64,000 nt of DNA from contig CAKPHG010000004.1 of the NCBI GenBank assembly GCA_934157035.1, positions 53,594 through 117,593 of the forward strand, in the 5' to 3' direction. The stretch is from an uncultured Clostridia bacterium (GTDB lineage: Bacteria; Bacillota; Clostridia; TANB77; CAG-508). The notes beneath the pieces are model-generated. The model made no database searches. It was given only the letters and a program-made list of their open reading frames with translations, and had not been told where the DNA came from. Positions within the stretch are counted from its first letter, which is position 1. The number at the start of each line of letters is the position of its first letter. Made by a program: the position numbers and the translations under genes. Of this stretch, positions 1-64,000 are shown one piece after another.

Positions 1-1014
1 TTTAACAACAACTTCTGAGATTCCTACTGGTCCCATAAATTGATCTATTTTTACTTTTCCTGTAAATAACATTTTTAAATTATCAAATATTGAAAATAAA
101 AAGTCTTTTGTTTCAAAAAAAGCATAATATAAATTATTAGAGAAATTATTTTCAGCCTGTTTAAAATATATACCCAAATAATAATTATATTTCTTATCTG
201 GCTCAACCTTTATATTTATTTCTTCATTTCCTCTTTTTAAAGTAAAATCTAATGTTTCATTTTCTTCTTTATTAATTTCTTCTATAATTTCATTTTGATT
301 TTTTACTTCTTTTTGGTTTATTTTTAAAATCTCATCATTTGCTTTTATTCCTTGCTTTTCTGCATTACTTCCTAGCTCTATAGTTATTATTTTTGTGCTT
401 TCACCTGATGATTTTAAATATATTCCTGTACTTTTATATTCTTGTTTCGTTGGTGTTAATAATACATTTATTTCATTATTGTTTCTTTTTACTGTAAGCT
501 CTAATTCTTCTTTATTATAATTTTGCATTATTTTGTCTATATCTTTTTTTGTGTGGACTCTTTTATTATTAATTTTTATTATTTCATCTTCAGCTTGTAT
601 ACCTGCATTTTGAGCTGCATAATCATTTATTGTTTCTTTTACAATTAAAGATGTATTATTTCCTGTACACAATGTTAGCGTAAAATATATAATTATTGCA
701 AAAATAATATTTACTGAGGCTCCTGCTACTATTATCGCTATTCTTTTTGGAATGCTTGCCTCACTAAAAGAACCCTCTTTAGTTGAGTGTTCTTCTTCTC
801 CCTCTAAATTAACAAAACCTCCCAAAGGAATTAATCTTATTGAATATTTTGTTTGTTTTCCTTGCTTTTTCCATATAACCGGTCCAAAACCAATAGAAAA
901 TTCATTTACTGTTACTTTACATAGCCTTGCCACAAAAAAATGACCTGCCTCATGTATTAATACTAAAAAACCTAAAACAAATATTATTTTTAAAGCATTT
1001 ATAATAAAAATCAA
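1..1014 (-). CDS. rseP: RIP metalloprotease RseP (site-2 protease), partial; TTG start at 1014, 3' end beyond window
   Basis: Reverse-strand translation gives HEAGHF (HExxH in TM helix), PDZ-like middle, LIPLGGFV motif. AAGGAG RBS 7 nt upstream of TTG at 1014-1012. Position after cdsA is as expected, but the usual intervening dxr is missing (see findings). ORF track omits it because it runs off the edge. Confidence 0.8.
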   Translation of the reverse strand, partial: MIFIINALKIIFVLGFLVLIHEAGHFFVARLCKVTVNEFSIGFGPVIWKKQGKQTKYSIRLIPLGGFVNLEGEEEHSTKEGSFSEASIPKRIAIIVAGASVNIIFAIIIYFTLTLCTGNNTSLIVKETINDYAAQNAGIQAEDEIIKINNKRVHTKKDIDKIMQNYNKEELELTVKRNNNEINVLLTPTKQEYKSTGIYLKSSGESTKIITIELGSNAEKQGIKANDEILKINQKEVKNQNEIIEEINKEENETLDFTLKRGNEEINIKVEPDKKYNYYLGIYFKQAENNFSNNLYYAFFETKDFLFSIFDNLKMLFTGKVKIDQFMGPVGISEVVVK

Positions 1015-1029
1015 TTTAAAATCTCCTTT

Positions 1030-1839
1030 TTACAATAACATAAGCAAAAAGTATGCAAATGGAGCAATAAATATAACACTATCTATACGATCTAACATTC
1101 CTCCGTGACCAGGAATTAGATTACTAAAATCTTTTATTCCTGTATATCTTTTTATACTAGAAGCTGCTAAATCTCCCATTTGTCCTACTAAACTTAAAAC
1201 AATTCCTATTAATATTATATATAAATAATTAAAATTCATTCCTAGATATGTATTGCATATAAATGTATATATTAGCATTATAATAACTGCACCTATTGTT
1301 CCTGCTATACTACCTTCTATACTTTTATTTGGACTTATTTGTGTAAATTTGTGTTTTCCAAATTTCTTGCCTATTAAATATGCAAAAATATCTGTACCCC
1401 AAGCTGCAAAAAACACATACCAAATTAAAATTCTACCGTTTTGCATTTCGCGAATTACTGGAATATACATTAAAAATACTACAATATAGCATATTCCAAA
1501 GCAAGTAATTGCTATATCTTTTATGTTATATTTCATATTACTTGCTATTACTTGTGCAAACAATACCAAAATAGAAATTGGTATTAATGCTGCAATTACT
1601 TTTAGTACATATTCAGATGGAATTATATGTATACACGCTATTGATAATGCACATATATATGCCATCCATCTTAAATCTTTATTTTTATTTTGTTCCTTAA
1701 AACTATGAAAATATTCATGTAATGCCATAATAGCAATTAAGCTGACTACTATATCTACTAAATATTTATTTCCAAATATCAAAATTATTGCTACTAATGG
1801 AAATCCAATTAATGCTGATGCTAATCTTTTAAAATCCAT
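1030..1839 (-). CDS. cdsA: phosphatidate cytidylyltransferase
   Basis: 269 aa polytopic protein with the CdsA C-terminal signature (GHGGMLDRIDS); conserved uppS-cdsA synteny. Confidence 0.88.
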   Translation of the reverse strand: MDFKRLASALIGFPLVAIILIFGNKYLVDIVVSLIAIMALHEYFHSFKEQNKNKDLRWMAYICALSIACIHIIPSEYVLKVIAALIPISILVLFAQVIASNMKYNIKDIAITCFGICYIVVFLMYIPVIREMQNGRILIWYVFFAAWGTDIFAYLIGKKFGKHKFTQISPNKSIEGSIAGTIGAVIIMLIYTFICNTYLGMNFNYLYIILIGIVLSLVGQMGDLAASSIKRYTGIKDFSNLIPGHGGMLDRIDSVIFIAPFAYFLLMLL

Positions 1840-1851
1840 AAATAATCCTTT

Positions 1852-2559
1852 CTATTGTGCTCCAAATTTTCTATTTCTCTTTTGATAAATTTCTATTGCT
1901 TCGTCTAAGTCTTTTTCTTCAAAGTCTGGCCAGTTCTTTTCTACAAATACAAATTCTGAATATACTATTTGCCATGGTAAGAAGTTACTTATTCTTAATT
2001 CTCCGCTTGTTCTAATTAGTAAGTCTGGATCTGGTTGACCTGCTGTATATAAATTGTCTGATATTAGTTGTTCGTTAATATCTTCTACTTTTATTTTTCC
2101 TTCTTTTACTTGCTCTGATATTATCTTTACCGCTTTTACAATTTCGTCTCTTCCACCGTAATTTAATGCAATATTAAATGTTACTCCCGTATTATTTTTG
2201 GTTCGTTCCATACATTTATTAATACTTTTTTGCATTCCTTCTGGTAGTGCTGAAATATCTCCTAGCACTTTTACTTTTATGTTTTCTGTATCTGCACGTT
2301 TACTATACTCATCTAAGTAATTTTGAAGTAATAGCATAAGTGCTCCTACCTCATCTGAAGTTCTTTTCCAATTTTCTGTTGAAAATGCATACACTGTGAT
2401 ATAACCTAATCCTATTTTATTTGCATAACGTACAATTTTTTCTAAAGTTTTTGCCCCTTCTTTATGTCCTAACTTAGGGTCTAAACCTTTTTTCTTCGCC
2501 CATCTTCTATTTCCATCCATTATAATTGCAATATGCTTTGGCATTTTTTCTTTTTCCAT
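1852..2559 (-). CDS. uppS: undecaprenyl diphosphate synthase
   Basis: HIAIIMDGNRRWA and NIALNYGGR motifs typical of cis-prenyltransferase UppS. Confidence 0.9.
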   Translation of the reverse strand: MEKEKMPKHIAIIMDGNRRWAKKKGLDPKLGHKEGAKTLEKIVRYANKIGLGYITVYAFSTENWKRTSDEVGALMLLLQNYLDEYSKRADTENIKVKVLGDISALPEGMQKSINKCMERTKNNTGVTFNIALNYGGRDEIVKAVKIISEQVKEGKIKVEDINEQLISDNLYTAGQPDPDLLIRTSGELRISNFLPWQIVYSEFVFVEKNWPDFEEKDLDEAIEIYQKRNRKFGAQ

Positions 2560-2671
2560 CTTTTTTCACCTATCTTATTTATCTTGTTTTAATTTTTGTC
2601 GGGGACGCATCTTTTTCTGTGGTAAATTCTTTAATGCTAAGATACTTTCCACGCTGGGTGTTTCTATTATT

Positions 2672-3220
2672 TTATATTGTCATTATTTCTTTTTCTTTTG
2701 AGTCTGTTAATTTGTCTATTTCTTCTACATATTTGTCTGTTAATTTTTGAATTTGGTCTTCTGCTTGTTTTAAATCGTCTTCTGTTATTAATGAATCTTT
2801 TTGTTGCTTCTTAAATTCGTCTAGTCCATCTCTTCTTACTTGTCTTACTGCGACTTTTGCTTCTTCTCCCATTTTCTTTATGTCTTTTACTAAATCTCTT
2901 CTTCTTTCTTCATTTAGTTCTGGAAAATTTAATCTTATTACTTTACCATCATTGTTTGGTGTTATTCCTATATCTGAAGCTAATATTGCTCTTTCTATTT
3001 CTTTTAATACACTTATATCCCATGGTTGAATAACAATTAATCTAGCTTCTGGAACTGATATTCCTGCTACTTGGTTAATTGGTGTTGCTGTTCCATAATA
3101 TTCAACACTAATTTTATTTAATATTGCAGGGTTTGCTCTACCTGCTCTTATTTCTGATAAACTTTCTTCATAAACACTTATTGTTTTTTTCATTCTTTCT
3201 TCAATATTTGTATAATCCAT
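2672..3220 (-). CDS. frr: ribosome recycling factor
   Basis: 182 aa, RRF-like sequence throughout; synteny with pyrH/uppS. Confidence 0.9.
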   Translation of the reverse strand: MDYTNIEERMKKTISVYEESLSEIRAGRANPAILNKISVEYYGTATPINQVAGISVPEARLIVIQPWDISVLKEIERAILASDIGITPNNDGKVIRLNFPELNEERRRDLVKDIKKMGEEAKVAVRQVRRDGLDEFKKQQKDSLITEDDLKQAEDQIQKLTDKYVEEIDKLTDSKEKEIMTI

Positions 3221-3240
3221 TTTTCTTTTCTCCTTTTAAT

Positions 3241-4260
3241 TTATTTTTTATTTTTATATAATAATGTTATATCTGCCACACAAGCTGTTGCTATAGCCAC
3301 AATTGAATATACCATTATTTTTGCATTTTTTGACAGTCCCATCATTATTGTAAGTAATACTACTATGACTGAGACAAATATAATGAAACCTACTAAAAAA
3401 TTTCTAATTACTTTTTTTATTAATTCTTTATTGTTTTTTGATATTTCATTATTTATAAATGTTTCTTTTGCTAAAGTATTTATATGTAATGCCATAGAAT
3501 TAGCAAATTCTTTATTTAAGACTACTTCTTTCATTGAATTTTTAGTAGTTAAATATTCTTTATTTTCAATTTTCATTTTATATTTTTCAATGTTATATTT
3601 TAATATTCTTCCTTTATATGTATAACAATTTGCATTTATTAATAATGTACACAATGTTACTTTTTCTAATATATAAATTAGAACATATATTGGCGAAATA
3701 TCTAGAATTGCTGGTGCTCCTAATATGCTTATTAATAATACTAAAATGCAAGATATTATTATACATAATTTGGTTTCCTTTTGTAATTTGTTTTGTTTTG
3801 TTAAATCTATTATATCTTCTTCTGCAAGTTTTTCATTTAAAACTTTTTCTATTTCATTATTTTGAACATTGTAAACTTGAAATGTATTATTAATTTTTTC
3901 TTCTAATTCTTTTTTGGTAATCTCTTGTTTATTTGAAAATAAAAATTTCAATACTATTACTTCATATTTTTTTAATTCTTTTAAACCCTTTTCAATGTTT
4001 TGCTTAATAACATAATCGTATTTTTCTATATTTTCTTTATTATACTCTATTGTAATATATCCTTTTATGTTTAATTCTATAATTTCTGATAGAATTAAAT
4101 CAAAACTGCTACTAAGTCCTACATCATTTATATATCCTATAACCATTGAATCTTGTTCTTCTATACTCTTTATTTCACCAGTTATATTTTTAGGTTCTTT
4201 GTAATACTTTAAATACACATATACTATTATTAATATGTTTATTAATATTAAAACTATCAT
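3241..4260 (-). CDS. hypothetical Lys/Glu-rich membrane protein (3 predicted TM segments) inserted between pyrH and frr
   Basis: 339-aa ORF with N-terminal, central and C-terminal hydrophobic segments; no recognisable family; tightly packed between pyrH stop and frr start. Confidence 0.5.
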   Translation of the reverse strand: MIVLILINILIIVYVYLKYYKEPKNITGEIKSIEEQDSMVIGYINDVGLSSSFDLILSEIIELNIKGYITIEYNKENIEKYDYVIKQNIEKGLKELKKYEVIVLKFLFSNKQEITKKELEEKINNTFQVYNVQNNEIEKVLNEKLAEEDIIDLTKQNKLQKETKLCIIISCILVLLISILGAPAILDISPIYVLIYILEKVTLCTLLINANCYTYKGRILKYNIEKYKMKIENKEYLTTKNSMKEVVLNKEFANSMALHINTLAKETFINNEISKNNKELIKKVIRNFLVGFIIFVSVIVVLLTIMMGLSKNAKIMVYSIVAIATACVADITLLYKNKK

Positions 4261-4269
4261 CTTTCTTCC

Positions 4270-4977
4270 TTATTTTACTACTGTTCCTATTTTTTCACCC
4301 TTTACAATTCTAACCATGTTTTCTGGTTCATCTATTCCAAATACTATTAATGGTATTTGATTATCCTTGCAAAGTGATGTAGCTGTAGAATCCATAACTT
4401 TTAAATCTTTGTTTAATATATCTAAGTATGTTATTTCATCATATTTAGTTGCATTTTTATCAACTTTTGGATCTGCAGAATATACTCCGTCTATTGTTTT
4501 AGCAAGAAGTATTACTTCTGCTTCTATTTCTGCTGAACGAAGTGCTGCTGCTGTATCTGTTGTAAAGAATGGGTTTCCTGTTCCACAAGAGAATATAACA
4601 ACTCTTCCTTTTTCTAAATGTGTAGTTGCTCTTCTTCTAATGTATGGTTCTGCAATTTGTCTCATTTCTATTGCCGTTTGAAGTCTCGTTTTTAAGCCTC
4701 TTGCTTCTAATGAGTCCTGAAGTGCTAATCCATTCATTGTTGTTGCAAGCATTCCCATATAGTCTGATGTTGTTCTTTCCATTTGATGTCCATATCTTCC
4801 TCTCCAAAAGTTTCCGCCACCTACAACTATTGCAACTTCTACTCCTAAGTCTACCATTTCTTTAATATTATCACATATTCTTCCTAAAGTAATGGCATCT
4901 ACTCCTCTTCCTTCTTTACCTCCGATTGCTTCTCCACTAAGTTTTAATAGTACCCTTTTATACTTTGTTTCAGGCAT
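4270..4977 (-). CDS. pyrH: UMP kinase
   Basis: [12 protein letters not shown]-terminus and aspartokinase-fold UMPK motifs. Confidence 0.92.
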
Positions 4978-5080
4978 ATATTAAATCCTCCTTTATGCAT
5001 TTTATCTCGTAACACATTCTATCATAAGGTACTAAAAAAAAGAAGTATTTTTACTAATTTTTTTAATTTTTTTGCTACTA

Positions 5081-5131
5081 AAAATCCAGGTTATAATAAG
5101 TATTATTTTTTCTTATTATAATCTGGATTTT
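5081..5131. terminator. long near-perfect hairpin (20-bp stem, one G.U) downstream of the pilin-like gene
   Basis: AAAATCCAGGTTATAATAAG-tattatttttt-CTTATTATAATCTGGATTTT seen directly; no clean U-tract, so the terminator role is inferred. Confidence 0.45.
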
Positions 5132-5138
5132 ATAATTA

Positions 5139-5879
5139 TTATTCAACTCCACATATTGCTAAAAAAGTATAACATTCATAATATGATTTTCCTTCTTCTG
5201 AACCTACTCTTGTCATTGTTGATGTTATAACATCTTCTTCTTTAAGTTCTACTAATGACCCACTTGTTATGGTTTCTCCATTTAAGGTTAGAGTATATGT
5301 GTTTTTTCCTCCATTACTTGATTCTGTATGGTTATATGTTGTTTTTCCATAATAGTATGCATATACATACGCAGGTCCAGTGTATGTGCTTTCATAAGTT
5401 AATGTAGCTGTTGTTTTTGTTCCTGAATAACTTTCTTTTCTATTATAATTACAAAATAGCATGGCTGGGTTAGTTCCTGTTCCTCCACCTGAACTACCAC
5501 CACTTGAACTGCCTGTTTTTATTTTTCTTATGTTGTCTGCCATAGTTTTAGTTGTATCCGTTTCTTGTGTTGGAACTCCTTTTTCTGTAATAGCTGTTGC
5601 TATTGCTTTTTTATGTGCTTGTAATTCTTCTTTCAACTCGCGTATTTTATCGTAAGCTAGTCCACCATTTACAGTATTTCCACCCATAAAATCATATAGT
5701 TCATTTATATCTTGTTCTTCGCCTTCCATAAAGTTTTCTGTGTTTTTCTTTGTATCTTTAGCTTTATTAAGTATTCCATTTTCTCCAACTGTCATATTAA
5801 TAGTAATTCCCGCAATAATTATTAACACAATTATTGTTATTACTAAACTTACAAGAGTTATACCACTTTCTCTTTTCAT
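5139..5879 (-). CDS. prepilin-type (class III signal) N-terminal domain protein, pilin/pseudopilin-like; Gly/Ser/Thr/Tyr-rich C-terminus
   Basis: N-terminus MKRESG|ITLVSLVITIIVLIIIAG resembles type IV pilin leader + hydrophobic helix, but lacks the conserved Glu+5. Confidence 0.4.
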   Translation of the reverse strand: MKRESGITLVSLVITIIVLIIIAGITINMTVGENGILNKAKDTKKNTENFMEGEEQDINELYDFMGGNTVNGGLAYDKIRELKEELQAHKKAIATAITEKGVPTQETDTTKTMADNIRKIKTGSSSGGSSGGGTGTNPAMLFCNYNRKESYSGTKTTATLTYESTYTGPAYVYAYYYGKTTYNHTESSNGGKNTYTLTLNGETITSGSLVELKEEDVITSTMTRVGSEEGKSYYECYTFLAICGVE

Positions 5880-5951
5880 ACACTTATCTCCTTATTCTTT
5901 TGTTTTTATAATTTTACCAACACTATTTTTAAAAGTCAATATTTTTTAAAG

Positions 5952-6977
5952 TTATTGAATAAACATTGCATCTCCAAAACTAAAGAAATGATATCTTTCT
6001 TCTACTGCATGTTTATAAGCACTCATTATATATTCTTTTCCTGCTAACGCTGAAACTAACATTATTAATGTTGATTCTGGTAAATGAAAATTAGTAATTA
6101 AGCAATCTATACATTTAAATTTATAGCCTGGATATATAAATATGCTAGTGTCTCCCTCTGTTTCTTTTACAAAACCATTCTCATCTGCTACTGATTCTAG
6201 TACCCTACAAGATGTTGTTCCTACTGCTATTATTCTTCCTCCATTTTTCTTTGTATTGTTTATTTTTTCTGCATCTTCGTGTTTTATATAATAATGTTCA
6301 CTATGCATATCATGTTCTTCTATATTTTCTACTTTTACTGGTCTAAATGTTCCTATTCCAACATGAAGTGTTACATTAGCAATCTCAACACCTTTTTCTT
6401 TTATTTTTTCCAATAGTTCTTCTGTAAAATGAAGTCCTGCTGTAGGTGCTGCTGCTGAACCTTCATATTTAGCATATACTGTTTGATATCTAGATTTATC
6501 TTCTAGCTTTTCTTTTATATATGGTGGAAGTGGCATTAAACCAATTTGATCTAATATTTCATTAAATATTCCATCGTACTCAAATTTTACCTTTCTATTT
6601 CCGCCTTCCATCATTTCTAAAATTTCTGCTTTAAGTAATCCATCACCAAAAATGACTTTTGTTCCTATTTTTAGTCTTCTTCCTGGATGTACCATTACCT
6701 CCCATATATCTCCTTCTATTCTTTTTAATAATAGAAATTCTATATGTACTCCAGTTTCTTCTTTTATTCCATATAATCTTGCTGGTATTACTTTAGTGTT
6801 ATTTCTAACTAAGCAATCTCCAGGTTGTAAGTAATCTAATATATCTTTAAATATTTTATCTTCTATTGTTTTATTTTTTCTATCTAATACCATTAATCTT
6901 GCTGCACTTCTATCTTTTATTGGTACTTGTGCAATTAACTCTTGTGGTAATTCATAATCAAAGTCTGATACTTTCAT
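5952..6977 (-). CDS. queA: S-adenosylmethionine:tRNA ribosyltransferase-isomerase
   Basis: [18 protein letters not shown]-terminus and full-length QueA-like sequence. Confidence 0.92.
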
Positions 6978-6990
6978 TTTTTTCTCCTTT

Positions 6991-8337
6991 TTATACTTTT
7001 ATATTTTCTTTATTTTCAAAAATTCTTTTAAATCTATTTATTATAATATTTATTTCTTCTATTATATTTTGTGGTTCTTGGAATGAATTTAATTTATGTG
7101 AATAACTAAAATTAGTTGTCTTAACTGGTTTTTCTTCAAATATTTCTTCTGGAAGTCCGATTTTTCCTGATTCAGTATTTATATTTTTATTCATATAATC
7201 TTCATACCACTCTTTTAAACCTATTAGTCTCTTATTTTCATATCCGTATTTTTCATTATCATGTAGTTCTGGTCGTTCATATTGATATTCTAATGCATTT
7301 CTTTCCAATGTATGTAAAAACTCATGAACAAATACCTCTTCCGGAAATGTATTTATTCTTGTATCATATTTATATACATAAGTATGGTCATCATCTGGAA
7401 GTCTTATGTTAGAAAGTCCTATGCCTCTATATTCCATAGACCCAAGACCTATCCAATCATTTATTTGTATTGCTCCTTTTTGATTTAAGTCACCCGTTCT
7501 AAATGCTATAAATATGTGATCATATTTTCCTTGTTTTATATATGTATCTAATACATACCTTACATTATATCCAGAAACATAATATCCATTTTCTTCATCG
7601 TATGTAAAATTTTGTATTGGCTCTTTTGTTTCTATTATATCATATTCTATTTTAATTTTTCCTTTACTCATTTCTTGCATCGAAGATTTAAATCTTCTCA
7701 TACATGTAGCAATATCATCTTTATCTATTGATGTTAATTGTAATTTAATATTTTTTCCATCAATATTTGTGTCTACATTATCAAATAAAACACATAGTAC
7801 TTTCCATTCATTCGAGTTTTCTGCAAGTCCTGATTCTATTGTAAAGTCTGAAAACCACGCTGTACCTATACAATTATCTTCATATCCTCCTAGTCTAAAT
7901 CCTAAATCTATTTTACTTTTATTTTTAGAATTAAAGTAAAATTCCACTTGTGTCCAATCTGTTGTACCAGTTACATTATCTGATTTTTCTAATCCGTCTT
8001 TTATGCATATATGTGCACCTGCATCTGTTTCTTCTTTTAAAGTTTTTACATCTTTTGTCTTTATTTTGCAAGTTACTTTGTATGGAGTGTTTGGAATGAC
8101 ATCAATTGTTTTGTAAAACATAGCATCATTGTAATTTTTGTTTTCTATCTTATAGCTATTATACTCTGAGCACTTTTCTTGACTATCTCTTTCGAAATTT
8201 GACAATCCTAGTTTATATTCTGCCTTTATATAATCGTTAAAATTATTTTTTTGATATATTTTAGTTCCAACTACTATTAATATTATTATAAAAATTGTTG
8301 ATATTATGTTTTTTATAAAATTGTTTTTCTTTTGCAT
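6991..8337 (-). CDS. secreted/anchored protein with C-terminal HExxH (HEFLH) zinc-metallopeptidase-like motif
   Basis: N-terminal signal-anchor, beta-rich middle, [12 protein letters not shown] motif; family not recognised. Confidence 0.5.
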
Positions 8338-8479
8338 TTTTTCCTCCGTTTATTTTTAAATCTTTATTATTATACCATGATACAATTCTTAAAACAATAT
8401 CTCTTTTAAAAAGAGAGTTCCTTATTTTTTATACTATAAGATTTTCGGACTATACCAACAGAATTTTCATATACATTAG

Positions 8480-8529
8480 CTAAAAAATAGGATAATTTAA
8501 CTTAGTATTGCTACTACCTAAATTATCCT
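8480..8529 (-). terminator. rho-independent terminator of ileS
   Basis: Hairpin AGGATAATTTA-19 nt-TAAATTATCCT followed (on minus strand) by a U-run. Confidence 0.65.
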
Positions 8530-8536
8530 TATTATT

Positions 8537-11500
8537 TTATACTTTTTCTACTTCTATTTGAAGCTTTTCACCATTTATTGATGTTTCTGTGTAATTATTT
8601 CTTTCTGCATTGTATATAATTTCGTTTGCTAAAGTATCTCTTTGAATTTGCTCTGCAAATTTTTTGATTACATTTTCTAACATTTCGTTTCCAGTAACAT
8701 AAAGGTTAATTCTATCTAGTACTTCAAATCCACTATCTTTTCTTATGTTTTGTACTTTAGATAAAATCTCTCTTACATAACCTTCTTCTTTAAGTTCTTC
8801 AGTAATTGTAGTTTCTAATACAACACCAATTTCACCTTCACCTGCAAATGCAAATCCTTCTTTACCTTGCATTGTAATTAAAAGATTTTCGCTATTTAAT
8901 GTTATTGTCTCTTCTCCTACTTTTATTACTTCTTCTTCACCTTTTTGAATTTTTAATGCAAGTTCCATTTGATTATGTTTTGCAATTTCTTCCTTAATTT
9001 GTGGTATTAGTTTTCCATAAGTTCTTCCTAATACTGGTAGATTTGGCTTAATTTCAAAATTAACATACTCTGACATTTGAGCTCCAAACTCTACTTTCTT
9101 AATATTCAACTCATCTTTTACTATATCTGCGTAATATTTTGGAAGAGTACTTACTGAAATTAACATTTCTGAAAGTGGTTGTCTATTTTTAATATTTGCA
9201 CTATTTCTTGCACTTCTTCCTAGTTTTACTATTGTATAAGCTAAATCCATTTCTTTTTCTAATTCTTTATCTATAGTACTTTCATCTACTTCTGGCCAAG
9301 TACATAGATGTATACTTTCTGGAGCATTTTTATCTAAGTTTACTACTAAGTTTTGATAAATTTCTTCTGTAATAAATGGTACAAATGGTGCACAAACTTT
9401 GGCTAAAGTAGTTAATACTTTATATAGTGTTATATATGCGCCTATTTTATCGTCTGTTAAAGTTTCACTCCAATATCTTTCTCTGTTTCTTCTTACATAC
9501 CAGTTAGATAAGTTGTCTGTAAATTCTTCTATTTCTATTGCAGCATTTGTTATATCATATTTATCTAATTTTTCTTCTATATCTCTTATTAATGTATTTA
9601 ATTTAGAAATTATCCATTTATCCATAACATTTTCTGATTTGAAATTTGCATATTCTAATGGATTGAATTTGTCTATTTCTGCATAAAGTACATAGAATGA
9701 ATAAACATTCCATAATGTAGATAAGAATTTTCTTTGTGTTTCTTCTACATCTTTTATAGAAAATCTTGTTGGTAGCCATGGTGCTGAAGATGTATAGAAA
9801 TGCCATCTTGTAGCATCTGCTCCTACTGAATTTAATACTTCAAATGGGTCTACAACATTTCCTAAATGTTTAGACATTTTTAAACCTTTGCTATCTAAAA
9901 CATGTCCTAATACTATACAATTTTCAAATGGGTTTGTGTCAAATATACATGTTGAAATTGCTAAAAGTGTATAGAACCATCCTCTAGTTTGGTCAACAGC
10001 CTCTGATATGAATTGAGCTGGGAAGTTTTTATCAAATAGTTCTTTATTTTCAAATGGGTAATGTAATTGTGCAAAAGGCATAGAGCCTGAATCAAACCAG
10101 CAATCTATAACTTCTTTTTCTCTTACCATTTCTCCACCACAATCTGGACATTTTAAGTGAATTGGATCTAAGTATGGTTTGTGTAATTCTACATTTTCTG
10201 GTACATTTATACCTTTTTCTTCTAATTCTTTTCTAGAACCTATACATTCCATGTGACCACATTCACAACGCCATACTGGTAGTGGTGTTCCCCAATATCT
10301 ATCTCTTGAAATACCCCAGTCTATAACATTCTCTAAGAATTTTCCAAAACGACCTGTTCTAATTGTATCTGGCATCCAGTTAATTTTGTTATTGTTTTCT
10401 AATAACTTGTCTCTAACTGCTGTCATTTTTACAAACCAGCTCTCTTTTGGATAATATAGAAGTGGTGTATCACATCTCCAACAATGTGGATAGCTATGTG
10501 TATGTTTAGCAGAGCTAAATAATTTATTTTGTTTAGCAAGCCAAATACATACATCTTTATCACAAGTTTTAACAAATCTCCCTGCCCATGGTTCAACCTC
10601 TGGTACGAATTTTCCTTCTTTATCTACTAAGTTTACAAAGGCAATACCATTTTGTTTTGAAACAAAGCTATCGTCTTCACCATAAGCTGGTGCAATATGA
10701 ACTATACCAGTACCATCTGTTAATGTTACATAGTCACCATGAATTACAACAAATGCTTTTCCTTCTGGTTTTGCAAATGGCATTAATTGTTCATATTTCA
10801 TTCCTAATAATTCAGAACCTTTTACTTCTTTTACTATTTCGTATGGAATATCTTTTAAAACTGCTCCGATTAAGTCTTTAGCTAAAATGTAAATTTCTTC
10901 TGTTCCTTCTTCTTGCATTTTTCCATCTATAACTGGTCTTTCAACTTTTACATAAGCATAAGTATATGCTTTATTTACGCAAAGTGCTAAGTTAGAAGGT
11001 AATGTCCATGGAGTTGTTGTCCATGCTAAGAAATAAACATTTTCCTCACCTACTACTTTAAATTTACATGTACATGTTAAATCTTGTACATCTTTGTAAC
11101 CTTGTGCAACTTCGTGTGAAGAAAGTGCTGTTCCACATCTTGGGCAATATGGCATAACTTTATGTCCTTGATATAAAAGACCTTTATCCCACATTTGTTT
11201 TAAAGCCCACCATTCAGATTCTATATAGTCATCATGATATGTAACGTATGGATGTTCCATGTCTACCCAATAACCAATTTGGTTTGTCATATCTTCCCAC
11301 ATAGAAACATATTTAAATACGCTGTCTTTACATTCACCTATGAATTTTTCAACACCATAATCTTCAATTTGTTGTTTTCCTGAAATACCAAGTTTTTTCT
11401 CCACTTCAAGTTCAACTGGAAGACCATGAGTATCCCAACCTGCTTTACGAATTACATTGTAACCCTTCATAACTTTATACCTTGGGATAATATCTTTCAT

Positions 11501-11716
11501 AACCCTTGTTAAAATATGACCAACGTGTGGCTTTCCATTAGCTGTTGGAGGTCCATCATAAAAAGTAAAATATCTTTTACCTTCGTTAATTGCAAAATTT
11601 TTATGGATAATATCTTTTTTATCCCATAAATCTTTTACTTCATGTTCCATTCCAACAAATCCATTTTCTTTAAGTTCAACTTTCTTGTACATCTTTCTTT
11701 TCTCCTTTCCGAACAC
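8537..11716 (-). CDS. ileS: isoleucyl-tRNA synthetase, type 2 (long, eukaryote-like form)
   Basis: 1059 aa; HIGH motif (PHVGHILT), KMSKS motif (KMSKHLGN), zinc-binding Cys clusters, class I editing domain. Confidence 0.95.
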
Positions 11717-11822
11717 CAGGGACGGTCCTTTTCGTTCCGTTTTCGGAACACATGGGACATTCCTTTATTTTTATTACATTAGTAATGTTTTCTTTTGGTG
11801 TTTTTATCACTTTTTTATACAT

Positions 11823-12089
11823 TTATTTTTTAAAATTTCCTGCTACGCTTTTTATATCTTGTAATTCGAATCTGTATTTTTGTGTAACATTTGGATATTT
11901 TTCGTGATCAACTTCTGATAAAAACATTTCTTTTTGTCTTACCCATAGGCTATTATCTTCGTATAGTCTTCTATATACAACCATTTCTTCTTTTGTTTCA
12001 GAATCTTTTGCAATGTCTTCTACTAAATAATAGTCTCCTTTAAAATGTTTGTATATTCCTTTTATTTTTAGTTCTTGCATTTTTCTCAC
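11823..12089 (-). CDS. DUF1653-family small protein
   Basis: 88 aa with [13 protein letters not shown]-like core typical of DUF1653; sits between the T-box leader and ileS. Confidence 0.65.
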
Positions 12090-12100
12090 CTCTCTTTATG

Positions 12101-12214
12101 TGAGCCGAAGGGGACGTTTCTTTTCGGTTCATCTGTCCCTTTTGGTTCACTTCTATCGATTTTTTTGAACCGTTTGTACCAGATGAACCGAAAAGAAACG
12201 TCCCCTTCGGCTCA
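12101..12214. repeat. 35-bp perfect inverted repeat (arms 12101..12135 and 12180..12214, 44-nt spacer with its own GGTTC/GAACC hairpin)
   Basis: Seen directly: TGAGCCGAAGGGGACGTTTCTTTTCGGTTCATCTG and its exact reverse complement. A related CCGAA..GGGACGG..TTCGG hairpin lies at 11703..11760. Confidence 0.85.
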
Positions 12215-12225
12215 CAGGTCACACA

Positions 12226-12460
12226 AAAAACTCTATTTCATCCTACATAGGACGAAATAGAGTTTGAACTTTCCGTGATACCACCTAAATTGAAAATAAT
12301 TTGATTTTTATTTTCCACTTATTTTCCTTTAACGCAGAGAATTACGTTTAAACTTAATCTTTTTTCAAATTTCAGTTTAAAAACTAAAAGGTGATAACAA
12401 ATAAAATAGTTCCTACTAGAATTTCACCAAGTATCTAGCTCTCTTAAGGCTTTTTTTATT
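12226..12460 (-). ncRNA. T-box riboswitch leader (probably Ile-specific) with intrinsic terminator
   Basis: Minus strand carries AGAGAG, GGUGAA and AGUAG stem-I-like motifs, then the T-box sequence AAUUUAGGUGGUAUCACGG (plus 12273..12291). Terminator hairpin (plus 12229..12266) followed by UUUUUU. Candidate specifier AUC-A at plus 12393..12395. Confidence 0.55.
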
Positions 12461-12570
12461 TGTGTTGTCCTTATTATTGTTTTTATTCATTATTTAACTG
12501 TTGTATTATATATTAACATCTTTTATACTTTTTTTCAATAGTTTAAATAGAAATATTTTTATTTTTATAT

Positions 12571-13527
12571 CTAAAAACTTCTTGAGCTTCCTCCACCGCC
12601 AGAAGAACCTCCTCCACCAGAGGATCCTCCGCCGCCACTAGAAAATCCTCCAGAAGAGCCACCATAATAGCCACCTCCACCGTAGCCTCGCTTTCCAGAA
12701 AGCCATGACATACCTGAAATAAGCCAAATTGAGTTAAATATTGTAAAGAAACCTGTAGTCATAAGTTGTTTTGATATAAATGATTCAACACCTACCACTT
12801 TTGTTTCTTTAAAAATTAAACTACATGCTATTGCAATAAGTACTATATAGATAATTGCAATTAATCTTATTTTTTTCTTTTCTACTCTTTTTGTTTTCTC
12901 TAAAATGCCTAATATTATTCCAAATGTTAATGATACAAAAGGTGTTCCCATAATTCCTAGAAAAGGCATATTTGAATTACTATCACTTGCTTCTGCTTTT
13001 TCCGCACCCACATCAACATTATATTCGTCAGCAACTATTTGTAATATTGCACTAAACCCATTTCTTATTCCATCATTCCAATTGTTTTGTTTTAAATAAG
13101 GTATAATGTATTCGTCTTGTATTCTTCCTGTTTTTCCATCTGGTAATATTCCTTCTAAACCATAACCTACTTCTACTCTAAATTGTCTCTCTTCTAATGC
13201 AAGTAATAAAAGTACACCATTATTTTTTGTTTTGTCTCCTATTCCAAAATTTCTAAATAATTGTGTTGCATAATCTTCTAATGAACTACCACCTAAACTA
13301 GGAATAGTAACAACTACTATTTGCGCTCCTGTTTGACTATATAAGCTCTTATTAGCATTTATAATATAGTTTTTCGTTTCTGTATTAAGTAATCCTGCAT
13401 AATCATTAACATAGAAATCTGTTGTTGGTTTAACAATAGCAAATACTTTCACATTAAAAACATTTATTAATATAAAAAACATTATTAGTATCTTAACTAA
13501 AACATTTTTTTTATTCGAAACTAACAC
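12571..13527 (-). CDS. TPM-domain (TLP18.3/YgcG-like phosphatase) membrane protein with Gly/Ser-rich C-terminal tail
   Basis: Signal peptide, TPM-like core (YVNDYAGLL...QIVVVT...ALEERQFRVEVGYGLEG), C-terminal TM and GGGGSS repeats. Start uncertain (GTG 13527 after a GGGGG RBS, or ATG 13482); classic partner of LemA. Confidence 0.7.
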   Translation of the reverse strand: MLVSNKKNVLVKILIMFFILINVFNVKVFAIVKPTTDFYVNDYAGLLNTETKNYIINANKSLYSQTGAQIVVVTIPSLGGSSLEDYATQLFRNFGIGDKTKNNGVLLLLALEERQFRVEVGYGLEGILPDGKTGRIQDEYIIPYLKQNNWNDGIRNGFSAILQIVADEYNVDVGAEKAEASDSNSNMPFLGIMGTPFVSLTFGIILGILEKTKRVEKKKIRLIAIIYIVLIAIACSLIFKETKVVGVESFISKQLMTTGFFTIFNSIWLISGMSWLSGKRGYGGGGYYGGSSGGFSSGGGGSSGGGGSSGGGGSSRSF

Positions 13528-14077
13528 TAGGCACCCCCGAACTTTTCTCATCTGCTGCAAAATATGTTGCTTGTTCAAATCCAAACATTCCAGCTAATAC
13601 ATTATTAGGAAATTTTTTTATTGATGTATTTAATGCTTTTACAGAATTATTATAATCTTTTCTTGCAACTGCAATACGATTTTCTGTTCCTGCTAATTCA
13701 TCAGATAATTGTTTAAAATTTTCTGATGACTTTAAATCTGGATAATTTTCTACAACTACCATTAAGGCATCTATTGAGCTAGATAACTCATCGTTAGCAC
13801 TAGATTTTTCTTCTACACTACTTGCATTTACTAATTTTGCTCTTGCTTGTGTTACTTTTTCTATAATTTCATTTTCATGATTTGTATATCCTTTAACCGT
13901 ACTAACTAAATTGGGTATTAAATCTGCTCTTCTTTGTAACATTACATCTAAATCAGCCAAAGAACTTTCTACTGCTTCTTTTTTTGATACCATACCATTA
14001 TAGCTACTTATCATTGTTATACCAATTATTGCTATAACCACTATAACACATATTATTCCAATACTTGATTTTTTCAT
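13511..14077 (-). CDS. lemA: LemA-family protein
   Basis: 188 aa; N-terminal TM, LemA-like sequence throughout. Confidence 0.85.
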   Translation of the reverse strand: MKKSSIGIICVIVVIAIIGITMISSYNGMVSKKEAVESSLADLDVMLQRRADLIPNLVSTVKGYTNHENEIIEKVTQARAKLVNASSVEEKSSANDELSSSIDALMVVVENYPDLKSSENFKQLSDELAGTENRIAVARKDYNNSVKALNTSIKKFPNNVLAGMFGFEQATYFAADEKSSGVPSVSFE

Positions 14078-14123
14078 AATCTTTTTACTCCTTTTCTTTT
14101 ATCTCTTTTGTTTTTCTTCTTGC

Positions 14124-14152
14124 ATTATACTTTTATATTTTTAGACTGTCAA
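14124..14152 (-). promoter_or_regulatory. sigma-A type promoter of lemA operon (TTGACA-17-TATAAT)
   Basis: Minus-strand TTGACA (plus 14147..14152) and TATAAT (plus 14124..14129), 17-nt spacer. Confidence 0.5.
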
Positions 14153-14186
14153 CATTTCTTTTTAAAAACATTAACTTAAAATTTTT

Positions 14187-14957
14187 CTATTTTCCTATGA
14201 ACATCTGAACATAAATTTTACCATACTTAGATCCATTAACTACTCCTATTCCAGTATAGTTAAAGCTACTATTTAGTATATTTGCTTTATGTCCTGAAGA
14301 GTTCATCCATGCTGTTACCGCTGCCGAATTGCTTGAGTTTCCTGCAATATTTTCTCCTGCTGTTTTATATGATACTTTAAAACTATTTAACATATCAAAT
14401 GGAGAACCATAGGTTGGCGATGTATGTGAAAAATAATTATTTTTTACCATATCTTGTGCTTTTATTCTAGCAACATTTTGAACCTCTGAGTTTATTTTCA
14501 AAGCAGATAATCCATTTTTAGTTCTTTGTTCATTTATTAAATTAAACACCTCTAATTCATCTTTGGTTAATCCTGATGTATTTGTCGTTGTATTACTACT
14601 ACCACCAGTTGAGTTTCCACTGCTTGAGCTTCCTCCACTATTTGGATAAACTGCTTTTACATATTGTTTGCTTACTGCTCCTACATAATCTCCTTCTACT
14701 TGTACAATGTACCAATTTCCAACGCCTGCAAAAACTCGTATGTATTCGTTTTTATTTACTTTTGCCACGACCGGATAACTGGTTCCTGGTCCACTTCTAA
14801 CATTTAAACTGCTTGCTGTAACTATTCCAGTAGAAAAGTCTAATTTATAGTAATGTTGCATTCCAAATGAAATTGTGACTTTCGTAATTGTAAAAGTAAA
14901 AACAAACAATAATAGTATTTTTAAAATTGTACTTTTCTTTATTTTAACAACTTTCAT
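14187..14957 (-). CDS. secreted SH3b-domain + CAP/SCP (PR-1-like) domain protein
   Basis: Signal peptide; SH3b-like segment (NVRSGPGTSYPVV...NWYIV); Ser/Gly/Thr linker; C-terminal CAP domain (YkwD-like). Confidence 0.75.
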   Translation of the reverse strand: MKVVKIKKSTILKILLLFVFTFTITKVTISFGMQHYYKLDFSTGIVTASSLNVRSGPGTSYPVVAKVNKNEYIRVFAGVGNWYIVQVEGDYVGAVSKQYVKAVYPNSGGSSSSGNSTGGSSNTTTNTSGLTKDELEVFNLINEQRTKNGLSALKINSEVQNVARIKAQDMVKNNYFSHTSPTYGSPFDMLNSFKVSYKTAGENIAGNSSNSAAVTAWMNSSGHKANILNSSFNYTGIGVVNGSKYGKIYVQMFIGK

Positions 14958-15036
14958 AAAACCTCCTAAACATTTTTATTTAATTTTATTATGCTTAGAA
15001 TGTCCTTTATTACTATAAATACCACATTTTGATATA

Positions 15037-15069
15037 CTAAACTAATAGGGACTGTCCCTATTAGTTTAG
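15037..15069. repeat. 33-nt perfect palindrome, collapsed copy of the GGGAC-core inverted-repeat element
   Basis: CTAAACTAATAGGGAC-T-GTCCCTATTAGTTTAG; halves match the terminal repeats at 35332..35364 and 35412..35444. Confidence 0.8.
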
Positions 15070-15111
15070 CAGTATTATGTAAAGAACAAGAATGACCTAT
15101 TTAAAAATGTC

Positions 15112-15143
15112 CTAAACTAAAACGGCCCGTCCCTATTAGTTTA
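15112..15143. repeat. solo copy of the GGGAC-core element; its end overlaps the stop codon of ABC gene 15141..17609
   Basis: CTAAACTAAAACGGCCCGTCCCTATTAGTTTA, one substitution relative to 35412..35444. Confidence 0.8.
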
Positions 15144-17609
15144 CTCTAAATCGTGTCTTGATAATATTTGTGCTGGCGTTTTTCTTAATACTCTGAATAG
15201 TGGCAATAATCCCACTATAATATTAAATGCATATATTAACAATATACTTAGTCCTATTACTTGGAAGTTTATTATAAACATTTTTGATAATTGTCTTATT
15301 TGAATTAGACAATTTAGTATATAACTCATAAATATTATTCCAAGCATACTAACAGATATTGTTATTGCTATAGTTTCTCCTACAAACATTTTGTAAATGT
15401 CGCTTTTCTTTACTCCTATTGCTCTCAAAATTCCAACTTCTTTTATTCTAGATAAGAATGATGATCTCATCATTAAATATATTTCTACTAATGATATTAC
15501 AAGTATTATTCCTGCAAATATAATTGCACTTTTTCTTGAAGAACTTTGTTCTTTTAAATATGCTTTTTTATCATTTTGATATGTATTTTCTACAAACAAA
15601 TTATATTTTTCGTCAAATTCACTAATTACTTTTTCTTCATCTTTTGGATAAATAACAAGGTTTTGACTTTCTGTTATTAATTTGTATTTAGCAGTGTTTT
15701 CATTTACTAAGTAGCTATTATCATTTGTTTCTGAGTCATAATATCCTACAACTGTGAGTTCTGTTCCATTTATTGTTGTCTTTATTTTTTTGTTTAATTT
15801 CATACTATATTGATTGCTTATATTTACAATTACTTCATAGTCGTTTTCTGGTAGTCTTCCCTTTTTTAGCGTAATTGTGTCTAATTTTAGCTCATAATTT
15901 ACTATATTTTCTTGTGATTTTTCCTGCTCACTATTATCTATTACTATTCCTGTCATATTATCAGATTTGTTGGTATTGCATAATATGTTGTTAAAAATAG
16001 TCTCCTTTGTATATATAGATGGGCTCTTTAAGTCTACTATTCCTACTATTTCAAAATTTTTCATATTTGGAATTGATACTTTTTTGCCTAATAGTTGACT
16101 TGCATTTTTTATTCCAGCATGTGATATTCCACTATTTGAATTTATCATTTTATCAACTGTCATTTTATCTATTACTATTTCGTATTCATTTTTTGGAAGT
16201 CTTCCTTCTGTAATGTCACTTTCGCTTAACATATTTACTGTTGAAAGTGATCCTGCAAGTTCTCCATCTAGTTTGCTTGTTTGATAATATTCATCAAATT
16301 TTATTGCAAATGAGACACTACTATTTCCTGGTAAAATATAATTTACATTTTCGTTTTGCTCATATTCTAAGAATTGGTCTACATTTAATCTTGGAAGTTT
16401 TACTTCTAAATAATTTTTGTTTCTGCTAATAAAATCTTCATCTTTTGTATTTAATGTTCCTGCAATATTACTAATTGCATATAGAACAAACATTGCAGAT
16501 ACAAAAAATCCTATTAATAAAATCTTCTTTAATACTGAATAACTTAATATCTTTTTAAATCCATTTACTATTGACCTTGGTATACTGTAAATAGAGCTAT
16601 ATTTAGGTTTTATACTTTTATCTGTTATTTTATCTAAGTTATAATTATATTGTTCAAATATTGTCTTATCTATTTTTTTATAATGGTCATCTACTAGTTC
16701 TACAACTGAACTTTCATCTATAACTTCTACTTTTTTATCATTTGATTTAATATATATATTTCCGTTTTTTATTACAATTTGTATATTTAAAGAATCTTCA
16801 TTTTCTTTATATATATTTAAATTTATGTTGTCTTTTTTAATTTCTTCAATTTTCTCAAAATCTTTTAAATATATTTTATTATCTAGTCTGTAGTCTAAGT
16901 CTTTTTCTTCTGTATTTTCGTAGTCTTTTTCTACTTTTCCGTCTACTATTTCTATTATTCTTGAAGCATAAAATTTAGCAAGTTCAACCTCATGTGTTAC
17001 TAAAATGACTAGTTTATCTTTTGAAATTGCTTTTATTATATTCATTATTTCTAATGAATTTTTACTGTCTAAGTTTCCTGTTGGCTCATCTGCTATAATA
17101 ATATTTGGATTTTTTACTATTGCTCTTGCTATACCAACTCTTTGTCTTTCTCCTCCTGAAAGCATACTTGCAAGTCTATTTCTATAACGATACATATTTA
17201 CACTTTCTAATACATAGTCTACTCTCTTTTTTATTTCGTTTTTATCTTTTATTCCTATCATTTTTAGTGTAATTGCAATATTTTCGAAAACTGTCATATT
17301 ATCTAGTAATTTGTAATCTTGAAATATATAACCTATATTTAAGTTTCTTATTTTATCAACTTTGTGGCTTGTTCTTCTAGTTATTTTTTGCCCATTAATA
17401 TAGATTTTGCCTTTATTTATTTTATCTAATCCGCCTATACTATTTAAAAGTGTAGTCTTTCCGCTTCCAGAATGTCCAAGTAAGGCAACTAATCCAGTTT
17501 TACCAAATTCAAGTGTTGTGTTATTTATAACATGAATTTGATTTTTCTTTCCTTTATTAAAATATTTATTTGCTTTTTCTATTTTTATCATTGCCTTACA
17601 CCTCCTCAT
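15141..17609 (-). CDS. ABC transporter, fused ATP-binding domain + FtsX/MacB-type permease
   Basis: Walker A GHSGSGKTT, signature LSGGERQRVGIARA, large extracytoplasmic domain, C-terminal FtsX-like 4-TM bundle. Confidence 0.85.
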   Translation of the reverse strand: MRRCKAMIKIEKANKYFNKGKKNQIHVINNTTLEFGKTGLVALLGHSGSGKTTLLNSIGGLDKINKGKIYINGQKITRRTSHKVDKIRNLNIGYIFQDYKLLDNMTVFENIAITLKMIGIKDKNEIKKRVDYVLESVNMYRYRNRLASMLSGGERQRVGIARAIVKNPNIIIADEPTGNLDSKNSLEIMNIIKAISKDKLVILVTHEVELAKFYASRIIEIVDGKVEKDYENTEEKDLDYRLDNKIYLKDFEKIEEIKKDNINLNIYKENEDSLNIQIVIKNGNIYIKSNDKKVEVIDESSVVELVDDHYKKIDKTIFEQYNYNLDKITDKSIKPKYSSIYSIPRSIVNGFKKILSYSVLKKILLIGFFVSAMFVLYAISNIAGTLNTKDEDFISRNKNYLEVKLPRLNVDQFLEYEQNENVNYILPGNSSVSFAIKFDEYYQTSKLDGELAGSLSTVNMLSESDITEGRLPKNEYEIVIDKMTVDKMINSNSGISHAGIKNASQLLGKKVSIPNMKNFEIVGIVDLKSPSIYTKETIFNNILCNTNKSDNMTGIVIDNSEQEKSQENIVNYELKLDTITLKKGRLPENDYEVIVNISNQYSMKLNKKIKTTINGTELTVVGYYDSETNDNSYLVNENTAKYKLITESQNLVIYPKDEEKVISEFDEKYNLFVENTYQNDKKAYLKEQSSSRKSAIIFAGIILVISLVEIYLMMRSSFLSRIKEVGILRAIGVKKSDIYKMFVGETIAITISVSMLGIIFMSYILNCLIQIRQLSKMFIINFQVIGLSILLIYAFNIIVGLLPLFRVLRKTPAQILSRHDLE

Positions 17610-19833
17610 TATATGTCTTTATTGCAGATTTTTTGAAGATTTTTCTAGAAACTCTTCTTGATATTAATATAGACATTATAATTAAAATAGCGTACATAAC
17701 AATGTATTCTCTTAAGCTTAAAAATTCTATTAATTCTTGTACAAATGCTACATTTACAATTTTATATTGGTTAAGTAATATGAATACTATACAAGTTAGA
17801 TATGCTAAGCTTGAATTTATAAATAATTCTATATCTAGTATTTTTTTAACATTTTTTGTAGTTGCTCCAAGCATTCTTAATGTTGTAAAGTATACATTTC
17901 TAGATTTTAATATAATTCTTATAATAAAGTAAGAAATAAAGAATAGTGCAAAAATTAATACACTTGTTATTACTACTTTAAATATTTTTATAACTTGCAA
18001 CATTTCTTGTCCTTCAAGTATTTTGAATTCTTTTATTGGTTTTCCTATTACTCCTATTTTTTGTAAATTGTTTATTGTTTCTTGCATCTTTTCATTATCT
18101 GCATCTTTTACAAAAATTGATGATTGATAAGGCTCTTTGTTAAATAGACTTATATACTCATCTTCATTCACAAACACAGCACCTTTATATTGTTCATATT
18201 CTTTATAACCTGTTAACCTTGTAAATGAATTTTTAGTATATGTACTAGATACTTTTAAATTTAATTCATCACTATAATAGATATTTTCTACTTCTATTTT
18301 TAAATCTTTGCCTCTTGCTCTATTATTTGAACATAAATAATTTACTTCGTCACTAACTACAGCGTTTCCTTTACTTACTCTATTACTTGGCATAATCCTA
18401 AAGTATGAATTCCATTGTTCAGATTTATAATATTTTCCTTCAAATAAAGTTTTTATATTGCTATAATTTTGATTTACATCTTTTCTTAAATTATTTAGTA
18501 CTGTATTGCTTGCATAAAATGTTGTATCCATTCCATAATAAAACATGTTGTTTTGCTTATATACTTCTACTCCAACTATCCTTAATTTAAAGTCTTTTTC
18601 TCCATTTCCATAATTATCTCTTATTGTGAAATCTTTTTCTAGTATACTATCTGCTCCATCCCTTATATAGTAATAGTCATCTGGAATTTTTATAATAATT
18701 TCATAATCCTCTTCTGGCATTCTTCCTGCTGTTAATGTACCTTTAAATCTTTCATAACTAGTCACTTTTCCATAAAAATACATATCATCACATTGCATGT
18801 TTATGGTAGTATCTAAAAGTAAGTCATCTTTTTCTATGTAGTCTACATTTTCTATTTTTCGTATATTTTCGTAATCTTCTTGTGTAAAATACATATTATC
18901 TGCCTTTTTTAATATTATTCTATTTTCTGATAAATCTCTAAAATAATAGTTATAACCTGCTTTTCCTGCCTCATATTCTGTTTGTTTAAAACTTGCATAT
19001 TCGCTAAGTAGTGCTGCTGTTATAAATAAAAATACAGCAAATAAAAGTAAGAATTTAGGAAGTATGTTAAAAGTATTTCTTATTCCTAGTCTTAACCTAT
19101 TACCAACAGTTATTTTTGTATATTTACTTTCTTCTACTTTTTCTGGTTCTTCAATATGTTTTATTTCTTTATTTTCTATAATTTTACCATCATGCATTTT
19201 TATAATTCTTGTAGCATAATCTTGTATTTGTTCTATGTTGTGAGTTACAACTATTACAAGTCTGTCTTTTGCAACTTTTTTAAGAAGTTCTATTACATCT
19301 TTAGCTGAATTTGCATCTAAATTTCCTGTTGGTTCATCTGCTACAATAATTGGTGTTTCTTTTACCATTGCTCTTGCTATCGCTACTCTTTGCTTTTGAC
19401 CACCTGATAATTTAGAAACTTTTGTATTTTTAAATTCAGTAAGACCAACTTTTTCTATCATATCTAATACTTTTTGCTTTACTTGTTTCTTTTTATAACC
19501 ATTTAGTAAAAGCACTAATTCTACATTTTGATATACAGTATAACTATTTATTAAATTAAAACTTTGAAAAATGTTTGCTATGTATTTTCTTCTATAGTCT
19601 TCAAAATCTTTTTCTGTATAATGGCTAGTCTCTTTGCCATTTATATACATTTCGCCTTCTTCATAGCTATCTAAACCTGAAAGTACATTTAAAAGAGTAC
19701 TTTTTCCACTACCAGACTCTCCAGTAATAGCAACAAATTCTCCTATTTTTAATTCTAGGTTTATTTTTGTAAAACCTGTTGAAATCATACCCTTGTTATA
19801 GTAAAACTTCGATACATCTTTTAACTTTAACAT
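17596..19833 (-). CDS. ABC transporter, fused ATP-binding domain + FtsX/MacB-type permease (tandem paralog)
   Basis: Walker A GESGSGKST, LSGGQKQRVAIARA, FtsX-like C-terminus; overlaps downstream gene by 14 nt (operon). Confidence 0.85.
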   Translation of the reverse strand: MLKLKDVSKFYYNKGMISTGFTKINLELKIGEFVAITGESGSGKSTLLNVLSGLDSYEEGEMYINGKETSHYTEKDFEDYRRKYIANIFQSFNLINSYTVYQNVELVLLLNGYKKKQVKQKVLDMIEKVGLTEFKNTKVSKLSGGQKQRVAIARAMVKETPIIVADEPTGNLDANSAKDVIELLKKVAKDRLVIVVTHNIEQIQDYATRIIKMHDGKIIENKEIKHIEEPEKVEESKYTKITVGNRLRLGIRNTFNILPKFLLLFAVFLFITAALLSEYASFKQTEYEAGKAGYNYYFRDLSENRIILKKADNMYFTQEDYENIRKIENVDYIEKDDLLLDTTINMQCDDMYFYGKVTSYERFKGTLTAGRMPEEDYEIIIKIPDDYYYIRDGADSILEKDFTIRDNYGNGEKDFKLRIVGVEVYKQNNMFYYGMDTTFYASNTVLNNLRKDVNQNYSNIKTLFEGKYYKSEQWNSYFRIMPSNRVSKGNAVVSDEVNYLCSNNRARGKDLKIEVENIYYSDELNLKVSSTYTKNSFTRLTGYKEYEQYKGAVFVNEDEYISLFNKEPYQSSIFVKDADNEKMQETINNLQKIGVIGKPIKEFKILEGQEMLQVIKIFKVVITSVLIFALFFISYFIIRIILKSRNVYFTTLRMLGATTKNVKKILDIELFINSSLAYLTCIVFILLNQYKIVNVAFVQELIEFLSLREYIVMYAILIIMSILISRRVSRKIFKKSAIKTYNEEV

Positions 19834-19851
19834 ATTTTCCTCCTTTGTTTC

Positions 19852-20187
19852 TTACATTCTTTTATATTTTTCACATTCTAATCTTTCATAGAATATATCT
19901 TCTAAATTTATTTGTTTTTGTATTAACTTTTCCTTTTGTTCTTTTTTTAGAGTTTTTATTGCATATTCAAGTTTAGATGCCAATTTTTTATCTTCAGTTT
20001 GCCATGATGCTTCAAGCTTTTTTGCCTTATGACTTTTTGTATATTTAGCACACTTTTCATCTTTAGAGAAATGCTCATTCATTCTTTTTTCTAAATCTTT
20101 GGCTATTCCAGTATATATTGAATTATCCTCACATCTTAACATATACACGTAATACATAGATTTTTCCTCCGTGACCATTTGAACCAT
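19852..20187 (-). CDS. GIY-YIG nuclease-family small protein (UPF0213-like)
   Basis: MYYVYMLRCEDNSIYTGIAKDLEKR = GIY-YIG motif. Confidence 0.8.
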   Translation of the reverse strand: MVQMVTEEKSMYYVYMLRCEDNSIYTGIAKDLEKRMNEHFSKDEKCAKYTKSHKAKKLEASWQTEDKKLASKLEYAIKTLKKEQKEKLIQKQINLEDIFYERLECEKYKRM

Positions 20188-20190
20188 TTT

Positions 20191-21021
20191 TTATTTTCCT
20201 ATGAAATTGATTTTAATATTTCCGACTCCTCCGTCTATATTTATTTTATTTTCTCCATTTCCCACTACTTTGTTATCTGAAATTTTCTCTTTATCTATAG
20301 TAACTTTTCCTAAACCTTTATTTATCTTTGTTGTGTATTCTTCTTTAATTCCAACTACATCTAATTTTAAGTTTCCTACTCCTGTGCCAATTCTAGTATT
20401 TCCTATTAATTTAGCTGAAATTTCAGTAGCTCCTATACCTAAATCACATTTTAGGTCAGTTATTTTTGAAGAATCTATTATAACTTTTCCTGCACCAGTA
20501 TCTATTTTGGCACTTTCAGTAATATTAATGTTTTTCATAGAAGTTTCACCAGCTCCTAAATCCATTTTTAATACTTTAGTGTTTAAAATTTCTATGTTTA
20601 CTTTTCCTGCTCCTGTATTAATATTTACACTGTCAAATTGTAAATTTTCTGGAACATATACAATCAATTCTTCTTTTTTATTATTGTTAAAAAACCAATT
20701 GTTGTCCTTTTCTTTTATTTGAATTTTTTTCTTATCTTGTTTACATTGAATATCCTTATTGCTTGATTCTACTTTTAAATGTTCTCCTTTTCTTATTGTT
20801 AAATTAGAATAAGCTATGTCTATATCTAAGAATGCTATGTTATCGTTTTCAATATTTGATGAAGTTTCAATTACATTATTACTATCACTGTTATTTTTTC
20901 CTATTTTTAATGTTAATGGTATGCTACTTACAACTCTTACTATTGTTGCAATAATTCCTACTATTAACGCTATTGCAAGTGCTATAGCTAAATATTTTAT
21001 TATTTTTTGTACTATTGACAT
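20191..21021 (-). CDS. DUF4097-family putative adhesin-like beta-repeat protein (LiaF-partner type)
   Basis: N-terminal TM then repeated TGAGKV/GVGN beta-strand repeats. Start placed at the internal ATG (21021) preceded by a GGGGGTG RBS. Confidence 0.6.
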   Translation of the reverse strand: MSIVQKIIKYLAIALAIALIVGIIATIVRVVSSIPLTLKIGKNNSDSNNVIETSSNIENDNIAFLDIDIAYSNLTIRKGEHLKVESSNKDIQCKQDKKKIQIKEKDNNWFFNNNKKEELIVYVPENLQFDSVNINTGAGKVNIEILNTKVLKMDLGAGETSMKNINITESAKIDTGAGKVIIDSSKITDLKCDLGIGATEISAKLIGNTRIGTGVGNLKLDVVGIKEEYTTKINKGLGKVTIDKEKISDNKVVGNGENKINIDGGVGNIKINFIGK

Positions 21022-21701
21022 TTTATATCTACACCCCCGAATATACATGTTGCATTTATATATATAATATGTCCTTCTGGATTTTCTTTATAGTTTTTCT
21101 TATCTGTTACTCCTCCAAATATTGAAGATGATTTGATTTTTACATTGCAGTTTTCTGGTACATATATTTCAACTCCACCAAATATTCCTGTTGCATTAAT
21201 TACTACATCTTGATTTATTATTGCATTTTTTATATCACATTTAACTCCTCCAAATACAGCCGTTAAATCTGCTCCTTTAAATTCTTGGTTTTCAAACTTA
21301 ACATCTTGTCCTGAAAAAGTTGCACAATATTCGTTATCTTTTGTCATATTCTTATTTAATTTTTTGATTTCACTATTTATTTTACTATTAAATGTATCTT
21401 TAAAAATAAGTGATAGTCCAATTACTACTAATATTACTGGAAGTGCTAATTTCCAGATTGTATCAAAATTTAATACATCTTGGCATCCTAATAGTAAAGC
21501 AATTCCTATTAATAGGCCTATTATATTTCCTGTTTTTTCTCTTTCTTTAAATAATCCTATAAAACATGGAATAATTATAAATAAAGTCCACCATCCGTCA
21601 AAAAATATATTTATATTTGTTATTCCTAAAGCGTTTCCTCCTATAATTAATCCTATTCCTATTAATACTATTCCCCATAGTATATTTCCAAAATTTTTCA
21701 T
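21012..21701 (-). CDS. LiaF-like cell-wall-active antibiotic response protein (DUF2154)
   Basis: N-terminal TM helices, C-terminal FGGV repeats characteristic of LiaF-type proteins. Confidence 0.7.
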   Translation of the reverse strand: MKNFGNILWGIVLIGIGLIIGGNALGITNINIFFDGWWTLFIIIPCFIGLFKEREKTGNIIGLLIGIALLLGCQDVLNFDTIWKLALPVILVVIGLSLIFKDTFNSKINSEIKKLNKNMTKDNEYCATFSGQDVKFENQEFKGADLTAVFGGVKCDIKNAIINQDVVINATGIFGGVEIYVPENCNVKIKSSSIFGGVTDKKNYKENPEGHIIYINATCIFGGVDIKCQ

Positions 21702-21843
21702 TTTTTCTTTCCCCTTTTACTCTTTTTATTATTATATTAGCTATTCTTATAAATAGTAATTAATTATTTTATAACATAAAAGCAGATAATTATCAATTAT
21801 CTGCTCTTATATTTTTTCTTTTTTTTTATAATTCAAAACATTT

Positions 21844-22641
21844 TTATCCTAATGCAACATCTAGTACCATCATTAATACAAATCCACCTATTAGTCCTAT
21901 CGTAGCTAAGTTTTTGTAATCTTTTACTGACTCAGGAAGTAATTCTCTTGCAACTACTATTATCATTGCACCTGCTGCAAAAGCTAATAAGAATGGCAAC
22001 ATACTTCTTATATATAAAACAAGTACTGCTCCTATTACAGCTGCTACAGGTTCAACTAATGCAGACGCCTGACCTATCATAAAGCTTTTAAATCTTGAAT
22101 ATCCTTCACTTCTAAGAGGAAGAGACACTGCTGCTCCTTCTGGAAAGTTTTGTATTCCTATTCCGAGTGCCAACATAACTGCTCCTACTAAAGTCATTCC
22201 TGGTACACCACTTGCTATTCCTCCAAAAGCTACACCTACTGCCATTCCTTCTGGTATGTTGTGTATAGTTATAGCTGATATTAAAAGAATACATCTTTTT
22301 AAAGACGATTTACTTCTTAAACTATCTTTACTTTTTAGAGCTTTATCCAAGAATTTATCAGAAAATAATACAAATAATCCTCCTATAATAAAACCTACTG
22401 CAGGTAAAATCCACTCTATGTATCCTAATTCTGCAGATAATTCAATTGAAGGTGCAATTAATGACCAAAAAGCTGCTGCAATCATAACTCCTGCACTAAA
22501 ACCTAAAATTGTATTTAATACTTTTTTATTCATTTCTTTAAAAAAGCAAACAACCAAGGCTCCTAATGCTGTTACTCCCCAAGTAAACATACAAGCAAGT
22601 AATGCCTGAATTACTGGATTTAAATTTTCAAACCAACCCAC
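21844..22641 (-). CDS. zupT: ZIP-family zinc/metal transporter
   Basis: 265 aa, 8 TM, His-rich loop and ZupT-like sequence. Confidence 0.85.
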   Translation of the reverse strand: MGWFENLNPVIQALLACMFTWGVTALGALVVCFFKEMNKKVLNTILGFSAGVMIAAAFWSLIAPSIELSAELGYIEWILPAVGFIIGGLFVLFSDKFLDKALKSKDSLRSKSSLKRCILLISAITIHNIPEGMAVGVAFGGIASGVPGMTLVGAVMLALGIGIQNFPEGAAVSLPLRSEGYSRFKSFMIGQASALVEPVAAVIGAVLVLYIRSMLPFLLAFAAGAMIIVVARELLPESVKDYKNLATIGLIGGFVLMMVLDVALG

Positions 22642-22892
22642 TTTTATTCACCTCACACTACATAATATGATTTTGTTTTACATAATGTGACAGTGTATAT
22701 TTTAATTAATTGATGTACCATTTACATATAATTTATAACCATTAAAGTTAATGTTACTATATGATGTATCTTCATCTGTTAAACTTGTTACATAACAGTC
22801 TCCTGTTAGTGTTAATGTAGATGTATAAATTGCTTTTAAACTGCATTTAATCATACAACTTGCATTTACTTTACAGAATTGCATTTAGTTTT

Positions 22893-23318
22893 TTACTTCA
22901 CCGTATCTAAATTTAATGTTAAATCTCCAAACTCTAATTTATTTATACTATCAACATCATTTGTTCTTTTTAAAATATTTTTTATTCTAGCTAAAAGCTC
23001 TCTTGTATGAAATGGCTTTGTTATATAGTCGTCTGCTCCATTTTCTAACCCTTGTAATTTGTCGTTTATTTGAGATTTCGCAGTAAGCATAATTACAGGT
23101 GTTTTTATTTTTTCTTGTTTTATAGATTGTAAAATTTCAAATCCATCTTTACCGGGAAGCATTATATCTAATAATATTAAATCATATATTCCTGTTAAAG
23201 CCTCATTTTCTCCATCTATTCCATCTGTTACTATATCTACATTAAAGTTTTCTTTTTTTAAAGTCTCTGAAATTGCATCAGCTAGTGGATATTCATCTTC
23301 TATAATTAAAATGCGCAT
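22893..23318 (-). pseudogene. truncated OmpR-family response regulator (receiver domain intact, DNA-binding domain lost); orphan
   Basis: MRILIIEDE...DLILLDIMLPGKDG...TAKS receiver motifs; ORF stops after LEFGDLTLNLDTVK, about 90 aa short of a full winged-helix domain. AGGAGG RBS before ATG 23318. No histidine kinase nearby. Confidence 0.65.
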
Positions 23319-23455
23319 ACATATACCTCCTGTATTTTTATAAAAGTATACCAAACTTTTATTGAAGTATTATTGAAACTTATTATATCAGAAAATGTAT
23401 TTTTTTACAAAATTTATACATACTATAATAAAATAATTTTATGGAGGATTTTACA

Positions 23456-23893
23456 ATGAAAAATGAAAATTTAAATATTCTAGATGAAGTAAACAAAGGT
23501 GCAACTATGGGAATGGATGCAATTTCTTATATTAGCGAAAAAGTAAAAGATGATACTTTTAAAAAGGTGTTAGATGGTGAGTACAATAAATATAAAGATA
23601 TTTCAAGAAGAGTAAATAATATTTATTCAAATTACACAGATGAAAAAGAACCTCATGAGACAAATGGAATGACAAAAATGATGACATGGTATGGCATACA
23701 AATGAAAACTATGACTGACGATACTACTTCTAAATTATCTGAACTTTTAATGCAAGGAACTAATATGGGAATTATTGAAGGAAGACGTTTAATAAATCAA
23801 AATCCTGATGCTGATAAAGATGTAAAAGGTATTTTAGATGATTTTGTTACTATGCAAGAAGATAGCGTTGAAACTTTAAAAAAATATTTGTAA
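23456..23893 (+). CDS. hypothetical helical protein (possible four-helix-bundle/ferritin-like family)
   Basis: GGAGG RBS 9 nt before ATG 23456; 145 aa predicted all-alpha protein; family not confidently recognised. Confidence 0.5.
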   Translation: MKNENLNILDEVNKGATMGMDAISYISEKVKDDTFKKVLDGEYNKYKDISRRVNNIYSNYTDEKEPHETNGMTKMMTWYGIQMKTMTDDTTSKLSELLMQGTNMGIIEGRRLINQNPDADKDVKGILDDFVTMQEDSVETLKKYL

Positions 23894-23965
23894 TTTCTTA
23901 TTTTACTTGCACTTTTTAATGTTTATTATTATAATAAATTGTAATTAATAGTTAGGAGTTTTATT

Positions 23966-24322
23966 ATGGAGCATTGGAGTGTAGAAGATTACAAAAATTA
24001 TACTGATGGTAGTAAAAAGAAAAAAAGTAAATATAGATCAAATAAAGTCTCTGTTGATGGACATACTTTCGATAGTCAAAAGGAAGCTACTTATTATAAT
24101 GAATTAAAATTACGTTTGCAAGCTAAAGAAATAAATGGTTTTTGCCTTCAACCTACTTTTATGTTAGCACCTAGTCTAAAATATAAAGCTGACTTTATTG
24201 TTTTTCATAAAGATGGTTCTAGTGAAGTTATAGATGTAAAAGGCTTTAAAACTAAAGAATATATTGCAAAGAAAAAAGTGTTTGAAGATAAATTTAATTT
24301 GAAAATAACAGAAATAGAATAA
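23966..24322 (+). CDS. DUF1064-family protein (phage-associated)
   Basis: VDGHTFDSQKEATYYNELKL...ADFIVF..DG...IDVKG motif pattern typical of DUF1064. Confidence 0.65.
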   Translation: MEHWSVEDYKNYTDGSKKKKSKYRSNKVSVDGHTFDSQKEATYYNELKLRLQAKEINGFCLQPTFMLAPSLKYKADFIVFHKDGSSEVIDVKGFKTKEYIAKKKVFEDKFNLKITEIE

Positions 24323-24417
24323 ATTGCTTTTTTAAATAAAAAAGTTCAAATTAAGATCCCTCATATTAGATATTTTCTCTAATTATGAGGGATTATTTTA
24401 TATTTCTTATATTTTAA

Positions 24418-24705
24418 TTATAAATCAAATATATTTGCTTTTAATACTATTTTTGAAATTTTAGTTTTTTCGCTTAATGGAATATTCCAATTACTAGCTA
24501 AAATAGATTTGCCTTTTTTATACTCTTTTGAAGGCTCACCTGCTATTTTATTTAATTGCCTTTGAAGTTCTACTTTATTTGTATATATGCTTAAAACATT
24601 TTCTTCATATAGTACATTTATTGTTGTTTCTTCTTCGGCTTTATTAGGCTCTTTGTATATTTTAACCTCTTTTACTTTCTTTTCTTTTTTTTTCATTTTC
24701 AACAT
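24418..24705 (-). CDS. hypothetical Lys-rich small protein
   Basis: 95-aa ORF convergent with the DUF1064 gene, separated by a bidirectional hairpin terminator (24340..24395). Confidence 0.4.
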   Translation of the reverse strand: MLKMKKKEKKVKEVKIYKEPNKAEEETTINVLYEENVLSIYTNKVELQRQLNKIAGEPSKEYKKGKSILASNWNIPLSEKTKISKIVLKANIFDL

Positions 24706-24812
24706 CCTTTTTTACTTTGTAGCTATATAATATCATAAAACAAAATATTTTTCCACTCATTTTTCTAAACATTGTACCGAATTGAGAAAAAGTATCAGTT
24801 GAGGACTATCCC

Positions 24813-25733
24813 CTAATTGTGATTTTTTCTTATTTTTGCTATAAAGAAGCCTTCATAAAGCTCGGTTGGCATTACACAAAGTGTTCCATCTATTTTGGTT
24901 GGTAATAATGGTAATTCTTCTTTTCCTTTAAATTCTATTGGTACTATTTCTACTTTATTGTTTTTTAATATTTTACTTACTATCTCCTCGTTTTCTTTGT
25001 TTAAAATAGAGCATGTTGAATATACCATTTCTTGACCTTGTTTTAATATTTTTACTGCTTTGTTTAACAATTCTAATTGCGCTTTTTGTGATTTTTCTAT
25101 TAGTTTTTCTGTAAATGTTTTTTCTAAATTTACATCTTCAACATTTAAAGTTCCACTACCACTACATGGTGCATCTAAAAGTATGTTATCAAATGAGAAA
25201 AAATCATTTATTCTTCTGCTATCTTCTTGCATTATATATACAGATGTTGCTCCCTGTTTTTCTATGTTGTATTTTAGCTTTTCTATTCTTATTTTATTTA
25301 ACTCACATGCTGTTATATTTGCATTATTGTTTGTTAAACTTGCAAGCTCTGTAGTTTTTCCACCTGGTGCTGCACACATATCTAAAATGTCTGTATTTTC
25401 TTTTGGCTCTAGTACTATAGGTGGTAACATTGAAGATAAACTTTGAAGATAAATTTCGCCATTTTTATAAATTTCTAATTCTTTTAAAGTATCTTCTCTT
25501 ACATTTTTTACTATATATGCAACATCACTCCAAGAAACTTTTTCAAATTCTATATTATTATTTTTTAGTACTTCTTCTACTTTTTCTATACTCATTTTTA
25601 AAGTATTTATTCTAAAAGTTACCATTCTCTTTTGAGAATATCCTTCTAATATTTTACTTGTTATTCCTTCCCCATATTGCTTATTTAACATTTCTATTAA
25701 AAATTCTGGTACAATTTTTTCGTTATTTTTCAT
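24813..25733 (-). CDS. RsmB/RsmF (NOL1/NOP2/Sun) family RNA cytosine-C5 methyltransferase
   Basis: SAM-binding DMCAAPGGKT and catalytic LLDAPCSGSG motifs. Confidence 0.85.
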   Translation of the reverse strand: MKNNEKIVPEFLIEMLNKQYGEGITSKILEGYSQKRMVTFRINTLKMSIEKVEEVLKNNNIEFEKVSWSDVAYIVKNVREDTLKELEIYKNGEIYLQSLSSMLPPIVLEPKENTDILDMCAAPGGKTTELASLTNNNANITACELNKIRIEKLKYNIEKQGATSVYIMQEDSRRINDFFSFDNILLDAPCSGSGTLNVEDVNLEKTFTEKLIEKSQKAQLELLNKAVKILKQGQEMVYSTCSILNKENEEIVSKILKNNKVEIVPIEFKGKEELPLLPTKIDGTLCVMPTELYEGFFIAKIRKNHN

Positions 25734-25777
25734 TATTTTTAATATCTCCTTTTTATAAATTGTATCTATTATGCTTT

Positions 25778-27100
25778 TTAGCCTTTCTCTAATATTCTTT
25801 TTTCCTTTTGTGTTTCCGTAACACTATTACTTAATACTATAGTTCCAACAATAGATATAATTATAAATATAAAAATTATTTTCAAATTATTCAAATTGTG
25901 TGAAAATCCAACAAATATTAATAACAAAGTATAACCTAATATTCTTCCAATATTTAAAAATAATTCTCTATATAAAAAATACTCTGTATTGTATTTATCT
26001 TTATATTCCTTCTTATTAGAATAATTAAATAAATTGACTTCTGTAATTTTTAATATAATATTCATAAAAATGTAATAACTGATATTGTATAAAATAATAG
26101 AATTCATATTTATATTGTTCATTACTAAAGCAAAAGTAATAAAAAGAAATCCTAAAGAAAAACCTAATATAATCTTTTTATGTTTTTCCTTATAAAATTT
26201 AGCAAATATATACATTGTTAAAATAGAGCATAATGAAAGTAATGATGATATCCAACCTAATTCAAATTCATTCTTTGTATTATATATAATTAATAACGAT
26301 ACAACTAAACTCATAACTCCATATCTATTTATGCCTTTTAAAAATTCAATAGCATACAATTTTTTTAATGTTTTATCCTCTTTCAATTTATTAGCAAATT
26401 CTTTTACTTTTATATTTGATGTTTGTATATTTTTATTTTTTATATTAAAAGTATTTAAAATTTTAATAATTGAAAATATTAATATTAAAATTGCAGCTAC
26501 TTGATATGATTTTAAAGTTATATAAGCACCTAATATTATAGGAACAACAAAACTTATTATTTCTGTAAAAACAGAAACTAATCCTATGTATTTTGTTCTT
26601 TCTTTTTGCAGAATACTTTCTGACTCCATCATATTTAATGGAAATCCTGTAGTCGCTGTAGAAATACCATACATTATCCCAATTATATATACAAAATTAA
26701 TTATTTTATCTCCCATTACAATTATCATAAAAATATATAAAGCTTTTATAATAGTTCCAAATCTATATAATTTAATTTTATCTTTCTTTTTTATATAGTT
26801 AGCAACAATAAATGCACCTATTGTTGCTACTATCCATCCAACTATATTATAAATTGATAAATATAAAATATTTTGTTCCGTAATTTTATAAAAGTATGCT
26901 GCTAAAAATACATCTAAAAATATACTTATAACTTTTCCTATTGTTTGATCTACAATGAGTGTTTTAGCAGGTTTAGAAAGTCTATTACTTTGTTTTTTAT
27001 TAATATTACCTGTGTTTTTTAATTCTTTATCGTGTTCTACATATTCTTTCAATAATTCTTCATTAAAATTTGATGTTACATTATCTATTCCCATTTTCAT
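25778..27100 (-). CDS. MFS-type transporter whose first ~35 codons derive from a 5'(3')-deoxyribonucleotidase gene
   Basis: 12-TM MFS-like body. N-terminus MKMGIDNVTSNFNEELLKEYVEHDKELKNTG matches N-termini of dNT genes at 54834..56264 and 32049..32636. AAGGAG RBS before ATG 27100. Confidence 0.75.
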   Translation of the reverse strand: MKMGIDNVTSNFNEELLKEYVEHDKELKNTGNINKKQSNRLSKPAKTLIVDQTIGKVISIFLDVFLAAYFYKITEQNILYLSIYNIVGWIVATIGAFIVANYIKKKDKIKLYRFGTIIKALYIFMIIVMGDKIINFVYIIGIMYGISTATTGFPLNMMESESILQKERTKYIGLVSVFTEIISFVVPIILGAYITLKSYQVAAILILIFSIIKILNTFNIKNKNIQTSNIKVKEFANKLKEDKTLKKLYAIEFLKGINRYGVMSLVVSLLIIYNTKNEFELGWISSLLSLCSILTMYIFAKFYKEKHKKIILGFSLGFLFITFALVMNNINMNSIILYNISYYIFMNIILKITEVNLFNYSNKKEYKDKYNTEYFLYRELFLNIGRILGYTLLLIFVGFSHNLNNLKIIFIFIIISIVGTIVLSNSVTETQKEKRILEKG

Positions 27101-27168
27101 TAATTGCTCCTTATTATTCACCATTTATATCTACTATCATATCATATTAATATAAATAAGAAAAGAAG

Positions 27169-27210
27169 AATAAGGACATTTGGGGACGGGGCTCTTTTGT
27201 TCTTTACATA
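27169..27210. repeat. degenerate copy of the GGGAC-core/AATGTCCTT repeat family, abutting the stop of MFS gene 27214..28419
   Basis: Reverse complement TTATGTAAAGAACAAAAGAGCCCCGTCCCCAAATGTCCTTATT is ~85 % identical to 33447..33490. Confidence 0.7.
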
Positions 27211-27213
27211 ACT

Positions 27214-28419
27214 TCATTCTTTTTTACTTACAAAATAAATTCCTAGTGTTATATATGATAATATTGCTAAACCAAAAGTAATTTTTATAACATTATCATT
27301 TTCAGACAAAACTGTATATGATAGTATTGGCAAAATCGCTGTTACAATTCCTTCTATAAATCTTTCAAAAGTAACATATGATGTCTGTAATTTATCTTTT
27401 GAAGCCTCATATATAGCAACATTATCAAATATTTCATAAGCTCCATTCCCCATTCCTAGTAATAAATAAATTATTGGTAATATATATATTAATATTTCAT
27501 TTGATGCAATAAATAAACTTGAAAAAGCAAATATAAATATCATACACATTGGTAAAATAACCTTTTTCCAATTCCTACTATTTGCTTTTCTTGACCAAAA
27601 CTTACTTGATACTGCTTCAGATAAATTTATTATGATATTTAACAAACTATAATAAATATAATTTATATTTAAATATCTAAGTAAGAAAACATTTAAATAC
27701 ATTATACCTATTCCATTTGCAAATCTATTTATTCCACATGTTATAATTATCTTTCTAAATTTTTTATCTGTTGCTGGAATTTTTATTGTATCCTTTATGG
27801 TTATTTTATCTTCTTTTATAGGTGGTTTGTATGTATTAATTCTTATTGTTATATCTATAAATGCAATTAAAAATACAATTGAAAATAAAATCATAAATCC
27901 GTATAACTCATACCCATTTTGTGTGAATCTATCAAGAGTAATTCCCATAATTAAGCTAAATAATAAAACTATGGTATTTTTATACATATTTTTCGTTGCT
28001 GCAAACTTAGTTCTGTCTTCTTTTTTTAATAAAGACATTCTCCAATTAACAAAAGTTATATATCCCATCTCTCCTGTAATTGCATATATTGAAGCAAATA
28101 TAAAGAACAATATAGTTCGTATGTTTACATCTCTTGATATAAACGGAATAATTGCGAAGCATACTGATGCCAGTCTGTATATTGAATAATTTGTTAATAC
28201 AACTTTTTTTGATTGTCCTATTCGTGAAAACAATGGTGCTGCAAATATTTGTAAAACATTCGTTATTGTATCTAAAACAGCATAAATTCCAATTGCCAAG
28301 TCTGATAAACCTAAATATACAGCAAAAGCTGATATAAACGATGTGCTAGCTATTTTATTGTTTGCATTATCTAGTACTGATGAAGTTAAGTATTTTTGGT
28401 ATTCCTTTTTATAGTTCAT
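27214..28419 (-). CDS. MFS transporter
   Basis: 401 aa, 12 predicted TM helices, MFS-like organisation. Confidence 0.8.
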   Translation of the reverse strand: MNYKKEYQKYLTSSVLDNANNKIASTSFISAFAVYLGLSDLAIGIYAVLDTITNVLQIFAAPLFSRIGQSKKVVLTNYSIYRLASVCFAIIPFISRDVNIRTILFFIFASIYAITGEMGYITFVNWRMSLLKKEDRTKFAATKNMYKNTIVLLFSLIMGITLDRFTQNGYELYGFMILFSIVFLIAFIDITIRINTYKPPIKEDKITIKDTIKIPATDKKFRKIIITCGINRFANGIGIMYLNVFLLRYLNINYIYYSLLNIIINLSEAVSSKFWSRKANSRNWKKVILPMCMIFIFAFSSLFIASNEILIYILPIIYLLLGMGNGAYEIFDNVAIYEASKDKLQTSYVTFERFIEGIVTAILPILSYTVLSENDNVIKITFGLAILSYITLGIYFVSKKE

Positions 28420-28427
28420 TTTTTCTC

Positions 28428-29240
28428 CTATTCTATTTCTAACTTTTCATTGCAAAAATGTAATTTATCTATAATATCTTGTCCTATATGTTTATTTGCA
28501 ATTTCTACAGCTTTTTCACAGTTCATAATTTGATATTTAAAGTGAGCATCTACTCCATATAATACCTTTAAATTTTTATACTCTGAAGCTATTTTCCAAA
28601 ATTCTTTACAAGGATACACTATACTTTCTCTTTTTCCTATTATACATTCATTAGGATGAGATAAATTAATTTCTATTGGTATTCCATATTTTTCTGCTGT
28701 ACTACAAATTATGTGTGCAACTTTTTCATCTACTTTTCTAAAATTTTGTCTACTTAGCATATATATATCAGGATGTGCTATTATATCTGGTATGTTTTTT
28801 TCAATCGCTATTTTTACATATTCCGCATATTTTAAAGCATCATCATCAGTAAATTCTTGTCTTCTTAAAATTTTAATATCATTATTTTCATCATATATAA
28901 AATGCTGTCCCAGAATTATCTTATCTGATTCATTTTTTATTTCAAATAAGTTTTCCTCTTGTCCTGGTAAATATTCAACTTCAAAACCAGTCTCTATTTC
29001 TATTTTATCTTTATACTTTTCTTTTAAAGATTTTATACTATTTAAATATTCATTTTTTTCACTATATTTCATTCTCATATTTTTTCTATAATCTATTTCT
29101 TCTTTTTCAGGGCAATGGTCCGTAAATGCTATCTTTGTAAAACCCTTTTGAATAAATAGTTTTACAAAATCTTCATCTGTCATATTATTATCAGCATGTC
29201 CACATCTTCTTGTATGTGTATGGTAGTTAAATTTTTGCAC
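28428..29240 (-). CDS. PHP-domain phosphoesterase, histidinol-phosphatase (HisJ) family
   Basis: NYHTHTRRCGHA N-terminal metal-binding motif and further PHP His/Asp motifs. Confidence 0.75.
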   Translation of the reverse strand: MQKFNYHTHTRRCGHADNNMTDEDFVKLFIQKGFTKIAFTDHCPEKEEIDYRKNMRMKYSEKNEYLNSIKSLKEKYKDKIEIETGFEVEYLPGQEENLFEIKNESDKIILGQHFIYDENNDIKILRRQEFTDDDALKYAEYVKIAIEKNIPDIIAHPDIYMLSRQNFRKVDEKVAHIICSTAEKYGIPIEINLSHPNECIIGKRESIVYPCKEFWKIASEYKNLKVLYGVDAHFKYQIMNCEKAVEIANKHIGQDIIDKLHFCNEKLEIE

Positions 29241-29254
29241 AATTTCTCTCCTTT

Positions 29255-29857
29255 CTACAATTTCTTTTCATATATAAACGCTTTTTCAGTATATCCGTTT
29301 CCAAGTTGTCCTATTTCTTTGTTTTCAACTATTGTTTCATATACTTTTTTACATCCTAAATTTTCATAAAATTTATAATTACATGATTCATCTGTCATTA
29401 TTTGAAGATTTTTCATATTATCTTTTTTTGCAAGTTCAAATACTTCTAATAATAATTTTTTACCTATTTTCTTACCTCTATAATCTTCATCCACTATTAG
29501 TATAGAAACCTCTCCATCAAAATAATTTTTTAATTTCTCTGGAATGTAATTATAATTATTTTCATATTCTTTAAATGCTTCTAAATTTTTTATACTTTTG
29601 CTTTTGTACAATTTATTTTTTACAAGTTCATAAAACTTTTTAGATGCTACATGTTTACTTGAATTTTCTTTTGAATAACCACAAAATCCTATAAGTTTGT
29701 TTCCTTCTTTATATTTTATTATCTTTTCACTTTCTTGTAAAATATCTAATAAATATATCCAAGCACAAATATCATTATCTGCTCCTGCTTCTTTTTTTCC
29801 TAAATTCCATTCTTTACTCAGTATTTTTACAGCTTGTTTCATTTCATTGTAATTCAT
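29255..29857 (-). CDS. GNAT-family N-acetyltransferase
   Basis: Acetyl-CoA binding motif ILIVDEDYRGKKIGKKLL. Confidence 0.75.
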   Translation of the reverse strand: MNYNEMKQAVKILSKEWNLGKKEAGADNDICAWIYLLDILQESEKIIKYKEGNKLIGFCGYSKENSSKHVASKKFYELVKNKLYKSKSIKNLEAFKEYENNYNYIPEKLKNYFDGEVSILIVDEDYRGKKIGKKLLLEVFELAKKDNMKNLQIMTDESCNYKFYENLGCKKVYETIVENKEIGQLGNGYTEKAFIYEKKL

Positions 29858-29958
29858 CTATTTTTCCCTTCTCTCATGAAAATATGATTCATTTTGCCAA
29901 AAATAATTATTTTTTGAAATTTTTATTATTTTTCCTTTCTATATTTCTTAATAAAAAA

Positions 29959-30873
29959 CTACTTCAAAAACTCATCATCTATTATTACTTTACTATTTTC
30001 TATTTTTACATTTACTCCAATTGGAATTATACTATTAACAATTTTATGACCAAAATCATTACATTTAATAATTGGAAAACTATATTCTTTAGTATATTCA
30101 AGCAATATATCTTCCATTTGTGGATATATATTGCCATCTTTTTTTAAATCATAATTATATCCAATTACAATACCGTTTATTTTATCAAATATACCATATT
30201 GTTTTAAATGAGCAAATCTTCTTTGACACTCATTTGGTGATGTTTCATAACTCTCGATAAATAAAATATTATGGTCAATACTTGGTAAATATTCTGTTCC
30301 AAGTAGGTACATCATACAACCTAAATTTGTTCCAATAATTTTTCCTGAAGAAATGCCATTTCTTATAACTTCTTTATTTTCATTATTAAATTTATCTAAC
30401 TTTTTATTTATAAAAGCATCTTCAAATACTTTATACTGTTCTTTAGAATTTGTGTCTCCAAATGATATAAAATTTGGTCCACTAAATGTAATTAATCCTG
30501 TTTTTTTATAAATCGTTTGAAGTAATACTGTTATATCGCTATACCCAACTAATATTTTAGGATGCTTTTTTATTTCTTCATAATCTAATAAATCTATAAA
30601 TGTATTGCATGTTTGTCCACCTTCTAAACATATTATTGCTTTTACTTCGTCATCTAAGAACATATTCATAAGATCTTCTGCTTTTTGTTTTCTTGTTCCA
30701 CAAGAGCCATAGTAATCTTCTTCTACATATTTTCCAAATTTGATTTTAAAATTTTTGCTTTCCAAAAATTGCTTTGCATTAGCAAAGTCATTATACCTAT
30801 TATTTAAAGCTAAACTATTTGATACCCCTACTATTCCAATAGTATCTCCATAATTTAATTTATCCGCTAACAT
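29959..30873 (-). CDS. LD-carboxypeptidase (peptidase S66; LdcA/MccF-like)
   Basis: GYSDITVL nucleophile-elbow motif and S66-like architecture. Confidence 0.8.
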   Translation of the reverse strand: MLADKLNYGDTIGIVGVSNSLALNNRYNDFANAKQFLESKNFKIKFGKYVEEDYYGSCGTRKQKAEDLMNMFLDDEVKAIICLEGGQTCNTFIDLLDYEEIKKHPKILVGYSDITVLLQTIYKKTGLITFSGPNFISFGDTNSKEQYKVFEDAFINKKLDKFNNENKEVIRNGISSGKIIGTNLGCMMYLLGTEYLPSIDHNILFIESYETSPNECQRRFAHLKQYGIFDKINGIVIGYNYDLKKDGNIYPQMEDILLEYTKEYSFPIIKCNDFGHKIVNSIIPIGVNVKIENSKVIIDDEFLK

Positions 30874-32045
30874 AGTTTCTCCCTTTTTCTTAAATATATC
30901 ATATAATAAGCTAAACTTATTTGGAATATCATAAATAAAGCAGATAAGCCAAACATATATCGTAATCCTTTTTCATACATTAGACCACACAAAAATACTC
31001 CTATTGCCTCTCCTAAAAATCTAATTATATGACATACATTTGAAAAACTTAATTGATATTTATTTTCTAATCTATTAATGTATACAGCATCACAAATATT
31101 TTCGTATGCTGTTGAAATAAATATTGACCAGGTAATTGCAATTAATGTAATTGCTATATTATTTGATACAAATGCTACTATATATCCTAAAAATCTTATT
31201 CCAAATTTTATAGTTACTGTTAGATAATCATTTTTAGGTGTTAAATATTTTAATGCTATAATTCCAAATATGTCTGCTAAAAGACCAATTACTAATAAAT
31301 AATTTGTTGCTACATTATCGCTAAAATTAAAATAATTTGTTAATGTTAGCATTTTTAATCCAAGTGCTGTTGACATTGCAATAGTTCCTATTAAAGTATA
31401 AAACAAATATAATATTAAAATTTTATCTTTAAAAATATATTTTGAAGATATTTCTTTATGTTCATTATTATTTTCTAAGTTATTTACTTTTATATTAAGC
31501 AATATAAATAGTGAAAACATTAAGAATAAATTTGCTATAAATAAGCAAACATTATAATTTATAAGCAATCCTGCAATACTTTTGCCTATAAATACTCCAC
31601 CAAATAAAATTCCAACATCTCTAAATAAATACTCTGTTAATCTTCTTTTGCTATAGATTGTTCCAGTTTTTACTATTGTAGTTATTAATGGATATATACT
31701 TGTGATTATTATGTATTCTGTTACAATATCTATTATTATCGATAATTTAATTTTTCCTACATAGCTTGTACTATTTAAGAAACATAACCAAAACATATTT
31801 ATAAATTTTATTAATATAACTATAACTAATACACTCTTTAGTCTATCTATCTTTACATATTTTCCAATCAATCCAATAATTACAACGCTTATTAAAGTTC
31901 CTATACTTAATATACTACTTATATTTGTAACAGCAAAATTATTATCTTGTAACCATAGTTGTCTAAAGTTTCCCCATAATCCAACTGATATGCTGAAAAA
32001 TGCTAACATTATTAGTATTTGATTTTCATTTTTTATTTTTTTCAT
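30867..32045 (-). CDS. MFS transporter
   Basis: 392 aa, 12 TM; overlaps upstream gene by 7 nt. Confidence 0.8.
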   Translation of the reverse strand: MKKIKNENQILIMLAFFSISVGLWGNFRQLWLQDNNFAVTNISSILSIGTLISVVIIGLIGKYVKIDRLKSVLVIVILIKFINMFWLCFLNSTSYVGKIKLSIIIDIVTEYIIITSIYPLITTIVKTGTIYSKRRLTEYLFRDVGILFGGVFIGKSIAGLLINYNVCLFIANLFLMFSLFILLNIKVNNLENNNEHKEISSKYIFKDKILILYLFYTLIGTIAMSTALGLKMLTLTNYFNFSDNVATNYLLVIGLLADIFGIIALKYLTPKNDYLTVTIKFGIRFLGYIVAFVSNNIAITLIAITWSIFISTAYENICDAVYINRLENKYQLSFSNVCHIIRFLGEAIGVFLCGLMYEKGLRYMFGLSALFMIFQISLAYYMIYLRKREKLC

Positions 32046-32048
32046 TTG

Positions 32049-32636
32049 TTACTCCATTTCATTTATGTAACTATATATTTCATTCCAATTTTTTAATTGT
32101 TTAATTTTATCATAATTATAAATTTCGTTAGTTATCATAATTGTTTGTATTCCAACATTTTGAACACCTAGACAATTATTAAGTTGGTCATCTATAAATA
32201 AATCAATTTTTTCATTTTTACATACAGATGATTTTTCTCTAGCGTTTACTATTAATTTATCATAATAAATTTCATTTTTATCCAGCCAATCTTTACTTAA
32301 TTTATATGGATCGTCATGAAATTCTGAATCTCTGGCTGTAATAATATATATTTCATGTCCCTCTTTTTTTAATTTATCTATTACTTCTTTTGCGTTTTCT
32401 CTTGGAGTTGCATTATTAGTAATATTTTCTTGAATATTTTTTAAGAAATATTTTAATTCCTCATATTCAAATTGAAACTTTTTTCTATATGTATCTCCAT
32501 TGTTTTTTATATCTTCCATTGGATTATCATAATTATCAATTTTCTTTCCTAAACTAATTGCATATTCAAATGCTGCTTTATTTAGTTCTTCTTGCACTTC
32601 AGTTAATGTATTGTCTATATCAATTCCTATTCTCAT
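32049..32636 (-). CDS. HAD-superfamily 5'(3')-deoxyribonucleotidase (NT5C-like), standalone copy
   Basis: MRIGIDIDNTL (DxD HAD motif I) and NT5C-like motifs; GGAGG RBS before ATG 32636. Confidence 0.8.
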   Translation of the reverse strand: MRIGIDIDNTLTEVQEELNKAAFEYAISLGKKIDNYDNPMEDIKNNGDTYRKKFQFEYEELKYFLKNIQENITNNATPRENAKEVIDKLKKEGHEIYIITARDSEFHDDPYKLSKDWLDKNEIYYDKLIVNAREKSSVCKNEKIDLFIDDQLNNCLGVQNVGIQTIMITNEIYNYDKIKQLKNWNEIYSYINEME

Positions 32637-33327
32637 TTTTTCCTCCATATTCATCATATATTTTTCCATCAGTAATTAAAAAATTTTCAACTGTATTTTT
32701 TATCTTTTCAATTTCATATCCATCTGCATTACAAATATTCCAGCCTCTTTTTTGTGCTGGAATCAAATTTTCCATTACATCATCTATAAATAAAATATTT
32801 GTTGGTTCAATTTTACAATCATTTTCTACTTTAATGTATATTTCTTCTTTTGGCTTTTTACATTCCATTTCAAAAGATAGCCAAACATAATCAAATTTTG
32901 ATAAATTGTAATGTTTATCTATTCTGTTTTTATCTAAAATGGATAAATTAGATAAAATTCCTATTTTGCATTTATCTTTTAAACTATGTGCAAATTTAAC
33001 AACATCTTTATAGTATTCAATTTTATCAAATTTTTCTTGATACATAGCATAAAATTCATCATAATTACATTGTATTCCAAATGATTTTTTTATTCGTTCA
33101 AACCATTTTTGTATATCTTCTTTTTTATATATTTCTGAAATACATTTATTATTTTCATCATGATTGCATTCATTCCATTTTTTTGTTATTGCATTTTCAC
33201 TTAATTTATTCTCAATCAAACTCTTTATTATATCTGTTCTTGCATTAAAAACGTTATATTCTCCTTCTCTGTGACTTTCTACTACTCCACCCCAGTCAAA
33301 AATTACTATCTTATTTTTATCTCTCAT
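32620..33327 (-). CDS. HAD-family hydrolase
   Basis: IVIFDWGGVV motif I; HAD-like sequence; GAGGAG RBS before ATG 33327. Confidence 0.65.
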   Translation of the reverse strand: MRDKNKIVIFDWGGVVESHREGEYNVFNARTDIIKSLIENKLSENAITKKWNECNHDENNKCISEIYKKEDIQKWFERIKKSFGIQCNYDEFYAMYQEKFDKIEYYKDVVKFAHSLKDKCKIGILSNLSILDKNRIDKHYNLSKFDYVWLSFEMECKKPKEEIYIKVENDCKIEPTNILFIDDVMENLIPAQKRGWNICNADGYEIEKIKNTVENFLITDGKIYDEYGGKNENRN

Positions 33328-33446
33328 TATTTTCTCCTCTTTTACAATTTTCATTGATTTTATCATATAAAGTATTTTAAATGCAACAAAAAAATATCTA
33401 ACAAAGTATAATTCTATTAGATATTTTTTATTATATTAAATTCAAT

Positions 33447-33490
33447 TATGTAAAGGGCAAAAGTGAGTAAGTCCCAAAATGTCCTTTATT
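33447..33490. repeat. copy of the GGGAC-core/AATGTCCTTTATT repeat family overlapping the stop codon of ABC gene 33486..35303
   Basis: TTATGTAAAGGGCAAAAGTGAGTAAGTCCCAAAATGTCCTTTATT; complement of the TAA stop lies inside CCTTTATT. Confidence 0.7.
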
Positions 33491-35303
33491 CTTCTACCTC
33501 TTCAAATTGGCTATTGTATAGGTCTGCATAGAATCCGCCTTTTGCTAAAAGCTCTTCGTGTGTTCCTTGCTCTACTATATCTCCATGATTCATAACTAAA
33601 ATTAGATCCGCATTTTTTATTGTTGATAGTCTATGTGCAATTATGAAGCTTGTTCTTCCTTTCATCAGGTTATCCATTGCTGCTTGAATTTGTAATTCCG
33701 TTCTTGTGTCTATTGAACTTGTTGCTTCGTCTAATATTAATATTTTTGGATCTGCTAAAATTACTCTTGCTATTGTTAATAATTGTTTTTGACCTGCAGA
33801 TACATTGCTTGATTCTTCATTTAGTACCATGTCATAACTACTTGGAAGTGTTTTTATAAAATGATGTACATGTGCTGCTTTTGCTGCTTCTATTACTTCT
33901 GCATCTGTTGCATCTGGCTTACTATAACGAATATTGTCTTTTATAGTTCCACCAAATAGCCATGTGTCTTGAAGTACCATTCCAAACATTTTTCTTAAAT
34001 CTTCACGTTTGAAATCTTTTATATTTATTCCATCTAACAAAATTGCACCACTATTTACATCATAAAATCTCATAAGCAATTTTACCATTGTTGTTTTTCC
34101 TGCGCCTGTTGGTCCTACTATTGCAATCTTTTGACCATCTTCAACTTTTGCACTAAAATCATTTATTATTATTCTATCTTCATCATATCCAAATTTTACA
34201 TGGTCAAATGTGATATTTCCTTTTAGACCTTCTGTAGATTTTGGATTTTCTACATCTTCTACTTCTTCTGGTTCTTCTAAAAATTCAAATACTCTTTCTG
34301 CAGCTGCTACCATTGCTTGTAACATTGAAGATACTTGTGCTATTTGGTTTATTGGCTGTGTAAATTGTTTGTTATATTGTATAAATGATTGTATATTTCC
34401 TACTGTAATTTTTCCTTGAATTGCTAAATATCCACCTAAAATTGCAACTGCTACATATCCTATATTTCCTATAAAGTTCATTATTGGAAATATTAAACCT
34501 GATAAGAATTGAGACTTCCATGCTGATTGATACAATTCTTTGTTGGCTTTGCTAAATTCTTTTATTGCTTCATTTTCGCCATTAAATGCTTTTACTATTG
34601 TGTGTCCGCCATATATTTCTTCTACTTGACCATTTACATGACCTAAATAATCTTGTTGTTTCTTAAAGTATTTTTGTGATTTTCCTACTACATTTTTTAC
34701 TATAAATACAGTAACTGGTAAAATTAATAGTGAAACAAGTGTCATTTCCCAGCTTATTGAAAACATCATTATTACCACACCAATTAGCGTACATATTGAA
34801 GTTATAATTTGTGTAATACTTTGATTTAAGTTTTGAGAAAGTGTATCTATGTCGTTTGTTATTATAGATAATACTTCACCTTTTGTTTTTTTATCAAAAT
34901 AATGCATAGGTAATTTGTTTATTTTTTTAGCTAAATCATTACGCATTTTATATGTTAGTTTTTGTGCAACACCTGTCATTGTGAACCCTTGGATAAGTGA
35001 AAATAATGCACTTAATCCATATAATGCAAGTAATGTAAGTAAAATTTGTCCTATTTTTCCAAAGTCTATTCCGCTTCCACCAGATAATTTGCTAACTAAT
35101 CCATTAAATATTTCTGTTGTAGCATTTCCTAATATTTTAGGTCCTACTATTGAAAATATTGTACTTCCAATAGCAAATATTATTACTATTACTAATGCTA
35201 ATCTATATTTTGATAAATAATTGTTTAATAGTTTTTTAGTTGTTCCTTTAAAATCTTTTGCTTTTTCTACTGTTTTACCAGGTCCTCTGCCTGGTCCTCC
35301 CAT
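33486..35303 (-). CDS. ABC exporter, TMD-NBD half transporter (heterodimeric ABC-exporter half)
   Basis: Walker A GPTGAGKTT, signature VSAGQKQLL, six-TM exporter fold, N-terminal MGGPGRGPGKTVEKAKDFKGT leader. Confidence 0.85.
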   Translation of the reverse strand: MGGPGRGPGKTVEKAKDFKGTTKKLLNNYLSKYRLALVIVIIFAIGSTIFSIVGPKILGNATTEIFNGLVSKLSGGSGIDFGKIGQILLTLLALYGLSALFSLIQGFTMTGVAQKLTYKMRNDLAKKINKLPMHYFDKKTKGEVLSIITNDIDTLSQNLNQSITQIITSICTLIGVVIMMFSISWEMTLVSLLILPVTVFIVKNVVGKSQKYFKKQQDYLGHVNGQVEEIYGGHTIVKAFNGENEAIKEFSKANKELYQSAWKSQFLSGLIFPIMNFIGNIGYVAVAILGGYLAIQGKITVGNIQSFIQYNKQFTQPINQIAQVSSMLQAMVAAAERVFEFLEEPEEVEDVENPKSTEGLKGNITFDHVKFGYDEDRIIINDFSAKVEDGQKIAIVGPTGAGKTTMVKLLMRFYDVNSGAILLDGINIKDFKREDLRKMFGMVLQDTWLFGGTIKDNIRYSKPDATDAEVIEAAKAAHVHHFIKTLPSSYDMVLNEESSNVSAGQKQLLTIARVILADPKILILDEATSSIDTRTELQIQAAMDNLMKGRTSFIIAHRLSTIKNADLILVMNHGDIVEQGTHEELLAKGGFYADLYNSQFEEVEE

Positions 35304-35331
35304 TGGTCCGTGGCATGTTTTCTCTCCTTTC

Positions 35332-35444
35332 CTAAACTAATAGGGACGGGCCTTTTTAGTTTAGTTAAATTAATTGATTTCAATCAATTTTATAGATTAA
35401 TAATTATTCTACTAAACTAAAAAGGCCCGTCCCTATTAGTTTAG
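35332..35444. mobile_element. 113-bp MITE-like element: 33-nt terminal inverted repeats around a 47-nt AT-rich core, in the intergenic spacer of the ABC exporter operon
   Basis: 35332..35364 is the exact reverse complement of 35412..35444; the right TIR contains the TAA stop of the upstream ABC gene. Confidence 0.6.
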
Positions 35445-37745
35445 TTCTTCTTCAGATAATTGAGAAAGTGCTATTTGTTTGTATGTTTCGCAGTTTTTCA
35501 TAAGCTCTTCATGTGTGCCCTTTCCTACAATTTTTCCTTCTTCTAATACTATTATTTGCTCTGCATTCATTATTGTACTAATTCTTTGTGCTACTATTAT
35601 AACTGTTTTTCCTTTAGTTTCTTTTGCTAATGCTTCTCTTAATTCGCTATCTGTTTTTAAGTCTAATGCTGAAAAACTATCGTCAAATACTAATATTTCT
35701 GGATCTATTGCAATTGCTCTTGCTATAGATAAACGTTGTTTTTGTCCACCAGATACATTGTTTCCTCCTTGTGCTATTTCAGACTTATATTTATCCTCTT
35801 TTGCAATAATAAATTCTTCCGCTTGTGCTATTTTAGCTGCTTTTATCATTTCTTCGTCACTCATATCTGGATTTCCATATTTTATATTGCTTTCTATTGT
35901 TCCAGAGAATAACACACCTTTTTGAGGAACAAACCCTACTTTTTTTCTTAATTCTTTTAAGTCTACATCTTTAATATTAACACCATCTATTACAAGTTCT
36001 CCTCTTGTTACGTCATAGAAACGAGGTATTAAGTTTACAACTGTAGATTTTCCACTTCCTGTGCTTCCTATAATCGCTGTTGTCTCTCCTGGTTTTGCTG
36101 TAAAGTCTATGTCTGTTAATATTTCTTCGTCTGCATCTGGATATCTGAAACTTACATTTTTAAATTCTACTAATCCTTTTTTATCTTGTTTAAATTGTTT
36201 TAGTTCTTTTTTATTTTTGATACTTGGGTTAGTTTCTAATACTTCATTTATACGTTTTGCTGAAACTGCTGCACGTGGAAGCATTATAGATATCATAGAT
36301 ATCATTAAGAAACTCATTACTATTTGCATTGTGTATTGTATAAATGCCATCATGTCTCCAACTTGCATTACACCTTCATCTACTTTATGACCTCCAACCC
36401 ATACGATAAGTAGCATAATAGAATTCATAATAAAACTAAGTGCTGGCATCATTATACTCATTGCGCGGTTTACGAAAATATTTGCTTTCATTAAATCTTT
36501 GTTGCTATTATCAAAACGTTCTTCTTCACGTTTATGTGTGTTAAATGCTCTTATAACTGGAAGACCTGTTAATATTTCTCTTGACACTAAGTTTAGTCTA
36601 TCTATTAAATCTTGCAATTTTTTAAATTTTGGCATTGCAACTGAAAATAATGCTAATACAATAACTATAATTGCTCCAACTGCTAATGCAATAATCCATG
36701 CCATAGAGTTATCGCTACTCTTCATTACATGAAGTACACCACCTATTCCTATAATTGGTGCATATACAACTACTCTAAATAGCATTGTTATTAAGTTTTG
36801 AATTTGAGCTATATCGTTTGTACTTCTTGTTATTAAAGATGCTGTTGAATACTCTCTAAATTCTTTTGTAGAAAATTCCATCACTTTTTTAAATACTTTA
36901 TCTCTTAATGTTCTTCCTAATTCTGCTGCTACTTTTGCAGATAAAAGCATAACTATAATTGCACTTGACATACTAACAAATGCTACTCCTAACATTTGAA
37001 GCCCTGCCATAAAAATATAGTCATTTTGTATTTTCTCTGTATCTATTCCTATTTGTTTATATTCATTTTTTACTTGAACTATTGCTGCTTGACTTATTAT
37101 TGAGTCACTCATTTTGTCTACTTGTTCTTGAGCATTTTTTACCATATTATCTAGTTGTTCTTCTGGCATAACTTTTAATATTTCTATTAAACTCATTTGT
37201 TCTAATATTTCTGGTGATATACCTGAAGTTGAAGGATATCCTGGTAAAGCATAATCTCCTTCTTTTATAGACTTAGCACTACTTTCTTGCATAGAACTTA
37301 TTATTTGCATTTTAATTTGTTTAGCTGTTTCTTCATTGCTTAAGTTTGAAAGCATTAATAACGGTTTTGCAATTTGATTATTCAATGTTTCTTGCTCTTC
37401 TTTTGAAAGATTATTTATAATATATAACTCTTCATTTTCTAATGCAGGATATTTTTCCACATACTTTTCGTATTTCTTTTTTTCTAAGGAATTTTTCGAA
37501 ATTAATGTATATTTACTTATAATACTCTCCTCTTCTTTTGTAAATAATAAAAGATTATCCATTTGGCTCTTTCTTATAACTTCTGGAGATGGATTTTCTA
37601 TTCCTCCTGCTTGAATTCCTGTATTTACAATTTTAGATGTGTAATCTGGAAGTGTTAAATCTGCCCATGCTTGCACACATAATAGTAATACAATTATTAC
37701 AACATATAATATAGATGACTTTAAATTTTTTAACAATTTAAACAT
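35436..37745 (-). CDS. ABC exporter, TMD-NBD half transporter with enlarged extracytoplasmic loop (partner of 33486..35303)
   Basis: Walker A GSTGSGKST, signature VSGGQKQRLSIARA; 769 aa with ~200-aa insertion after TM1. Confidence 0.85.
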   Translation of the reverse strand: MFKLLKNLKSSILYVVIIVLLLCVQAWADLTLPDYTSKIVNTGIQAGGIENPSPEVIRKSQMDNLLLFTKEEESIISKYTLISKNSLEKKKYEKYVEKYPALENEELYIINNLSKEEQETLNNQIAKPLLMLSNLSNEETAKQIKMQIISSMQESSAKSIKEGDYALPGYPSTSGISPEILEQMSLIEILKVMPEEQLDNMVKNAQEQVDKMSDSIISQAAIVQVKNEYKQIGIDTEKIQNDYIFMAGLQMLGVAFVSMSSAIIVMLLSAKVAAELGRTLRDKVFKKVMEFSTKEFREYSTASLITRSTNDIAQIQNLITMLFRVVVYAPIIGIGGVLHVMKSSDNSMAWIIALAVGAIIVIVLALFSVAMPKFKKLQDLIDRLNLVSREILTGLPVIRAFNTHKREEERFDNSNKDLMKANIFVNRAMSIMMPALSFIMNSIMLLIVWVGGHKVDEGVMQVGDMMAFIQYTMQIVMSFLMISMISIMLPRAAVSAKRINEVLETNPSIKNKKELKQFKQDKKGLVEFKNVSFRYPDADEEILTDIDFTAKPGETTAIIGSTGSGKSTVVNLIPRFYDVTRGELVIDGVNIKDVDLKELRKKVGFVPQKGVLFSGTIESNIKYGNPDMSDEEMIKAAKIAQAEEFIIAKEDKYKSEIAQGGNNVSGGQKQRLSIARAIAIDPEILVFDDSFSALDLKTDSELREALAKETKGKTVIIVAQRISTIMNAEQIIVLEEGKIVGKGTHEELMKNCETYKQIALSQLSEEELN

Positions 37746-37793
37746 TTTTATTCTCCTTTTTTATATATACAATTACATTTTATTAACTTAAGA

Positions 37794-37823
37794 ATTATAT
37801 GTGATAAACCAATATTTGTCAAT
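37794..37823 (-). promoter_or_regulatory. sigma-A type promoter of ABC exporter operon (TTGACA-17/18-TATAAT)
   Basis: Minus strand TTGACA (plus 37818..37823) and TATAAT (plus 37794..37799). Confidence 0.5.
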
Positions 37824-37939
37824 TACTGTAATGTAAATTTTATGTGAATTACTTTTTGCTAAATTTCTAAAAAAAATGGATACTATTTTTAGTATCCACT
37901 TTTTTGAAACTTAAGTTTTGATTAATTGCAAGATGTTAC

Positions 37940-38131
37940 TTAGCTTTTACAACAGCTACAATCAAAATCGTTTGCAATCTCTTCATCTTCGTAGTCAAAA
38001 CACTCATCATCTTCCCAATCTATTTTTTTAAGTTCGGGACAAATGTAGTAAAGCACTATTACTGCTATACCTCCAAGCGCAACTACTACTGCAATAGTTT
38101 TTGCAATACCTTTTAAAACCTTCCGCTTCAT
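37940..38131 (-). CDS. small membrane protein with acidic, Cys-rich C-terminus (…DFDCSCCKS)
   Basis: 63 aa; AAGGAGG RBS 5 nt upstream; one TM helix; followed by a perfect hairpin terminator 37880..37915. Confidence 0.55.
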   Translation of the reverse strand: MKRKVLKGIAKTIAVVVALGGIAVIVLYYICPELKKIDWEDDECFDYEDEEIANDFDCSCCKS

Positions 38132-38244
38132 ATTTTCCTCCTTTTAGGTGGTGATAGTAACAATGCCTACTATCTATTTTTACAGAAACATATTGTTATT
38201 ATAACATATAATTTCTATTTTTTCAACTTTTACTTATCTATACT

Positions 38245-39189
38245 TTAGTAAAATGATACTTTATTATTATTTCCATCACTTTCTATTAATATGTTTCCTT
38301 TATCTTTAGTCGTATAAATTACTGCTCCTATTTTGTTTAATCTATCTAATATTACTTGTTTTGGATGTCCATAGCTATTATCTTTTCCTACACTTATTAT
38401 TGCTATTTGTGGTAATACTTGGTTTAAAAATTCCTTTGAAGAGCTTGTATTTGAACCATGATGTCCTACTTTTAGTACATTAACTTTTGGCCAAGTTCTA
38501 GATTGTTCATTTTCCTTTTCGCTATCTCCCATAAATAAATAACTTTGTTTTCCGTATGTTAATTTGATTACTATTGAAGATAAATTCAAATTTTCTTTTT
38601 CTTCTTTTTTTCCAGTTCCGCAAAGCATTATTTCACATTCTGCTTTTCCTAATTTAAATTTATCCCCTTCTTTTGGAGTAGTAACAGTCAAGTTCTTTTC
38701 TGTTATTGCATCTAGTACATCTTCAAAAGTTTTTGTGTTTGTTTGTATTTTAGGCATATATATTGTTCCTATTTCAAAACTTTTAATCACATCATCTAAT
38801 CCACCAATATGGTCTTCATGTGGATGAGTTCCTACAAGATAGTCTATTTTTTCTATTCCTAGTTTTTTTATATTTGCTACTACCTTTGGTCCCATTTCAT
38901 TAGTTCCAGCATCTATTAGCATAGTTTTGTTGTTACTTATTATTAAAGTGCTATCTGCTTGTCCTACATCAAAGAAGTGTATTTTTAATATATCTTCTCC
39001 TTCTAATATTACATTTTCACTTTCTTCTGCTGTAACTCTTTTTGAAATTTCGTTGCTGTCTGAAACTTCACTATTTAAAAATTCTCCTACTGTTATAACT
39101 CCACTTTCACTTAATATTCCAATTAATATTAATATAATAAGCCCAATTATAAATTCTATTCTTCTAGTTTTTTTGTTCTTATTTGCCAC
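38245..39189 (-). CDS. MBL-fold metallo-hydrolase, ComEC/Rec2-related standalone lactamase_B domain protein
   Basis: N-terminal anchor; HFFDVGQADSTLI and HPHEDHIGG motifs. Confidence 0.8.
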   Translation of the reverse strand: MANKNKKTRRIEFIIGLIILILIGILSESGVITVGEFLNSEVSDSNEISKRVTAEESENVILEGEDILKIHFFDVGQADSTLIISNNKTMLIDAGTNEMGPKVVANIKKLGIEKIDYLVGTHPHEDHIGGLDDVIKSFEIGTIYMPKIQTNTKTFEDVLDAITEKNLTVTTPKEGDKFKLGKAECEIMLCGTGKKEEKENLNLSSIVIKLTYGKQSYLFMGDSEKENEQSRTWPKVNVLKVGHHGSNTSSSKEFLNQVLPQIAIISVGKDNSYGHPKQVILDRLNKIGAVIYTTKDKGNILIESDGNNNKVSFY

Positions 39190-39259
39190 TTGTTTTCCCC
39201 CTATTACAAGTTTTTATTAATCTTCTTACTTTTTAATTTAACTCATGTATTTTTTACAT

Positions 39260-39577
39260 TTAGTCTTTCCATATTTTATTCATCTTGTCTTCTATCTCTT
39301 TCTCTATTTCTTCTTGTCTTTCTATATCTTTTTTGTAAATTCCTTCTACTTGTTTTATTACGTCTCCTTCTTTTACATTTTCTTGAATTTTTTCTATTGG
39401 AATTTCTATTATTTTTCCTGTTTTTCTATCTTCACAAACAGCAATATTTTCCTCAAATCTATCTATTACTAATTCTTCTTCCATTTTTTCTAGCCTTTCT
39501 ATAACTTCATTTATGAAGTCACTAATATTTATCTTTCTTATTTCATTTACTATATTTTGAAATAAACCTAATTGCAT
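39260..39577 (-). CDS. DUF3006-family protein
   Basis: 105 aa with AVCEDRKTGKIIEIP...EGDVI core; this family commonly neighbours ComEC-like MBL hydrolases. Confidence 0.65.
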   Translation of the reverse strand: MQLGLFQNIVNEIRKINISDFINEVIERLEKMEEELVIDRFEENIAVCEDRKTGKIIEIPIEKIQENVKEGDVIKQVEGIYKKDIERQEEIEKEIEDKMNKIWKD

Positions 39578-39919
39578 TTTAACCTCCTTTATTATAGCAA
39601 TATATTTTATAAATTGCTATTGTTTTTTATTTTTTTAGATAAATCTGTATTATTATTTATTACATCAATATCTTTTTTATTTAAATATAACAAAAAATAT
39701 AGAGCCTATAAAAAATTATAAGCCCTATATTTTTATTACTAATTTTTCTATTGTCTGTCTACAATAAGCACATTCGTCTTACAAGTGTTTCGGATTTTTA
39801 AAGATGTTAGCACATCTATTATAGTTTAAATTACTATCTCTATTAGTATATTCATCATTATACACTCTTTTTATAAGCAATGTCAATAATTAATTTACAT
39901 ATTTTGTAAATTGTTTGTT

Positions 39920-40696
39920 CTATTTTATAACTTGTTTCATACATCCATAAACTAAACCTACCCATGTTGAAGAGTTTGGACAAAATCTCTTTTGCACTCC
40001 TGATAATGTCTTACCAGAATAATAAGATCCTCCCTCTGTTAAGTATCTATTGTGTAATAATTTAGCTGCAGCTTCTAAACCTTCTGCTGGTGTTGAATAT
40101 CTAATTAATTTTCCTCCAGACATCATACTAATATAATTACAAGTATTTCTATGGTTAGATGCTATACTCCATCCTGATTCAGCTGCAATTAATCCACAAA
40201 AGAATATTTCGTTTATTTCATATTCTTCACATATATCATATATTGCTTCAGCATTTTCTGCAAAAAATCCTGAATAGTCTACTTTCATATTAGCCATTAA
40301 ATTTATAAAGTCTTCTTTTGATATTCCGCATCTTTTACTTAAATCCATGTCTCTTGAAATTGTTATTTCTTCTATAGATATATACTTTGGTTGTTCCTCT
40401 TGTATAGTTTCTTTTGTTGTTCTTTCTTCTGAAAATCTTGTTGTAGTTTCTACATTTCTTTCTTGAGTAATAGTTTGTACACTTTGAGCAACAACTAACT
40501 GTTCTTCTACTCCATTATTATCTTCTTTCGTATCTACTTTTGCTAATTTTACATTGTTTAATGTAAATAATTGAATATTAGCTCCTAATGTTACTAGTAT
40601 TAAAAATATTGCTATAAAATTTTTTACTTTCAGGGAACTTTCTCCATTATTTTTCATTTTTTCAACATCCTTTCTTAGTGACTTTTTTTCAGCCAC
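39920..40696 (-). CDS. membrane-anchored glucosaminidase-like (GH73/FlgJ-type) domain protein
   Basis: N-terminal TM; C-terminal GLIAAESGWS...N motif resembling GH73 N-acetylglucosaminidases. Confidence 0.55.
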   Translation of the reverse strand: MAEKKSLRKDVEKMKNNGESSLKVKNFIAIFLILVTLGANIQLFTLNNVKLAKVDTKEDNNGVEEQLVVAQSVQTITQERNVETTTRFSEERTTKETIQEEQPKYISIEEITISRDMDLSKRCGISKEDFINLMANMKVDYSGFFAENAEAIYDICEEYEINEIFFCGLIAAESGWSIASNHRNTCNYISMMSGGKLIRYSTPAEGLEAAAKLLHNRYLTEGGSYYSGKTLSGVQKRFCPNSSTWVGLVYGCMKQVIK

Positions 40697-40834
40697 CTCT
40701 TTATTATACCACCTTTTAGCATATTCGTCAAATTTTGTATATTTTTATTCTACTTAATCCTATATTTTAGTTTAAAAAAAGAACATAAATTATAATTATA
40801 ATTTATGTTCTTTTTCATTTCTTATTCCATCTTA

Positions 40835-41545
40835 TTAATCTTCAGGAATAATTTTAATTTTTTTAACACCAAGAATTTTTTCCCATCTTCTAGCGTTTTC
40901 TCCTCCTTTTCCTATGACGAGTCCCAATATTCCTTTTGGTACAATCAAATACAAGTAACCTTCTTTAGCAACTTTGTTCATATCAACAACAACTGAATAT
41001 CCAGTAATAAATCCACTGGCATAATAACAAACTAAAACTTTAAAATGATCTTTGTTCATTTCAATGTCTTCGTTTCCATTGATTGTTTCTGCTGTAATTC
41101 TAAAATCTGAAACTATTTTGATTACTCCTCCATTCAAAGTTTCTTTCAAACTTCTGTACCTTCCTACTTCTTTTAAAATAGCTTTGTATTTTCTTATTTC
41201 CTCGTTTACAAAACCTCTTGTCTTATTTGCCATACTTATTGAATCTTTCGTAGGAATTTTTACGGTATATTCTTTTACATACCGATATTCTCCCTGCATA
41301 AAAGCATAAAATGGCAATGTAACCTCGGTTTCTTCATAAGTAGACGGATTCCAAAATTTGCATTGGTCTTCTACTATTGAGTAAGGTATTTTATTGTTTC
41401 TTAATATTCCTTCATACTCAATAGGTACCTTAGGCAACACTGGATTATAATCATCCATTATTATTTTGCACCGTCTATTTTCAAAGACAACGCATTTGTT
41501 GGGTAATTCCCCTATACATGTAGTTCTCATTTTAACTGTTTGCAT
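40835..41545 (-). CDS. hypothetical protein with C-terminal KH-like domain
   Basis: GGAGG RBS before ATG 41545; C-terminal VPKGILGLVIGKGGENARRWEKILGV resembles a KH (GXXG) motif. Confidence 0.5.
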   Translation of the reverse strand: MQTVKMRTTCIGELPNKCVVFENRRCKIIMDDYNPVLPKVPIEYEGILRNNKIPYSIVEDQCKFWNPSTYEETEVTLPFYAFMQGEYRYVKEYTVKIPTKDSISMANKTRGFVNEEIRKYKAILKEVGRYRSLKETLNGGVIKIVSDFRITAETINGNEDIEMNKDHFKVLVCYYASGFITGYSVVVDMNKVAKEGYLYLIVPKGILGLVIGKGGENARRWEKILGVKKIKIIPED

Positions 41546-41681
41546 ATTCTTCCTCCTTTTACATGTAGATGTTAAATTTTTCAATGTGCTTTATAATACT
41601 TCCTATTTTATCACATTATGTTCACTTTTGCAACAAAAAGAAAGAAAAGCACTAAAAATAGTTGCTCTTCTTTCTTTAATT

Positions 41682-44414
41682 TTATTCGTCTTTTGTTGTA
41701 TTTATTCTTAATAATTTAAATATTTCTACTATAACAAGTGGAGCAAATACAAGTGCTATTGTTTCAATTATATTAGCTGTTGGTAAAACTGGTATACTAA
41801 ATACTTCTCTTAAGAATGGTACAAATAGTATTACCAACATAAGTGCTGCTGACACTGCAATAGCTAATAATAAATATTTATTAGTTAAAGCTTTTGTTTT
41901 AAATATTGATTTTTTGTTATTTCTTACGTTAAATACATGAACAAGTTCTGATAGTGCTAAAACTGTAAATGCCATTGTTTGGCCTATTTCTACTTTTATT
42001 TCTTGCACACTTAATCCTTCTATTTGTGGAAGTTCAGCTTCTGGTGTAGCTAATCCTATAATAAATGCTGCAAGTGTTAATAATCCTATCATTACTCCTT
42101 GGTATATTACTCTCCATGTCATTCCTTTTGTAAATATTCCTTTTCCGCTTTTTAAAGGCTTTCTTTCCATTATATCTTCTTCTGCTGGATCTACTGCTAG
42201 TGCTAAAGCTGGAAGTGAATCTGTTACTAAGTTTATCCATAATATATGAATTGGAAGTAATGGAACTATTAGGCTAACATCTATTCCAAATTTGCTTGAA
42301 AGCCATGGTGTAATTAATATTGCTACAAATAGAATAATAATTTCTCCTACGTTGCTAGATAATAAATATTGTATTGCTTTTAATATATTGTCATATATAC
42401 GTCTTCCTTCTTCTACTGCTGACACTACTGTTGCAAAGTTATCGTCTGTTAGTATTACATCTGAAGCTTCTTTTGCAACATCTGTTCCTACCATTCCCAT
42501 ACTACAGCCAATATCTGCTGTTTTTAGTGCTGGTGCATCATTTACACCATCACCTGTCATTGCAACTATTTCTCCATTTTTTTGCCATGCTTTTACTATT
42601 CTTACTTTATGCTCTGGTGATACTCTTGCATATACACTATATTTTCTAACATTTTGCTCTAATTCTTCTTGACTCATTTCTTCAAGTTCTGCACCTGTTA
42701 TTGCTTCTTCATCATTTTCCAAAATGCCTAATTGTCTTGCTATTGCTATTGCTGTTATTTTATGATCTCCTGTAATCATAACTGTTTTTATTCCTGCAGT
42801 TTTACATTTTTCTACCGCTTTTCTTGCTTCTTCTCTTGGTGGATCTATCATTCCAACCATTCCAACAAATATCAAATCATTTTCTATATTTTTCATCTCT
42901 TCTTTTGTTGGCATATGATCCATTTCTTTATAAGCCATTCCAAGTACTCTTAAAGCATCTTGTGCCATCGCTTCGTTATTTCTTGCTATTGTTTCTTTAT
43001 ATTCTTCTAGGTTGTTTTCTATTTTTCCATCTAAAATGTAAGCTTTACATCTTGCAAGTACTTCGTCTATTCCACCTTTTGTATAAATAAAATATGTTTT
43101 TCCAGCTTTATGAACTGTTGTCATTAATTTTCTATCTGAATCAAATGGAATTTCCTCTACTCTTGGATATTCTTCATATAAAGCTGGTGGAAAATCTAAC
43201 TCAAATCCCATATCTACTAATGCTGTTTCTGTTGGATCTCCCGTTAAAGTGTTGTCTGAAGCTACTTTTGTATCATTGCAAAGCATGCTTATATATACTA
43301 ATTTTTTTAATTCTTCATTGTTATTGTTTACTTTTGCATTTTCTACATTTTGTAAAATATCATCGTAAAATACTTTTTGTACTGTCATTTTGTTTTGTGT
43401 TAATGTTCCTGTTTTGTCTGAACATATAACTGTTGCACTACCCAAAGTTTCTACTGCAGGAAGTTTTTTTACAATAGCGTTTTTCTTTACCATTCTTTGA
43501 ACACCTATTGCTAAAACTATTGTTGAAACTGCTGCTAAGCCTTCTGGTATAGCTGCTACCGCCAAACTTACAGCTGTCATAAACATTTCTAATGCATCTT
43601 TTCCTATAGCTATTCCTATAATAAAAATAACTATACATATAAGAACTGCTGCTATTCCTAATGTTTTTCCTAATTTATTTAATTTTTCTTGAAGTGGTGT
43701 ATCTGTGCTTTCTACACCAGTTATTATTTCTGCTATTTTACCTACTTCTGTATTCATTCCTGTTGCTACTACTATTGCTTTTCCTCTACCATAAGTAATT
43801 AAACTAGATGAAAATAACATATTACTTCTATCGCCAATACCTATTTTTTCTTCTTCAATGGTATCTGTATTTTTTTCTACTGGAACAGATTCTCCTGTTA
43901 ATGAAGATTCTTGAGCTTTTAAATTTGCTCCTTCACAAATTCTTAAATCTGCTGGTACATAGTCTCCTGTATCTAGTACAACTATATCTCCTGGCACTAA
44001 TTCCTTTGAAGGTAATACTTCCATTTTTCCATTTCTTATTACTTTCGCTGCATGAGAACTTAATTTTTGCAAAGCCTCTAAAGACTTTTCTGCCTTGTTT
44101 TCTTGTGCTACACCTATTATTGCATTTACTATTACAACTATTAAAATTATAATTGTATCTGTAATTCCTTCTCCTTGTGCAATTCCTACAGCACCTGAAA
44201 TTATTGCTGCAATAATTAAAATTATAATCATGAAATCTTTAAATTGTTCTAGAAATTTAATTATTAAACTTTTCTTTTTCTTAGCTTTTAATTCATTTAA
44301 ACCATATTTTTCTCTTGCTTTTTCTACTTGTTCTTTGTTTAATCCATTTTCGATATTTGTTTCTAATTCTTTTTCTGTTTGTTCAATACTTTTGTTAAAC
44401 CAATTTTCTTCCAA
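41682..44414 (-). CDS. P-type cation-transporting ATPase (type IIA/IIB-like; substrate Ca2+ or Mn2+)
   Basis: 910 aa; CSDKTGTLTQN phosphorylation motif, TGDGVNDAPALK hinge, 10 TM helices; TTG start after AAGGAG RBS. Confidence 0.9.
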   Translation of the reverse strand: MEENWFNKSIEQTEKELETNIENGLNKEQVEKAREKYGLNELKAKKKKSLIIKFLEQFKDFMIIILIIAAIISGAVGIAQGEGITDTIIILIVVIVNAIIGVAQENKAEKSLEALQKLSSHAAKVIRNGKMEVLPSKELVPGDIVVLDTGDYVPADLRICEGANLKAQESSLTGESVPVEKNTDTIEEEKIGIGDRSNMLFSSSLITYGRGKAIVVATGMNTEVGKIAEIITGVESTDTPLQEKLNKLGKTLGIAAVLICIVIFIIGIAIGKDALEMFMTAVSLAVAAIPEGLAAVSTIVLAIGVQRMVKKNAIVKKLPAVETLGSATVICSDKTGTLTQNKMTVQKVFYDDILQNVENAKVNNNNEELKKLVYISMLCNDTKVASDNTLTGDPTETALVDMGFELDFPPALYEEYPRVEEIPFDSDRKLMTTVHKAGKTYFIYTKGGIDEVLARCKAYILDGKIENNLEEYKETIARNNEAMAQDALRVLGMAYKEMDHMPTKEEMKNIENDLIFVGMVGMIDPPREEARKAVEKCKTAGIKTVMITGDHKITAIAIARQLGILENDEEAITGAELEEMSQEELEQNVRKYSVYARVSPEHKVRIVKAWQKNGEIVAMTGDGVNDAPALKTADIGCSMGMVGTDVAKEASDVILTDDNFATVVSAVEEGRRIYDNILKAIQYLLSSNVGEIIILFVAILITPWLSSKFGIDVSLIVPLLPIHILWINLVTDSLPALALAVDPAEEDIMERKPLKSGKGIFTKGMTWRVIYQGVMIGLLTLAAFIIGLATPEAELPQIEGLSVQEIKVEIGQTMAFTVLALSELVHVFNVRNNKKSIFKTKALTNKYLLLAIAVSAALMLVILFVPFLREVFSIPVLPTANIIETIALVFAPLVIVEIFKLLRINTTKDE

Positions 44415-44544
44415 TTTTCATTTCTCCTTTTTATTATTTTTTCCATTTTTTTGTTTAATAGTCCATTTTTTCTAAACTTTCTTCATCTCCTTTTAACATT
44501 TTTCTCAAAAGTACATTATACTTTTTCGAATAATTACCTTTTAG

Positions 44545-44690
44545 TAAAATAAAAAATAAGACTCCTAAAGAAAACACTACATTTACATGTACTCCTTTCT
44601 TTAAAAGTCTTGCTTACCTTAAAGGTTACTAACCATGCATTTTCTGCCGAGATGTTGATTAGTAGTTTATAAGCTACTCCCCTTTAAATT
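44545..44690 (-). ncRNA. candidate yybP-ykoY (Mn2+) riboswitch with terminator-type expression platform in the P-type ATPase leader
   Basis: Minus strand: AAAGGGGAGUAGC followed by hairpin AGUAGCUUAUAAACUACU, then GCAAGAC shared with a terminator hairpin (plus 44558..44611) and a U-run. Assignment from memory of the GGGGAGUAG consensus; not verified. Confidence 0.35.
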
Positions 44691-44747
44691 TTTTATTATT
44701 TTACCATTTGTTTTTTATTTTGGCAAGTCATTTTTACTTTTTTTACT

Positions 44748-44775
44748 TGAAAGTATTTTTTATATGTTATATAAT
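44748..44775 (+). promoter_or_regulatory. promoter (TTGAAA-16-TATAAT) for the tRNA-Gly-like gene
   Basis: TTGAAA 44748..44753, TATAAT 44770..44775, about 16 nt before the tRNA 5' end. Confidence 0.45.
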
Positions 44776-44791
44776 ATGTTTAGTTTCATTT

Positions 44792-44865
<74 letters not shown>

Positions 44866-44985
44866 TTTAAAATCAACTTACGGACTTAATTGTTCGTAAG
44901 TTTTTTTATAATAGATAATATCAAAAAAGAGGAAAAAATTATAAAAACGATAAAGACAATATCATCTAAACGTTGTCTTTATCAT

Positions 44986-46397
44986 TTAATTATTATCTGT
45001 TAATTTATTAAACAAATCCTTAAATATTTCGTTTGCATTTAAATAATTAACAAATTTAATTCTATGCCTGTTTTCGGTTAGTTTAAAAGTATTATCAGTA
45101 TTTATAAGTGGACAACTAACATCCATTGTATTAAACCAATTTTTATTTATCATATATGCTATTACACTAATATCCCATAGTGGCCATCTTTTAGTAGGAC
45201 CATAGGCTCTATTATAAAATCTATAGCATAAATAATCACATAATTCGTTTTTGCCTTTTAATTCACTTTCTAATTCGTATATTGATGTCATTAGATTCGA
45301 TGTTATAGGAGAACAAGGCATAACAGTAAGTTTAACTTTCGATTCAAAAACTACTTTTACCGCTTCTACATCTTGATCAAAATTGAAATCTTTATTAGGT
45401 CCAAATAAAAAATTACTTCCTAACCATATAATTTCTATCTTATCAACAATATCTGGGTTAGATTTTAATGCTAATGCTATATTTGTTAAACACCCTATTG
45501 CTAATATATATGTTTTTTTATTTTTGTTAGCAATTTCAATTATTTTATTAATGGCTGAATTTTTTTCATTATATCCATTTTTTAAATAATCACGGGAACC
45601 TTTATATATAAGTGATTTATCCTTTAATCCTAATAAATCAAATACTTTACATGCTTCATTGTAACTGGCATCTATAGAATCAGAAACTGTTCCTTGCCAT
45701 TTTTCATGTCTAAAAGGTGCTATTGTTATAGCGTCAATGTTGAATATTTCTTTGCTTTTTAGTAAATAAGATAATGCGAATTGGTCATCTGCTTCATTAT
45801 ATGTATCTGTATTCAAAATTACATTATATTTTTTTCACAGATTAAACTATATATTTCTTTCCATCCGTTTACTATTGGAATATTTAAATTATATTTCTCA
45901 TTATATCTTGTTTTCATTAAAAAACATTCTATTCCTGCGTTTAATATGTATTTACATTTATCTGCTTCATCATCAAACATAATATCAATACTATTTTCAA
46001 TACATTCTGGACTTTTATCTCTGCTTTTTGTAAATACTAATTTATCATATTTTATACCTTTTTCATTTAACCAATTTATAGTTACTAATTCATGGTTTTT
46101 AAAAAAATAATTTGATCTGTGTGTTATTAAAAATATCTCATTTTCTTCATATAATTTATTAATATATTTCTTAGCTCCTTCTATTAAATCAAATTTTTCA
46201 GCCATTCTATCCATATTATTGCGGATAAAATCTTCTATTTCCTCTGGGCTCCAATCAAACATTCCTTCAGTAATGTGTTTAGCTTTTTTGTTTATAATTC
46301 CTTTATTTCTTTTATTTTTATCTTCTTTTTCAAATTCTTCTAAAAATGTTTTATCTAAATCTGCTATTACATTATCAATATCTATTCCAATTCTCAT
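44986..46397 (-). pseudogene. 5'(3')-deoxyribonucleotidase-nucleoside hydrolase fusion gene interrupted by a -1/+1 frameshift in an A7 tract (ORFs 45819..46397 and 44986..45816)
   Basis: Upstream ORF = HAD dNT (MRIGIDIDNV...). Downstream ORF = IU-nucleoside hydrolase starting in mid-motif (NTDTYNEADDQFAL). The intact paralog 54834..56264 reads through the same junction (…KNYKKEKFNVILDTDTYNECDD). The shifted frame across plus 45829..45835 (T7) reconstructs KKYNVILNTDTYNE. Confidence 0.7.
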
Positions 46398-46579
46398 ATA
46401 ACAACCTCCAGTATAAAATTAAGTTTTAATCTATAAAAATTATACATTATATTACAATTTTTTTCCACACTTCCTTGAAAAAATCAGCATGAGTATTTCT
46501 ATATAGGTAATTTAGCAAATAAAATACCACTCCTAATACTTCAAACACATAATACAACTTATTTTAAACCTCTTTTTTA

Positions 46580-46608
46580 TTTACATAATAGCCAAAATGT
46601 GGTATAAT
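46580..46608 (+). promoter_or_regulatory. promoter TTTACA-17-TGgTATAAT (extended -10) for the GC-rich orphan gene
   Basis: TTTACA 46580..46585, TATAAT 46603..46608, TG at -15/-14. Shares AAAATGTGGTAyAAT with promoters at 61191..61219 and 60742..60770. Confidence 0.5.
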
Positions 46609-46695
46609 ATTTTTGGTTGATTTCTCAGAAAATGAGGAAAAATTTCTTAGTTAGTATTTGTTGCATTATAATTAAAGCATAAGGAGGAAAACAAT

Positions 46696-47748
46696 ATGCA
46701 ATATCAAGAAAGCGTCAGAATTCAAAGATGTGGTAACCGTGCAGGAGATACCTATGGACTGATTGAACTTCAACATATGGCAGATCCTAAATCAGTAATT
46801 GTGTCTCTTTGTGGGCAAAGGCTTTATCCGAAAAAATTCAATATCTTCGGTTGGCCGATATTTACAAAGGAAATCTGTGACCTTTTTGACTGGAAAGAGA
46901 ACTCTCTTGAAAGAATATATGGAAAAGATTACAGACTTACAGCATTAGTTACGTATGATAGTGCAAATGTCCACATCGACCCGCATGCAGTTAATTCTTT
47001 GGATGGAATTAAAAACGGAATCAAAGACCTTGAGTCTTTGAATAGATTACTCAGAGATAGAGTGATTTATGATAAGCTTTTAGGTAGGGGCAAACTCAAC
47101 AAGTATGTTATTTTTGGTAGATATAGCCTTGATGAATTTGCCCAGGTATGGACACTGGGTGAGCAATATGAAATCCCTGAAATGCCTATCGTTTGTACTC
47201 AAATCGGGTTCTATAGAGCTTACAATAAAGTAAAGCCTGATGCACTTGTATCTTGGGAAGGCAGATGCACTATTCCTTCTGAAGATGATAGTTGTCCTTG
47301 GTGTACCAAAAAATTTACTATTGAAGATGTAAGAAAAGGAAGATTTGACACTATCAATGGTAAAGTCGCCCATAGCGAATGTGCAAAGCAGTATGAACAT
47401 GAAAGGGAGATTAACAAAATTATTCATCGAATTATGGAATTTATCTATGAAGATGGATTAACCTTTGAACTTCTTCCTAATGGCTATTGTAGTCAACCGT
47501 GTTATGCTCATAAGCCTTGGTTTTTGTGTCATACTCCTGATGGTGACATCGAAATCGGCTGGAGAAAAAGAGTTATTTCTATTGAATGGAAAGATAATTT
47601 CAAACCTTTCGATATGAGTATTTTTGACAGCGAAGATGTTACTAAATGGGAGCGTGGCATTCACGCGTGGGGAAATGACAAAGCATATGAGTATATTAAA
47701 AAGGTAAAGGAATTTGTTAATCCTAAACCTGAAGAGAAAAAATCGTAA
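46696..47748 (+). CDS. hypothetical 350-aa protein, compositionally foreign (~40 % GC), with CxxC...HxxC putative zinc-binding element
   Basis: Strong AAGGAGG RBS; GC visibly higher than flanks; CPWC(x29)HSEC and further conserved Cys/His; no family recognised; own GC-rich hairpin terminator. Confidence 0.6.
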   Translation: MQYQESVRIQRCGNRAGDTYGLIELQHMADPKSVIVSLCGQRLYPKKFNIFGWPIFTKEICDLFDWKENSLERIYGKDYRLTALVTYDSANVHIDPHAVNSLDGIKNGIKDLESLNRLLRDRVIYDKLLGRGKLNKYVIFGRYSLDEFAQVWTLGEQYEIPEMPIVCTQIGFYRAYNKVKPDALVSWEGRCTIPSEDDSCPWCTKKFTIEDVRKGRFDTINGKVAHSECAKQYEHEREINKIIHRIMEFIYEDGLTFELLPNGYCSQPCYAHKPWFLCHTPDGDIEIGWRKRVISIEWKDNFKPFDMSIFDSEDVTKWERGIHAWGNDKAYEYIKKVKEFVNPKPEEKKS

Positions 47749-47775
47749 AAGCAACATTACTAAGAAATTCAGCTG

Positions 47776-47820
47776 AAAAAGGCCACTAGATAATTCTAGT
47801 GGCCTTGACCTTTGGTTTTA
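47776..47820 (+). terminator. GC-rich hairpin terminator (GGCCACTAGA-taat-TCTAGTGGCC)
   Basis: Perfect 10-bp GC-rich stem at 47781..47804 directly after the stop of 46696..47748. Confidence 0.55.
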
Positions 47821-47868
47821 TAATGTTATACCATTTAAATATAATATATTTTTATATTTTCTATTTTT

Positions 47869-48420
47869 TCACCTATTTTCATAATTTCGAATGCTAATTT
47901 CTTTTATCATTTCTCCTGGATAATCATATAATGCTAATCTATCAAATTCTAAATAGAATGGCTTAAAACTATCCTTAATTGTGTTTTTCAATTCTAAAAT
48001 CTTATCATAATCTTTATCTATATGTAGAGTTAAATGAAACGTAAATTTCTCTGGATTATATTTTTCTTTTGGAAATTTATTAAAAAAGATTCTTTGTAAT
48101 TCTTTTATTTTCTCATTATCTTCTATTGCTAAATATAAAACAAAACTCTCATTTCTACATTTCATTATCTTAACATCATTTACTTTAACCTTTATCTTAC
48201 CCATCTCTATTTTTTGAGCTATATTTATTATTTCATTTTCATTTTCTTTGTTAGTTGCAAAAATAGTAAAGTGATATGGTAAATTATCAATATTGTATCT
48301 ATTCTCATCAATACCATAAGGAACTTTGCAAGTCTTTATTTGTATATTGTTCATTAACTTTTCTATCTTATTTAATTCTGTTTTATTCATAAAACTTATC
48401 ATCGTAATTCTCTTACTCAT
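47869..48420 (-). CDS. 2H phosphoesterase superfamily protein (LigT/ThpR-like 2'-5' RNA ligase / cyclic phosphodiesterase)
   Basis: Two HxT/S motifs: PYHFTIFAT and FHLTLHID, spaced ~80 aa apart in a ~180-aa protein. Confidence 0.65.
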   Translation of the reverse strand: MSKRITMISFMNKTELNKIEKLMNNIQIKTCKVPYGIDENRYNIDNLPYHFTIFATNKENENEIINIAQKIEMGKIKVKVNDVKIMKCRNESFVLYLAIEDNEKIKELQRIFFNKFPKEKYNPEKFTFHLTLHIDKDYDKILELKNTIKDSFKPFYLEFDRLALYDYPGEMIKEISIRNYENR

Positions 48421-48795
48421 TTAACACCACTACTTTCACCAACTTTATTTATATTAGTTTCTTTCTATATTTTTAATAAAAAAATCATCTTCTTCATTAA
48501 AGTGTATATCTATATCAAGACTCTTTTCATGCTTAGATGCAGCACTAGTTAGTTTATCTTTTATATTTTAAAGTATCGTCTATATATTCCTATCTTTATG
48601 TATATTATCCAAACTTTTACTAATTGTCAATAGTTTTAGTATTGCTCTTTTATGAAAAATGTTTATCATATAAATGAAATACATTATTTCCTATATTTAC
48701 TAATTAGTGAAGGAATTATCCTCTCACTTTTGGTTTTAACATATATAACAAGAAAACATAAAAAACGACAATGCCGATTAAGCATTGTCGTTTTT

Positions 48796-49996
48796 TTATG
48801 GTTTTTCTAGTTTATACATTATTCTAGCATATATAGGTATAGAAATAGTAACTATCAATAATAATAATTTAAAGTATATAACATTATTCAACAAGCCTAC
48901 CAATAGCATTAGTATAAATCCTATTATTCTTCCTATTTCCATAAAACCTTCTGTGAAAGTATGATATTCTACTAACCATTTTTCTATATTATTTTCTTTA
49001 ACTGCATCATCTGATTTAATTTTAAACATAACTTCTAAAATATATACAGTTATGCTATATGTAAAATTATAAATTATTAATGTTGTTTTGCTTATATTTA
49101 ATATTAATCCTAATACACCTAACACTACTAATGTAGCACAAAAAATCAATAATCTTTTTGCATATTTTTTTTTGATATAATTTATTAAATAAATATAGTG
49201 ATATCATAGAAAATATAGAGAATATAGTTGTTAATATTCCAAAATTAAATGATGTTTTAAAAGTCATAATTGTTATTATAACTACTAATACTCGTATTGT
49301 ATCCATCATAATTCCATATAAAAAGGCTAATTTATAAACTTTATTTATATTCTCTTTTTGTTTGCTAGATAAACTGGTTGTATATTTTTTTAAACTATAT
49401 TTTTGAATTTTATCGTCAATAACAAATTTGTTAGTATCTATTTGTAATGACATTATTATTTGGAATAAAGTTAATACAAATATATATATTGCTATGTTTC
49501 CAAAAGATGTTAATTCTATAGAGGTTCCTAATATTATAGGAACTAATATATTGATAAATTTACTTAAAATTCTTTTTGTTGTCATATATTTTTTTCGGTT
49601 TTCATTATCGACTATTTGTGTATTCATTACATCATGTGTTGACTAGTATAAAGCTTCTGCAATGCCATAAAAGATTGCAAAAATTATAAAATATTGACTT
49701 ATTTTATCTTTGAACAATACTATTAATAATATATAAATCGATTTGATTATAATACCAAATCGATAAATTGAAACTTTTTTTTTAGGTTTGCTTTTGATTA
49801 TATTACCTAATAAAATACTTCCTACACCTAATAGTAAATATAAAATTATATAAAATGTTGAAACTTGTATTATATTTTCATTAGAAATTTGTAAAAAATA
49901 TGCTACTAAAAAAGTTTCGCCAAATAAATTTATAATACCGTTGGTTAGGTCACATGCCATTAATGACTTTGCACTTCTATCTAATTTAGTTTTCAT
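48796..49996 (-). pseudogene. MFS transporter pseudogene broken into three frames (49643..49996, 49067..49627, 48796..49149); paralog of 25778..27100
   Basis: Fragments align consecutively to the intact MFS (e.g. KKVSIYRFGIIIKSIYILLIVLFKDKI vs KIKLYRFGTIIKALYIFMIIVMGDKI); frames switch and overlap. Confidence 0.7.
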
Positions 49997-50093
49997 TTTT
50001 ATTTTCCTTTCAAATAAAATTCCATTTTATTATACATTATATTACAAATTTCTTCCATTCCCTTTTGAAAATATATAGGAATGAGAATTATTA

Positions 50094-51350
50094 TTACTTA
50101 TATTCTTTTAATTGTATTTCAGTTATTTTTTTATTTAACAACATGTTCATTATAAAATCCGAGATAATATAACATATCCAAACTCCATATATACCGCAGA
50201 CTTTACTTAACAAATATGCTAAAATTAGTCTTAATCCTCCGCTTATAAATAAACTTAATTTTGAAATATATTTAAATTCTTTCATTGCTCGTAATATACT
50301 AGTATAATAATGATAAAATCCCATTAAAATACAATCTAATATAACAAATAATAATAGTTTATAACCTATTATTAAACTTTCTTTTTCAATTAAAAAAAAT
50401 GGTAAAGAAATTAACATTGCAACCCCAACGATTGAAGTAGTTATATATACTATTTTTTTATTTATATTATTTATAACTTTAGTTGTCTCGTTAACTTTTT
50501 CATTATCATTACTTCCAATTGATGTTGCAACCATAGTTTGTGTACCTATACCTGTTCCATGTAAGAAATTATTCATTAAATCTAAAAATTGCATTACAAT
50601 TATATGTGCAGCATATTGAAGCGTACCAATCCTAGACATAATAACATTTAAAATAAAATTACTTCCTCTTTTAAAGATTCTTTCATAAATATTATATCGT
50701 ATTAAATCAAATTCCTCTTTTGCTATACTTTTTACAAATTTAATTTTTACTAATCTTTTTGAATAATAAATCAATACTACCATATTTATTATTTCTACCA
50801 ATACAGTTGAAATCGCTACACCTGTAATTCCAAAACCAAGTTTAACAAAAATAAAATCAAGAATGACATTAATAAAAAAACAAAGCATTCTGATATTAAA
50901 CATTCTTTTACTATTTCCTAATGTTCTTTGATACCCACCTAATATTGTTAGAATTGTATTAGGCATAACTCCAATCAGTCTTATATATAAATATACTAAA
51001 CCAATTTCATTAACTAGGAACATTTTTGGAATAAATTTACTTATACTTAATGTTAAAATTATACAAATTAAACTACAAATTACAGCAATTATTAAAGCTG
51101 TTCCTACAGCATTTTTTGCCTGGTCTTTATCGTTTTTTCCTAATAACCTAGCCACTATGACATTATTAGAAACATTTATTGATTGTAATACCAAATACAT
51201 AAAATCTATAACTGTTCCCATTGCTCCAACAGATGCTATTATTTCAGAACCAAACTGTGATATCATAAATGTATCTGTCATAGTAATTAAAACACCAACT
51301 ATACATTCAAATCCAGATGGGAGTGCTAAATCTAAATACTCTTTTTTCAT
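50094..51350 (-). CDS. MATE-family efflux transporter
   Basis: 418 aa, 12 TM, MATE-like N-terminal motif (LALPSGFECIVGVLITMTDTFMISQFG). Confidence 0.85.
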   Translation of the reverse strand: MKKEYLDLALPSGFECIVGVLITMTDTFMISQFGSEIIASVGAMGTVIDFMYLVLQSINVSNNVIVARLLGKNDKDQAKNAVGTALIIAVICSLICIILTLSISKFIPKMFLVNEIGLVYLYIRLIGVMPNTILTILGGYQRTLGNSKRMFNIRMLCFFINVILDFIFVKLGFGITGVAISTVLVEIINMVVLIYYSKRLVKIKFVKSIAKEEFDLIRYNIYERIFKRGSNFILNVIMSRIGTLQYAAHIIVMQFLDLMNNFLHGTGIGTQTMVATSIGSNDNEKVNETTKVINNINKKIVYITTSIVGVAMLISLPFFLIEKESLIIGYKLLLFVILDCILMGFYHYYTSILRAMKEFKYISKLSLFISGGLRLILAYLLSKVCGIYGVWICYIISDFIMNMLLNKKITEIQLKEYK

Positions 51351-51633
51351 TAATTGTTTCTCCTTAATTATTATGAATTGTTGTTTTGCTAAATTGTACT
51401 ATATTTAGACATTTTTTTCTATATTTCTTAAAAATATTTTAAAAAATTATATATAGAGTAAATTTAAAAATTGTTGTTTAACTTGACCGTTTCCACTAAG
51501 GAATCGGCTCTTTTCCTATGTATACGAAAAGTTGGATAGATAACTAATTTTGATAAAAATGTAATAATGTTAACAATTAAAATAAAACAAGTGGATGCAT
51601 TCTACGTTTGCCATCCACTTGTTTTTTATCTAA

Positions 51634-52839
51634 TTATTTATTTGCTTCTATTTTTTTCTTTGCCTCTACTTTTTTAGCCAATTCTAACTTTTTAGCTTCA
51701 TCAATTTGTTTTAGTCCTAGATTTATGAAATATATTATTACAATCCAAGCAATAATAGTCATTGCAATTTGTACTAAATAATATGGAAGTTCAATAGGCA
51801 TATCCCAAATTCCATGTAGTACTACTGGTATTAAACAAATTAGTAAAAATCTTTTATCATTTATATGTTTTTTATCTAATTTATCAAAGCCCTTAACATA
51901 CATTAATGCTGCTCCTTCTATTGCTGCCCAAGCAACGTGTCCACCTGGTGCTAAAAATCCACGTAGTTTAATAATTTCTAGCATCGTTTGTAAACCACCA
52001 CTCATTCCATATCTTAAAATGTATCCTGCTGTTTCAAATGCTGCAAATCCTGCTCCAACTGCTGCACCTACTAATAAACCATTTAGTATATATTTGCTCT
52101 TTTTGCTTTTAAATAAGAAAATTGCAACAATAACAGCTTTAGCAGCTTCCTCAACTAATCCTATTAACAATGCCCCTGTAAAAGTTTGAGTTGTAGCATT
52201 TGTCTCAAAGTATGGTAATGAGAAATATAAAATTGCTAAAATTAGTGATAATGAACCACCCAATACGAAATATTTTATTACTTTATAAAATGGTATATTT
52301 CTGAACAAGTTAATTTCAAAGAAAAATATAAGTATTGTTACTGGTACTGCAAATGCTGCTAACATAACCATAATAGGTAAAAAGTTTGTATTTCCATAAG
52401 TTATAAATCCTATACGCGTTGGAATATATGCAATTAAGAAAAATAATAATATTTTAAAATATACCCATGCACTTGCTTGTTTTGGATTTATATCTTCTAC
52501 TTTTGGAGTTGTTTTTTCTGAACCACAAACAAATACTTCATCTAGTTCTTCTTCTGTATGTTTTTTGAAAGTATTTTTAAATAAATCTTTAAATTTTACA
52601 TAGCTTTCAGATTTAGCACCTGTTATTTTGTCTAAATTTTCAGTTATTATATTTGTTGCGTTCTTTTTATTAATTGGATAACCACATTCAGGACAGTTAA
52701 TTTCATCACCTTTTAATTTTGCACCACATTCAGGGCATGTTTGTAAATTAATTTTTACACCACAATGTGGGCATGTTTTAGCACTTGATGATATACTTTC
52801 TCCACATTCACTACATTTTATTAATGCCATATTATGCAC
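51634..52839 (-). CDS. triple zinc-ribbon N-terminal domain fused to PrsW-family intramembrane glutamic-type protease
   Basis: Three CxxC-x(n)-CxxC ribbons (CSECG...CPHCG; CPECG...CPECG). Membrane domain with EExxK (GLVEEAAKA), FxxxE (FAAFETAGY) and HxxxW/A motifs of PrsW. Confidence 0.7.
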
Positions 52840-53548
52840 CCCTTTCTGTTAAAGTAGATAAAATATGTTCTACTACATTATTTATTTCAGTTGTATTTGT
52901 ATTTTCTTCTTTAGATCCTACCATATATACTTTATTATTTATAACAACGGCGTATCTATTATCTACTATCAAGTGATTATTTACATTATAATTATATGCA
53001 AGTCCATATACTGTTCTGTTTCCAATAACTCCAGAAAGCAAATCAATTGTAATTTTAAGGTCACTATATTGTTTTCTCATGTAATCTGTAAAATTATTTA
53101 AGAACTGTACTCCGTTATTATATTTATCATATCTTCCAATAATTATATATGGAATTAGTGCTCCTTTGCTATCTATATTTTTACCTACATATATATATCC
53201 TTCTTTATCTGTAGTTACTTTATAGTTACTTGGTACTTCAAAAGATATGTCAAGATAAGCATCATTATAAATTGAATATCCTGTATTTGTTGATGGAGTA
53301 GTTGGTTGTTCTGTTCCAGTACCAGTTCCTGTATTATTATTAGGTTGTTGGAAAAACAAAAATGCACCTACAATTATTACTAATACTATTATTAAATATT
53401 TTAAGTTACCCTTTTTTATAAATGATTTACTTTCTTCTTTGTTTTCTGTCTCTTTTGCCTTCTTTTTTAGTTCATATCCACATTTTGGACAACTATCTGC
53501 TTGATCACTTATTTGATTATTACATTCTGGACATTTTATTAATGCCAT
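52832..53548 (-). CDS. zinc-ribbon + single-TM protein with extracytoplasmic beta-rich domain (possible PrsW substrate/anti-sigma-like)
   Basis: N-terminus [12 protein letters not shown]...CPKCG nearly identical to N-terminus of downstream PrsW fusion; TM; TGTGTGT linker; stop overlaps ATG of next gene (ATGGCATTAA). Confidence 0.6.
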
Positions 53549-53689
53549 AATATTCCCCTCCTTTTTCTTATAATGATATATTCATCATTTCTATTTAAAG
53601 TATAGTATAATTGGCATTTAATTAAAAGAAAAATTACCAAATAATCACTGACAATTTGGTAATTTGTGTAAGTATTTTAATTTTAAATT

Positions 53690-54298
53690 TTACAAGTTTT
53701 CTTTTATTTCTGGAAATAAATCATATAAATTATATCCTAATAAATTATCAAAGTATTCTTTTAATTTATATGTTTCCTTTACATGATATTGTGTATTTGA
53801 ATATGCACCTCTTCTAATGATAATATCAATTAATCTTTTATCTATTGTATATACCTTTTGACCTTGAGGACACATTAAGTCACATAAGTTTATTATTTTT
53901 TCTTCTATTGTATATTTATGATTTTTTATAAAGTCTGTCAAAAATGGATTATCTTCTGGTTTTGGACCTCCCCCTGCAGTGCAAGTAATATCATTATTTA
54001 AATATGAATGTGTTAGGCATATATTACAATATTCCTCATCATACCCTTTGTCTTTTAAATAATTATATCCTCTCATAACATGTCCTTGTGATTCCCCATT
54101 ATATTTTCCTATATCGTGCACATAACCTAAAGCTATTGTTTTATCAACATCTACTTTATATCCTTTTTCTTCTAACGCTTTAGCAATTCTTCCAGCACTA
54201 TTTCCAACATATAAACAATGTTCTATCCATCTATCGTCTTTTGTATATTTTCTTTCCTCTTCTAATAAATTTCTTGCTCCTTCACTTGTTAATTTCAT
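53690..54298 (-). CDS. HD-domain phosphohydrolase
   Basis: H...HD metal-binding pattern (IEHCLYV...YVHDIGK); 4-nt overlap with upstream gene. Confidence 0.7.
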   Translation of the reverse strand: MKLTSEGARNLLEEERKYTKDDRWIEHCLYVGNSAGRIAKALEEKGYKVDVDKTIALGYVHDIGKYNGESQGHVMRGYNYLKDKGYDEEYCNICLTHSYLNNDITCTAGGGPKPEDNPFLTDFIKNHKYTIEEKIINLCDLMCPQGQKVYTIDKRLIDIIIRRGAYSNTQYHVKETYKLKEYFDNLLGYNLYDLFPEIKENL

Positions 54299-54831
54299 AG
54301 TTCATACTCCTTTATTTCACAATTTTCTTGACCGCTCACATTTAGTAACATCCCATCTTCTGGCATTTTTTCAAAATAAAATTGCATAGCCCTTGCTACT
54401 GCTCCATGAGTAACTAGTAAAATATTTTTATTATAATATTTTTCTTTTATATCATTTAAAAACGAATGAGTCCTTTTAAATAAATCTGGCAATGTCTCCA
54501 AACCTTCAACAATGTTTTTTGAATAATAGTTATAATACTCTTTAAAATAATAATCATCAATAATTGTATTAGTCAATATTCCTCCATCTCTTTCGATAAG
54601 CCTGTCATCATAAATTACTGGAATATTGTTTGCATTTATTATTTTACATGTATGCTTTGTTCTTTTCATTGGTGAACATATAATTAAATCTATATTCAAT
54701 TCCTTAATTTTTCCTCTTATATTTTCAGCTTGTTTTATTCCAATCTCATTTATATCTTCATTATATCTACAATTATATTTATTTTCTTTATTGCAATTCG
54801 TTTGTCCGTGTCTTACTATATATATCTTCAT
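54295..54831 (-). CDS. histidine phosphatase family (PGAM/CobC-like) protein
   Basis: MKIYIVRHGQTNCN = RHG catalytic motif; second His region VTHGAVARA. Confidence 0.75.
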   Translation of the reverse strand: MKIYIVRHGQTNCNKENKYNCRYNEDINEIGIKQAENIRGKIKELNIDLIICSPMKRTKHTCKIINANNIPVIYDDRLIERDGGILTNTIIDDYYFKEYYNYYSKNIVEGLETLPDLFKRTHSFLNDIKEKYYNKNILLVTHGAVARAMQFYFEKMPEDGMLLNVSGQENCEIKEYEL

Positions 54832-54833
54832 AC

Positions 54834-56264
54834 TTACTCTCCTAATTTTTCAAATAAATCATTATAAACACTATTTGCATCTATATAAGTTACCATTGTT
54901 ATATTATGCCTATTAGTTGTTATTTTATATGATGTATCTTCTTTTATATTTGGACAATTTATATCTTTACTTGTAAACCATTTTTTATTTATCATATAAG
55001 CAATTACAGAAATATCCCATATAATTCTTCTTTCTTGATTTCCATGATAGCTATCGTTATAAAATCTACTTATTAAATAGTTGCATAGTTCACTTTTATC
55101 TTTCAAGTGATGATTTAATTCATATATTGATGTTCGTAAATTAGATGCTACATTTTTGCAAGGTATTACTGTTAATTTTACTTTAGACTCAAATACTGTT
55201 CTTACTGCTTCAACATCTTGTCTAAAATTGAATTCTCTATTATTATCTTGTAATAAGCTATGTCCGCCTAGCCAAATTACTTCTATTTTTTCAATTATTT
55301 TAGGCTCTTTCTTTATTGCTAGCGCAATATTCGTAATTGCCCCAACTGCTAATATATATGTTTTTTCATTTTTTAATGCTATTTCAATTATTTTATTAAC
55401 CGCTTCATTTTCTTCATTATATCCATTTTGCAAATAATCTGTTGAACCTTTAAATACTTTATCTGTTGTATCAAAATTTAACCAATTACATATTTTTAAT
55501 ATTTCATTATAGCTTAATTCTTGGCTTTCCTCAGTAGTCACATTTTTTACTTTATGCGAAAATGGTGCAACTGTAATTGCTTCTATATTAAATACATCTT
55601 GTGATTTTAACATATATGAAAGTGCAAATTGATCGTCACATTCGTTATATGTATCTGTATCTAAAATTACATTGAACTTTTCTTTTTTATAATTTTTAAT
55701 GTACTCATATATTTCTTTCCAATCTTTAACTCTAGTTAAGTTTTCTTCTTCTCTATTGTAAGGCTTGTCCTTTATAAGTGTAGTTATTCCGCTTTCTACA
55801 CAATTTTTACAAATGCTAATTGAATCATCTATCATTACTTCTATATTATTTTCAATACATTTTTTAGATTTTTGCATTTTGTCACGAGCATCTGTAAAAA
55901 TTAGTTTATCATAATATATATTATTTTCTTGTAGCCATTCTTTTGTCATATTATAAGGATCTGAATAATCTCCATTATCTCTTCCAGTAATTATATATAT
56001 GTTATGACCATCTTCTTTTAGTTTATCTATATATTCTTTTGCTCCTTCAATTACTTTTAAGTTTTTAACGATTCTTTCTATATTTTCTTTATAAAATGTT
56101 TCATCTTCCTCTTTGCTCCAGTCAAACATACCATTTCTGATATATTTAGCATTTGGATTTATTATTCCACTATTTCTTAATTCTTTATCATGTTCTATAT
56201 ATTCCTTTAATAGTTCTTCATCAAAATTTGAAATAACGTTATCTATATCTATTCCTATGTTCAT
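54834..56264 (-). CDS. intact fusion: N-terminal HAD 5'(3')-deoxyribonucleotidase + C-terminal inosine-uridine-type nucleoside hydrolase
   Basis: N-term MNIGIDIDNV (HAD motif I), NT5C-like body; C-term ILDTDTYNECDDQFAL (nucleoside hydrolase DxDxxxDD Ca2+ motif) and IUNH-like remainder. 3 nt from next gene (operon). Confidence 0.8.
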   Translation of the reverse strand: MNIGIDIDNVISNFDEELLKEYIEHDKELRNSGIINPNAKYIRNGMFDWSKEEDETFYKENIERIVKNLKVIEGAKEYIDKLKEDGHNIYIITGRDNGDYSDPYNMTKEWLQENNIYYDKLIFTDARDKMQKSKKCIENNIEVMIDDSISICKNCVESGITTLIKDKPYNREEENLTRVKDWKEIYEYIKNYKKEKFNVILDTDTYNECDDQFALSYMLKSQDVFNIEAITVAPFSHKVKNVTTEESQELSYNEILKICNWLNFDTTDKVFKGSTDYLQNGYNEENEAVNKIIEIALKNEKTYILAVGAITNIALAIKKEPKIIEKIEVIWLGGHSLLQDNNREFNFRQDVEAVRTVFESKVKLTVIPCKNVASNLRTSIYELNHHLKDKSELCNYLISRFYNDSYHGNQERRIIWDISVIAYMINKKWFTSKDINCPNIKEDTSYKITTNRHNITMVTYIDANSVYNDLFEKLGE

Positions 56265-56331
56265 ATTTCTTCTCCTATTTTATTTTTCTAATCCTTTATA
56301 CTTCTTCTTAAACAGAAGTAGCATAGTATAA

Positions 56332-57132
56332 TTATTTTTGGTGAATATCTACTTGTGTGTATGGTATTGTAATATTATTTTCATCTAATGTCACTTTTAC
56401 AGTTCTTAGGGCATATCTTTTTACTGGTAATCTTACTTCTGGAGAGCACCATATAATTATTCTGTAATTTACTGCTGAATCTGCAAATTGATTTATTCCT
56501 ACATATTTAACTTTTTTTACATTTTCATTTTCTTTTATTTTTTCAACAATTACATCAATAATCTTTTCAATTTTTTCTGTTTTTTCTTCATATTGAGCTG
56601 GTACATCTATTATCAATTCATCTGATGATTTTAGTGCCTGTCCAATGTTTCTGTTCGCAATAATTAATACATTTTCATTATTAACATCTTGCAATTTTGT
56701 TGTTTTTACACCTAATTCAATTACTTTTCCTTCAAAATCTCCTATTTTTATTACATCTCCGACTGAATAATAGTTATCTACTATTATATTAAATCCCATT
56801 ATAATGTCTTTCAATGCATCTTGAAGTGCTAAACCTGCTATTACAGAGGCTACTCCTAATCCTGCTATAATTGAACTTACATTAACTCCGAATAGTTGTA
56901 ATATAAATAAAATTGCAATTATTATTATTAAATAGTTTATTATATTTTTGGTAAGTTTTATGTATGTTATTTCTTTTTTATTATGTACTTTCTGATTTGT
57001 TTCTATCTTTTTTATTGCTTTATTAAAGATTTTGTCTTTTATTTTTAGTATTATTACTGCTATAACTATTGTTAATATCATAACTAATATATGTTCTTGC
57101 ATTAAAAATTCTTTTATTTTTTCTATATCCAT
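56332..57132 (-). CDS. mscS: small-conductance mechanosensitive channel (MscS family)
   Basis: 3 TM + MscS beta-domain signature. Confidence 0.85.
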   Translation of the reverse strand: MDIEKIKEFLMQEHILVMILTIVIAVIILKIKDKIFNKAIKKIETNQKVHNKKEITYIKLTKNIINYLIIIIAILFILQLFGVNVSSIIAGLGVASVIAGLALQDALKDIIMGFNIIVDNYYSVGDVIKIGDFEGKVIELGVKTTKLQDVNNENVLIIANRNIGQALKSSDELIIDVPAQYEEKTEKIEKIIDVIVEKIKENENVKKVKYVGINQFADSAVNYRIIIWCSPEVRLPVKRYALRTVKVTLDENNITIPYTQVDIHQK

Positions 57133-57258
57133 ATTTCACCTCTTAAAATATTTGTTAATAGTATATCAATATTGTTTTGTTTTTTCAATGATTTCCATAA
57201 ATAAAAAATCTTACACCAAATAGTGTAAGATTTTATTCAAATAATATTTTGAGATAAT

Positions 57259-57285
57259 AAAAAAAGTCGAGTTATTCGACTTTTT
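57259..57285 (-). terminator. terminator hairpin after tRNA-Gly (AAAAAGTCGA-gtta-TCGACTTTTT)
   Basis: Perfect stem flanked by A/T runs immediately 3' of the tRNA. Confidence 0.7.
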
Positions 57286-57286
57286 A

Positions 57287-57360
<74 letters not shown>

Positions 57361-57399
57361 ATCTGTATAATATTTTTTGTTCTCTCTCGAACGATTTTT

Positions 57400-57428
57400 A
57401 TTATACATACTTTTTTATTTTTTGTCAA
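57400..57428 (-). promoter_or_regulatory. sigma-A promoter TTGACA-17-TATAAT for tRNA-Gly
   Basis: Minus strand TTGACA (plus 57423..57428), TATAAT (plus 57400..57405). Confidence 0.55.
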
Positions 57429-57515
57429 CAATTTTTTTAAAATTTTTTAATTTTTTATTAAATTTTTTTATAAATTACTTTTTATTCAAAAATAGTACTA
57501 GTTCATATCCTATTT

Positions 57516-57818
57516 TCATTTCAAAAATCTCATTAATTCTTCTTTGCTTTGCATTCCTATTGTTTGTTTTTCTACTTTTCCATTTTTGAAAAGTAAAAAT
57601 GCAGGTATACTCATAATATTATATTTTATTGCTAAATCTCTTTCATCGTCTACATTTAGTTTAAATACTTTTATCTTTCCCTCTAATTCTTTTGCAACTT
57701 CTTCTACAACTGGTCCCATCATCTTGCAAGGATTACACCAACTTGCCCAAAAATCTACTAGTACTGGTACGTCTGAATTTAGTACCTCTTTTTCAAAATT
57801 TTCACTTGTTATTTCCAT
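57516..57818 (-). CDS. trxA: thioredoxin with atypical WCNPC active site
   Basis: 100 aa thioredoxin fold; active site WASWCNPCKMM (CNPC instead of CGPC). Confidence 0.8.
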   Translation of the reverse strand: MEITSENFEKEVLNSDVPVLVDFWASWCNPCKMMGPVVEEVAKELEGKIKVFKLNVDDERDLAIKYNIMSIPAFLLFKNGKVEKQTIGMQSKEELMRFLK

Positions 57819-57909
57819 ATTAATTTCATTCCTTTTATAATTTATTTAGGTTTTTAAATGAGGATTTAACCTATAACCCTAGTTTTTTAGTATTATAAAT
57901 TTAAGCTTT

Positions 57910-58776
57910 TTATTCTTTTGTACTTTTTAATAATTGTATTACAGACATTCCCGCAGTCATTCCCTCATATACAGCTTTTGATATCTGAAGGATTCCTCCT
58001 GTACAATCTCCACAAGCATATACGCCTTTTATATTAGTTTCCATTTTGCTATCTACCTTTATGTTATTTTCTTCATCTAATATAATTCCTAGTTTTCTTG
58101 CTAAATCACTGCTAGATGCGGTTCCAAGTGCTACAAATAATCCATCTATTTTCTTAGTAGTATTATCTTCAAATTCTATCTCTTCTATACTATTTGTTCC
58201 TCTGAATTCTCGTATTTTATTTTCTTCTACATCTATACCTTCTGTTCTTTTTTCCACAGGCTGTTCACCATTTGTTAACATTGTTACAGATTTAGCTATT
58301 GGTAATAAATTTTGCGCTTCATGTAAAGCATATTCTTTGCTTCCTAGTACTGCAACATCTTTACCTTTGTAAAAAAATCCATCACATGTAGCACAATAAC
58401 TTACTCCTTTTCCCTCGAATTCTTTTATTCCTTTTATATTTGCTACTTTTCTATTACTTCCTGTTGCTATAATAATTGCTTTAGTTTCATATTCATGATT
58501 TAGTGTTTTTACAATAAAATTTTTGCCATAATCTATTTGCATTACTTCTTCATTTTTTATTTCTATATTTAAGCTTTTTGCTTGTTTTTCTCCTATTTTC
58601 TGAATTTCTTTTCCACTTATATTTGGTGTTCCATAATAGTTTTCGATTTTTTCAACCTTATTTAACGTTCCAATTCCTTTTGAAACAATAAGAGTTTCTA
58701 AACCTGCCCTTTTTGTGTACAAACTTGCTGATATTCCTGCTGGTCCACTTCCTATTATAATTACATCATATAACAT
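57910..58776 (-). CDS. trxB: thioredoxin reductase-like FAD/NAD(P)H disulfide oxidoreductase (short form)
   Basis: GSGPAG FAD motif, CATCDG redox-active disulfide. Confidence 0.8.
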   Translation of the reverse strand: MLYDVIIIGSGPAGISASLYTKRAGLETLIVSKGIGTLNKVEKIENYYGTPNISGKEIQKIGEKQAKSLNIEIKNEEVMQIDYGKNFIVKTLNHEYETKAIIIATGSNRKVANIKGIKEFEGKGVSYCATCDGFFYKGKDVAVLGSKEYALHEAQNLLPIAKSVTMLTNGEQPVEKRTEGIDVEENKIREFRGTNSIEEIEFEDNTTKKIDGLFVALGTASSSDLARKLGIILDEENNIKVDSKMETNIKGVYACGDCTGGILQISKAVYEGMTAGMSVIQLLKSTKE

Positions 58777-58785
58777 TTTTTCCTC

Positions 58786-59691
58786 CTATAATATGTCATA
58801 AATATTCTTAAATTCATAGCCATTATCTCTATAGTATTTTATAACATCTGGTAATATTTCATACGTTAGTATTTTATCTGCTGCATCATGCATTAAAAGA
58901 ACTACACTTTGTTTGTTTCCAGTTGTATCTATGACATTTTGTAATAAATCTTCTTTTGTTTTTGCTCCTTCTGCATCTTTTGATAAAGCATTCCAATCTA
59001 AATATACTATTCCTTGTTCTTTAAGGAAAGATTTCGTTTGTTTTTTTATACTATGATAATATCCTCCCACTGAGCCACCTGGGAATCTAAATATTCTAGA
59101 ATGATAATTCGGATTTTCTAATGCTTCTTGTATGCAATTTTCTGTATAATTATATTCATCTAGCACAGTCTGAGAATTTTGGTAAATTTGACTGTATTTG
59201 TGAGTATATCCATGATTTGCTATGTAATGACCTTCTTCAAATTCTCTTTTTATTAGTTCTGGATTTGCTTTTACTCTATTACCTAACACAAAAAATGTAG
59301 CTTTTATATTTTCTTGTTTTAGTAAATCTAATATGAAAGGTGTAACACTTTGTGTTGGGCCATCATCAAATGTTAAAAATACTCTTTTTCCATTTTCTTT
59401 ACTATATATATTCTCAATAGACTCAATTTGTTCTTCTGTTAGTGGATTTGCATTTTTATTTTTTTCCTGTTCTTTTCTTTTTTCTTCCTCTATTTCTTCA
59501 TTTTTTATTTTTTCTTCTTCCATTATTTCTTTTTGCTGTTTTATACTTTCATTATGTTTTATTAATTTTATTGTTCCAAAAACAGATAATGTTATGATAA
59601 CAATTACTAAAAATATAATTAAAATAATTTTCTTTATGTTAAATTTCTTTTTTACTTCTATTATTTCATATTGACACATCATTTTTTTCAC
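58786..59691 (-). CDS. polysaccharide deacetylase (NodB-homology, CE4) with N-terminal TM and Glu/Lys-rich coiled segment
   Basis: RVFLTFDDGP motif 1 and HGYTH motif of CE4; N-terminal anchor. Confidence 0.8.
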   Translation of the reverse strand: MKKMMCQYEIIEVKKKFNIKKIILIIFLVIVIITLSVFGTIKLIKHNESIKQQKEIMEEEKIKNEEIEEEKRKEQEKNKNANPLTEEQIESIENIYSKENGKRVFLTFDDGPTQSVTPFILDLLKQENIKATFFVLGNRVKANPELIKREFEEGHYIANHGYTHKYSQIYQNSQTVLDEYNYTENCIQEALENPNYHSRIFRFPGGSVGGYYHSIKKQTKSFLKEQGIVYLDWNALSKDAEGAKTKEDLLQNVIDTTGNKQSVVLLMHDAADKILTYEILPDVIKYYRDNGYEFKNIYDIL

Positions 59692-59882
59692 CTATTCGAC
59701 ATTTTTTATATTATTATATACATTTTTTTATCTTTTAACAAGATATTGTATATATATATTATTTTAATTTTAGCAAAATAAATTGACAATATAGTTTTTA
59801 TAAATTATTTTAATTTTTTTATTGATATTTTTTATATTTTCTGCTATTATATTATACATACTTATATAAATATACTATATAT

Positions 59883-59965
59883 GCTGATGTGGCGGAACTG
59901 GCAGACGCACTGGACTCAAAATCCAGCGGGAAACCATGTGGGTTCGAGTCCCACCATCAGCACCA
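59883..59965 (+). tRNA. tRNA-Leu (anticodon CAA)
   Basis: GCTGATG acceptor, GGCGGAACTGGCAGACGC D-arm, anticodon loop CUCAAAA, long variable arm, TTCGAGT T-loop, CCA encoded; terminator hairpin at 59998..60030. Confidence 0.85.
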
Positions 59966-60168
59966 ATGACATTTTTGTTCGAACTACATATACAAAAATC
60001 AATCATTAAAATGGTTGATTTTTTTGTTTTTAAAAAATTATATGTTTTGTCAGTGTGTATTGCCTTGTAGCGCCCATAAGTTATGATAGTATGTCATACT
60101 TAAACAAATAGAGTGTCCTAAAATTGGACACTCTATTTACCTCTGGCTTATTGCTAGAGATGAAACGA

Positions 60169-60678
60169 TTACTGAAATAACTCTTTAAACTCTTCTTCTG
60201 TCATTCCGACAGGTAATTTTGAATCGCTCGTCGGGTACTCTGTGATTGGCTGTGCTACCCCATTTGTATCATCTTTTGCTTGGTATAAGCGAACGATAGA
60301 TACATGGAATCCCGCGTTGAATTCAGCGTTGAATGTGCTGTTCATTGCTATGGCTCCATCAATGATTTCAAAGGCCACAACCTTCTTAAGATGCTCTTTC
60401 GGAATCTGCCGAATCACTTCGCCTACGCTAGGCTTAAAGAAACCATAGTATCCATAACCATGAAGCATTTTTCTGTCTTCTAATACTGACAGCTTGGAAA
60501 AATCAACTTTGTCTGCATAATCTGAGGGCTCATTAAGCCATGTATATGCACTACCAGTTAATTCATCAGCGGACAATCCTCTGAGATAGGTATCATGTCC
60601 GACGATGGGTTTGATGGTTGCGTACCAGCGAGCGATTTCCTCATTGCTCATTTTAGGAATTTCAAATTTCCGTTCCAT
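60169..60678 (-). CDS. hypothetical 169-aa protein, compositionally foreign (~42 % GC)
   Basis: AAGGAGG RBS; GC-rich relative to flanks; own promoter (60742..60770, TTGAAA-17-TATACT) and hairpin terminator (60107..60140); no family recognised. Confidence 0.55.
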   Translation of the reverse strand: MERKFEIPKMSNEEIARWYATIKPIVGHDTYLRGLSADELTGSAYTWLNEPSDYADKVDFSKLSVLEDRKMLHGYGYYGFFKPSVGEVIRQIPKEHLKKVVAFEIIDGAIAMNSTFNAEFNAGFHVSIVRLYQAKDDTNGVAQPITEYPTSDSKLPVGMTEEEFKELFQ

Positions 60679-61190
60679 ATTTTACCTCCTTGCAATCGCA
60701 AATGTTAATTTACTACTGATATTCTTGTGAACATCAATAATAGTATACCTTATTTTACATAATATTTCAACTTATTTATAATATTTTCCAAATAGTATTA
60801 CATTATAATAAAAATATGTTATAATTTTATTAACTTGATCGATATTTGTATCAATAGTTATGAGAGACCAAAAGTTGTAGATAATTACTTCGACGGCACC
60901 AAAGGATAATATCGTCGCACCAGACGAGAAAAACGATTAAATCGACTGTAAAAGGTCGATTTTTTTCGTACCTAAGTATTAAAATTTTCGGAAAGATGTG
61001 ATATTATGTTAAACACAATCAAGAAACAAATCAATATTAGTAAAGAACTAAATTTTTAAATCTCCTTAACTATAAACATTTACTTATGACATCTGCACAA
61101 GTAATGGAACTAACTGAAAAAGAACAAAATATTTTTGTATTTGAAGTATTATATAATATTTACAATAGCATGAAAGAAATTTTTTGAAAG

Positions 61191-61219
61191 TTGCAATTTT
61201 ATGTAAAATGTGGTACAAT
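61191..61219 (+). promoter_or_regulatory. promoter TTGCAA-17-TGgTACAAT for 61366..61800
   Basis: TTGCAA 61191..61196, TACAAT 61214..61219, TG extension; shares ATGTAAAATGTGGTAyAAT core with the other GC-rich cassettes. Confidence 0.5.
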
Positions 61220-61365
61220 AAATATGTAAAAAGTTTTTCTTTTAAATTGAGAATATTTTCTCGATTTATTTGCTACATTATAGGTGGCAAGAAATCAAGA
61301 GTATCTCATTGAAGGGAAAATAGTAAAACAAAAACAATAAAAACAATTTACAGGAGGATTTTACT

Positions 61366-61800
61366 ATGAAAGCATTTGAAACACGGAAAGCATCTGTTAA
61401 GCCACAGTATGATTCAGCAATGAAAGAAATTAGCCAGGCAATGAATTGGGGATGGAAAAGTACCCATGTAGGTAATGGAACTCTGTACCCTGAAGTTGCA
61501 GAAATGATTGCTAAGGACGGTTTTGATATCAAAATTGTCAAAAGAGCTGATGACACTATGTCATATAATGAGATTTCTTGGGAAAATGCAGAAGAAGGTA
61601 AGGAGGGAACTATTACTTATGTAGATGAAACTCAGCTTAAGCTTGATCCTGCAGATATCCTTGATCCTGCAGATATCCTTGATCCTGCAGATATCTTTGT
61701 AAGAATTCTTGGACTCAAAAGAGAGGAAGCTACTGAGTCAAAAGAAGACGAACATCCAAACAATGAAGAAAATAAAACCGATTCTGAAGCCGAAGAATAA
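61366..61800 (+). CDS. hypothetical 144-aa acidic protein, compositionally foreign, containing a 3x DPADIL tandem repeat
   Basis: AGGAGG RBS; higher GC than flanks; internal 3 x 18-nt tandem repeat; strong hairpin terminator 61822..61860. Confidence 0.55.
   Translation: MKAFETRKASVKPQYDSAMKEISQAMNWGWKSTHVGNGTLYPEVAEMIAKDGFDIKIVKRADDTMSYNEISWENAEEGKEGTITYVDETQLKLDPADILDPADILDPADIFVRILGLKREEATESKEDEHPNNEENKTDSEAEE
61645..61698 (+). repeat. 3 x 18-nt tandem direct repeat (GATCCTGCAGATATCCTT) within CDS, encoding DPADIL x3
   Basis: Units at 61645..61662, 61663..61680, 61681..61698 (last with one substitution). Confidence 0.9.
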
Positions 61801-62109
61801 GGCGAACACAATGTGAAACTCTTGGAGAGAGCTAGTATCAAACTAGTTCTCTCTTTTTTTATCATTTTATTAAAAACACTTTTTTTAATTATATGTTAAA
61901 ATGTATATATAGTCGATAATCGTAAAGGTTTCAAGTGTGGAAGTTAGTAAATATCAAATTAATTAGCCTTGCAGAGCATACTAGTTATATAAAAACTTAA
62001 CCTGAAAAAGCGAAAAAAACTTGAAAAATCGTCAAACTTCTGATATCATTACAATGTTAACCAGTAAAATTAAAAAAGCAAAACTTTGAATAAGGAGGTG
62101 CTTAATCAA

Positions 62110-62418
62110 ATGTATGAAATTTGTAAGTACGAGAACATCAAACTGGAAGAAGCAATGACAATGGACCTCACTCAAAGAGTTCGGCTATGGGTTCTTCAAG
62201 GTTTCTCTGTTCAAGCTAATGACATTCCAAAGAAAGCTAATGTTCAAGCAACTTATGTCTATCAGTCCTCTGAAGGTCATATTTCTCTGATGATTAAGTG
62301 GACTATTGAGGGAGATTTTAGCCTCTATTTTGGTATTGTTGATGAATTCATCACTTTAGAGGAGCTAAAAGACAAATTTCCCAAACTTTTTGAGTTTGAA
62401 GGAAATTTGTATGCCTAA
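62110..62418 (+). CDS. hypothetical ~100-aa protein, compositionally foreign
   Basis: AAGGAGG at 62092..62098 with ATG 62110 (ORF track's 62086 is a TTG inside the RBS); higher GC than flanks; bidirectional hairpin terminator 62437..62466. Confidence 0.5.
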   Translation: MYEICKYENIKLEEAMTMDLTQRVRLWVLQGFSVQANDIPKKANVQATYVYQSSEGHISLMIKWTIEGDFSLYFGIVDEFITLEELKDKFPKLFEFEGNLYA

Positions 62419-62496
62419 TTGAACACAAAAAGTCTCTTTTTGAAAACACAGATAGAATATTTTCTATCTGTGTTTTTCATATTTAATATTCATTTT

Positions 62497-63810
62497 CTAT
62501 TTTTCATATCCAGGTTTTCCAAGTAGTTTAAACATATTTTTCTTATACTTTTCAACACCTGGTTGATTAAATGGGTTAACTCCTAAAATATTTCCACTCA
62601 TTGCACAAGCAAGTTCAAAGAAATAAATTAAGTGTCCTATTGCCTCTTCGTCTAATTTTTCTATATTTAATAAAATATTTGGTACATCTCCATCTACATG
62701 TGCATTTATTGTAGCTTCCATTGCTTTTTTGTTTACATAGTCTAGTGATTTTCCAGTTAAATAATTTATCTCATCTAAATTATCTTCATCTAAATTTACT
62801 TTTATATTTGATTCTTGTTTTTCTACATTTATTACTGTTTCAAATAAGTTTTTTCTTCCCTCTTGTATGTATTGTCCAAGTGAATGTAAATCTGTTGTAA
62901 ATTCTGCTCCTGATGGATATATTCCTTTTTTATCTTTTCCTTCACTTTCTCCAAATAATTGCTTCCACCATTCAATTATGTAATGCAACTTTGGTTCATA
63001 AGTTACTAATATTTCTATATTTTTTTCATTTTTATAAAGTATATTTCTTACAACTGCATATTTATAGCAATCATTATATTTTAAATTTGCATCATTGTAT
63101 TTTTCTCTTGCGAATCTTGCACCTTCCATTAACTTGTCTATATCTACTCCTGCTGTTGCTATTGGCAAAAGTCCTACTGCTGTTAATACAGAATATCTTC
63201 CTCCTATATTGTCTGGAATAACAAATGTTGTATATCCTTCTTTATCTGATAATTTTTTTAATGCTCCTTTTTCTTTGTCTGTTGTTACATATATTCTCTT
63301 TCTAGCTTCTTTTATTCCATATTTATTCTCCATAAATTCACGAAAGAATCTAAATGCTATTGCTGGCTCTGTAGTTGTACCAGATTTTGATATTACATTT
63401 ACAGATAAGTCTCTATTTCCTATTAATTCTACTAAATCGTTTAAATATGTTCCACTCATATTATTTCCGACATATAAAATTTGTGGAGTTTTTCTTTGTT
63501 CTTTTGCTAATAAGTTGTAAAATGTATGAGTTAAGCTCTCTATTACTGCTCTTGCACCTAAATATGATCCCCCTATACCTATTACTACTAATATTTCAGA
63601 GTCCTTTTGTATTTTTTTAGATGATTTCTTTATTTTCTCAAACTCTTTTTTATCATAGTTTACTGGTAAATTAATCCAACCTAAAAATTCATCTTCTTTA
63701 TCTGCTTTTTCGTGTAGTTCTTTATGAATTTCTTCTACTTTTTCTGCATATTTTAGTATTTGCTTATTGTCTATCTTTGTATTTTCTAATTCTAATTTTA
63801 TATTACTCAT
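62497..63810 (-). CDS. pgi: glucose-6-phosphate isomerase (short bacterial/archaeal type)
   Basis: 437 aa; [12 protein letters not shown] and further PGI-family motifs. Confidence 0.9.
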
Positions 63811-63933
63811 TTTACTCCTCCTTAGTATTCCATAAAATGATTTTATATCAATTAAATATTTTATGCAAGATATTTTTTTACTTTACTTGATTTTTATTTT
63901 CTTTTATTAGATAATATTTCTAGGTGATTTTAA

Positions 63934-64000
63934 TGACAAGTTTTATTTTAAAAATTATAGGTGTTATAACAATGTTGTTTGATCATGTTGGAGATGCTAT
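63934..64000 (+). CDS. TraX-family membrane protein, 5' fragment (continues beyond window)
   Basis: MTSFILKIIGVITMLFDHVGDA resembles TraX-family N-termini (…ML(I/F)DH(I/V)G…). Confidence 0.4.

Follow-up and report, generated by a model that had tools for sequence, protein, structure and literature searches.

The 118-bp palindrome between the ileS T-box terminator and the DUF1653 gene (E1) is very probably a head-to-head doublet of a ~33-nt REP-like repeat, one of a dispersed family with a RAYT-like Y1 transposase of the TIRYT/TIRtron kind, which has replaced the spacer of the ileS leader. Because E1 is a strain-variable copy of a scattered hairpin family that adjoins tyrosine-transposase genes in related bacteria, we infer that it is selfish mobile DNA and not a special ileS control device.

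The ileS leader and its alleles

Within the window (the whole 64-kb stretch of DNA that was analysed), the two arms of E1 are perfectly complementary and separated by 44 nt. The perfect inverted repeat described in the earlier note is thus real, with arms of 37 nt and not 35 nt. A 26-nt core of the arm occurs twice in the window, compared with 0.00 occurrences expected from 100 shuffles. That the T-box with its terminator does not directly precede ileS also holds, and the order T-box, E1, DUF1653, a second hairpin (hp3) and ileS is confirmed with small coordinate corrections.

12510..12538, minus strand: promoter-like site ahead of the T-box, with TTGAAA and TAATAT 17 nt apart and a TG extension, from a consensus scan only
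12245..12486, minus strand: T-box leader, a full-length match to Rfam RF00230 (84.4 bits, E 1.7e-18), below the curated gathering score of 93 bits
12228..12265, minus strand: intrinsic terminator of the T-box, intact, a 17-bp stem followed by a U-run, 12 nt before E1
12180..12216, minus strand: E1 arm lying 5' in the mRNA, a single 'G'-oriented hairpin unit (GTGAGCCGAAGGGGACGTTTCTTTTCGGTTCAT) with a few bases added, half of the perfect 37-nt inverted repeat
12136..12179, minus strand: E1 spacer, containing a small hairpin of its own (GGTTCA...TGAACC) and, in TGAACCAAAAGGGACA, a stretch that resembles half a unit
12099..12135, minus strand: E1 arm lying 3' in the mRNA, the same unit as the 5' arm in 'C' orientation (...GAACCGAAAAGAAACGTCCCCTTCGGCTCAC)
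11823..12080, minus strand: DUF1653 gene, the first cistron after the T-box (Pfam PF07866, E 2.6e-24)
11704..11765, minus strand: hp3, a compact double unit (…AATGTCCC… and …ACCGTCCC…) forming one imperfect hairpin
8537..11710, minus strand: ileS, with its ribosome-binding site GGAAAGGAGA at 11701-11710, ATG at 11692 and a product of 1051 aa (Pfam tRNA-synt_1, Anticodon_1)

The leader resembles other ileS T-box leaders of Firmicutes, in which a promoter, an Ile (AUC) T-box and a terminator/antiterminator stand ahead of the synthetase operon; it differs from ordinary ones in having a small DUF1653 gene as first cistron. The promoter-like site is also found in a same-species contig. Inspection by eye locates the T-box sequence AGGUGGUAUCACGG and a candidate AUC (Ile) specifier followed by A, in ...UUGUUAUCACCU.... 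The DUF1653 reading frame scores 85.8 bits against PF07866 (cutoff 23.5) and likely starts at the ATG at 12080, giving 85 aa. An identical 85-aa protein is encoded on hundreds of contigs, ileS always following it. The structure of a distant relative (3BE3) has been solved, though the protein is uncharacterised.

The 3' arm of E1 stops 9 nt ahead of the DUF1653 ribosome-binding site. The related second hairpin reported at the ileS ribosome-binding site is likewise genuine: hp3 abuts that site, shares a 16-nt stretch with the E1 arms and carries the canonical core GGGACGGTCCTTTT on the plus strand. The CGTCCC motif that the two had been said to share stands out statistically as well, with nine occurrences of AAAG-NNN-CGTCCC (one mismatch allowed) in the window against 0.49 expected. 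Two small open reading frames across the palindrome both translate to ...CEPKGTFLFGSS... and are therefore mirror artefacts, as had been proposed.

We compared the ileS locus with ten same-species contigs that encode a 100% identical DUF1653. T-box, DUF1653, hp3 and ileS are constant in all 11 sequences, and E1 is present in the window and in two of the ten contigs (L003 and L005). Five of the others carry a 65-nt spacer at this position and three a different insert of ~115 nt. Three alleles, differing by replacement and not by clean insertion, make the spacer after the T-box terminator a hot spot of small hairpin repeats. Taking allele A as the ancestral spacer was set aside: it has only a 10-nt stretch (TATAGTCTTA) in common with the P0114 species, and the choice draws mainly on parsimony. 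An internal promoter considered in the palindrome-free spacer (TTGATGCTATATAAT) is not called by the promoter scan.

The order T-box, DUF1653, ileS extends to four related species, three of which, sister species in which the T-box is recognisable by eye, are without the long palindrome; the position of DUF1653 is therefore ancestral to this small clade. In the P0095 species hp3 is absent, DUF1653 and ileS being separated by a 26-nt spacer. At the place of the allele A spacer this species has a mini-palindrome with the canonical core GGGACGGTCC, which may reflect repeated targeting or ancient presence. The P0114 species has a double GTCC hairpin analogous to hp3. Comparison of related leaders, which the earlier note had proposed, thus shows an ancestral DUF1653-ileS linkage and structures that are not conserved. 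More distant DUF1653 homologues (53-76% identity) do not adjoin ileS, indicating that the gene entered the leader at some point.

A dispersed family of hairpin units

Each arm of E1 is a ~33-nt hairpin unit with a conserved tip, RGGGACGGNNCTTTT, and a stem of 9-10 bp around an apical region of ~11-13 nt. The window contains three such palindromic doublets of 113-118 bp (E1, E2 and E3) in addition to hp3, and two further stretches resemble the core.

15033..15148, no strand assigned: E2, a palindromic doublet with B-type arms (CTAAACTAATAGGGAC...), directly after the stop codon of an FtsX-type ABC permease
35332..35444, no strand assigned: E3, a palindromic doublet with B-type arms, between two ABC transporter genes
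2602..2615, plus strand: between frr and uppS, a core-like sequence GGGACGCATCTTTT, possibly solitary or degenerate, which may be a chance match
27183..27196, plus strand: possible solitary or degenerate core GGGACGGGGCTCTT, which may be a chance match

The A-type arms of E1 and the B-type arms of E2 and E3 align in register over 33 nt, and their stem differences compensate each other. Like E1, E2 is found only in the window, L003 and L005; ordinary terminator hairpins take its place in other strains. One arm of E3 provides the last codons and stop of the upstream gene (CTA AAC TAA) and the other ends at the ribosome-binding site of the downstream gene, and strain L088 has an empty site. At all three positions ~20-65 nt have been replaced, rather than a clean insertion made, and E1 and E3 show no target-site duplication, which fits the expectation for Y1 transposition.

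We built a search pattern from the alignment of A-type and B-type arms and applied it to a collection of species-representative genomes. Exact-pattern units number 75 in 65 loci, mostly from uncultured Clostridia, with ~27 of the loci coming from one Clostridia MAG and ~8 from another; Bacteroidales, Actinomycetota and PVC MAGs also contain them. The E1 unit aligns in register with 59 other distinct units. Among 40 distinct units, 92.5% of stem cells are paired, compared with 33-62% in slid controls. The three stem pairs that the search pattern leaves free all change on both sides (51 cells), a result matched by none of 500 shuffles, so that conservation of the tip is accompanied by compensating changes in the stem.

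The family includes single units and tandem arrays as well as doublets. Its neighbours are unrelated housekeeping genes from 151 different Pfam families, and single units are oriented with and against transcription about equally (12 vs 14). Across 20 doublets the spacers resemble each other neither in sequence nor in length, the two arms being roughly 30-255 nt apart, and similar spacers occur only in two ~260-bp copies at L052. The idea that doublets move as units in the manner of REPINs is consequently tentative. Several doublets bracket a terminator-like hairpin. The flanks of the 75 units contain no conserved tetranucleotide, conservation being located at the hairpin tip.

The exact A-type arm of E1 has no further copy in the window, in 185,579 species-representative genomes or in JGI metagenome contigs; in the metagenome collection its core yields one chance coding match and one unrelated high-GC doublet. 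The nearest units, in a rumen MAG, differ at 6 of 33 positions, and the B-type units of the window at 14 of 33. E1 is on these grounds a singleton variant: the search for other copies proposed earlier finds no second exact arm, but it does find the family. An Rfam search of the E1 region (in E-value mode) and of 16 related loci assigns the units to no RNA family and detects no group II intron; the matches to the long stem of E1 are just artefactual plant and animal microRNA hairpins. Reading GAGCCG…CGGTTC of the E1 arm as the lower stem of a group II intron domain V was dropped, as the stems differ in other units of the family. Searching the literature for the unit cores as literal strings returns irrelevant primer matches only.

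Y1 transposases and known repeat systems

In six of the 65 loci a unit directly adjoins a Y1_Tnp gene, and the transposase genes found bracketed by units are of the Y1/HUH type only. At L012, L056 and L030 inverted units flank the gene on both sides, at L057 and L074 a unit is present on one side, and at L037 the second unit is degenerate and in the same orientation. L012 and L056, from related MAGs, have the Y1 gene upstream of the same downstream gene, and tnpB was not seen adjoining the Y1 gene at either. Five of the six proteins (all but L030) pass the Pfam Y1_Tnp cutoff of 23 bits, scoring 34.6-59.5. The NCBIfam model for REP-associated tyrosine transposases (REP_Tyr_transpos) gives 74.6 bits for L012, just below the equivalog cutoff of 80, and 65.2 for L074; the match to the IS200 transposase model is far poorer, at 29.6 bits and with L012 only. 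The L012 protein can be aligned with E. coli TnpA-REP (4ER8) over the HVH (HUH) and YIHNNPVK motifs, but at E = 0.19. The unit-associated proteins measure 241-279 aa, including C-terminal tails of ~110-150 aa, in which three of five (L056, L074 and L037) give sub-threshold helix-turn-helix signals, the best being HTH_23 in L074 (22.7 vs 24.6 bits, E 8.5e-5).

A cognate transposase was not found in the 64-kb window. Two other strains of the species show the first 30 codons only of a Y1_Tnp gene, adjoining queA. The closest available homologue is the L057 protein, yet it is too different to serve as bait.

This arrangement most resembles the TIRYTs, whose genes stand between inverted repeats that have GGGGWSAS in common, some of the repeats being self-complementary, moderately abundant and present in dimers (PMC3733652). 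TIRYTs are equated with subclass 2.1, long proteins with a C-terminal helix-turn-helix, and no REP-like sequences were reported near subclass 2.1 genes (Quentin et al. 2018, PMC6006769). Similarly, our Y1/HUH proteins are longer than classical RAYTs and end in a tail that may be helix-turn-helix-like, the genes are flanked by inverted repeats with a G-rich motif near GGGGWSAS, and the repeats are self-complementary, moderately abundant and found in dimers and clusters. The commonest unit core, GGGGACGG, fits seven of the eight positions of GGGGWSAS and so departs from the published consensus at one, and variant units with GGGACACC (L056 and L081) fit its WSAS part. In contrast to the subclass 2.1 description, the flanking repeats here are clear hairpins with covarying stems, and unlike those of known TIRtrons, the hosts are uncultured low-GC Clostridia. 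Neither Firmicutes nor Clostridia is named in the main text of the survey by Di Nocera et al. 2013 (PMC3733652).

Other systems share part of this architecture. The REP/BIME/REPIN repeats and RAYTs of E. coli and Pseudomonas are also short, many-copy extragenic palindromes whose inverted doublets form long hairpins; they too are mostly downstream of genes and strain-variable, with a repeat-flanked (REPtron-like) transposase gene and no target duplications. Classical REPs have an unpaired GTAG (or GTGG) tag at the 5' foot, which our units lack, the hairpin tip being conserved instead. A REPIN replicates as a doublet, whereas the doublet spacers here are not conserved. The CGTC-tagged REPs of Di Nocera et al. 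2013 (PMC3733652) are palindromic, often in head-to-head dimers, and share CGTC with our units (…CGTCCCC… on the 'C' strand). Their tag is terminal and unpaired, ahead of a stem of 8-9 bp with a loop of 4-5 nt, and no transposase is associated, whereas our units have CGTC inside the tip and associated Y1 genes; membership of that group was ruled out on architecture. IS200/IS605 elements and their non-autonomous derivatives resemble the present family in combining a Y1 HUH enzyme with hairpin ends and in leaving target sites unduplicated, but the enzyme here is a poor match to the IS200 model.

Origin of the palindrome and its meaning

By analogy with RAYT and IS200-type enzymes, the transposase presumably recognises the hairpin on single-stranded DNA, cutting and rejoining it, which would spread units into intergenic DNA. 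The short spacer separating the T-box terminator from the DUF1653 ribosome-binding site would thereby have given way to a doublet in some strains of this gut Clostridia species. hp3 is probably an older, fixed remnant of the same repeat family, and DUF1653 probably heads the T-box-controlled ileS operon as an independent, clade-specific first cistron. With T-box and terminator untouched, the expected consequence is no more than a very stable 37-bp stem in read-through RNA, just ahead of the DUF1653 ribosome-binding site. This stem could affect processing or translation as a bystander, an effect that is not required, since most strains are without E1.

The earlier note had suggested two accounts of the region. 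According to one, a small element bounded by inverted repeats, with E1 and hp3 as its ends, carried DUF1653 into the ileS leader. E1 does look mobile and insertion-type, its arms are related to hp3 through the shared 16-nt stretch, and the confinement of DUF1653-ileS adjacency to a narrow clade means that DUF1653 did arrive at some point. Yet DUF1653 is identical with or without E1 (ten contigs, two of them with E1), which largely refutes a palindrome that carries the gene; three sister species have the order T-box, DUF1653, ileS without the long palindrome, one of them also without hp3; and E1 and hp3 belong to a repeat family found throughout the genome instead of forming a unique pair. hp3 is thus not the other end of an element, and we find this account hardly credible. 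A conventional MITE, descended from an insertion sequence of the DDE-transposase type, would match the size (113-118 bp), the terminal inverted repeats and the variation in presence among strains. It is highly improbable given that E1 and E3 lack target-site duplications, every arm forms a hairpin of its own whose stem covaries, units also occur singly and in tandem arrays, and the transposase genes found bracketed by units are solely of the Y1/HUH type.

The other account, a multi-hairpin attenuation or processing region, would make E1 and hp3 a second regulatory or processing layer of the ileS leader, for instance an RNase III site parting leader from coding mRNA, or a device attenuating the translation of DUF1653 or ileS. 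Read-through transcripts would form a perfect 37-bp duplex in a region folding at -106 kcal/mol (z = -14), and in the minimum-energy fold ACCU of the 5' flank makes four further pairs with AGGU in the Shine-Dalgarno of DUF1653. hp3, for its part, touches the ileS ribosome-binding site in all strains, and the P0114 species has an analogous hairpin design. Against this, E1 is missing from eight of ten same-species contigs and from three sister species, hp3 is missing in the P0095 species, and Rfam offers no family beyond the artefactual microRNA hairpins. The same units occupy dozens of unrelated intergenic sites, beside about 150 unrelated gene families and with no strand preference, which makes a dedicated device improbable.

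Hairpins might still be retained in service of the host, as intercistronic mRNA stabilisers, terminators or translation couplers, an explanation that is compatible with the family being mobile DNA. E. coli REPs stabilise upstream mRNA. Here, units often start on the upstream stop codon and end at the next ribosome-binding site (E3, L012 and L056), other strains have ordinary terminators at the E2 site, and several doublets enclose a terminator-like hairpin. A Shine-Dalgarno and start codon occur within 30 nt in 12% of unit flanks compared with 2% of random positions, weak evidence because the control positions are not restricted to intergenic DNA. Presence or absence varies between very close strains and orientation is unbiased, which argues against a strongly selected RNA function at each site and leaves us thinking retention for the host unlikely.

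The repeat doublet mobilised by a RAYT-like enzyme, which we prefer as the source of E1, has a wider version that we advance tentatively, as possible but doubtful. The units would constitute an undescribed, cross-phylum superfamily of 'tip-tagged' REP-like repeats (apex RGGGACGGNYC, free stems), served by helix-turn-helix Y1 transposases (TIRYTs) and settling at gene junctions of AT-rich gut Clostridia, and E1 would measurably alter DUF1653-ileS processing or translation between strains. On the same tentative footing, units at junctions would give stop codons, abut ribosome-binding sites and follow terminators, including that of a riboswitch-type leader; no hairpin substrate has been recognised for TIRYTs to date.

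For the ileS locus, these findings point to neither an extra regulatory layer nor a DUF1653-carrying transposon. That DUF1653 comes first under an Ile T-box in this clade specifically offers a small clue to what the protein does. Strain pairs with and without the element occur naturally at three sites, one in a T-box leader, one at the 3' end of a gene and one at an operon junction, and are ready material for testing the effects of hairpins on transcripts and their mobilisation by the transposase. The poorly characterised TIRYT branch of the RAYT family gains a concrete hairpin, with covariation and flanking arrangements, as its probable substrate, in uncultured gut Clostridia where such repeats are hardly catalogued.

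Architecture of the ileS leader

The leader and ileS itself comprise seven parts, all read on the minus strand.

Parts of the ileS leader, in order
12538-12510, minus: promoter-like site (promoter scan)
12486-12245, minus: T-box leader (Rfam RF00230, 84.4 bits, E 1.7e-18, full-length, under the 93-bit gathering score)
12265-12228, minus: T-box terminator and U-run
12216-12180 and 12135-12099, minus: arms of E1, a 118-bp palindrome (37-nt perfectly complementary arms, 44-nt spacer)
ATG at 12080, minus: DUF1653 gene (85 aa; PF07866, 85.8 bits)
About 11765-11704, minus: hp3, a second hairpin, directly against the ileS ribosome-binding site
ATG at 11692, minus: ileS

The 35-bp inverted repeat and DUF1653 gene that an earlier note placed between the T-box and ileS are present in the sequence, with the arms corrected to 37 nt. 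The two small ORFs over the palindrome are artefacts, as that note had held; both encode the same mirrored peptide. E1 starts 12 bases past the T-box terminator and U-run, leaving T-box and terminator intact, and the DUF1653 ribosome-binding site lies 9 bases past E1. The 130-nt spacer between DUF1653 and ileS carries hp3, a compact double-unit hairpin, at its end. The leader region RNA folds at -106 kcal/mol (z = -14). Two occurrences of the E1 arm core were counted in the window, with zero expected.

A motif common to the E1 arms and hp3, AAAG-NNN-CGTCCC, has 9 matches in the window against 0.5 expected, with one mismatch allowed. An inverted-repeat scan of the window recovered two further palindromes similar to E1 in size and design.

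Further palindromes in the window
15033-15148: E2, after an FtsX-type permease gene
35332-35444: E3, between two ABC transporter genes

The B-type arm of E2 and E3, CTAAACTAATAGGGACGGGCCTTTTTAGTTTAG, aligns base for base with the A-type arm of E1, GTGAGCCGAAGGGGACGTTTCTTTTCGGTTCAT; the tip GGGACG…CTTTT is common to both, and the stem differences are mutually compensating. These compensating stems and the in-register alignment indicate that each arm is itself a hairpin unit of ~33 nt, and that each palindrome is two such units head to head. At ~50% G+C, the units form small GC islands in the window, which has about 27% G+C and a GC skew that is negative throughout. Its single cores carry the G strand on the + strand in 4/4 cases.

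Strain variation around a conserved operon

Hundreds of human-gut metagenome contigs carry a gene for the identical DUF1653 protein, and ten of these were compared. All ten share a conserved T-box, terminator, DUF1653, hp3 and ileS, and the interval from terminator U-run to DUF1653 ribosome-binding site exists as three alleles: a 65-nt spacer (five contigs), a 65-nt spacer plus a different, hairpin-rich insert of ~115 nt (three contigs), and E1 (the window, L003 and L005). The perfect symmetry of E1 is broken by 1-3 substitutions in L003 and L005. The ~115-nt insert (L006 5824-5948; also L007, L009) holds two perfect 10-11-bp hairpins, and its first 57 nt have a 93% identical copy elsewhere in a same-species contig (L001 3981-4036). 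The insert is therefore another small repeat of dispersed type, and the site past the T-box terminator a hot spot for insertions.

All three palindromes have been gained or lost between strains. E2 is confined to the window, L003 and L005; in other strains its place is taken by ordinary terminator hairpins. The empty E3 site (L088 1180-1201) consists of overlapping ABC genes with stop/start codons …AAATAATG. In the filled allele (window 35436-35444) a new stop codon (CTA AAC TAA) lies inside one arm and shortens the upstream ABC transporter by seven codons. The opposite arm runs as far as a new ribosome-binding site for the downstream ABC gene, differing from that of the empty allele; E3 has rewired this operon junction. 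No target-site duplication was found at any of the sites, and the differences between alleles are replacements of 20-65 nt, not clean insertions.

That DUF1653 itself was brought in by an insertion bounded by the inverted repeat, one of the two readings offered in the earlier note, is not borne out. The order T-box, DUF1653, ileS recurs in three sister species (DUF1653 87, 85 and 80% identical), none with a long palindrome after the terminator, and homologues at 53-76% identity occupy contexts other than the ileS leader. DUF1653 thus took up its position in the ileS leader in the ancestor of a narrow clade, irrespective of the repeats. The only solved DUF1653 relative, 3BE3, is uncharacterised. 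Among the sister species, P0114 has an hp3-like double hairpin; P0095, with a DUF1653-ileS gap of only 26 nt, has no hp3. P0095 also carries a mini-palindrome with canonical core, GGGACGGTCC / TTGGGACGGTCCAAA (L076 2925-2945), just past the ileS T-box terminator in E1's place, pointing either to repeated targeting of the E1 site or to a very old remnant.

A dispersed hairpin family

The pattern T.A.C..A..GGGACG...CTTTT..GTT.A, taken from the A/B alignment and searched in one genome per species (185,579 species), recovered 75 units in 65 loci, all from MAGs. Most loci belong to uncultured Clostridia (about 27 in one MAG, about 8 in another), with the window's B type present in two MAGs; a few units come from Bacteroidales, Actinomycetota (tandem arrays), PVC and others. 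Stems vary between genomes around a tip, RGGGACGG(K)(Y)CTTTT, that stays the same. Pairing holds for 92.5% of stem cells across 40 distinct units, against only 33-62% in slid controls, and the three stem pairs left free by the pattern have all changed on both sides, which no shuffle equals. Genes adjoining the units represent 151 different Pfam families, neither orientation is preferred where single units lie between co-directional genes (12 vs 14), and no Rfam family covers the units. Such varied neighbours and indifferent orientation are typical of a repeat dispersed as DNA and not of a sense-specific RNA motif; E1 belongs to this family.

The exact E1 arm has no second copy anywhere searched, including the window and species-representative genomes. 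The units closest to it come from a rumen Clostridiales MAG (6/33 differences); the window's B type differs at 14/33. E1 may stem from a subfamily that is rare in the strain, may have been imported by recombination, or may be an older doublet that was homogenised, and either doublets or single units may be what moves.

Tandem arrays of this same hairpin unit, TGAACGAACGGGGACGGTTCTTTTTCGTTCA, recur with a period of 38-41 nt in an Actinomycetota MAG (L062 340-540, 1745-1835; L050 7160-7330), so the core is common to different phyla and occurs even where GC is high. A pair of nearly identical ~260-bp elements (L052 4457-4692 and 6100-6335), with inverted units at their ends and a ~200-nt conserved interior, resembles a non-autonomous transposon and is the only case seen of a whole doublet repeated with its cargo. 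Several doublets enclose a locus-specific, AT-rich T-run hairpin resembling a bidirectional terminator (L014 5505-5625, L016 7159-7280, L021 6643-6763, L066 6045-6164). Taken with E1 past the T-box terminator and E2 replacing a terminator, these hint that units settle beside terminator hairpins.

Y1 transposases and the TIRtron branch

The hairpin family is associated with genes for Y1 tyrosine transposases. Y1_Tnp accounts for 2/110 nearest neighbouring ORFs, and tblastn located Y1 genes in 6/65 loci. The L012 gene has a G-orientation unit 45 nt before its start and a C-orientation unit 10 nt after its stop, the L056 gene has double units on either side, and those of L030, L037, L057 and L074 have at least one flanking unit each. 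Pfam Y1_Tnp is passed by 5/6 proteins (241-279 aa), three of these five with helix-turn-helix signals in the C-terminal tail, all sub-threshold. The NCBIfam model 'REP-associated tyrosine transposase' (cutoff 80) gives 74.6 bits for L012 and 65.2 bits for L074, and the IS200 model 29.6 bits for L012, whose protein aligns with the solved E. coli TnpA-REP over the HUH and YI..NPVK motifs.

A Y1_Tnp (PF01797) gene of 249 aa begins just after queA in two strains of the window species (L002 12167-12258, L010 12169-12258). At this place the window strain (5139-5879) has a different gene, encoding a protein of 246 aa whose N-terminus is prepilin-like, and no Y1 enzyme of the window strain itself was seen. 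The Y1 genes of two different Clostridia MAGs (L012 5460-5475, L056 2090-2105) sit immediately before one and the same gene, product MDYKDLA…, read as putatively gltX-like from a class I synthetase-like motif, APSPTGFVHIGG. This shared neighbour suggests that the transposase locus was inherited vertically.

Di Nocera et al. 2013 described RAYT-like genes flanked by inverted repeats with GGGGWSAS instead of GTAG REPs, some self-complementary, moderately abundant and in dimers or clusters, and named them TIRtrons, with TIRYT transposases (PMC3733652). Quentin et al. 2018 equated TIRYTs with their subclass 2.1, long proteins with a C-terminal helix-turn-helix, near whose genes they found no REP-like sequence (PMC6006769), and Bertels et al. 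2017 recorded RAYT Group 1 in Clostridia (PMC5581495). The enzyme here is likewise long, with a C-terminal helix-turn-helix-like tail (sub-threshold signals), its gene is flanked by repeats in inverted orientation, and the units, with core GGGGACGG and variants GGGACACC, form dimers and clusters. Unlike classical REPs, they have no GTAG foot tag, and unlike REPINs, the doublets have unrelated arm-to-arm spacers. On these sequence features the E1 family appears to fit the TIRYT/TIRtron branch in several respects, and E1 is classed as a member of this already known kind.

A Y1 enzyme would recognise the hairpin on single-stranded DNA and then move it. Read-through transcripts would carry E1 as a duplex of 37 bp that ends 9 nt before the DUF1653 Shine-Dalgarno and would pair weakly with it. 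E1 may affect processing or translation, but no such effect is needed, because most strains are without E1; we infer that E1 is neutral or nearly so.

Follow-up and report, generated by a model that had tools for sequence, protein, structure and literature searches.

To our knowledge, REP/RAYT systems have been worked out almost wholly in Proteobacteria, in which the repeat hairpin bears a GTAG tag at its foot. In Escherichia coli, TnpA(REP) acts on REPs tagged in this way. The REP/BIME-RayT system of E. coli and the REPIN-RAYT system of Pseudomonas comprise short imperfect palindromes dispersed in intergenic DNA and a Y1/HUH gene, vertically inherited at a single locus, with inverted copies of these palindromes on both sides. 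The palindromes reside mostly downstream of genes, many at a distance of up to 15 nt from the stop codon, occur singly, as inverted doublets or in clusters of mixed types, and are polymorphic between strains. All these properties recur in the repeats described here for an AT-rich Firmicute lineage (approximately 27% GC) of uncultured Clostridia. However, there are clear differences: no Clostridia family possesses GT[AG]G (GTAG/GTGG) at the foot, while a GGGACG motif is located in the tip; many stem families with this one motif occur within a genome; the spacers of doublets are unrelated; and the transposase is about 80 aa longer than RayT, to which it is 19% identical over the core. In E. coli, REPs situated within 15 nt of a stop codon stall ribosomes (PMC12306157).

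REPtrons, TIRtrons and the motif GGGGWSAS are described in the available parts of two further papers (PMC3733652, PMC6006769). Judging from these parts, the TIRYT/TIRtron of Di Nocera et al. 2013 (PMC3733652) is probably the same as TnpA-Y1 subclass 2.1 of Quentin et al. 2018 (PMC6006769). As portrayed there, TIRYT proteins are RAYT-like, longer than RayT and endowed with a helix-turn-helix-like C-terminal tail (PMC3733652); the Clostridia protein is likewise longer, with a tail predicted to be helical. In both cases the gene lies between inverted repeats with a G-rich motif, and GGGGWSAS, in the form given in the available text, agrees with GGGGACGG at 7 of 8 positions, the Clostridia sequence having G instead of A at position 7 and family A only three G's. 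Some TIRYT repeats are self-complementary, and according to the same text they are moderately abundant and arranged in dimers or clusters like the Clostridia units (PMC3733652). For subclass 2.1, the accessible text of Quentin et al. states that no REP-like structures were found (PMC6006769), whereas the Clostridia units are compact hairpins. The available parts of both papers (PMC3733652, PMC6006769) mention no Firmicute example of a TIRYT. Some likeness also exists to the CGTC-tagged REPs of Di Nocera et al. 2013 (PMC3733652): in the text at hand, these have stems of 8-9 bp that are AT-rich at the base and occur predominantly as head-to-head dimers, and CGTC is contained in the reverse complement of GGGACG. 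The same source describes their CGTC as terminal and unpaired, with a 4-5 nt loop, a CCA tail and no transposase (PMC3733652). Membership of the Clostridia units in this group was rejected, as their CGTC is internal, a CCA tail is not conserved and a transposase is associated.

Hairpin units in the 64-kb window

The window, i.e., the whole 64-kb stretch of DNA analyzed here, had initially been annotated as harboring a dispersed family of inverted repeats with GGGAC/GTCCC cores, and all these sequences were recovered. The repeated unit is a hairpin of 27-39 nt, an imperfect palindrome that is foldable as a single strand. Its AT-rich stem of 7-10 bp is family-specific, while the families have a G-rich tip in common, which contains GGGACG and a C four bases further, 2-4 G-C/G-U pairs and a loop of 3-6 nt. 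At least ten stem families with this tip were identified. Units stand alone or form convergent doublets whose GGGAC sides point outward. Both sides were changed in 11 of 14 pairs (covariation score 0.497 versus 0.189 for shuffled sequences), a result that is descriptive only because the sequence set was hand-picked as hairpins. The window contains four family A units, three family B units, two family C arms and one family D unit:

11707..11775, plus strand: family D unit with GGGAC cores at 11719 and 11754 around a CGTTCCG-TTTT-CGGAAC hairpin
12099..12216, no strand assigned: family C doublet, two 37-nt arms, 100% complementary (GAGCCGAA-GGGGACGTTTCTT-TTCGGTTC...), with 44 nt between them
14999..15011, minus strand: what is left of a family B 5' arm (minus-strand sequence AATAAAGGACATT), kept in three of three strain alleles of the spacer
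15037..15069, no strand assigned: perfect palindrome of family A (33 nt) with a GGGAC-T-GTCCC tip
15075..15113, minus strand: decayed family B unit, stem intact, tip degraded to AGGTC
15112..15144, minus strand: family A unit in the sense orientation of the ABC/FtsX gene, whose TAA (15141-15143) lies inside the unit
27169..27211, plus strand: family B unit, tip GGGGACGGGGC intact, in antisense orientation relative to the MFS genes on either side, 3 nt from TGA 27214-27216
33446..33488 (elsewhere to 33490), minus strand: family B unit, sense to the gene of the 605-aa ABC exporter, whose TAA (33486-33488) abuts AGGACA
35332..35364, plus strand: family A unit, exact inverted partner of 35412-35444, antisense to the genes
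35365..35411, no strand assigned: AT-rich doublet spacer without relation to doublet spacers at other loci
35412..35444, minus strand: family A unit in the sense orientation of the ABC exporter gene upstream, whose TAA (35436-35438) lies inside the unit

The two arms 35332-35364 and 35412-35444 are reverse complements in 33/33 bases, as had been annotated, and are 95% identical over 39 nt when extended; a gap of 35 nt separates the extended arms. On the minus strand, 35412..35444 reads CTAAACTAA-TAGGGACGGGCCTTT-TTAGTTTAG, the second TAA of CTAAACTAA being the stop codon at 35436-35438. The outer end of the partner unit is only 1 nt away from the SD of the 605-aa ABC exporter (ATG at 35303). 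A collapsed palindrome (15037-15069) and a solo unit (15112-15144), both reported before, are present as well. The palindrome has the form expected of a doublet after collapse between its two GGGAC sites, and its center base, A or T, varies with the strain. The solo unit exhibits one terminal and one loop difference. The family A 16-mer CTAAACTAATAGGGAC occurs nine times with up to three mismatches (0.66 expected), a number that was reached in no shuffle.

The related copies annotated at 27169 and 33447 do exist, but they do not belong to the same family. They represent a separate family B with the consensus AAAGGACA-TTTGGGGACGGGNCNCTTT-TGTCCTTT-ACATAA, and a box seen near 15000 turned out to be the remnant of a B 5' arm (14999-15011). 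Each of the two short boxes of family B alone is not above chance; together, at fixed spacing, they are recurrent, and the whole unit is also found in other genomes. In the unit at 33446, the AA of the TAA forms part of the B stem. Its tip is partly decayed here and intact in other strains, and an intrinsic terminator follows downstream. Two elements with a GGGAC core had been overlooked: the doublet 12099-12216, which resides between a T-box terminator and the RBS of a DUF1653 gene and is missing in sister strains, and the unit 11707-11775, which is located directly 5' of the ileS RBS and is shared by every strain examined and by another species. The 113-bp stretch first taken for a MITE is not the repeated unit. 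Doublet spacers (6 to approximately 90 nt) are unrelated across loci, and units frequently occur alone; it is the single hairpin that is repeated.

A RAYT-like transposase in related genomes

Six related loci of gut Clostridia encode a RAYT-like Y1/HUH protein of about 250 aa (245-260 aa), of which at least 366 homologues are known. All six (44-100% identical) are flanked by an inverted pair of units with GGGACG tips whose GGGAC sides point outward, the arrangement of a REPtron, and the six pairs have six different stems. The upstream unit is 117-162 nt away from the RAYT start at the five loci measured, and at L063 and L074 the flanking pair constitutes the sole GGGACGG sites in 6.7 kb. The HUH motif reads GNHVHML and was missed by a strict regular expression; the gene was found by reading the ORFs in a cluster of units. 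HxH and the Tyr of YIHxNPVKA (Y118) are invariant. The protein encoded by L032 (2375-3115) scored 39.4 bits against PF01797 (cut-off 23), 72.3 bits (E 3.6e-20) against the NCBIfam model REP_Tyr_transpos NF047646, whose curated cut-off is 80, and 19.1 bits against the IS200 model. The predicted structure (pLDDT 83.8) consists of a core resembling RayT and a helical tail at the C-terminus. Its top PDB match was 4ER8 (E 1.4e-5, TM 0.67), a structure of RayT in complex with a REP hairpin, which outranked IS608 and ISDra2. For the tail, predicted to be all-helical with a pLDDT of 85-92, a domain search gave sub-threshold matches to HTH_11, HTH_3 and Sigma70_r4, and PF13412 on one homologue.

The gene order FTHFS-RAYT-groES-groEL is conserved at protein identities of 100, 52 and 50%, and a second RAYT locus, linked to metS, exists in L063 and L080. 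The RAYT-like gene is vertically inherited at a conserved locus. The window and the approximately 40 kb of its contig that carry Pfam annotations revealed no RAYT gene. The link to the window genome depends on family A stems that are identical in another organism. BLAST of the RAYT loci against the window species disclosed no genes in common, and the RAYT leader box is absent from the window.

Taken together, we consider it likely that the units are REP/REPIN-type repeats of a REP/REPIN-RAYT system resembling that of the TIRYTs; among the three options offered by the initial annotation, the REP-like one gave the best fit. The RAYT-like enzyme would recognize the GGGAC strand in its folded, single-stranded DNA form and, by analogy to TnpA(REP) of E. 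coli, may cut and rejoin adjacent to the hairpin, by which units would be copied or moved in trans. As the conserved motif is situated in the hairpin tip and not at the 5' foot like GTAG, the E. coli mechanism may not transfer directly.

Location at stop codons and strand asymmetry

At all four loci of the window where element ends had been reported at or near stop codons, this location was confirmed (TAA 15141-15143, TAA 35436-35438, TAA 33486-33488 and TGA 27214-27216). The elements indeed supply the stop TAA, though not twice, as first assumed; a TAA is supplied or shared three times. The four neighboring genes all encode transporters (ABC/FtsX, MFS and two ABC exporters), but a general link to transporters was not upheld: at other loci, the genes preceding the units include rplI, a uridine-kinase-like gene, FTHFS, groES and metS, and the link is a coincidence of the window. 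A shared operator for transporter genes, which had also been proposed, is unlikely because the units decay, are absent in sister strains and exhibit a strand asymmetry that double-stranded DNA binding does not need.

To describe the position of the units, a set of 42 non-redundant intergenic units was used, whose loci were picked via family A and which includes some orthologous spacers. A co-oriented stop codon was found within -12..+10 nt of the unit start in 23 of the 42 units and an antisense one in none, compared to a mean of about 5.0 and a maximum of 14 in 5000 permutation trials. RNA folding prediction, a check suggested in the initial annotation, favored the GGGAC strand in 37 of the 42 units (-11.2 versus -8.1 kcal/mol, p=1e-7), and the G-rich strand folded better in all six families tested. 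For IS200/IS605 elements, a replication-strand bias has been reported; with a 22:20 distribution over the local majority and minority gene strands, the units show no bias of this type. Two solo units are sense-oriented behind minority-strand genes, and the antisense partners of doublets end 14-30 nt before the next start codon. Most units are not followed by a T-run, canonical terminators being separate and sometimes immediately downstream. A pairing of the tip sequence GACGGGC with GCCCGUC of the 16S decoding site was dismissed as a probable coincidence, only GACG being conserved across families.

Under the REP/REPIN-RAYT explanation, copies would survive where they are least harmful or somewhat useful, i.e., just past a stop codon and in sense orientation. 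There the transcribed G-rich strand would give the more stable RNA hairpin, and the basal stem with TAA in two frames could substitute for the last codons of the gene. In operons, a second, antisense unit would terminate at the RBS of the next gene. On the model of the E. coli REPs, hairpins at a distance of up to 15 nt from the stop codon probably affect the decay of the upstream mRNA 3'-end or translation termination.

We give some, albeit limited, credence to a related explanation, which overlaps with the REP/REPIN-RAYT reading and does not exclude it, namely that the units are host RNA modules first and mobile DNA second, with the transcribed GGGAC strand acting at the end of the ORF. They might block 3' exonucleases or tune termination or ribosome rescue, and doublets might divide an operon mRNA in two, the upstream part being capped at its 3' end and the downstream part at its 5' end. 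The 23:0 sense orientation at stops, the better RNA folding of the G-rich strand, the two solo units sense to minority-strand genes, the distance of 14-30 nt between the antisense partners and the following start codon and the E. coli precedent are consistent with such a role. However, the units at 33446 and 15075 decay in place, the same site is empty in near-identical strains, which have a normal terminator or coupled genes there, and only 4 of the 61 window genes carry a unit. Moreover, the constant flanking of a transposase gene is left unexplained.

Occurrence in other genomes and strain polymorphism

The proposal of a dispersed family of small repeats was corroborated by exact units in four species-level MAGs and 26 metagenome stretches, in which the genes next to the units are unrelated or share no more than about 70% identity. 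The hosts are several uncultured AT-rich gut Clostridia, and one MAG contains nine exact matches of family A over seven loci. Several contigs terminate at a unit, as expected of a multi-copy repeat. Apparently, the family has not been described previously for this lineage. Families A and B had zero matches in viral contigs; in a plasmid collection, the family B element remained unmatched and the A doublet was hit only in its spacer, by AT-rich sequences matching by chance. A search of Rfam 15 at gathering scores yielded three tRNAs only and no family match for the units, while a permissive search revealed the T-box and sub-threshold generic long-hairpin (miRNA) models.

In strains whose flanking genes are 98-100% identical, sites were filled, differently filled or empty; the comparison with empty sites that had been recommended showed this at three window sites. 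The ABC|ABC spacer contains the A doublet, a different E doublet or no element, and the T-box|DUF1653 spacer the C doublet, none or another insert. Behind the ABC-FtsX stop, we found A+B+A-palindrome, a single K hairpin or a terminator only. At rplI|dnaB there is either a single unit or a doublet. The K hairpin (L048) suggested that stems might be assembled from neighboring sequence, an idea that was abandoned as its basis was one ambiguous alignment. Between filled and empty alleles, the entire spacer with the RBS is exchanged instead of a clean insertion being present, and no target-site duplication was seen at the ABC|ABC, T-box|DUF1653 and ABC-FtsX alleles. Family A doublets, even those of one genome, have spacers without any relation to each other, beginning immediately at the arms. 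At L024, family B units bound a 290-bp element with a conserved interior, which is present in two copies and lacks a target duplication, and at L041 a gene cassette of 521 bp is inserted at a unit junction. Inverted B units also bracket variable islands. The island genes between them in the window and L012 are ordinary metabolic or unknown genes without a match to a transposase, and the two unknown ones are unrelated to each other.

Doublet arms, which are usually identical, together with unrelated spacers are poorly explained by simple REPIN copying or by independent insertions. It is doubtful that the RAYT-like protein is a domesticated enzyme, which installs and swaps strand-specific hairpin modules exactly at ORF boundaries. 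If this were true, a module would begin at the stop codon (sense) and end at the next RBS (antisense), and entire intergenic spacers would be rewritten as units. The apical GGGACG would serve as the DNA handle of the enzyme and as a functional RNA tip in termination or decay. Instead of a tolerated parasite, we would then deal with a genome-wide, transposase-driven editing of 3' UTRs and operon junctions.

A classical MITE, i.e., the 113-bp doublet as a deletion derivative of a DDE-type IS with 33-nt TIRs, moving by cut-and-paste with a TA/TAA duplication, is quite improbable. Like bacterial MITEs (RUP, Correia/NEMIS, bcr1, ERIC), the units are small non-coding inverted repeats by genes, which are transcribed and fold; the inverted ends match perfectly, TA is found at both outer ends and the B-bounded element of L024 looks MITE-like. 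Unlike in MITEs, what is repeated in family A is the hairpin and not a TIR-bounded body: the spacers share no similarity, solo units are common and each arm is itself a hairpin. Furthermore, no duplication could be distinguished, a DDE transposase was detected in no locus and the associated enzyme is of the Y1/HUH type. For family A, the MITE explanation is largely refuted.

Hardly any probability remains for ordinary intrinsic terminators, an alternative already named in the initial annotation, or for a shared transporter operator, whose resemblance would be due to chance or convergence: the location just past stops, the palindromic forms and the four of four transporter neighbors in the window would suit them, but 33-nt units are identical between species with about 70% identical genes, most units lack a T-run and exist beside canonical terminators, neighbors elsewhere are not transporters and doublets reside inside operons. 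Known attC sites are at least approximately 57 nt long, contain R''/L''-L'/R' cores and form cassette arrays with an integrase. That the units are attC-like, marking exchangeable cassettes by hairpins at ORF 3'-ends for a tyrosine recombinase, is just as improbable; their strand-specific location at stops, the whole-spacer replacement between strains, a loose similarity of CTAAAC...GTTTAG to R''/R' core sites, the cassette of L041 and the bracketed islands recall such sites, yet the units measure only 27-39 nt, AAC/GTT is missing in other families, units occur between core genes (rplI/dnaB, groES/groEL) without cassette arrays, no annotated locus contains an integrase and the adjoining enzyme is a RAYT.

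The REP/REPIN-RAYT explanation means that a common uncultured group of human-gut Clostridia harbors the same kind of system as the Proteobacteria with a different anatomy, i.e., with the motif in the tip, many stem families sharing one motif and a longer transposase. As no REP-like hairpins were reported for subclass 2.1/TIRYT in the available text of a large survey, the Clostridia loci may supply the missing DNA partner. In practical terms, the repeats cause breaks in metagenome assemblies and displace gene ends by a few codons, a point of importance when MAGs of these Clostridia are annotated. The 23:0 sense bias at stop codons and the naturally filled and empty alleles provide a clean natural experiment on the action of such repeats on mRNA.

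Hairpin units in the window

Re-reading of the window confirmed the repeat sequences at every position listed in the initial annotation. The perfect terminal inverted repeats described there are two copies of a 33-nt unit, here called family A, inverted and without a single difference. The "related copies" carrying TTATGTAAAG...AAATGTCCTT are real sites, but they represent a second family, B. In addition, a doublet, i.e., two inverted units, and a related unit upstream of ileS had been overlooked.

Repeat units in the window
35332-35364 and 35412-35444: family A unit, CTAAACTAA-TAGGGACGGGCCTTT-TTAGTTTAG, 33 nt, exact inverted pair
15037-15069: family A, perfect palindromic version (A-pal)
15112-15144: family A, solo unit
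27169-27211 and 33446-33488: family B unit, AAAGGACA-TTTGGGGACGGGNCNCTTT-TGTCCTTT-ACATAA, read on the GGGAC strand
15075-15113: family B, decayed copy
14999-15011: family B, arm remnant
12099-12216: overlooked doublet, 118 bp, 37-nt arms 100% complementary
11707-11775: overlooked related unit (family D), immediately upstream of ileS

With up to three mismatches, a 16-mer of family A occurred nine times in the window (0.66 expected). The two short boxes of family B by themselves did not exceed chance, and the entire unit was found again in other genomes. All families share a common build, in which a family-specific AT-rich stem of 7-10 bp is followed by GGGACG and, four bases on, by a near-invariant C. 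In the single-strand fold the G residues of the tip form pairs with C or U in the 3' arm, closing a loop of 3-6 nt. At least ten stem families were distinguished, none of the units matching an Rfam family.

Stem families
Named families: A; variant with stem TAAACTAT; B; C (GAGCCGAA or TGACGCA); D
Further stems: CTGTTTTT, TTGCCAAA, GTCAATA, ATGACGCAAA, TTAAATTTTA
Perfect-palindrome forms: tip GGGAC-T-GTCCC

In an alignment of 18 units both sides changed in 11 of 14 pairs (covariation score 0.497 versus 0.189 after shuffling); since these units were hand-picked for hairpin-forming sequences, the result describes the pattern and is no proof of it.

The initial annotation had regarded a 113-bp MITE-like element as the repeated entity. 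This view was not sustained, as it is the single hairpin unit that repeats: solo units are common, and the spacers of doublets (6 to approximately 90 nt) are unrelated between loci, even inside one MAG. Doublets, mixed B+A pairs included, always converge, the GGGAC sides lying on the outside, and their arms are usually identical at the variable tip positions. A true element of 290 bp with a conserved interior is bounded by family B units and present twice in one related locus (L024, 4166-4458 and 7262-7590; also in L010 and L031). Its interior is internally palindromic (…GAAATTATAATCGAAATTTGTGG…CCACAAATTTC…), the terminal B units are inverted, and a family A palindrome is nested within one of the L024 copies. 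At its centre (15053), the A palindrome has an A in the window, as it does in L050; read in the same gene orientation, L052 has a T. Inversion of the entire palindrome would give rise to this difference.

The family D element by ileS (also L010, 583-645; L027; L031) was present in each of the ten strains examined, and its counterpart in another species shows 84% identity. Given this stronger conservation relative to the other units, it may act as a leader in its own right. The longest inverted repeat of the window is formed by two tRNA genes, 44792-44862 (+) and 57290-57360 (-). Moreover, the regions 44996-46399 and 54838-56266, approximately 9.85 kb apart and 71-73% identical, contain paralogous NT5C and inosine-uridine nucleoside hydrolase genes.

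Distribution and polymorphism

The suggestion of a dispersed family with further copies was borne out. In four species-level MAGs of uncultured Clostridia from the human gut the exact A pattern was present on 11 stretches, and 26 metagenome stretches carried it as well; the viral contigs and plasmids searched contained no units. Conservation of at least 90% was limited to the repeats, the flanking DNA being approximately 70% identical or unrelated, and several contigs terminated at a unit. The four stop-adjoining genes of the window do encode transporters. Since the units elsewhere adjoin rplI/dnaB, a uridine-kinase-like gene, groES/groEL, FTHFS and metS, we concluded that the association with transporters is a coincidence of the window.

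The window's species is very common: its ABC exporter protein has over 120 variants with 98-100% identity to the copy in the window. Comparison of related strains, as proposed in the initial annotation, disclosed filled, differently filled and empty sites.

Alleles of intergenic spacers (L numbers, related loci)
ABC/ABC: A doublet (window, L016-L021); another doublet, built alike but with stem TTACCCCA (L012-L014); empty (L015; upstream protein longer by 7 residues, stop overlapping the next ATG)
T-box/DUF1653: C doublet (window, L050, L052); no unit (six strains); other 105-nt insert (L053, L054)
Past the ABC-FtsX stop: A+B+A-pal; single TTAAATTTTA-stem hairpin plus terminator; terminator only
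rplI/dnaB: doublet or single unit in close relatives; A(+), A(-) or B+A(-) in three species

Alleles differed by replacement of the entire spacer, including the ribosome-binding site, and no target duplication was visible in the compared alleles. In some copies decay is under way.

Several observations concern the same regions. The family C doublet of this strain lies between the T-box terminator and the first gene of the DUF1653-ileS operon. The T-box leader at the head of this operon (12245-12486, minus strand; 84.4 bits, E 4e-18) was missed by the default Rfam scan because its score is just below the gathering score of 93. The 105-nt insert of L053 and L054 (3824-3932), which follows the T-run of the T-box terminator, consists of two hairpins without the GGGAC core and appears to be a different small element. 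A terminator-like hairpin at 5081-5131 of the window (20-bp stem) has the 13-mer TCCAGGTTATAAT in common with the arms of the family E doublet; in L012 this doublet takes the place of family A at the ABC/ABC site. Between the genes of a 605-aa ABC exporter and the RsmF methyltransferase a variable island comprises seven genes in the window (25778-33366), five different genes in L012 (11816-15952) and only a truncated PHP remnant in L015 (11800-12110). In the window and L012, family B units in inverted orientation, at a distance of 4-6 kb from each other, flank the island; the island genes are ordinary metabolic genes or unknowns without a transposase match. L041 (3519-4041), compared with L006 (2453-2459), contains a 521-bp insert exactly between the last codons of a gene and a family A unit, with a small ORF of its own (approximately 140 aa, CxxC motifs) and the direct repeat ATAGTA on its flanks.

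Position at stop codons

Stop codons at the element ends were verified at all four loci. Sharing or supply of the TAA, reported for two sites, is real but occurs at three (15141, 33486 and 35436), where the TAA lies within the unit or is common to unit and gene; at 27214 a TGA is located 3 nt from an antisense B unit. We called long ORFs in approximately 630 kb and removed redundant loci, which left 42 intergenic hairpins with a GGGAC[G/T] tip, a sample gathered via family A, with simple ORF calling and a few spacers orthologous across species. Twenty-three of the 42 units start within -12 to +10 nt of the stop codon of the co-oriented upstream gene, compared to 5.0 +/- 1.9 (maximum 14) in 5000 trials with random placement and orientation in the same spacers. 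None of the antisense units among the 42 was that near a stop; they lie 14-30 nt from the next start codon. The units were divided 22:20 between the majority and minority local gene strand, and two solo units downstream of minority-strand genes were in sense orientation. Thus, the orientation bias is tied to the gene rather than to replication direction.

RNA folding, likewise proposed initially, gave the more stable structure for the GGGAC strand in 37 of the 42 units (mean -11.2 versus -8.1 kcal/mol for the opposite strand, p=1e-7) and in each of the six families folded individually.

A RAYT-like gene bracketed by the units

A 246-aa ORF on L032 (2375-3115, minus strand) has four units clustered around it, one of them 77 nt past the stop and two tandem inverted units approximately 100 nt before the start. 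The protein matched Pfam Y1_Tnp (39.4 bits, cut-off 23), scored 72.3 bits with the NCBIfam model "REP-associated tyrosine transposase" (cut-off 80) and 19 bits with the IS200 model. At least 366 homologues of about 245-260 aa were found, many on contigs of approximately 1 kb. The HxH motif is invariant, as is the Tyr of CINYIHxNPVKA. Over the core, identity with E. coli RayT amounts to 19%, both motifs aligning. The top structural match of the AlphaFold model (pLDDT 83.8) was 4ER8, RayT with a bound REP hairpin (E 1.4e-5, TM 0.67, rmsd 3.1 Å); the transposases of IS608 and ISDra2 ranked lower. The tail of 100 aa is helical, and all its helix-turn-helix matches were below threshold.

We inspected six RAYT loci, whose proteins are 100, 52, 50, 47, 44 and 44% identical. 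At all six, GGGACG-tip units in an inverted pair, their GGGAC sides pointing away from the gene, enclose it, and all stems are different: CTAAACTAA (the window's family A), TAAACTATT, CGCGAACTA, AAGATGATTTTA, GAAATTTT and one weak-stem form. At two loci this pair accounts for all GGGACGG sites in 6.7 kb. The gene order FTHFS-RAYT-groES-groEL is retained at 50-52% identity, which indicates vertical inheritance of the RAYT-like gene. Neither the window nor the approximately 40 kb of its contig with Pfam annotations showed a RAYT gene; the putative link to the window's genome is solely the identity of family A.

A box AAGATGT-N(12-26)-GGGGC is conserved approximately 30-45 nt ahead of the start codon of the RAYT gene (e.g., L070, 5945-5971; L063, 2943-2971; L074, 2929-2961; L077, 2440-2471). 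Among 82 fetched loci it was confined to RAYT loci (n=14), with near variants in L067 and L080, and it is absent from the window. It may be a leader or autoregulatory site.

The unit-flanked RAYT-like gene is the REPtron arrangement, a feature of REP/RAYT systems (PMC6006769). Unlike REPs, the units lack a GT[AG]G foot and are conserved at the tip; identity with CGTC-REPs was rejected. The system resembles the TIRYT/TIRtron class, whose flanking repeats have GGGGWSAS in common; some of these repeats are self-complementary, and their families are of moderate abundance (PMC3733652). Quentin et al. equated this class with their subclass 2.1, whose proteins are long and carry a C-terminal HTH; they found no REP-like hairpins for it (PMC6006769). 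At E. coli REPs no more than 15 nt from the stop, ribosomes stall and expression of the upstream gene falls (Liang et al. 2015, as cited in PMC12306157), by analogy a direct precedent for the position of the units.

We suppose that the enzyme would act on the folded GGGAC strand as single-stranded DNA, whereby units would be copied or moved. Sense copies at stop codons would persist through target choice or selection, and the transcribed hairpins may affect mRNA 3'-end decay or translation termination. The analysis established the hairpin families, the bias in their position and strand, the polymorphism of the units and, in related genomes, their association with a RayT-like gene. The repeats form a genuine family, of the REP/REPIN-RAYT kind. 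We found no description of such a family in this lineage or with this anatomy in the literature searched.

Follow-up and report, generated by a model that had tools for sequence, protein, structure and literature searches.

Why should a gene for a transporter begin with the opening codons of a nucleotidase gene? The gene that raises this question lies on the minus strand at 25778..27100 of the window, by which we mean the whole 64,000-nucleotide stretch of DNA analysed here, a sequence of about 26% G+C in which nearly all genes lie on the minus strand. A reading made from the letters alone (the sequence-only reading) had claimed that the start codon, the RBS and the first ~35 codons of this MFS gene are of deoxyribonucleotidase (dNT) origin, and that they were captured by recent duplication or recombination. 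The origin is borne out, at about 36 codons and with a blastn E of 1e-19, and the proposed mechanism is not. We propose that the gene is, very probably, the reduced descendant of an NT5C–MFS fusion gene, from which most of the nucleotidase domain was removed by an internal in-frame deletion. The parts of the gene are as follows.

25778..27100, minus strand: MFS gene CDS, 440 aa, consisting of an NT5C vestige, a linker and a 12-TM MFS transporter.
27107..27112, minus strand: Shine-Dalgarno AAGGAG, 6 nt 5' of the ATG at 27100, kept in the short-form relatives L002, L003, L005 and L006.
26993..27100, minus strand: NT5C (HAD) vestige, codons 1-36, made up of strand β1 with a disrupted motif I and helix α1; assigned by alignment with full-length fusions and by blastn and tblastn against paralogs in the window.
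27083..27088, minus strand: site of an allele-specific 6-nt deletion, where one ATAGAT tandem unit is gone; seen in the DNA alignment with L002, L003, L005, L006, L001 and L004.
26993..27000, minus strand: deletion junction with ATAAAAA microhomology, where NT5C codon ~36 passes into the inter-domain linker (KKQSN).
25778..26992, minus strand: linker and MFS body, with 85.5-87.7% nt identity to the full-length fusion genes L001 and L004, and under purifying selection.

The open reading frame spans 25778..27124 and holds two in-frame ATGs, at 27124 and 27100; the ATG at 27100 is the start kept in relatives, and that at 27124 is present only in the window allele. Among the short-form relatives, L005 is 'uncultured Clostridium sp.' UMGS1612 and L006 is a Hadza MAG.

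What the gene encodes today is a transporter. Pfam finds MFS_1 (PF07690) alone in the window protein, at 38.9 bits against a curated cut-off of 33.4 (E=6.3e-10), which places the protein in the MFS superfamily by profile. The AF2 model (pLDDT 86, pTM 0.83) has long helices from residue 43 to 439, and the 12-helix MFS fold is recovered both in this model and in a Foldseek run on the model of a relative, P0002. A search of NCBIfam gave no subfamily match for the MFS, a PDB sequence search with it gave no match, and no match to a known nucleoside MFS family was obtained. Membership in NT5C was assessed on the profile and on the catalytic motifs, and neither is present: Pfam reports no match to PF06941 in the window protein, the homology is limited to residues 1-36, motifs II (T/S), III (K) and IV (DD) of the HAD fold fall inside the deleted segment, and motif I (DxD) is shortened from GIDIDNV to GIDNV in the window allele. 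Because 154 codons including HAD motifs II-IV are gone, the window protein is predicted to be incapable of acting as a nucleotidase, and the gene at 25778..27100 should not be annotated as one.

Three other loci in the window carry genes to which the N-terminus had been likened.

54834..56264, minus strand: NT5C–IUNH fusion, 476 aa, with Pfam NT5C and IU_nuc_hydro (inosine-uridine nucleoside hydrolase) domains; genes for a histidine phosphatase and an HD-domain protein lie downstream.
44986..46397, minus strand: second NT5C/IUNH pair by Pfam, split into 192 aa and 276 aa in the window allele.
32049..32669: HAD/dNT gene, directly upstream of an MFS gene at 30867..32045.

The NT5C members that are intact in the window are those at 54834..56264 and 45819..46397. 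The N-terminus MKMGIDNVTSNFNEELLKEYVEHDKELKNTGNINKK is similar to MNIGIDIDNVISNFDEELLKEYIEHDKELRNSGIINPN in the NT5C–IUNH gene, and a pairwise local alignment sets 27118..27000 against 56284..56159, which is the RBS and 5' end of that gene. The stub matches this 5' end (56246..56159) at 82% over 89 nt in blastn (E=1e-19) and at 75% over 32 aa in tblastn (E=2.6e-13). The NT5C gene at 46397 is matched less strongly (71% over 115 nt, E=6e-10), and to the dNT at 32049..32669 there is no significant similarity (tblastn E=1.6). The claimed match to dNT N-termini in the window thus stands for the 54834..56264 and 46397 genes, where it goes far beyond chance, and fails for the third of the genes that had been named.

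The source of the stub became apparent in a homolog search over about 5.8 billion proteins. P0001, at 95% identity and 442 aa, is likewise short, but the next-nearest homologs are proteins of 587-601 aa that carry both PF06941 (NT5C) and PF07690 (MFS_1), are 80-89% identical to the window protein in the MFS part and, for the closest of them, are hosted by related uncultured gut Clostridia. These fusion proteins include P0002-P0005, P0013, P0015-P0019, P0021-P0028, P0034-P0036, P0047 and P0060, for example in MAG RGIG8531, contig JAGAKS010000019. Of 24 full-length fusions, 23 keep all of HAD motifs I-IV. Aligned with P0002, the window protein corresponds to it throughout save for residues ~37-192, which are missing. 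Modelled with AF2 (pLDDT 87), P0002 has a HAD domain at 1-193 and a 12-helix MFS at 198-581, and Foldseek against the PDB matches this model to MelB, NorA, ferroportin and VMAT with probability 1.0 and a target-normalised TM-score of 0.64-0.74. With these proteins the window MFS shares the 12-helix fold and a Pfam score above the gathering cut-off; it differs in that sequence identity to any solved MFS structure among the Foldseek matches is 9-15%, and its substrate class is not assignable from sequence or fold.

Orthology of the window MFS body to the fusions is shown by 80-89% amino-acid identity, 85.5-87.7% nt identity and a position nested among the fusions in an NJ tree. The start region and the linker are likewise held in common: the first 36 residues are the same as in the fusions, the stub is 80-88% nt identical to the fusion 5' ends, and KKQSN is retained. 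The difference is that a complete N-terminal NT5C domain, continuous with the MFS, is lacking from the window gene, where 154 codons (residues ~37-192) are absent. Measured against the PF06941 family of 5'(3')-deoxyribonucleotidases (HAD superfamily; human cdN/mdN type in the Pfam description), the stub derives from strand β1, motif I (DxD) and helix α1 of the fold, but it keeps about 36 of about 190 residues, and motif I is broken by a 2-residue deletion. The window gene derives by deletion from an NT5C–MFS fusion and is not a bifunctional member, and capture as the mechanism gives way to loss: the complete fusion is intact in related genomes, and it is the window lineage that lost 154 codons.

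The point of loss can be read at the nucleotide level. The closest full-length gene, L011 (encoding P0003), has ..ATAAATAAAAATGCA.. at the left edge of the lost segment and ..GTTATAAAAAAACAAAGT.. at its right edge, where the window has ATTAATAAAAAACAAAGT. Relative to L011, the window gene is short by 462 nt, or 154 codons, in frame, between two ATAAAAA repeats. The identical junction DNA is carried by L002, L003, L005 and L006, whose loci share synteny and 95-97% identity with the window; in the full-length genes, the ATAAAAA microhomology lies on either side of the missing segment. Within the species group itself no full-length allele turned up, and the deletion is deduced from other species at 85-89% identity.

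Two neighbours help to define the context in which this junction recurs.

27214..28419, minus strand: second MFS gene (MFS2), directly upstream neighbour of the MFS gene.
28428..29240, minus strand: PHP-family phosphatase gene, upstream neighbour of the MFS gene.

Misassembly was one of the two outcomes that the sequence-only reading had named as able to undo its own proposal, and a chimeric join or a collapsed region is not a fanciful idea for a sequence that probably comes from a metagenome-assembled genome and for an AT-rich region with many short repeats. Such an artefact nevertheless has a vanishingly small probability. The exact 440-aa protein is found on 17 contigs from independent metagenomes, obtained from different samples and with different assemblers, in the same PHP–MFS2–gene–RsmF context; the same junction is present in four related assemblies at 95-97% identity; the frame is unbroken, and purifying selection acts on the MFS body. 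Because the junction recurs in these four assemblies and the exact protein on these 17 contigs, we conclude that the junction is not an assembly artefact.

We propose that the ancestor would have been a two-domain gene of about 590 aa, with an N-terminal cytoplasmic NT5C-type HAD nucleotidase followed by a 12-helix MFS transporter. In the window lineage, an uncultured gut Clostridia species, 462 nt (154 codons) would have been lost in frame between the ATAAAAA repeats, presumably by illegitimate recombination or replication slippage between A-rich microhomologies. This deletion is expected to have taken all of the nucleotidase but strand β1 with motif I and helix α1, and to have joined the original start codon, the RBS, β1 and α1 in frame to the inter-domain linker (…NKKQSNRLSK…). 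Selection for continued expression of the MFS would then have kept the upstream start and the frame, leaving a stub that is probably now a functionless, flexible and decaying cytoplasmic tail on a transporter body held by selection. The stub would survive because the fusion gene has a single translation-initiation region: only in-frame deletions that keep the NT5C promoter, RBS and ATG leave the transporter expressed.

The gene illustrates cleanly how fusion genes are constrained. A downstream domain that relies on the initiation signals of the upstream domain requires them to be kept, so the upstream domain can be lost only by in-frame internal deletions that retain its first codons. It is a well-known general process for multidomain bacterial genes to lose a domain, or to undergo fission or fusion, through in-frame deletion, and for this reason the gene is an instructive but ordinary example of domain loss. 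It shares with that process an internal deletion between short direct repeats, the keeping of upstream initiation signals and the vestigial peptide left behind; it differs in that one narrow family has seen at least five independent collapses of the same domain, and in that a PHP-gene start has been substituted in one lineage.

At least five other family members show different in-frame collapses with the same NT5C-type start, and the following junctions illustrate how varied the end points are.

P0011: MKTRIDIDNVTLN joined to KVIKKQ….
P0032: MRIGID joined to KNAKYN….
P0050: MKIG joined to IYKKESK….
P0055: MKISIDNCTS joined to YLNK….
P0061: MKIG joined to KKYISNY….
P0053: a degenerate 570-aa form, with a D→N change and an internal gap.

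Short and full-length forms are interspersed in the NJ tree of the MFS body, which carries no support values. Loss of the nucleotidase domain has happened at least five or six times in the family.

Could a stand-alone MFS gene have recently taken its promoter, RBS and ~35 codons from a dNT paralog in the same genome, by recombination or duplication, as the sequence-only reading held? The 82% identity of the stub to the NT5C–IUNH 5' end over 89 nt would be expected from such an event, but the stub is closer to the fusion orthologs. In its L005 version, which lacks the 6-nt deletion and was used for this comparison, the stub shares 88, 84, 84 and 80% identity with the 5' ends of four full-length fusions, and 80% and 75% identity with the NT5C paralogs of the window. 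Because the stub is closer to the orthologous fusions than to either paralog, there is no sign of exchange with the paralogs of the window, and its sequence would fit vertical descent from the fusion gene. The codons right after the junction (KKQSN) are those of the coding inter-domain linker of the fusions, which is not what a recent capture by a stand-alone gene would leave. The upstream non-coding DNA matches that of the paralogs at 38-45%, which is background; it shows background similarity to everything outside the species and is as such unusable for orthology.

A further argument for recent shuffling had come from upstream elements and from a broken MFS paralog, listed here.

48796..49996, minus strand: pseudogene of a distant MFS paralog, which has an ordinary short N-terminus of its own.

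The paralog begins MKTKLDRSAKSL. It is interrupted by an in-frame TAG (49645..49643) and, near an A9 run at about 49165, by a frameshift; because the same lesions are found at the DNA level in four other assemblies, and the exact 186-aa fragment on 23 contigs, it is a genuine, fixed pseudogene. The claim of a broken copy with a stand-alone start is therefore correct, but that of a recent duplicate is not: identity to the intact gene is 29-36% in amino acids (about 30-36% by the estimate used to judge that claim), and the paralog is an outgroup to the whole family in the NJ tree, again one without support values. The broken paralog is old and distant. As for the shared promoter modules, which had been put at about 85% identity, we find a direct repeat of 46 nt, at 46439..46484 and 50029..50074, whose two copies are 80% identical and share an exact 19-mer core. 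This repeat is real but short. Its presence at two other loci could be taken to favour recent capture, but it is absent upstream of the 25778..27100 gene and links the 46.4 kb and 50.0 kb loci only.

Capture of a foreign start does have a genuine instance elsewhere in the family, and this speaks for a similar event in the window. In L008 and L009, the orthologous MFS (P0008) opens with a PHP-phosphatase gene's start codon and its first 10 codons, and this start matches the L001 PHP start at 33 of 34 nt. Judged from these alignments, true start-capture has occurred in P0008 and not in the window. Weighing all of this evidence, we regard recent capture as extremely improbable for the window gene; what it encodes is an MFS transporter still carrying 36 dead, vestigial residues rather than a chimera of recent recombination.

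The L008 and L009 loci also raise the question of whether a fusion need have existed at all. In both, a separate 198-aa NT5C gene lies directly upstream of the orthologous MFS, and in the window itself a dNT gene lies directly upstream of an MFS at 30867..32669, so that a deletion could in principle have joined two adjacent genes, NT5C upstream and MFS downstream, with no prior fusion. But the L008 NT5C ends …NYKKEKV, like the NT5C–IUNH type, and the L008 MFS start is PHP-derived, which implies that this separate-gene arrangement is itself derived. The window gene, moreover, retains linker codons of the fusion type, and 24 full-length fusions across the clade make a fusion ancestor parsimonious. 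We consider the joining of two separate genes very improbable, and retain the deletion from a fusion gene as our reading.

The idea of 5'-end shuffling that the sequence-only reading put forward does keep a kernel of truth, not as a recent event in the window but over deeper time, in the PHP start of P0008 and in the neighbours of two fusion loci. A HisPhos gene lies downstream of NT5C–MFS in L004 and an HD gene in L012, and both genes also follow the NT5C–IUNH gene of the window (75-81% aa identity). Because NT5C–MFS and NT5C–IUNH share these downstream neighbours, the arrangement suggests that the NT5C module swapped partners over deeper time. In L001, the intact fusion gene is linked to the same PHP and MFS2 genes as the window gene, in the order [fusion][PHP][MFS2], where the window has [PHP][MFS2][gene]; since the order differs, rearrangement has taken place at the locus as well, which leaves strict positional orthology unproven. 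Two ORFs of 38 aa and 234 aa downstream of MFS2 in L001 were considered as a second NT5C remnant and rejected, the 234-aa ORF being a distant MFS paralog.

Several observations indicate that the stub is decaying. In the window allele, the loss of one ATAGAT unit turns GIDIDNV into GIDNV and disrupts the catalytic DxD motif, and D→N, F→S or E→K changes are found in the stubs of sister alleles. Across five alleles, amino-acid variation affects 7 of 37 stub positions and 22 of 404 body positions (Fisher p=0.0065), and pN/pS is about 0.65-1.05 for the stub, a value based on very few substitutions, compared with 0.17-0.31 for the MFS body. The body is under purifying selection (pN/pS about 0.2), and constraint on the stub is relaxed. 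AF2 gives the window protein a pLDDT of less than 50 at residues 1-9 and 30-37 and predicts a lone helix at 14-26.

That helix could be read as a sign that the stub was co-opted as a regulatory or targeting N-terminal element, or as an mRNA leader element, and is retained for its own sake; the keeping of frame and start in all alleles, and the independent keeping of the first few codons in different lineages, would be consistent with such a role. We think this quite improbable. Amino-acid variability about four-fold above that of the body and pN/pS near 1 argue against it, as does a retained length that ranges from 4 to 38 residues between lineages, so that no common peptide is conserved; Rfam reports no element in the region, and the need to translate the MFS is a simple explanation for retention of the start. 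Thus the stub behaves as a vestige kept only because it carries initiation signals, and we infer that it has no function beyond supplying the translation-initiation region.

What the transporter moves is a question on which the ancestry of the gene bears. The neighbourhood is nucleotide-catabolism-flavoured, with nucleotide-catabolic phosphoesterases and nucleoside hydrolases, and includes one further such gene.

47869..48420: LigT-like 2H phosphoesterase.

From the ancestral fusion to a (deoxyribo)nucleotidase and from this neighbourhood, we tentatively suggest that the transporter may handle nucleosides or related compounds, an assignment more doubtful than likely. PADLOC gave no defence-system match for P0002, NT5C–IUNH, the window protein or a 350-aa ORF. 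Rfam finds three tRNAs alone in the window and nothing near the MFS gene. A promoter scan did no better on the actual sequence than on shuffles, and a search for terminators found none.

The intact NT5C–MFS proteins are a more interesting lead than the deletion. End-to-end matches to P0002 come down to a single representative at 50% identity among 1.84 billion proteins, and the architecture is a narrow pairing, found in low-GC gut Clostridia. A full-text literature search found no description of an NT5C–MFS fusion, and the pairing is apparently undescribed. It is conceivable, if on balance unlikely, that these proteins are a previously undescribed type of enzyme-coupled transporter, in which a tethered cytoplasmic nucleotidase would dephosphorylate (deoxy)nucleotides at the transporter mouth and so couple hydrolysis to nucleoside efflux or nucleotide uptake; the short genes would then form a natural nucleotidase-deletion series. 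Were this so, the short forms would show the coupling to be repeatedly dispensable when other NT5C fusions, such as NT5C–IUNH, are present. The NT5C–MFS proteins are in any case a reasonable candidate for nucleoside or nucleotide transport experiments.

One last observation concerns the second NT5C/IUNH pair. Its split at 45816-45819 had been considered as a 1-nt slip in an A7 run, a candidate that we rejected on comparison with L014, where the two parts form a fused 471-aa allele and the difference from the window is a 4-nt indel.

A genuine acquisition by one gene of another gene's start is found in another genome, in P0008, the MFS protein orthologous to that of the window (L008, 6382..8227; L009, 3862..5707). 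Its ATG and first 10 codons come from a PHP-phosphatase gene (MQKFNYHAHT), and in both loci a separate 198-aa NT5C gene lies 22 nt upstream. Elsewhere the neighbours are shared across different NT5C fusions. The gene downstream of NT5C–MFS is a HisPhos gene in the L004 locus (8001..10328), with 75% amino acid identity, and an HD gene in the L012 locus (295..2767), with 81%, as at the NT5C–IUNH (inosine-uridine nucleoside hydrolase) gene of the window, which lies together with these neighbours in this region:

53690..56264, NT5C–IUNH gene with the shared downstream neighbours

Because of these shared downstream neighbours, and because NT5C relatives are also found in proteins of about 477, 485, 480, 391 and 283 aa, the data suggest that NT5C is a promiscuous N-terminal module whose C-terminal partners have been swapped.

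The window carries a second NT5C–IUNH gene, which is split there:

45819..46397, NT5C part
44986..45816, IUNH part
45816..45830, region of the break

It is likewise split in two of the other assemblies compared (L013 and L015), whereas in L014 (8231..9646) it is one 471-aa fusion. The two states differ by a 4-nt indel, bracketed in GAAAAAAAT[AAAT]ATAATG. The scaffold that bears the fused form also carries the exact MFS allele of the window.

Upstream of the split pair lies one copy of a 46-nt direct repeat (46439..46484); the other (50029..50074) lies upstream of the MFS pseudogene. The copies are 80% identical, share the exact 19-mer TTGTAATATAATGTATAAT, and may represent a shared promoter or operator; the repeat was not found upstream of the remaining NT5C and MFS genes. 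In the same region, a 350-aa Cys-rich ORF (46696..47748, +) runs on the strand opposite to nearly all other genes; the DNA there is richer in G+C (0.30) and shows no GC skew. This ORF is kept at the same position in L013–L016 and had no match in Pfam, NCBIfam or PADLOC. Rfam, at the gathering threshold, returned no match in the window besides three tRNA genes:

44792..44862 (+), tRNA gene
57290..57360 (-), tRNA gene
59883..59962 (+), tRNA gene

Read from the protein alignment alone, the GIDIDN motif of P0055 (MKISIDNCTS…) appears to have lost the residues ID, the two that are also missing from the window allele; the two losses would then be parallel slippage in the GATATAGAT repeat.

Two larger indels separate the window from its close relatives. 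At ~27172, between the second MFS gene (27214..28419) and 27100, a segment of 586 nt present in L002 (7342..7929), L003, L005 and L006 is missing from the window allele, and the junction is clean, AAATGTCCTT|ATTCTTCTTTTC. In those four assemblies the segment contains an ORF of 193 aa that runs in the opposite orientation and for which Pfam gave no significant family. Downstream of RsmF, a segment of ~840 nt (L002, 10344..11183) carrying a 211-aa HD_3-domain gene occurs in L002, L003 and L006, is missing from L005 and the window (24740..24785), and is thus a presence/absence polymorphism inside the species group.

Follow-up and report, generated by a model that had tools for sequence, protein, structure and literature searches.

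A leader of the yybP-ykoY (Mn2+) class, very probably a P2-less transcriptional ON riboswitch, upstream of a P-type cation ATPase gene in uncultured gut Clostridia

We analyzed a 64-kb stretch of DNA (the window), whose overall G+C content is about 27%. On the minus strand, the element described here is flanked by a divergently oriented tRNA-Gly(UCC) gene (44792-44865) and by a 910-amino-acid open reading frame (ORF) that encodes a pump (Table 1). Read along the minus strand, a promoter-like site is followed by UUUAAAGG-GGAGUAG-C (44688-44673), a structured stretch, and AAGC-AAGA-CUUUUAAA (44615-44600). After this come a long hairpin (44609-44560), the U-tract UUAUUUUUUAUUUU, a spacer of about 130 nt, AAGGAG, and the TTG start codon. 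The first-pass annotation had pointed to the motif GGGGAGUAGC and to a GCAAGAC segment in this leader. We found both on the minus strand, at 44682-44673 and 44613-44607, respectively. GGGAGTAGC occurs once in the 64-kb window, compared with 0.09 copies expected by chance. In a consensus scan, the promoter-like site had 10 of 12 consensus matches plus the TG of an extended -10 element, and under a strict rule about 20 of 69 related loci had a comparable site 15 to 17 nt ahead of GGGAGUAG. We infer from these sequences that 44726-44698 is the promoter and that the transcript would start a few bases ahead of P1.1.

The pump gene begins with TTG at 44414. A TTG start had been proposed earlier, and the relatives agree with it: at the orthologous position, 26 loci have ATG and 23 have TTG, and AGGAG is conserved upstream. 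The first-pass annotation also described an 8-codon out-of-frame upstream ORF overlapping the ribosome binding site and suggested that it adds to the regulatory complexity. The ORF exists (ATG at 44421-44419, 2 nt past the Shine-Dalgarno sequence; end at 44395), but the regulatory part of the suggestion did not hold, since the ORF is missing from three of the four closest relatives (97 to 98% identical) and is common to only one. We treated it as a chance feature. On the other side of the pump gene, the next ORF (40835-41584) lacks synteny in the closest relatives, and the ORF following it is adjacent only sometimes. Because the downstream genes have no consistent synteny in relatives, we rejected a co-regulated operon, and regulation probably extends to the pump gene only. 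We looked for a terminator-like site after the pump gene and found none.

Table 1. Features of the leader and of the gene that it precedes (window coordinates)
Feature	Position	Strand	Evidence or remark
Promoter-like site	44698..44726	minus	-35 TTGCCA 44726-44721, 17-nt spacer, extended -10 TGgTAAAAT 44706-44698
Whole aptamer, yybP-ykoY class, three-way junction, no P2 (predicted)	44600..44688	minus	Model R1 and covariation
P1.1 5' strand UUUAAAGG, switch helix	44681..44688	minus	Pairs with 44607-44600
L1 5' strand GGAGUAG	44674..44680	minus	Invariant in 68/68 aligned relatives; G44674 also opens P1.2
P1.2 5' strand GCUU	44671..44674	minus	Pairs with 44615-44612
Linker AUAAAC, A-rich single strand where P2 would stand	44665..44670	minus	5-7 nt in all relatives
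P3.1 5' strand UACUAAUC	44657..44664	minus	Covariation
L3 5' strand AACAUCUCG	44648..44656	minus	CAACA invariant in relatives; aligns to UCAACAU of RF00080 and mntP
P3.2 distal hairpin GCA-GAAAA-UGC	44637..44647	minus	Hairpin kept, sequence and length variable
L3 3' strand (AU) and P3.1 3' strand (GGUUAGUA)	44627..44636	minus	Covariation
P4 hairpin ACC-UUUAA-GGU	44616..44626	minus	Per-sequence folding and covariation
P1.2 3' strand (AAGC) and L1 3' strand (AAGA)	44608..44615	minus	G.AGAC invariant in relatives
P1.1 3' strand CUUUUAAA	44600..44607	minus	Common to the 5' arm of the terminator
Intrinsic terminator	44546..44609	minus	Hairpin 44609-44560, U-tract UUAUUUUUUAUUUU 44559-44546
Shine-Dalgarno sequence AAGGAG of the pump gene	44424..44429	minus	AGGAG kept 7-10 nt before the start codon in relatives
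Regulated gene: 910-aa P2-type cation ATPase, TTG start	41682..44414	minus	Pfam, NCBIfam

The protein contains the Pfam domains E1-E2_ATPase, Cation_ATPase_N, and Cation_ATPase_C. Its best NCBIfam matches were the PMR1-type and SERCA-type Ca2+ ATPases, both below their cut-offs, and the PMCA-type model matched above its cut-off. We found the motifs DKTGT, AIPEGL (TM4), SSNVGE (TM5), NLVTD (TM6), and LSELV (TM8), so that DKTGT and the full set of P2A/SERCA-like ion-site residues (PEGL, N..E, N..TD, and the TM8 E) are present. The closest solved structure is that of Listeria LMCA1 (748 bits), which has the P2-type architecture, the PEGL motif, and the TM6 Asp in common with the pump. The two differ at TM5 (Ala in LMCA1, Glu in the pump), TM6 (Asn in LMCA1, Thr in the pump), and TM8 (Arg in LMCA1, Glu in the pump). 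We take these three pump residues to be the same as the SERCA ion-site residues, and thus the pump looks two-site like SERCA and not single-site like LMCA1. Riboswitch-linked pumps from distant organisms have the same ion-site residues, and so do nine relatives that lack the riboswitch. A comparison of these sites revealed no residues that separate the riboswitch-linked pumps from the nine unlinked relatives, and we found no sequence feature that would mark the pump as specific for Mn2+. The claim that the enzyme is a Mn2+ pump rather than a Ca2+ pump therefore overreaches, because all of the SERCA-type Ca2+-site residues are kept.

The terminator hairpin has about 21 pairs and a predicted stability of -24.3 kcal/mol. 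Its 5' arm consists of GAC plus CUUUUAAA, and so the GCAAGAC segment does overlap an intrinsic terminator, as noted earlier. A hairpin that begins at the same GAC and is followed by a U-rich tail was found in 68 of 70 related loci (median, -18 kcal/mol), and the remaining two fail the tail rule only. The distance from the terminator to the start codon ranges from 64 to 364 nt among the relatives. The 3' strand of P1.1 has an alternative partner in this expression platform, and the two pairings are mutually exclusive. The whole leader folds with a z-score of -4.98, and the terminator wins in the minimum-energy fold of the full leader. The isolated aptamer fold is unremarkable (z-score, -1.26), and shuffled sequences fold no worse. 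The whole aptamer, at -16.7 kcal/mol, is much less stable than the terminator, and we therefore predict that the default state is off, i.e., termination.

We scanned relatives of the pump, using one genome per species, and obtained 80 loci from uncultured gut Clostridia (71 to 98% protein identity), with source lineages that include Clostridium sp. CAG:571, CAG:492, and Candidatus Merdicola. By text search, GGGAGTAG followed 63 to 92 nt on by a GCAAGA-like sequence was present upstream of the gene in 70 of the 80 loci. We then scored the loci with a covariance model (R1) built from 68 distinct copies, all from this clade. R1 found the element upstream of the orthologous pump gene in 71 of the 80 loci, one copy per locus, with scores of 69 to 103 bits. 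In the window it gave a single match (44596-44693; 97.4 bits). Such regularity, with one copy per matched locus and every copy ahead of the pump gene, puts the element far beyond chance. The nine loci that R1 did not match include one lacking upstream sequence, two in which the tRNA neighbor is kept and the element lost, and three with the pump gene directly after another gene; eight relatives with enough upstream sequence have the pump without the element.

To follow the helices, we used three alignments. In the first (A1), a MAFFT alignment of the 68 clade sequences that was not fitted to the model, P1.1, P1.2, and P3.1 were paired in 93%, 97%, and 99.8% of cells, respectively. A1 contained the compensatory changes C-G to U-A (4), A-U to G-C (4), and U-A to A-U (8), and 0 of 500 shuffles reached its observed covariation score. 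A1 mixes registers at P3.2 and P4 (61 to 65% paired), and it was replaced there by per-sequence folding and a model-based alignment. In this second alignment of the clade sequences (A2), 14 of 29 pairs were changed on both sides. The third (A3) holds 56 distinct, diverse metagenomic aptamers among the matches listed; 25 of its 29 pairs were changed on both sides, and 89.9% were paired. Fitting to the model inflates the paired fractions of both A2 and A3. A3 had a covariation score of 0.604; shuffles gave 0.21, and sliding the partners gave no more than 0.13.

Covariation supports each of the helices P1.1, P1.2, P3.1, P3.2, and P4. The 93% pairing of P1.1 holds over 68 to 70 relatives, with compensatory changes at its outer pairs and an invariant G-C pair at its top; in the wider metagenomic set, seven of its eight pairs show double changes among the matches listed. 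P1.2 (97 to 98% paired) has U-A to U-G changes in relatives and double changes in the wider set, again among the matches listed. Besides the changes counted above, the U-A pairs of P3.1 also change to C-G, and its closing C-G pair is invariant. P3.2 takes the form of 3-bp to 6-bp hairpins in relatives, for example, GAUAC-GAAA-GUAUC and GCAAU..AUUGC. Of 68 relatives, 66 have a predicted P4 hairpin; its stem occurs in at least six different sequences, and all five of its pairs show double changes. The GGGGAGUAGC match is not an isolated motif, which the first-pass annotation would have taken as grounds to discard the riboswitch. The short hairpin that it had drawn (AGUAG...CUACU) fared less well: it can be drawn, but by covariation GUAG belongs to L1/P1.2 and CUAC to P3.1.

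The nucleotides that never change are GGAGUAG, AGA, CAACA, and the C-G pair that closes P3.1. The metal site and the leg-docking contact of the class have been assigned to these same nucleotides (PMC6649816, PMC12153347). The conserved L1 5' strand of the yybP-ykoY class, GGGGAGUAG, is present as GGAGUAG at 44680-44674, and we aligned the GGGGAGUAGC region to its counterparts in RF00080 and in E. coli mntP and alx. On the 3' side of L1, AAGA (44611-44608) followed by C44607 includes AGA, which never varies on this strand of L1 in the class (PMC6649816). AACA of L3 (44656-44653) does not vary, and neither does the pair C44657-G44634 of P3.1. By analogy with the studied members, C44654 and A44653 are probably the counterparts of the metal-contacting C and A in L3 (PMC6649816), A44678 probably corresponds to the cross-helix A-minor adenosine (PMC6649816, PMC12153347), and C44657-G44634 would be the G-C pair that receives the A-minor contact. 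We did not find a four-way junction with P2, as merely 5 to 7 nt separate P1.2 from P3.1 in all relatives. P2 is not strictly defining, however, because in the yybP-ykoY class single strands can stand in for P2 and for P4 (PMC6649816) and alx has no P2 (PMC12153347).

We searched the whole window with Rfam 15 at gathering thresholds and found only three tRNAs and no RF00080. At permissive settings, RF00080 matched 44694-44579 with 11.9 bits, compared with a cut-off of 45 (E-value, 0.5 in 601 nt and 0.11 in 131 nt), and aligned convincingly only GGGGAGUAGC and the stem flanking UCAACAU...UGG. SpF19 (22.7 bits), PyrR (17.8 bits), and several microRNA models also appeared, far under their cut-offs and mostly on the A/U-rich terminator, and we rejected them. 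The first-pass annotation had counted the lack of a significant Rfam match as a refutation. There is indeed no such match, but this test is unsound with the Rfam 15 model. As controls, we used two E. coli leaders. The experimentally established alx leader had no RF00080 match at an E-value of ≤1, and the mntP aptamer scored 41.6 bits, which is also below 45. In the RF00080 consensus structure, the 5' 25 positions are unpaired, and the L1 3' strand and P1.1 are not modeled. Since the validated alx and mntP aptamers also fall below the cut-off, a subthreshold score is no refutation and tells little.

To look beyond the clade, we scanned metagenomes with a pattern that allows only 10 to 18 nt between GGGAGTAGC and YCAACA and obtained at least 120 loci. 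A complementary P1.1 was present in 74 of 120 loci among the matches listed. R1 matched 62 of the first 100 loci listed over its full length, 22 from this clade and 40 distant; the distant matches among those listed scored 27 to 64 bits and had 34 to 66% G+C. When we tested 18 of the listed loci with higher G+C, RF00080 matched 9 (18 to 43 bits; E-values down to 2e-8), all below its cut-off. P2-less loci that are matched by both R1 and RF00080 form a bridge between the element in the window and the curated family. Among the matches listed, 71 distinct first downstream ORFs included 38 for P-type cation ATPases, 16 for GDT1/UPF0016 proteins, 3 for TerC, and 1 for MntP. The GDT1/UPF0016 family is reportedly tied to Mn2+ export and to the yybP-ykoY class in the MneA and UPF0016 papers. 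P-type ATPases, TerC, and MntP are families with the same ties (PMC8632737), and the element in the window lies upstream of a gene of one of them, a P-type ATPase. The RF00080 gathering score passes over the P2-less subclass and, in Rfam 15, even over both validated E. coli members, which suggests that Mn2+ riboswitches are under-annotated in metagenome-assembled genomes. These data largely show that P2-less Mn2+ aptamers are a widespread subclass left unannotated by the current Rfam cut-off.

We also compared R1 with the E. coli aptamers directly; its scores on them are modest, and the E-values are rough. R1 aligned end to end with mntP (15.8 bits; E-value, about 0.002 in 501 nt), with L1, P1.2, P3.1, L3, P3.2, P4, GAGA, and P1.1 in register. 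The P2 hairpin of mntP appeared as a 14-nt insertion exactly at the linker of R1. With alx, R1 aligned the shell of P1.1, L1, and P1.2 (16.8 bits; E-value, about 0.001).

We conclude that the leader is very probably a transcriptional ON riboswitch of the yybP-ykoY (Mn2+) class, built on a P2-less three-way junction. The assignment to the class is supported by sequence conservation, covariation, colinearity with validated aptamers, and gene context, and it agrees with the first-pass proposal of a Mn2+ riboswitch of this type before a P-type ATPase gene. The leader is a further example of a well-known regulator and neither a new kind of element nor a new mechanism. Binding of Mn2+, the direction of the switch, and the substrate of the pump would be those expected from the experimentally studied members. 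Mn2+ riboswitches that turn on a P-type ATPase gene through a terminator have been demonstrated for yoaB in L. lactis and for mgtA in S. pneumoniae (PMC6649816, PMC8632737).

According to this model, the RNA would start just past the promoter, and the nascent transcript would fold into two legs, P1.1/L1/P1.2 and P3.1/L3/P3.2, together with P4 and the 6-nt linker. When Mn2+ is high, the ion would bridge L1 and L3 and dock the two legs. Docking would keep the weak, A-U-rich P1.1 closed and CUUUUAAA sequestered. With CUUUUAAA unavailable, the terminator at 44609-44560 would not form, and polymerase would read about 130 nt on into the pump gene. When Mn2+ is low, P1.1 would open, the more stable terminator would form, and transcription would end at the U-tract. 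The pump would then export surplus Mn2+ and probably Ca2+ as well.

We weighed other explanations for the leader. A chance pairing of GGGGAGUAG and GCAAGAC beside an ordinary terminator is conceivable in an A+T-rich intergenic region, given that the motif is short and that the aptamer fold of the single sequence is no better than that of shuffles. We consider this extremely improbable, as the window holds 1 match where 0.09 would be expected, and the conservation of the element in 71 orthologous loci, with compensatory changes, refutes it. It is very unlikely that this is a conserved leader that attenuates through a protein or small-RNA partner and merely resembles a Mn2+ aptamer. Such a leader would fit the lack of an Rfam gathering match and the weak, overlapping SpF19 and PyrR matches, and a preprint reports a small RNA-riboswitch interaction for an S. 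aureus yybP-ykoY element (bioRxiv 10.1101/2024.09.30.615890). In contrast, all of the core nucleotides and helices of the class are present here and colinear with mntP, the bridging sequences among those listed are significant RF00080 matches, and the matches to other families are far under their cut-offs and lie mostly over the terminator.

The nature of the signal leaves more room for doubt. The same fold and switch might answer to a signal other or wider than Mn2+, such as Ca2+ or another transition metal, or be tuned by pH, as alx is. In favor of this, the pump keeps both SERCA-type Ca2+ sites, and in vitro the mgtA aptamer of S. pneumoniae has a higher affinity for Ca2+ than for Mn2+, with no member of the class being strictly Mn2+-specific (PMC6649816). 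The P2-less alx element couples Mn2+ sensing to pH, and the L3 sequence varies between members (PMC12153347). We nevertheless regard a different or wider signal as unlikely. The metal-site nucleotides of L1 and L3 are the invariant ones of the Mn2+ class, read-through in S. pneumoniae is driven by Mn2+ and not by Ca2+ both in vitro and in vivo (PMC6649816), and P2-less relatives precede genes for the Mn2+ exporters GDT1, TerC, and MntP among the matches listed. We also find it improbable that in this lineage of gut Clostridia the P2-less aptamer has drifted in selectivity to Ca2+, alone or with Mn2+, and would serve as a Ca2+-homeostasis riboswitch for a two-site, SERCA-like pump. No Ca2+-specific sensor has been described in bacteria (PMC6649816).

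With a Mn2+ riboswitch as the preferred reading, a gene that is automatically annotated as a calcium pump is most probably induced by excess Mn2+, and its likely role is that of a Mn2+ (and probably Ca2+) detoxification pump. The regulation argues for Mn2+ detoxification, and the chemistry of the ion sites argues that Ca2+ transport is retained. By analogy, a dual Mn2+/Ca2+ role like that of S. pneumoniae MgtA is likelier than one in Mn2+ export only. MgtA exports both Mn2+ and Ca2+ and lowers cellular Mn2+ under Mn stress (PMC6649816).

Among the studied members, S. pneumoniae mgtA (SN44; Martin et al. 2019, PMC6649816) is likewise a three-way junction with a terminator that overlaps the P1.1 3' strand and a PII-type cation ATPase gene as its target. 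It shares the ON logic that we propose for the element in the window, and GGAGUAG, AGA, the C and A of L3, and the C-G receptor pair are conserved in both. The two differ in the helix that is missing, since mgtA keeps P2 and has UNAAA in place of P4 (PMC6649816), whereas the RNA in the window keeps P4 and has AUAAAC for P2. They also differ in host: the element described here comes from uncultured gut Clostridia with about 27% G+C. E. coli alx has the same P2-less three-way junction (PMC12153347) and is missed by RF00080 in the same way. It differs in that it is translational and pH tuned, precedes a TerC-family gene, and has its terminator inside P4, and the alx form has been described as restricted to Enterobacterales (PMC12153347). 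The element in the window, from Clostridia, precedes a P-type ATPase gene and has a plain terminator/antiterminator platform.

The members with crystal structures, L. lactis yoaB and E. coli mntP, have the same L1/L3 core, P1.1 switch helix, and helix order (PMC6649816, PMC12153347, PMC8632737). As in the window, yoaB has a terminator and a P-type ATPase target. In contrast to the element in the window, both yoaB and mntP are four-way junctions with a P2 hairpin, and mntP acts on translation. Within Clostridia, C. difficile CD2503 encodes a cation-translocating P-type ATPase, and its gene follows a single predicted Mn2+ riboswitch (PMC11477304). That element was caught by standard annotation, whereas the one described here was not.

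We found no aptamer upstream of the pump gene in two relatives (L005:2580-3000 and L017:410-833). The pumps of these aptamer-free relatives are 79 to 81% identical to that of the window, and both relatives still carry the neighbouring tRNA gene on the 5' side of the pump gene. The absence of the riboswitch from these two loci looks like a loss within the lineage. In two other relatives, L026:2700-2790 and L066:10-100, the aptamer begins about 20 to 25 nt past the 3' end of a tRNA gene and in the same orientation. We found no recognisable promoter between the tRNA gene and the aptamer at these two loci, where the tRNA promoter may drive transcription of the riboswitch. A further aptamer copy (L036:921-1072) is 152 nt long because about 55 nt are inserted around P4; despite this insertion, it scored 81.6 bits with the clade model.

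In the window, the tRNA-Gly(UCC) gene is divergent, and no more than about 50 nt hold both its near-consensus promoter and the putative promoter of the riboswitch leader, which are arranged back to back. The open reading frames near the riboswitch and pump are mainly on the minus strand, and the GC skew of the plus strand is strongly negative throughout positions 1 to 64000 (about -0.25 in most 4-kb bins). Together, these are consistent with a single replichore with a strong strand bias.

On the other side of the pump gene, directly 3' of it, lies a 249-aa open reading frame that ends in the segment GKGGENARRWEKILGVKKIKI and had no Pfam match. It is missing at the corresponding position in all four of the closest relatives, in which a homologue of window 39920-40696 is the next gene after the pump gene. 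The 249-aa frame is possibly a recent insertion.

Features of the window and example P2-less aptamers from metagenomes
Feature	Location	Strand	Remark
249-aa ORF	window 40835-41584	-	directly 3' of pump gene
tRNA-Gly(UCC) gene	window 44792-44865	+	divergent, within region 44747-44902
Promoter of tRNA-Gly(UCC), TTGAAA-17-TATAAT	window 44747-44775	+	near-consensus
Terminator-like hairpin of tRNA-Gly(UCC) gene	window 44875-44902	+	
P2-less aptamer	L132:3057-3155		metagenome locus
P2-less aptamer	L105:774-875		metagenome locus
P2-less aptamer	L144:6494-6594		metagenome locus
P2-less aptamer	L134 near 5706-5792		metagenome locus

Among the matches listed (L083 to L202), Mn2+-type aptamers that lack P2 occur widely across metagenomes from soil, sediment, marine, and gut samples, with 34 to 66% G+C, and they precede genes for GDT1/UPF0016, TerC, MntP, and P-type ATPase proteins. 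None of the metagenomic P2-less aptamers submitted to Rfam reached the gathering cut-off. For the window, Rfam also returned a weak match to RF02430 (the Streptococcus sRNA SpF19) at 44549-44645 on the minus strand, which scored 22.7 bits where the family's cut-off is 60. This match spans P4, the 3' strand of L1, and the terminator and is probably compositional.

In the Rfam 15 copy that we used, neither P1.1 nor the 3' strand of L1 is paired in the RF00080 consensus structure, which has a long U-rich segment on its 3' side. With this copy, the validated alx riboswitch of E. coli (leader, L081:6369-6505) gave no RF00080 match, and the validated E. coli mntP riboswitch (leader, L082:4462-4578) scored 41.6 bits, which is under the model's own cut-off of 45 bits.
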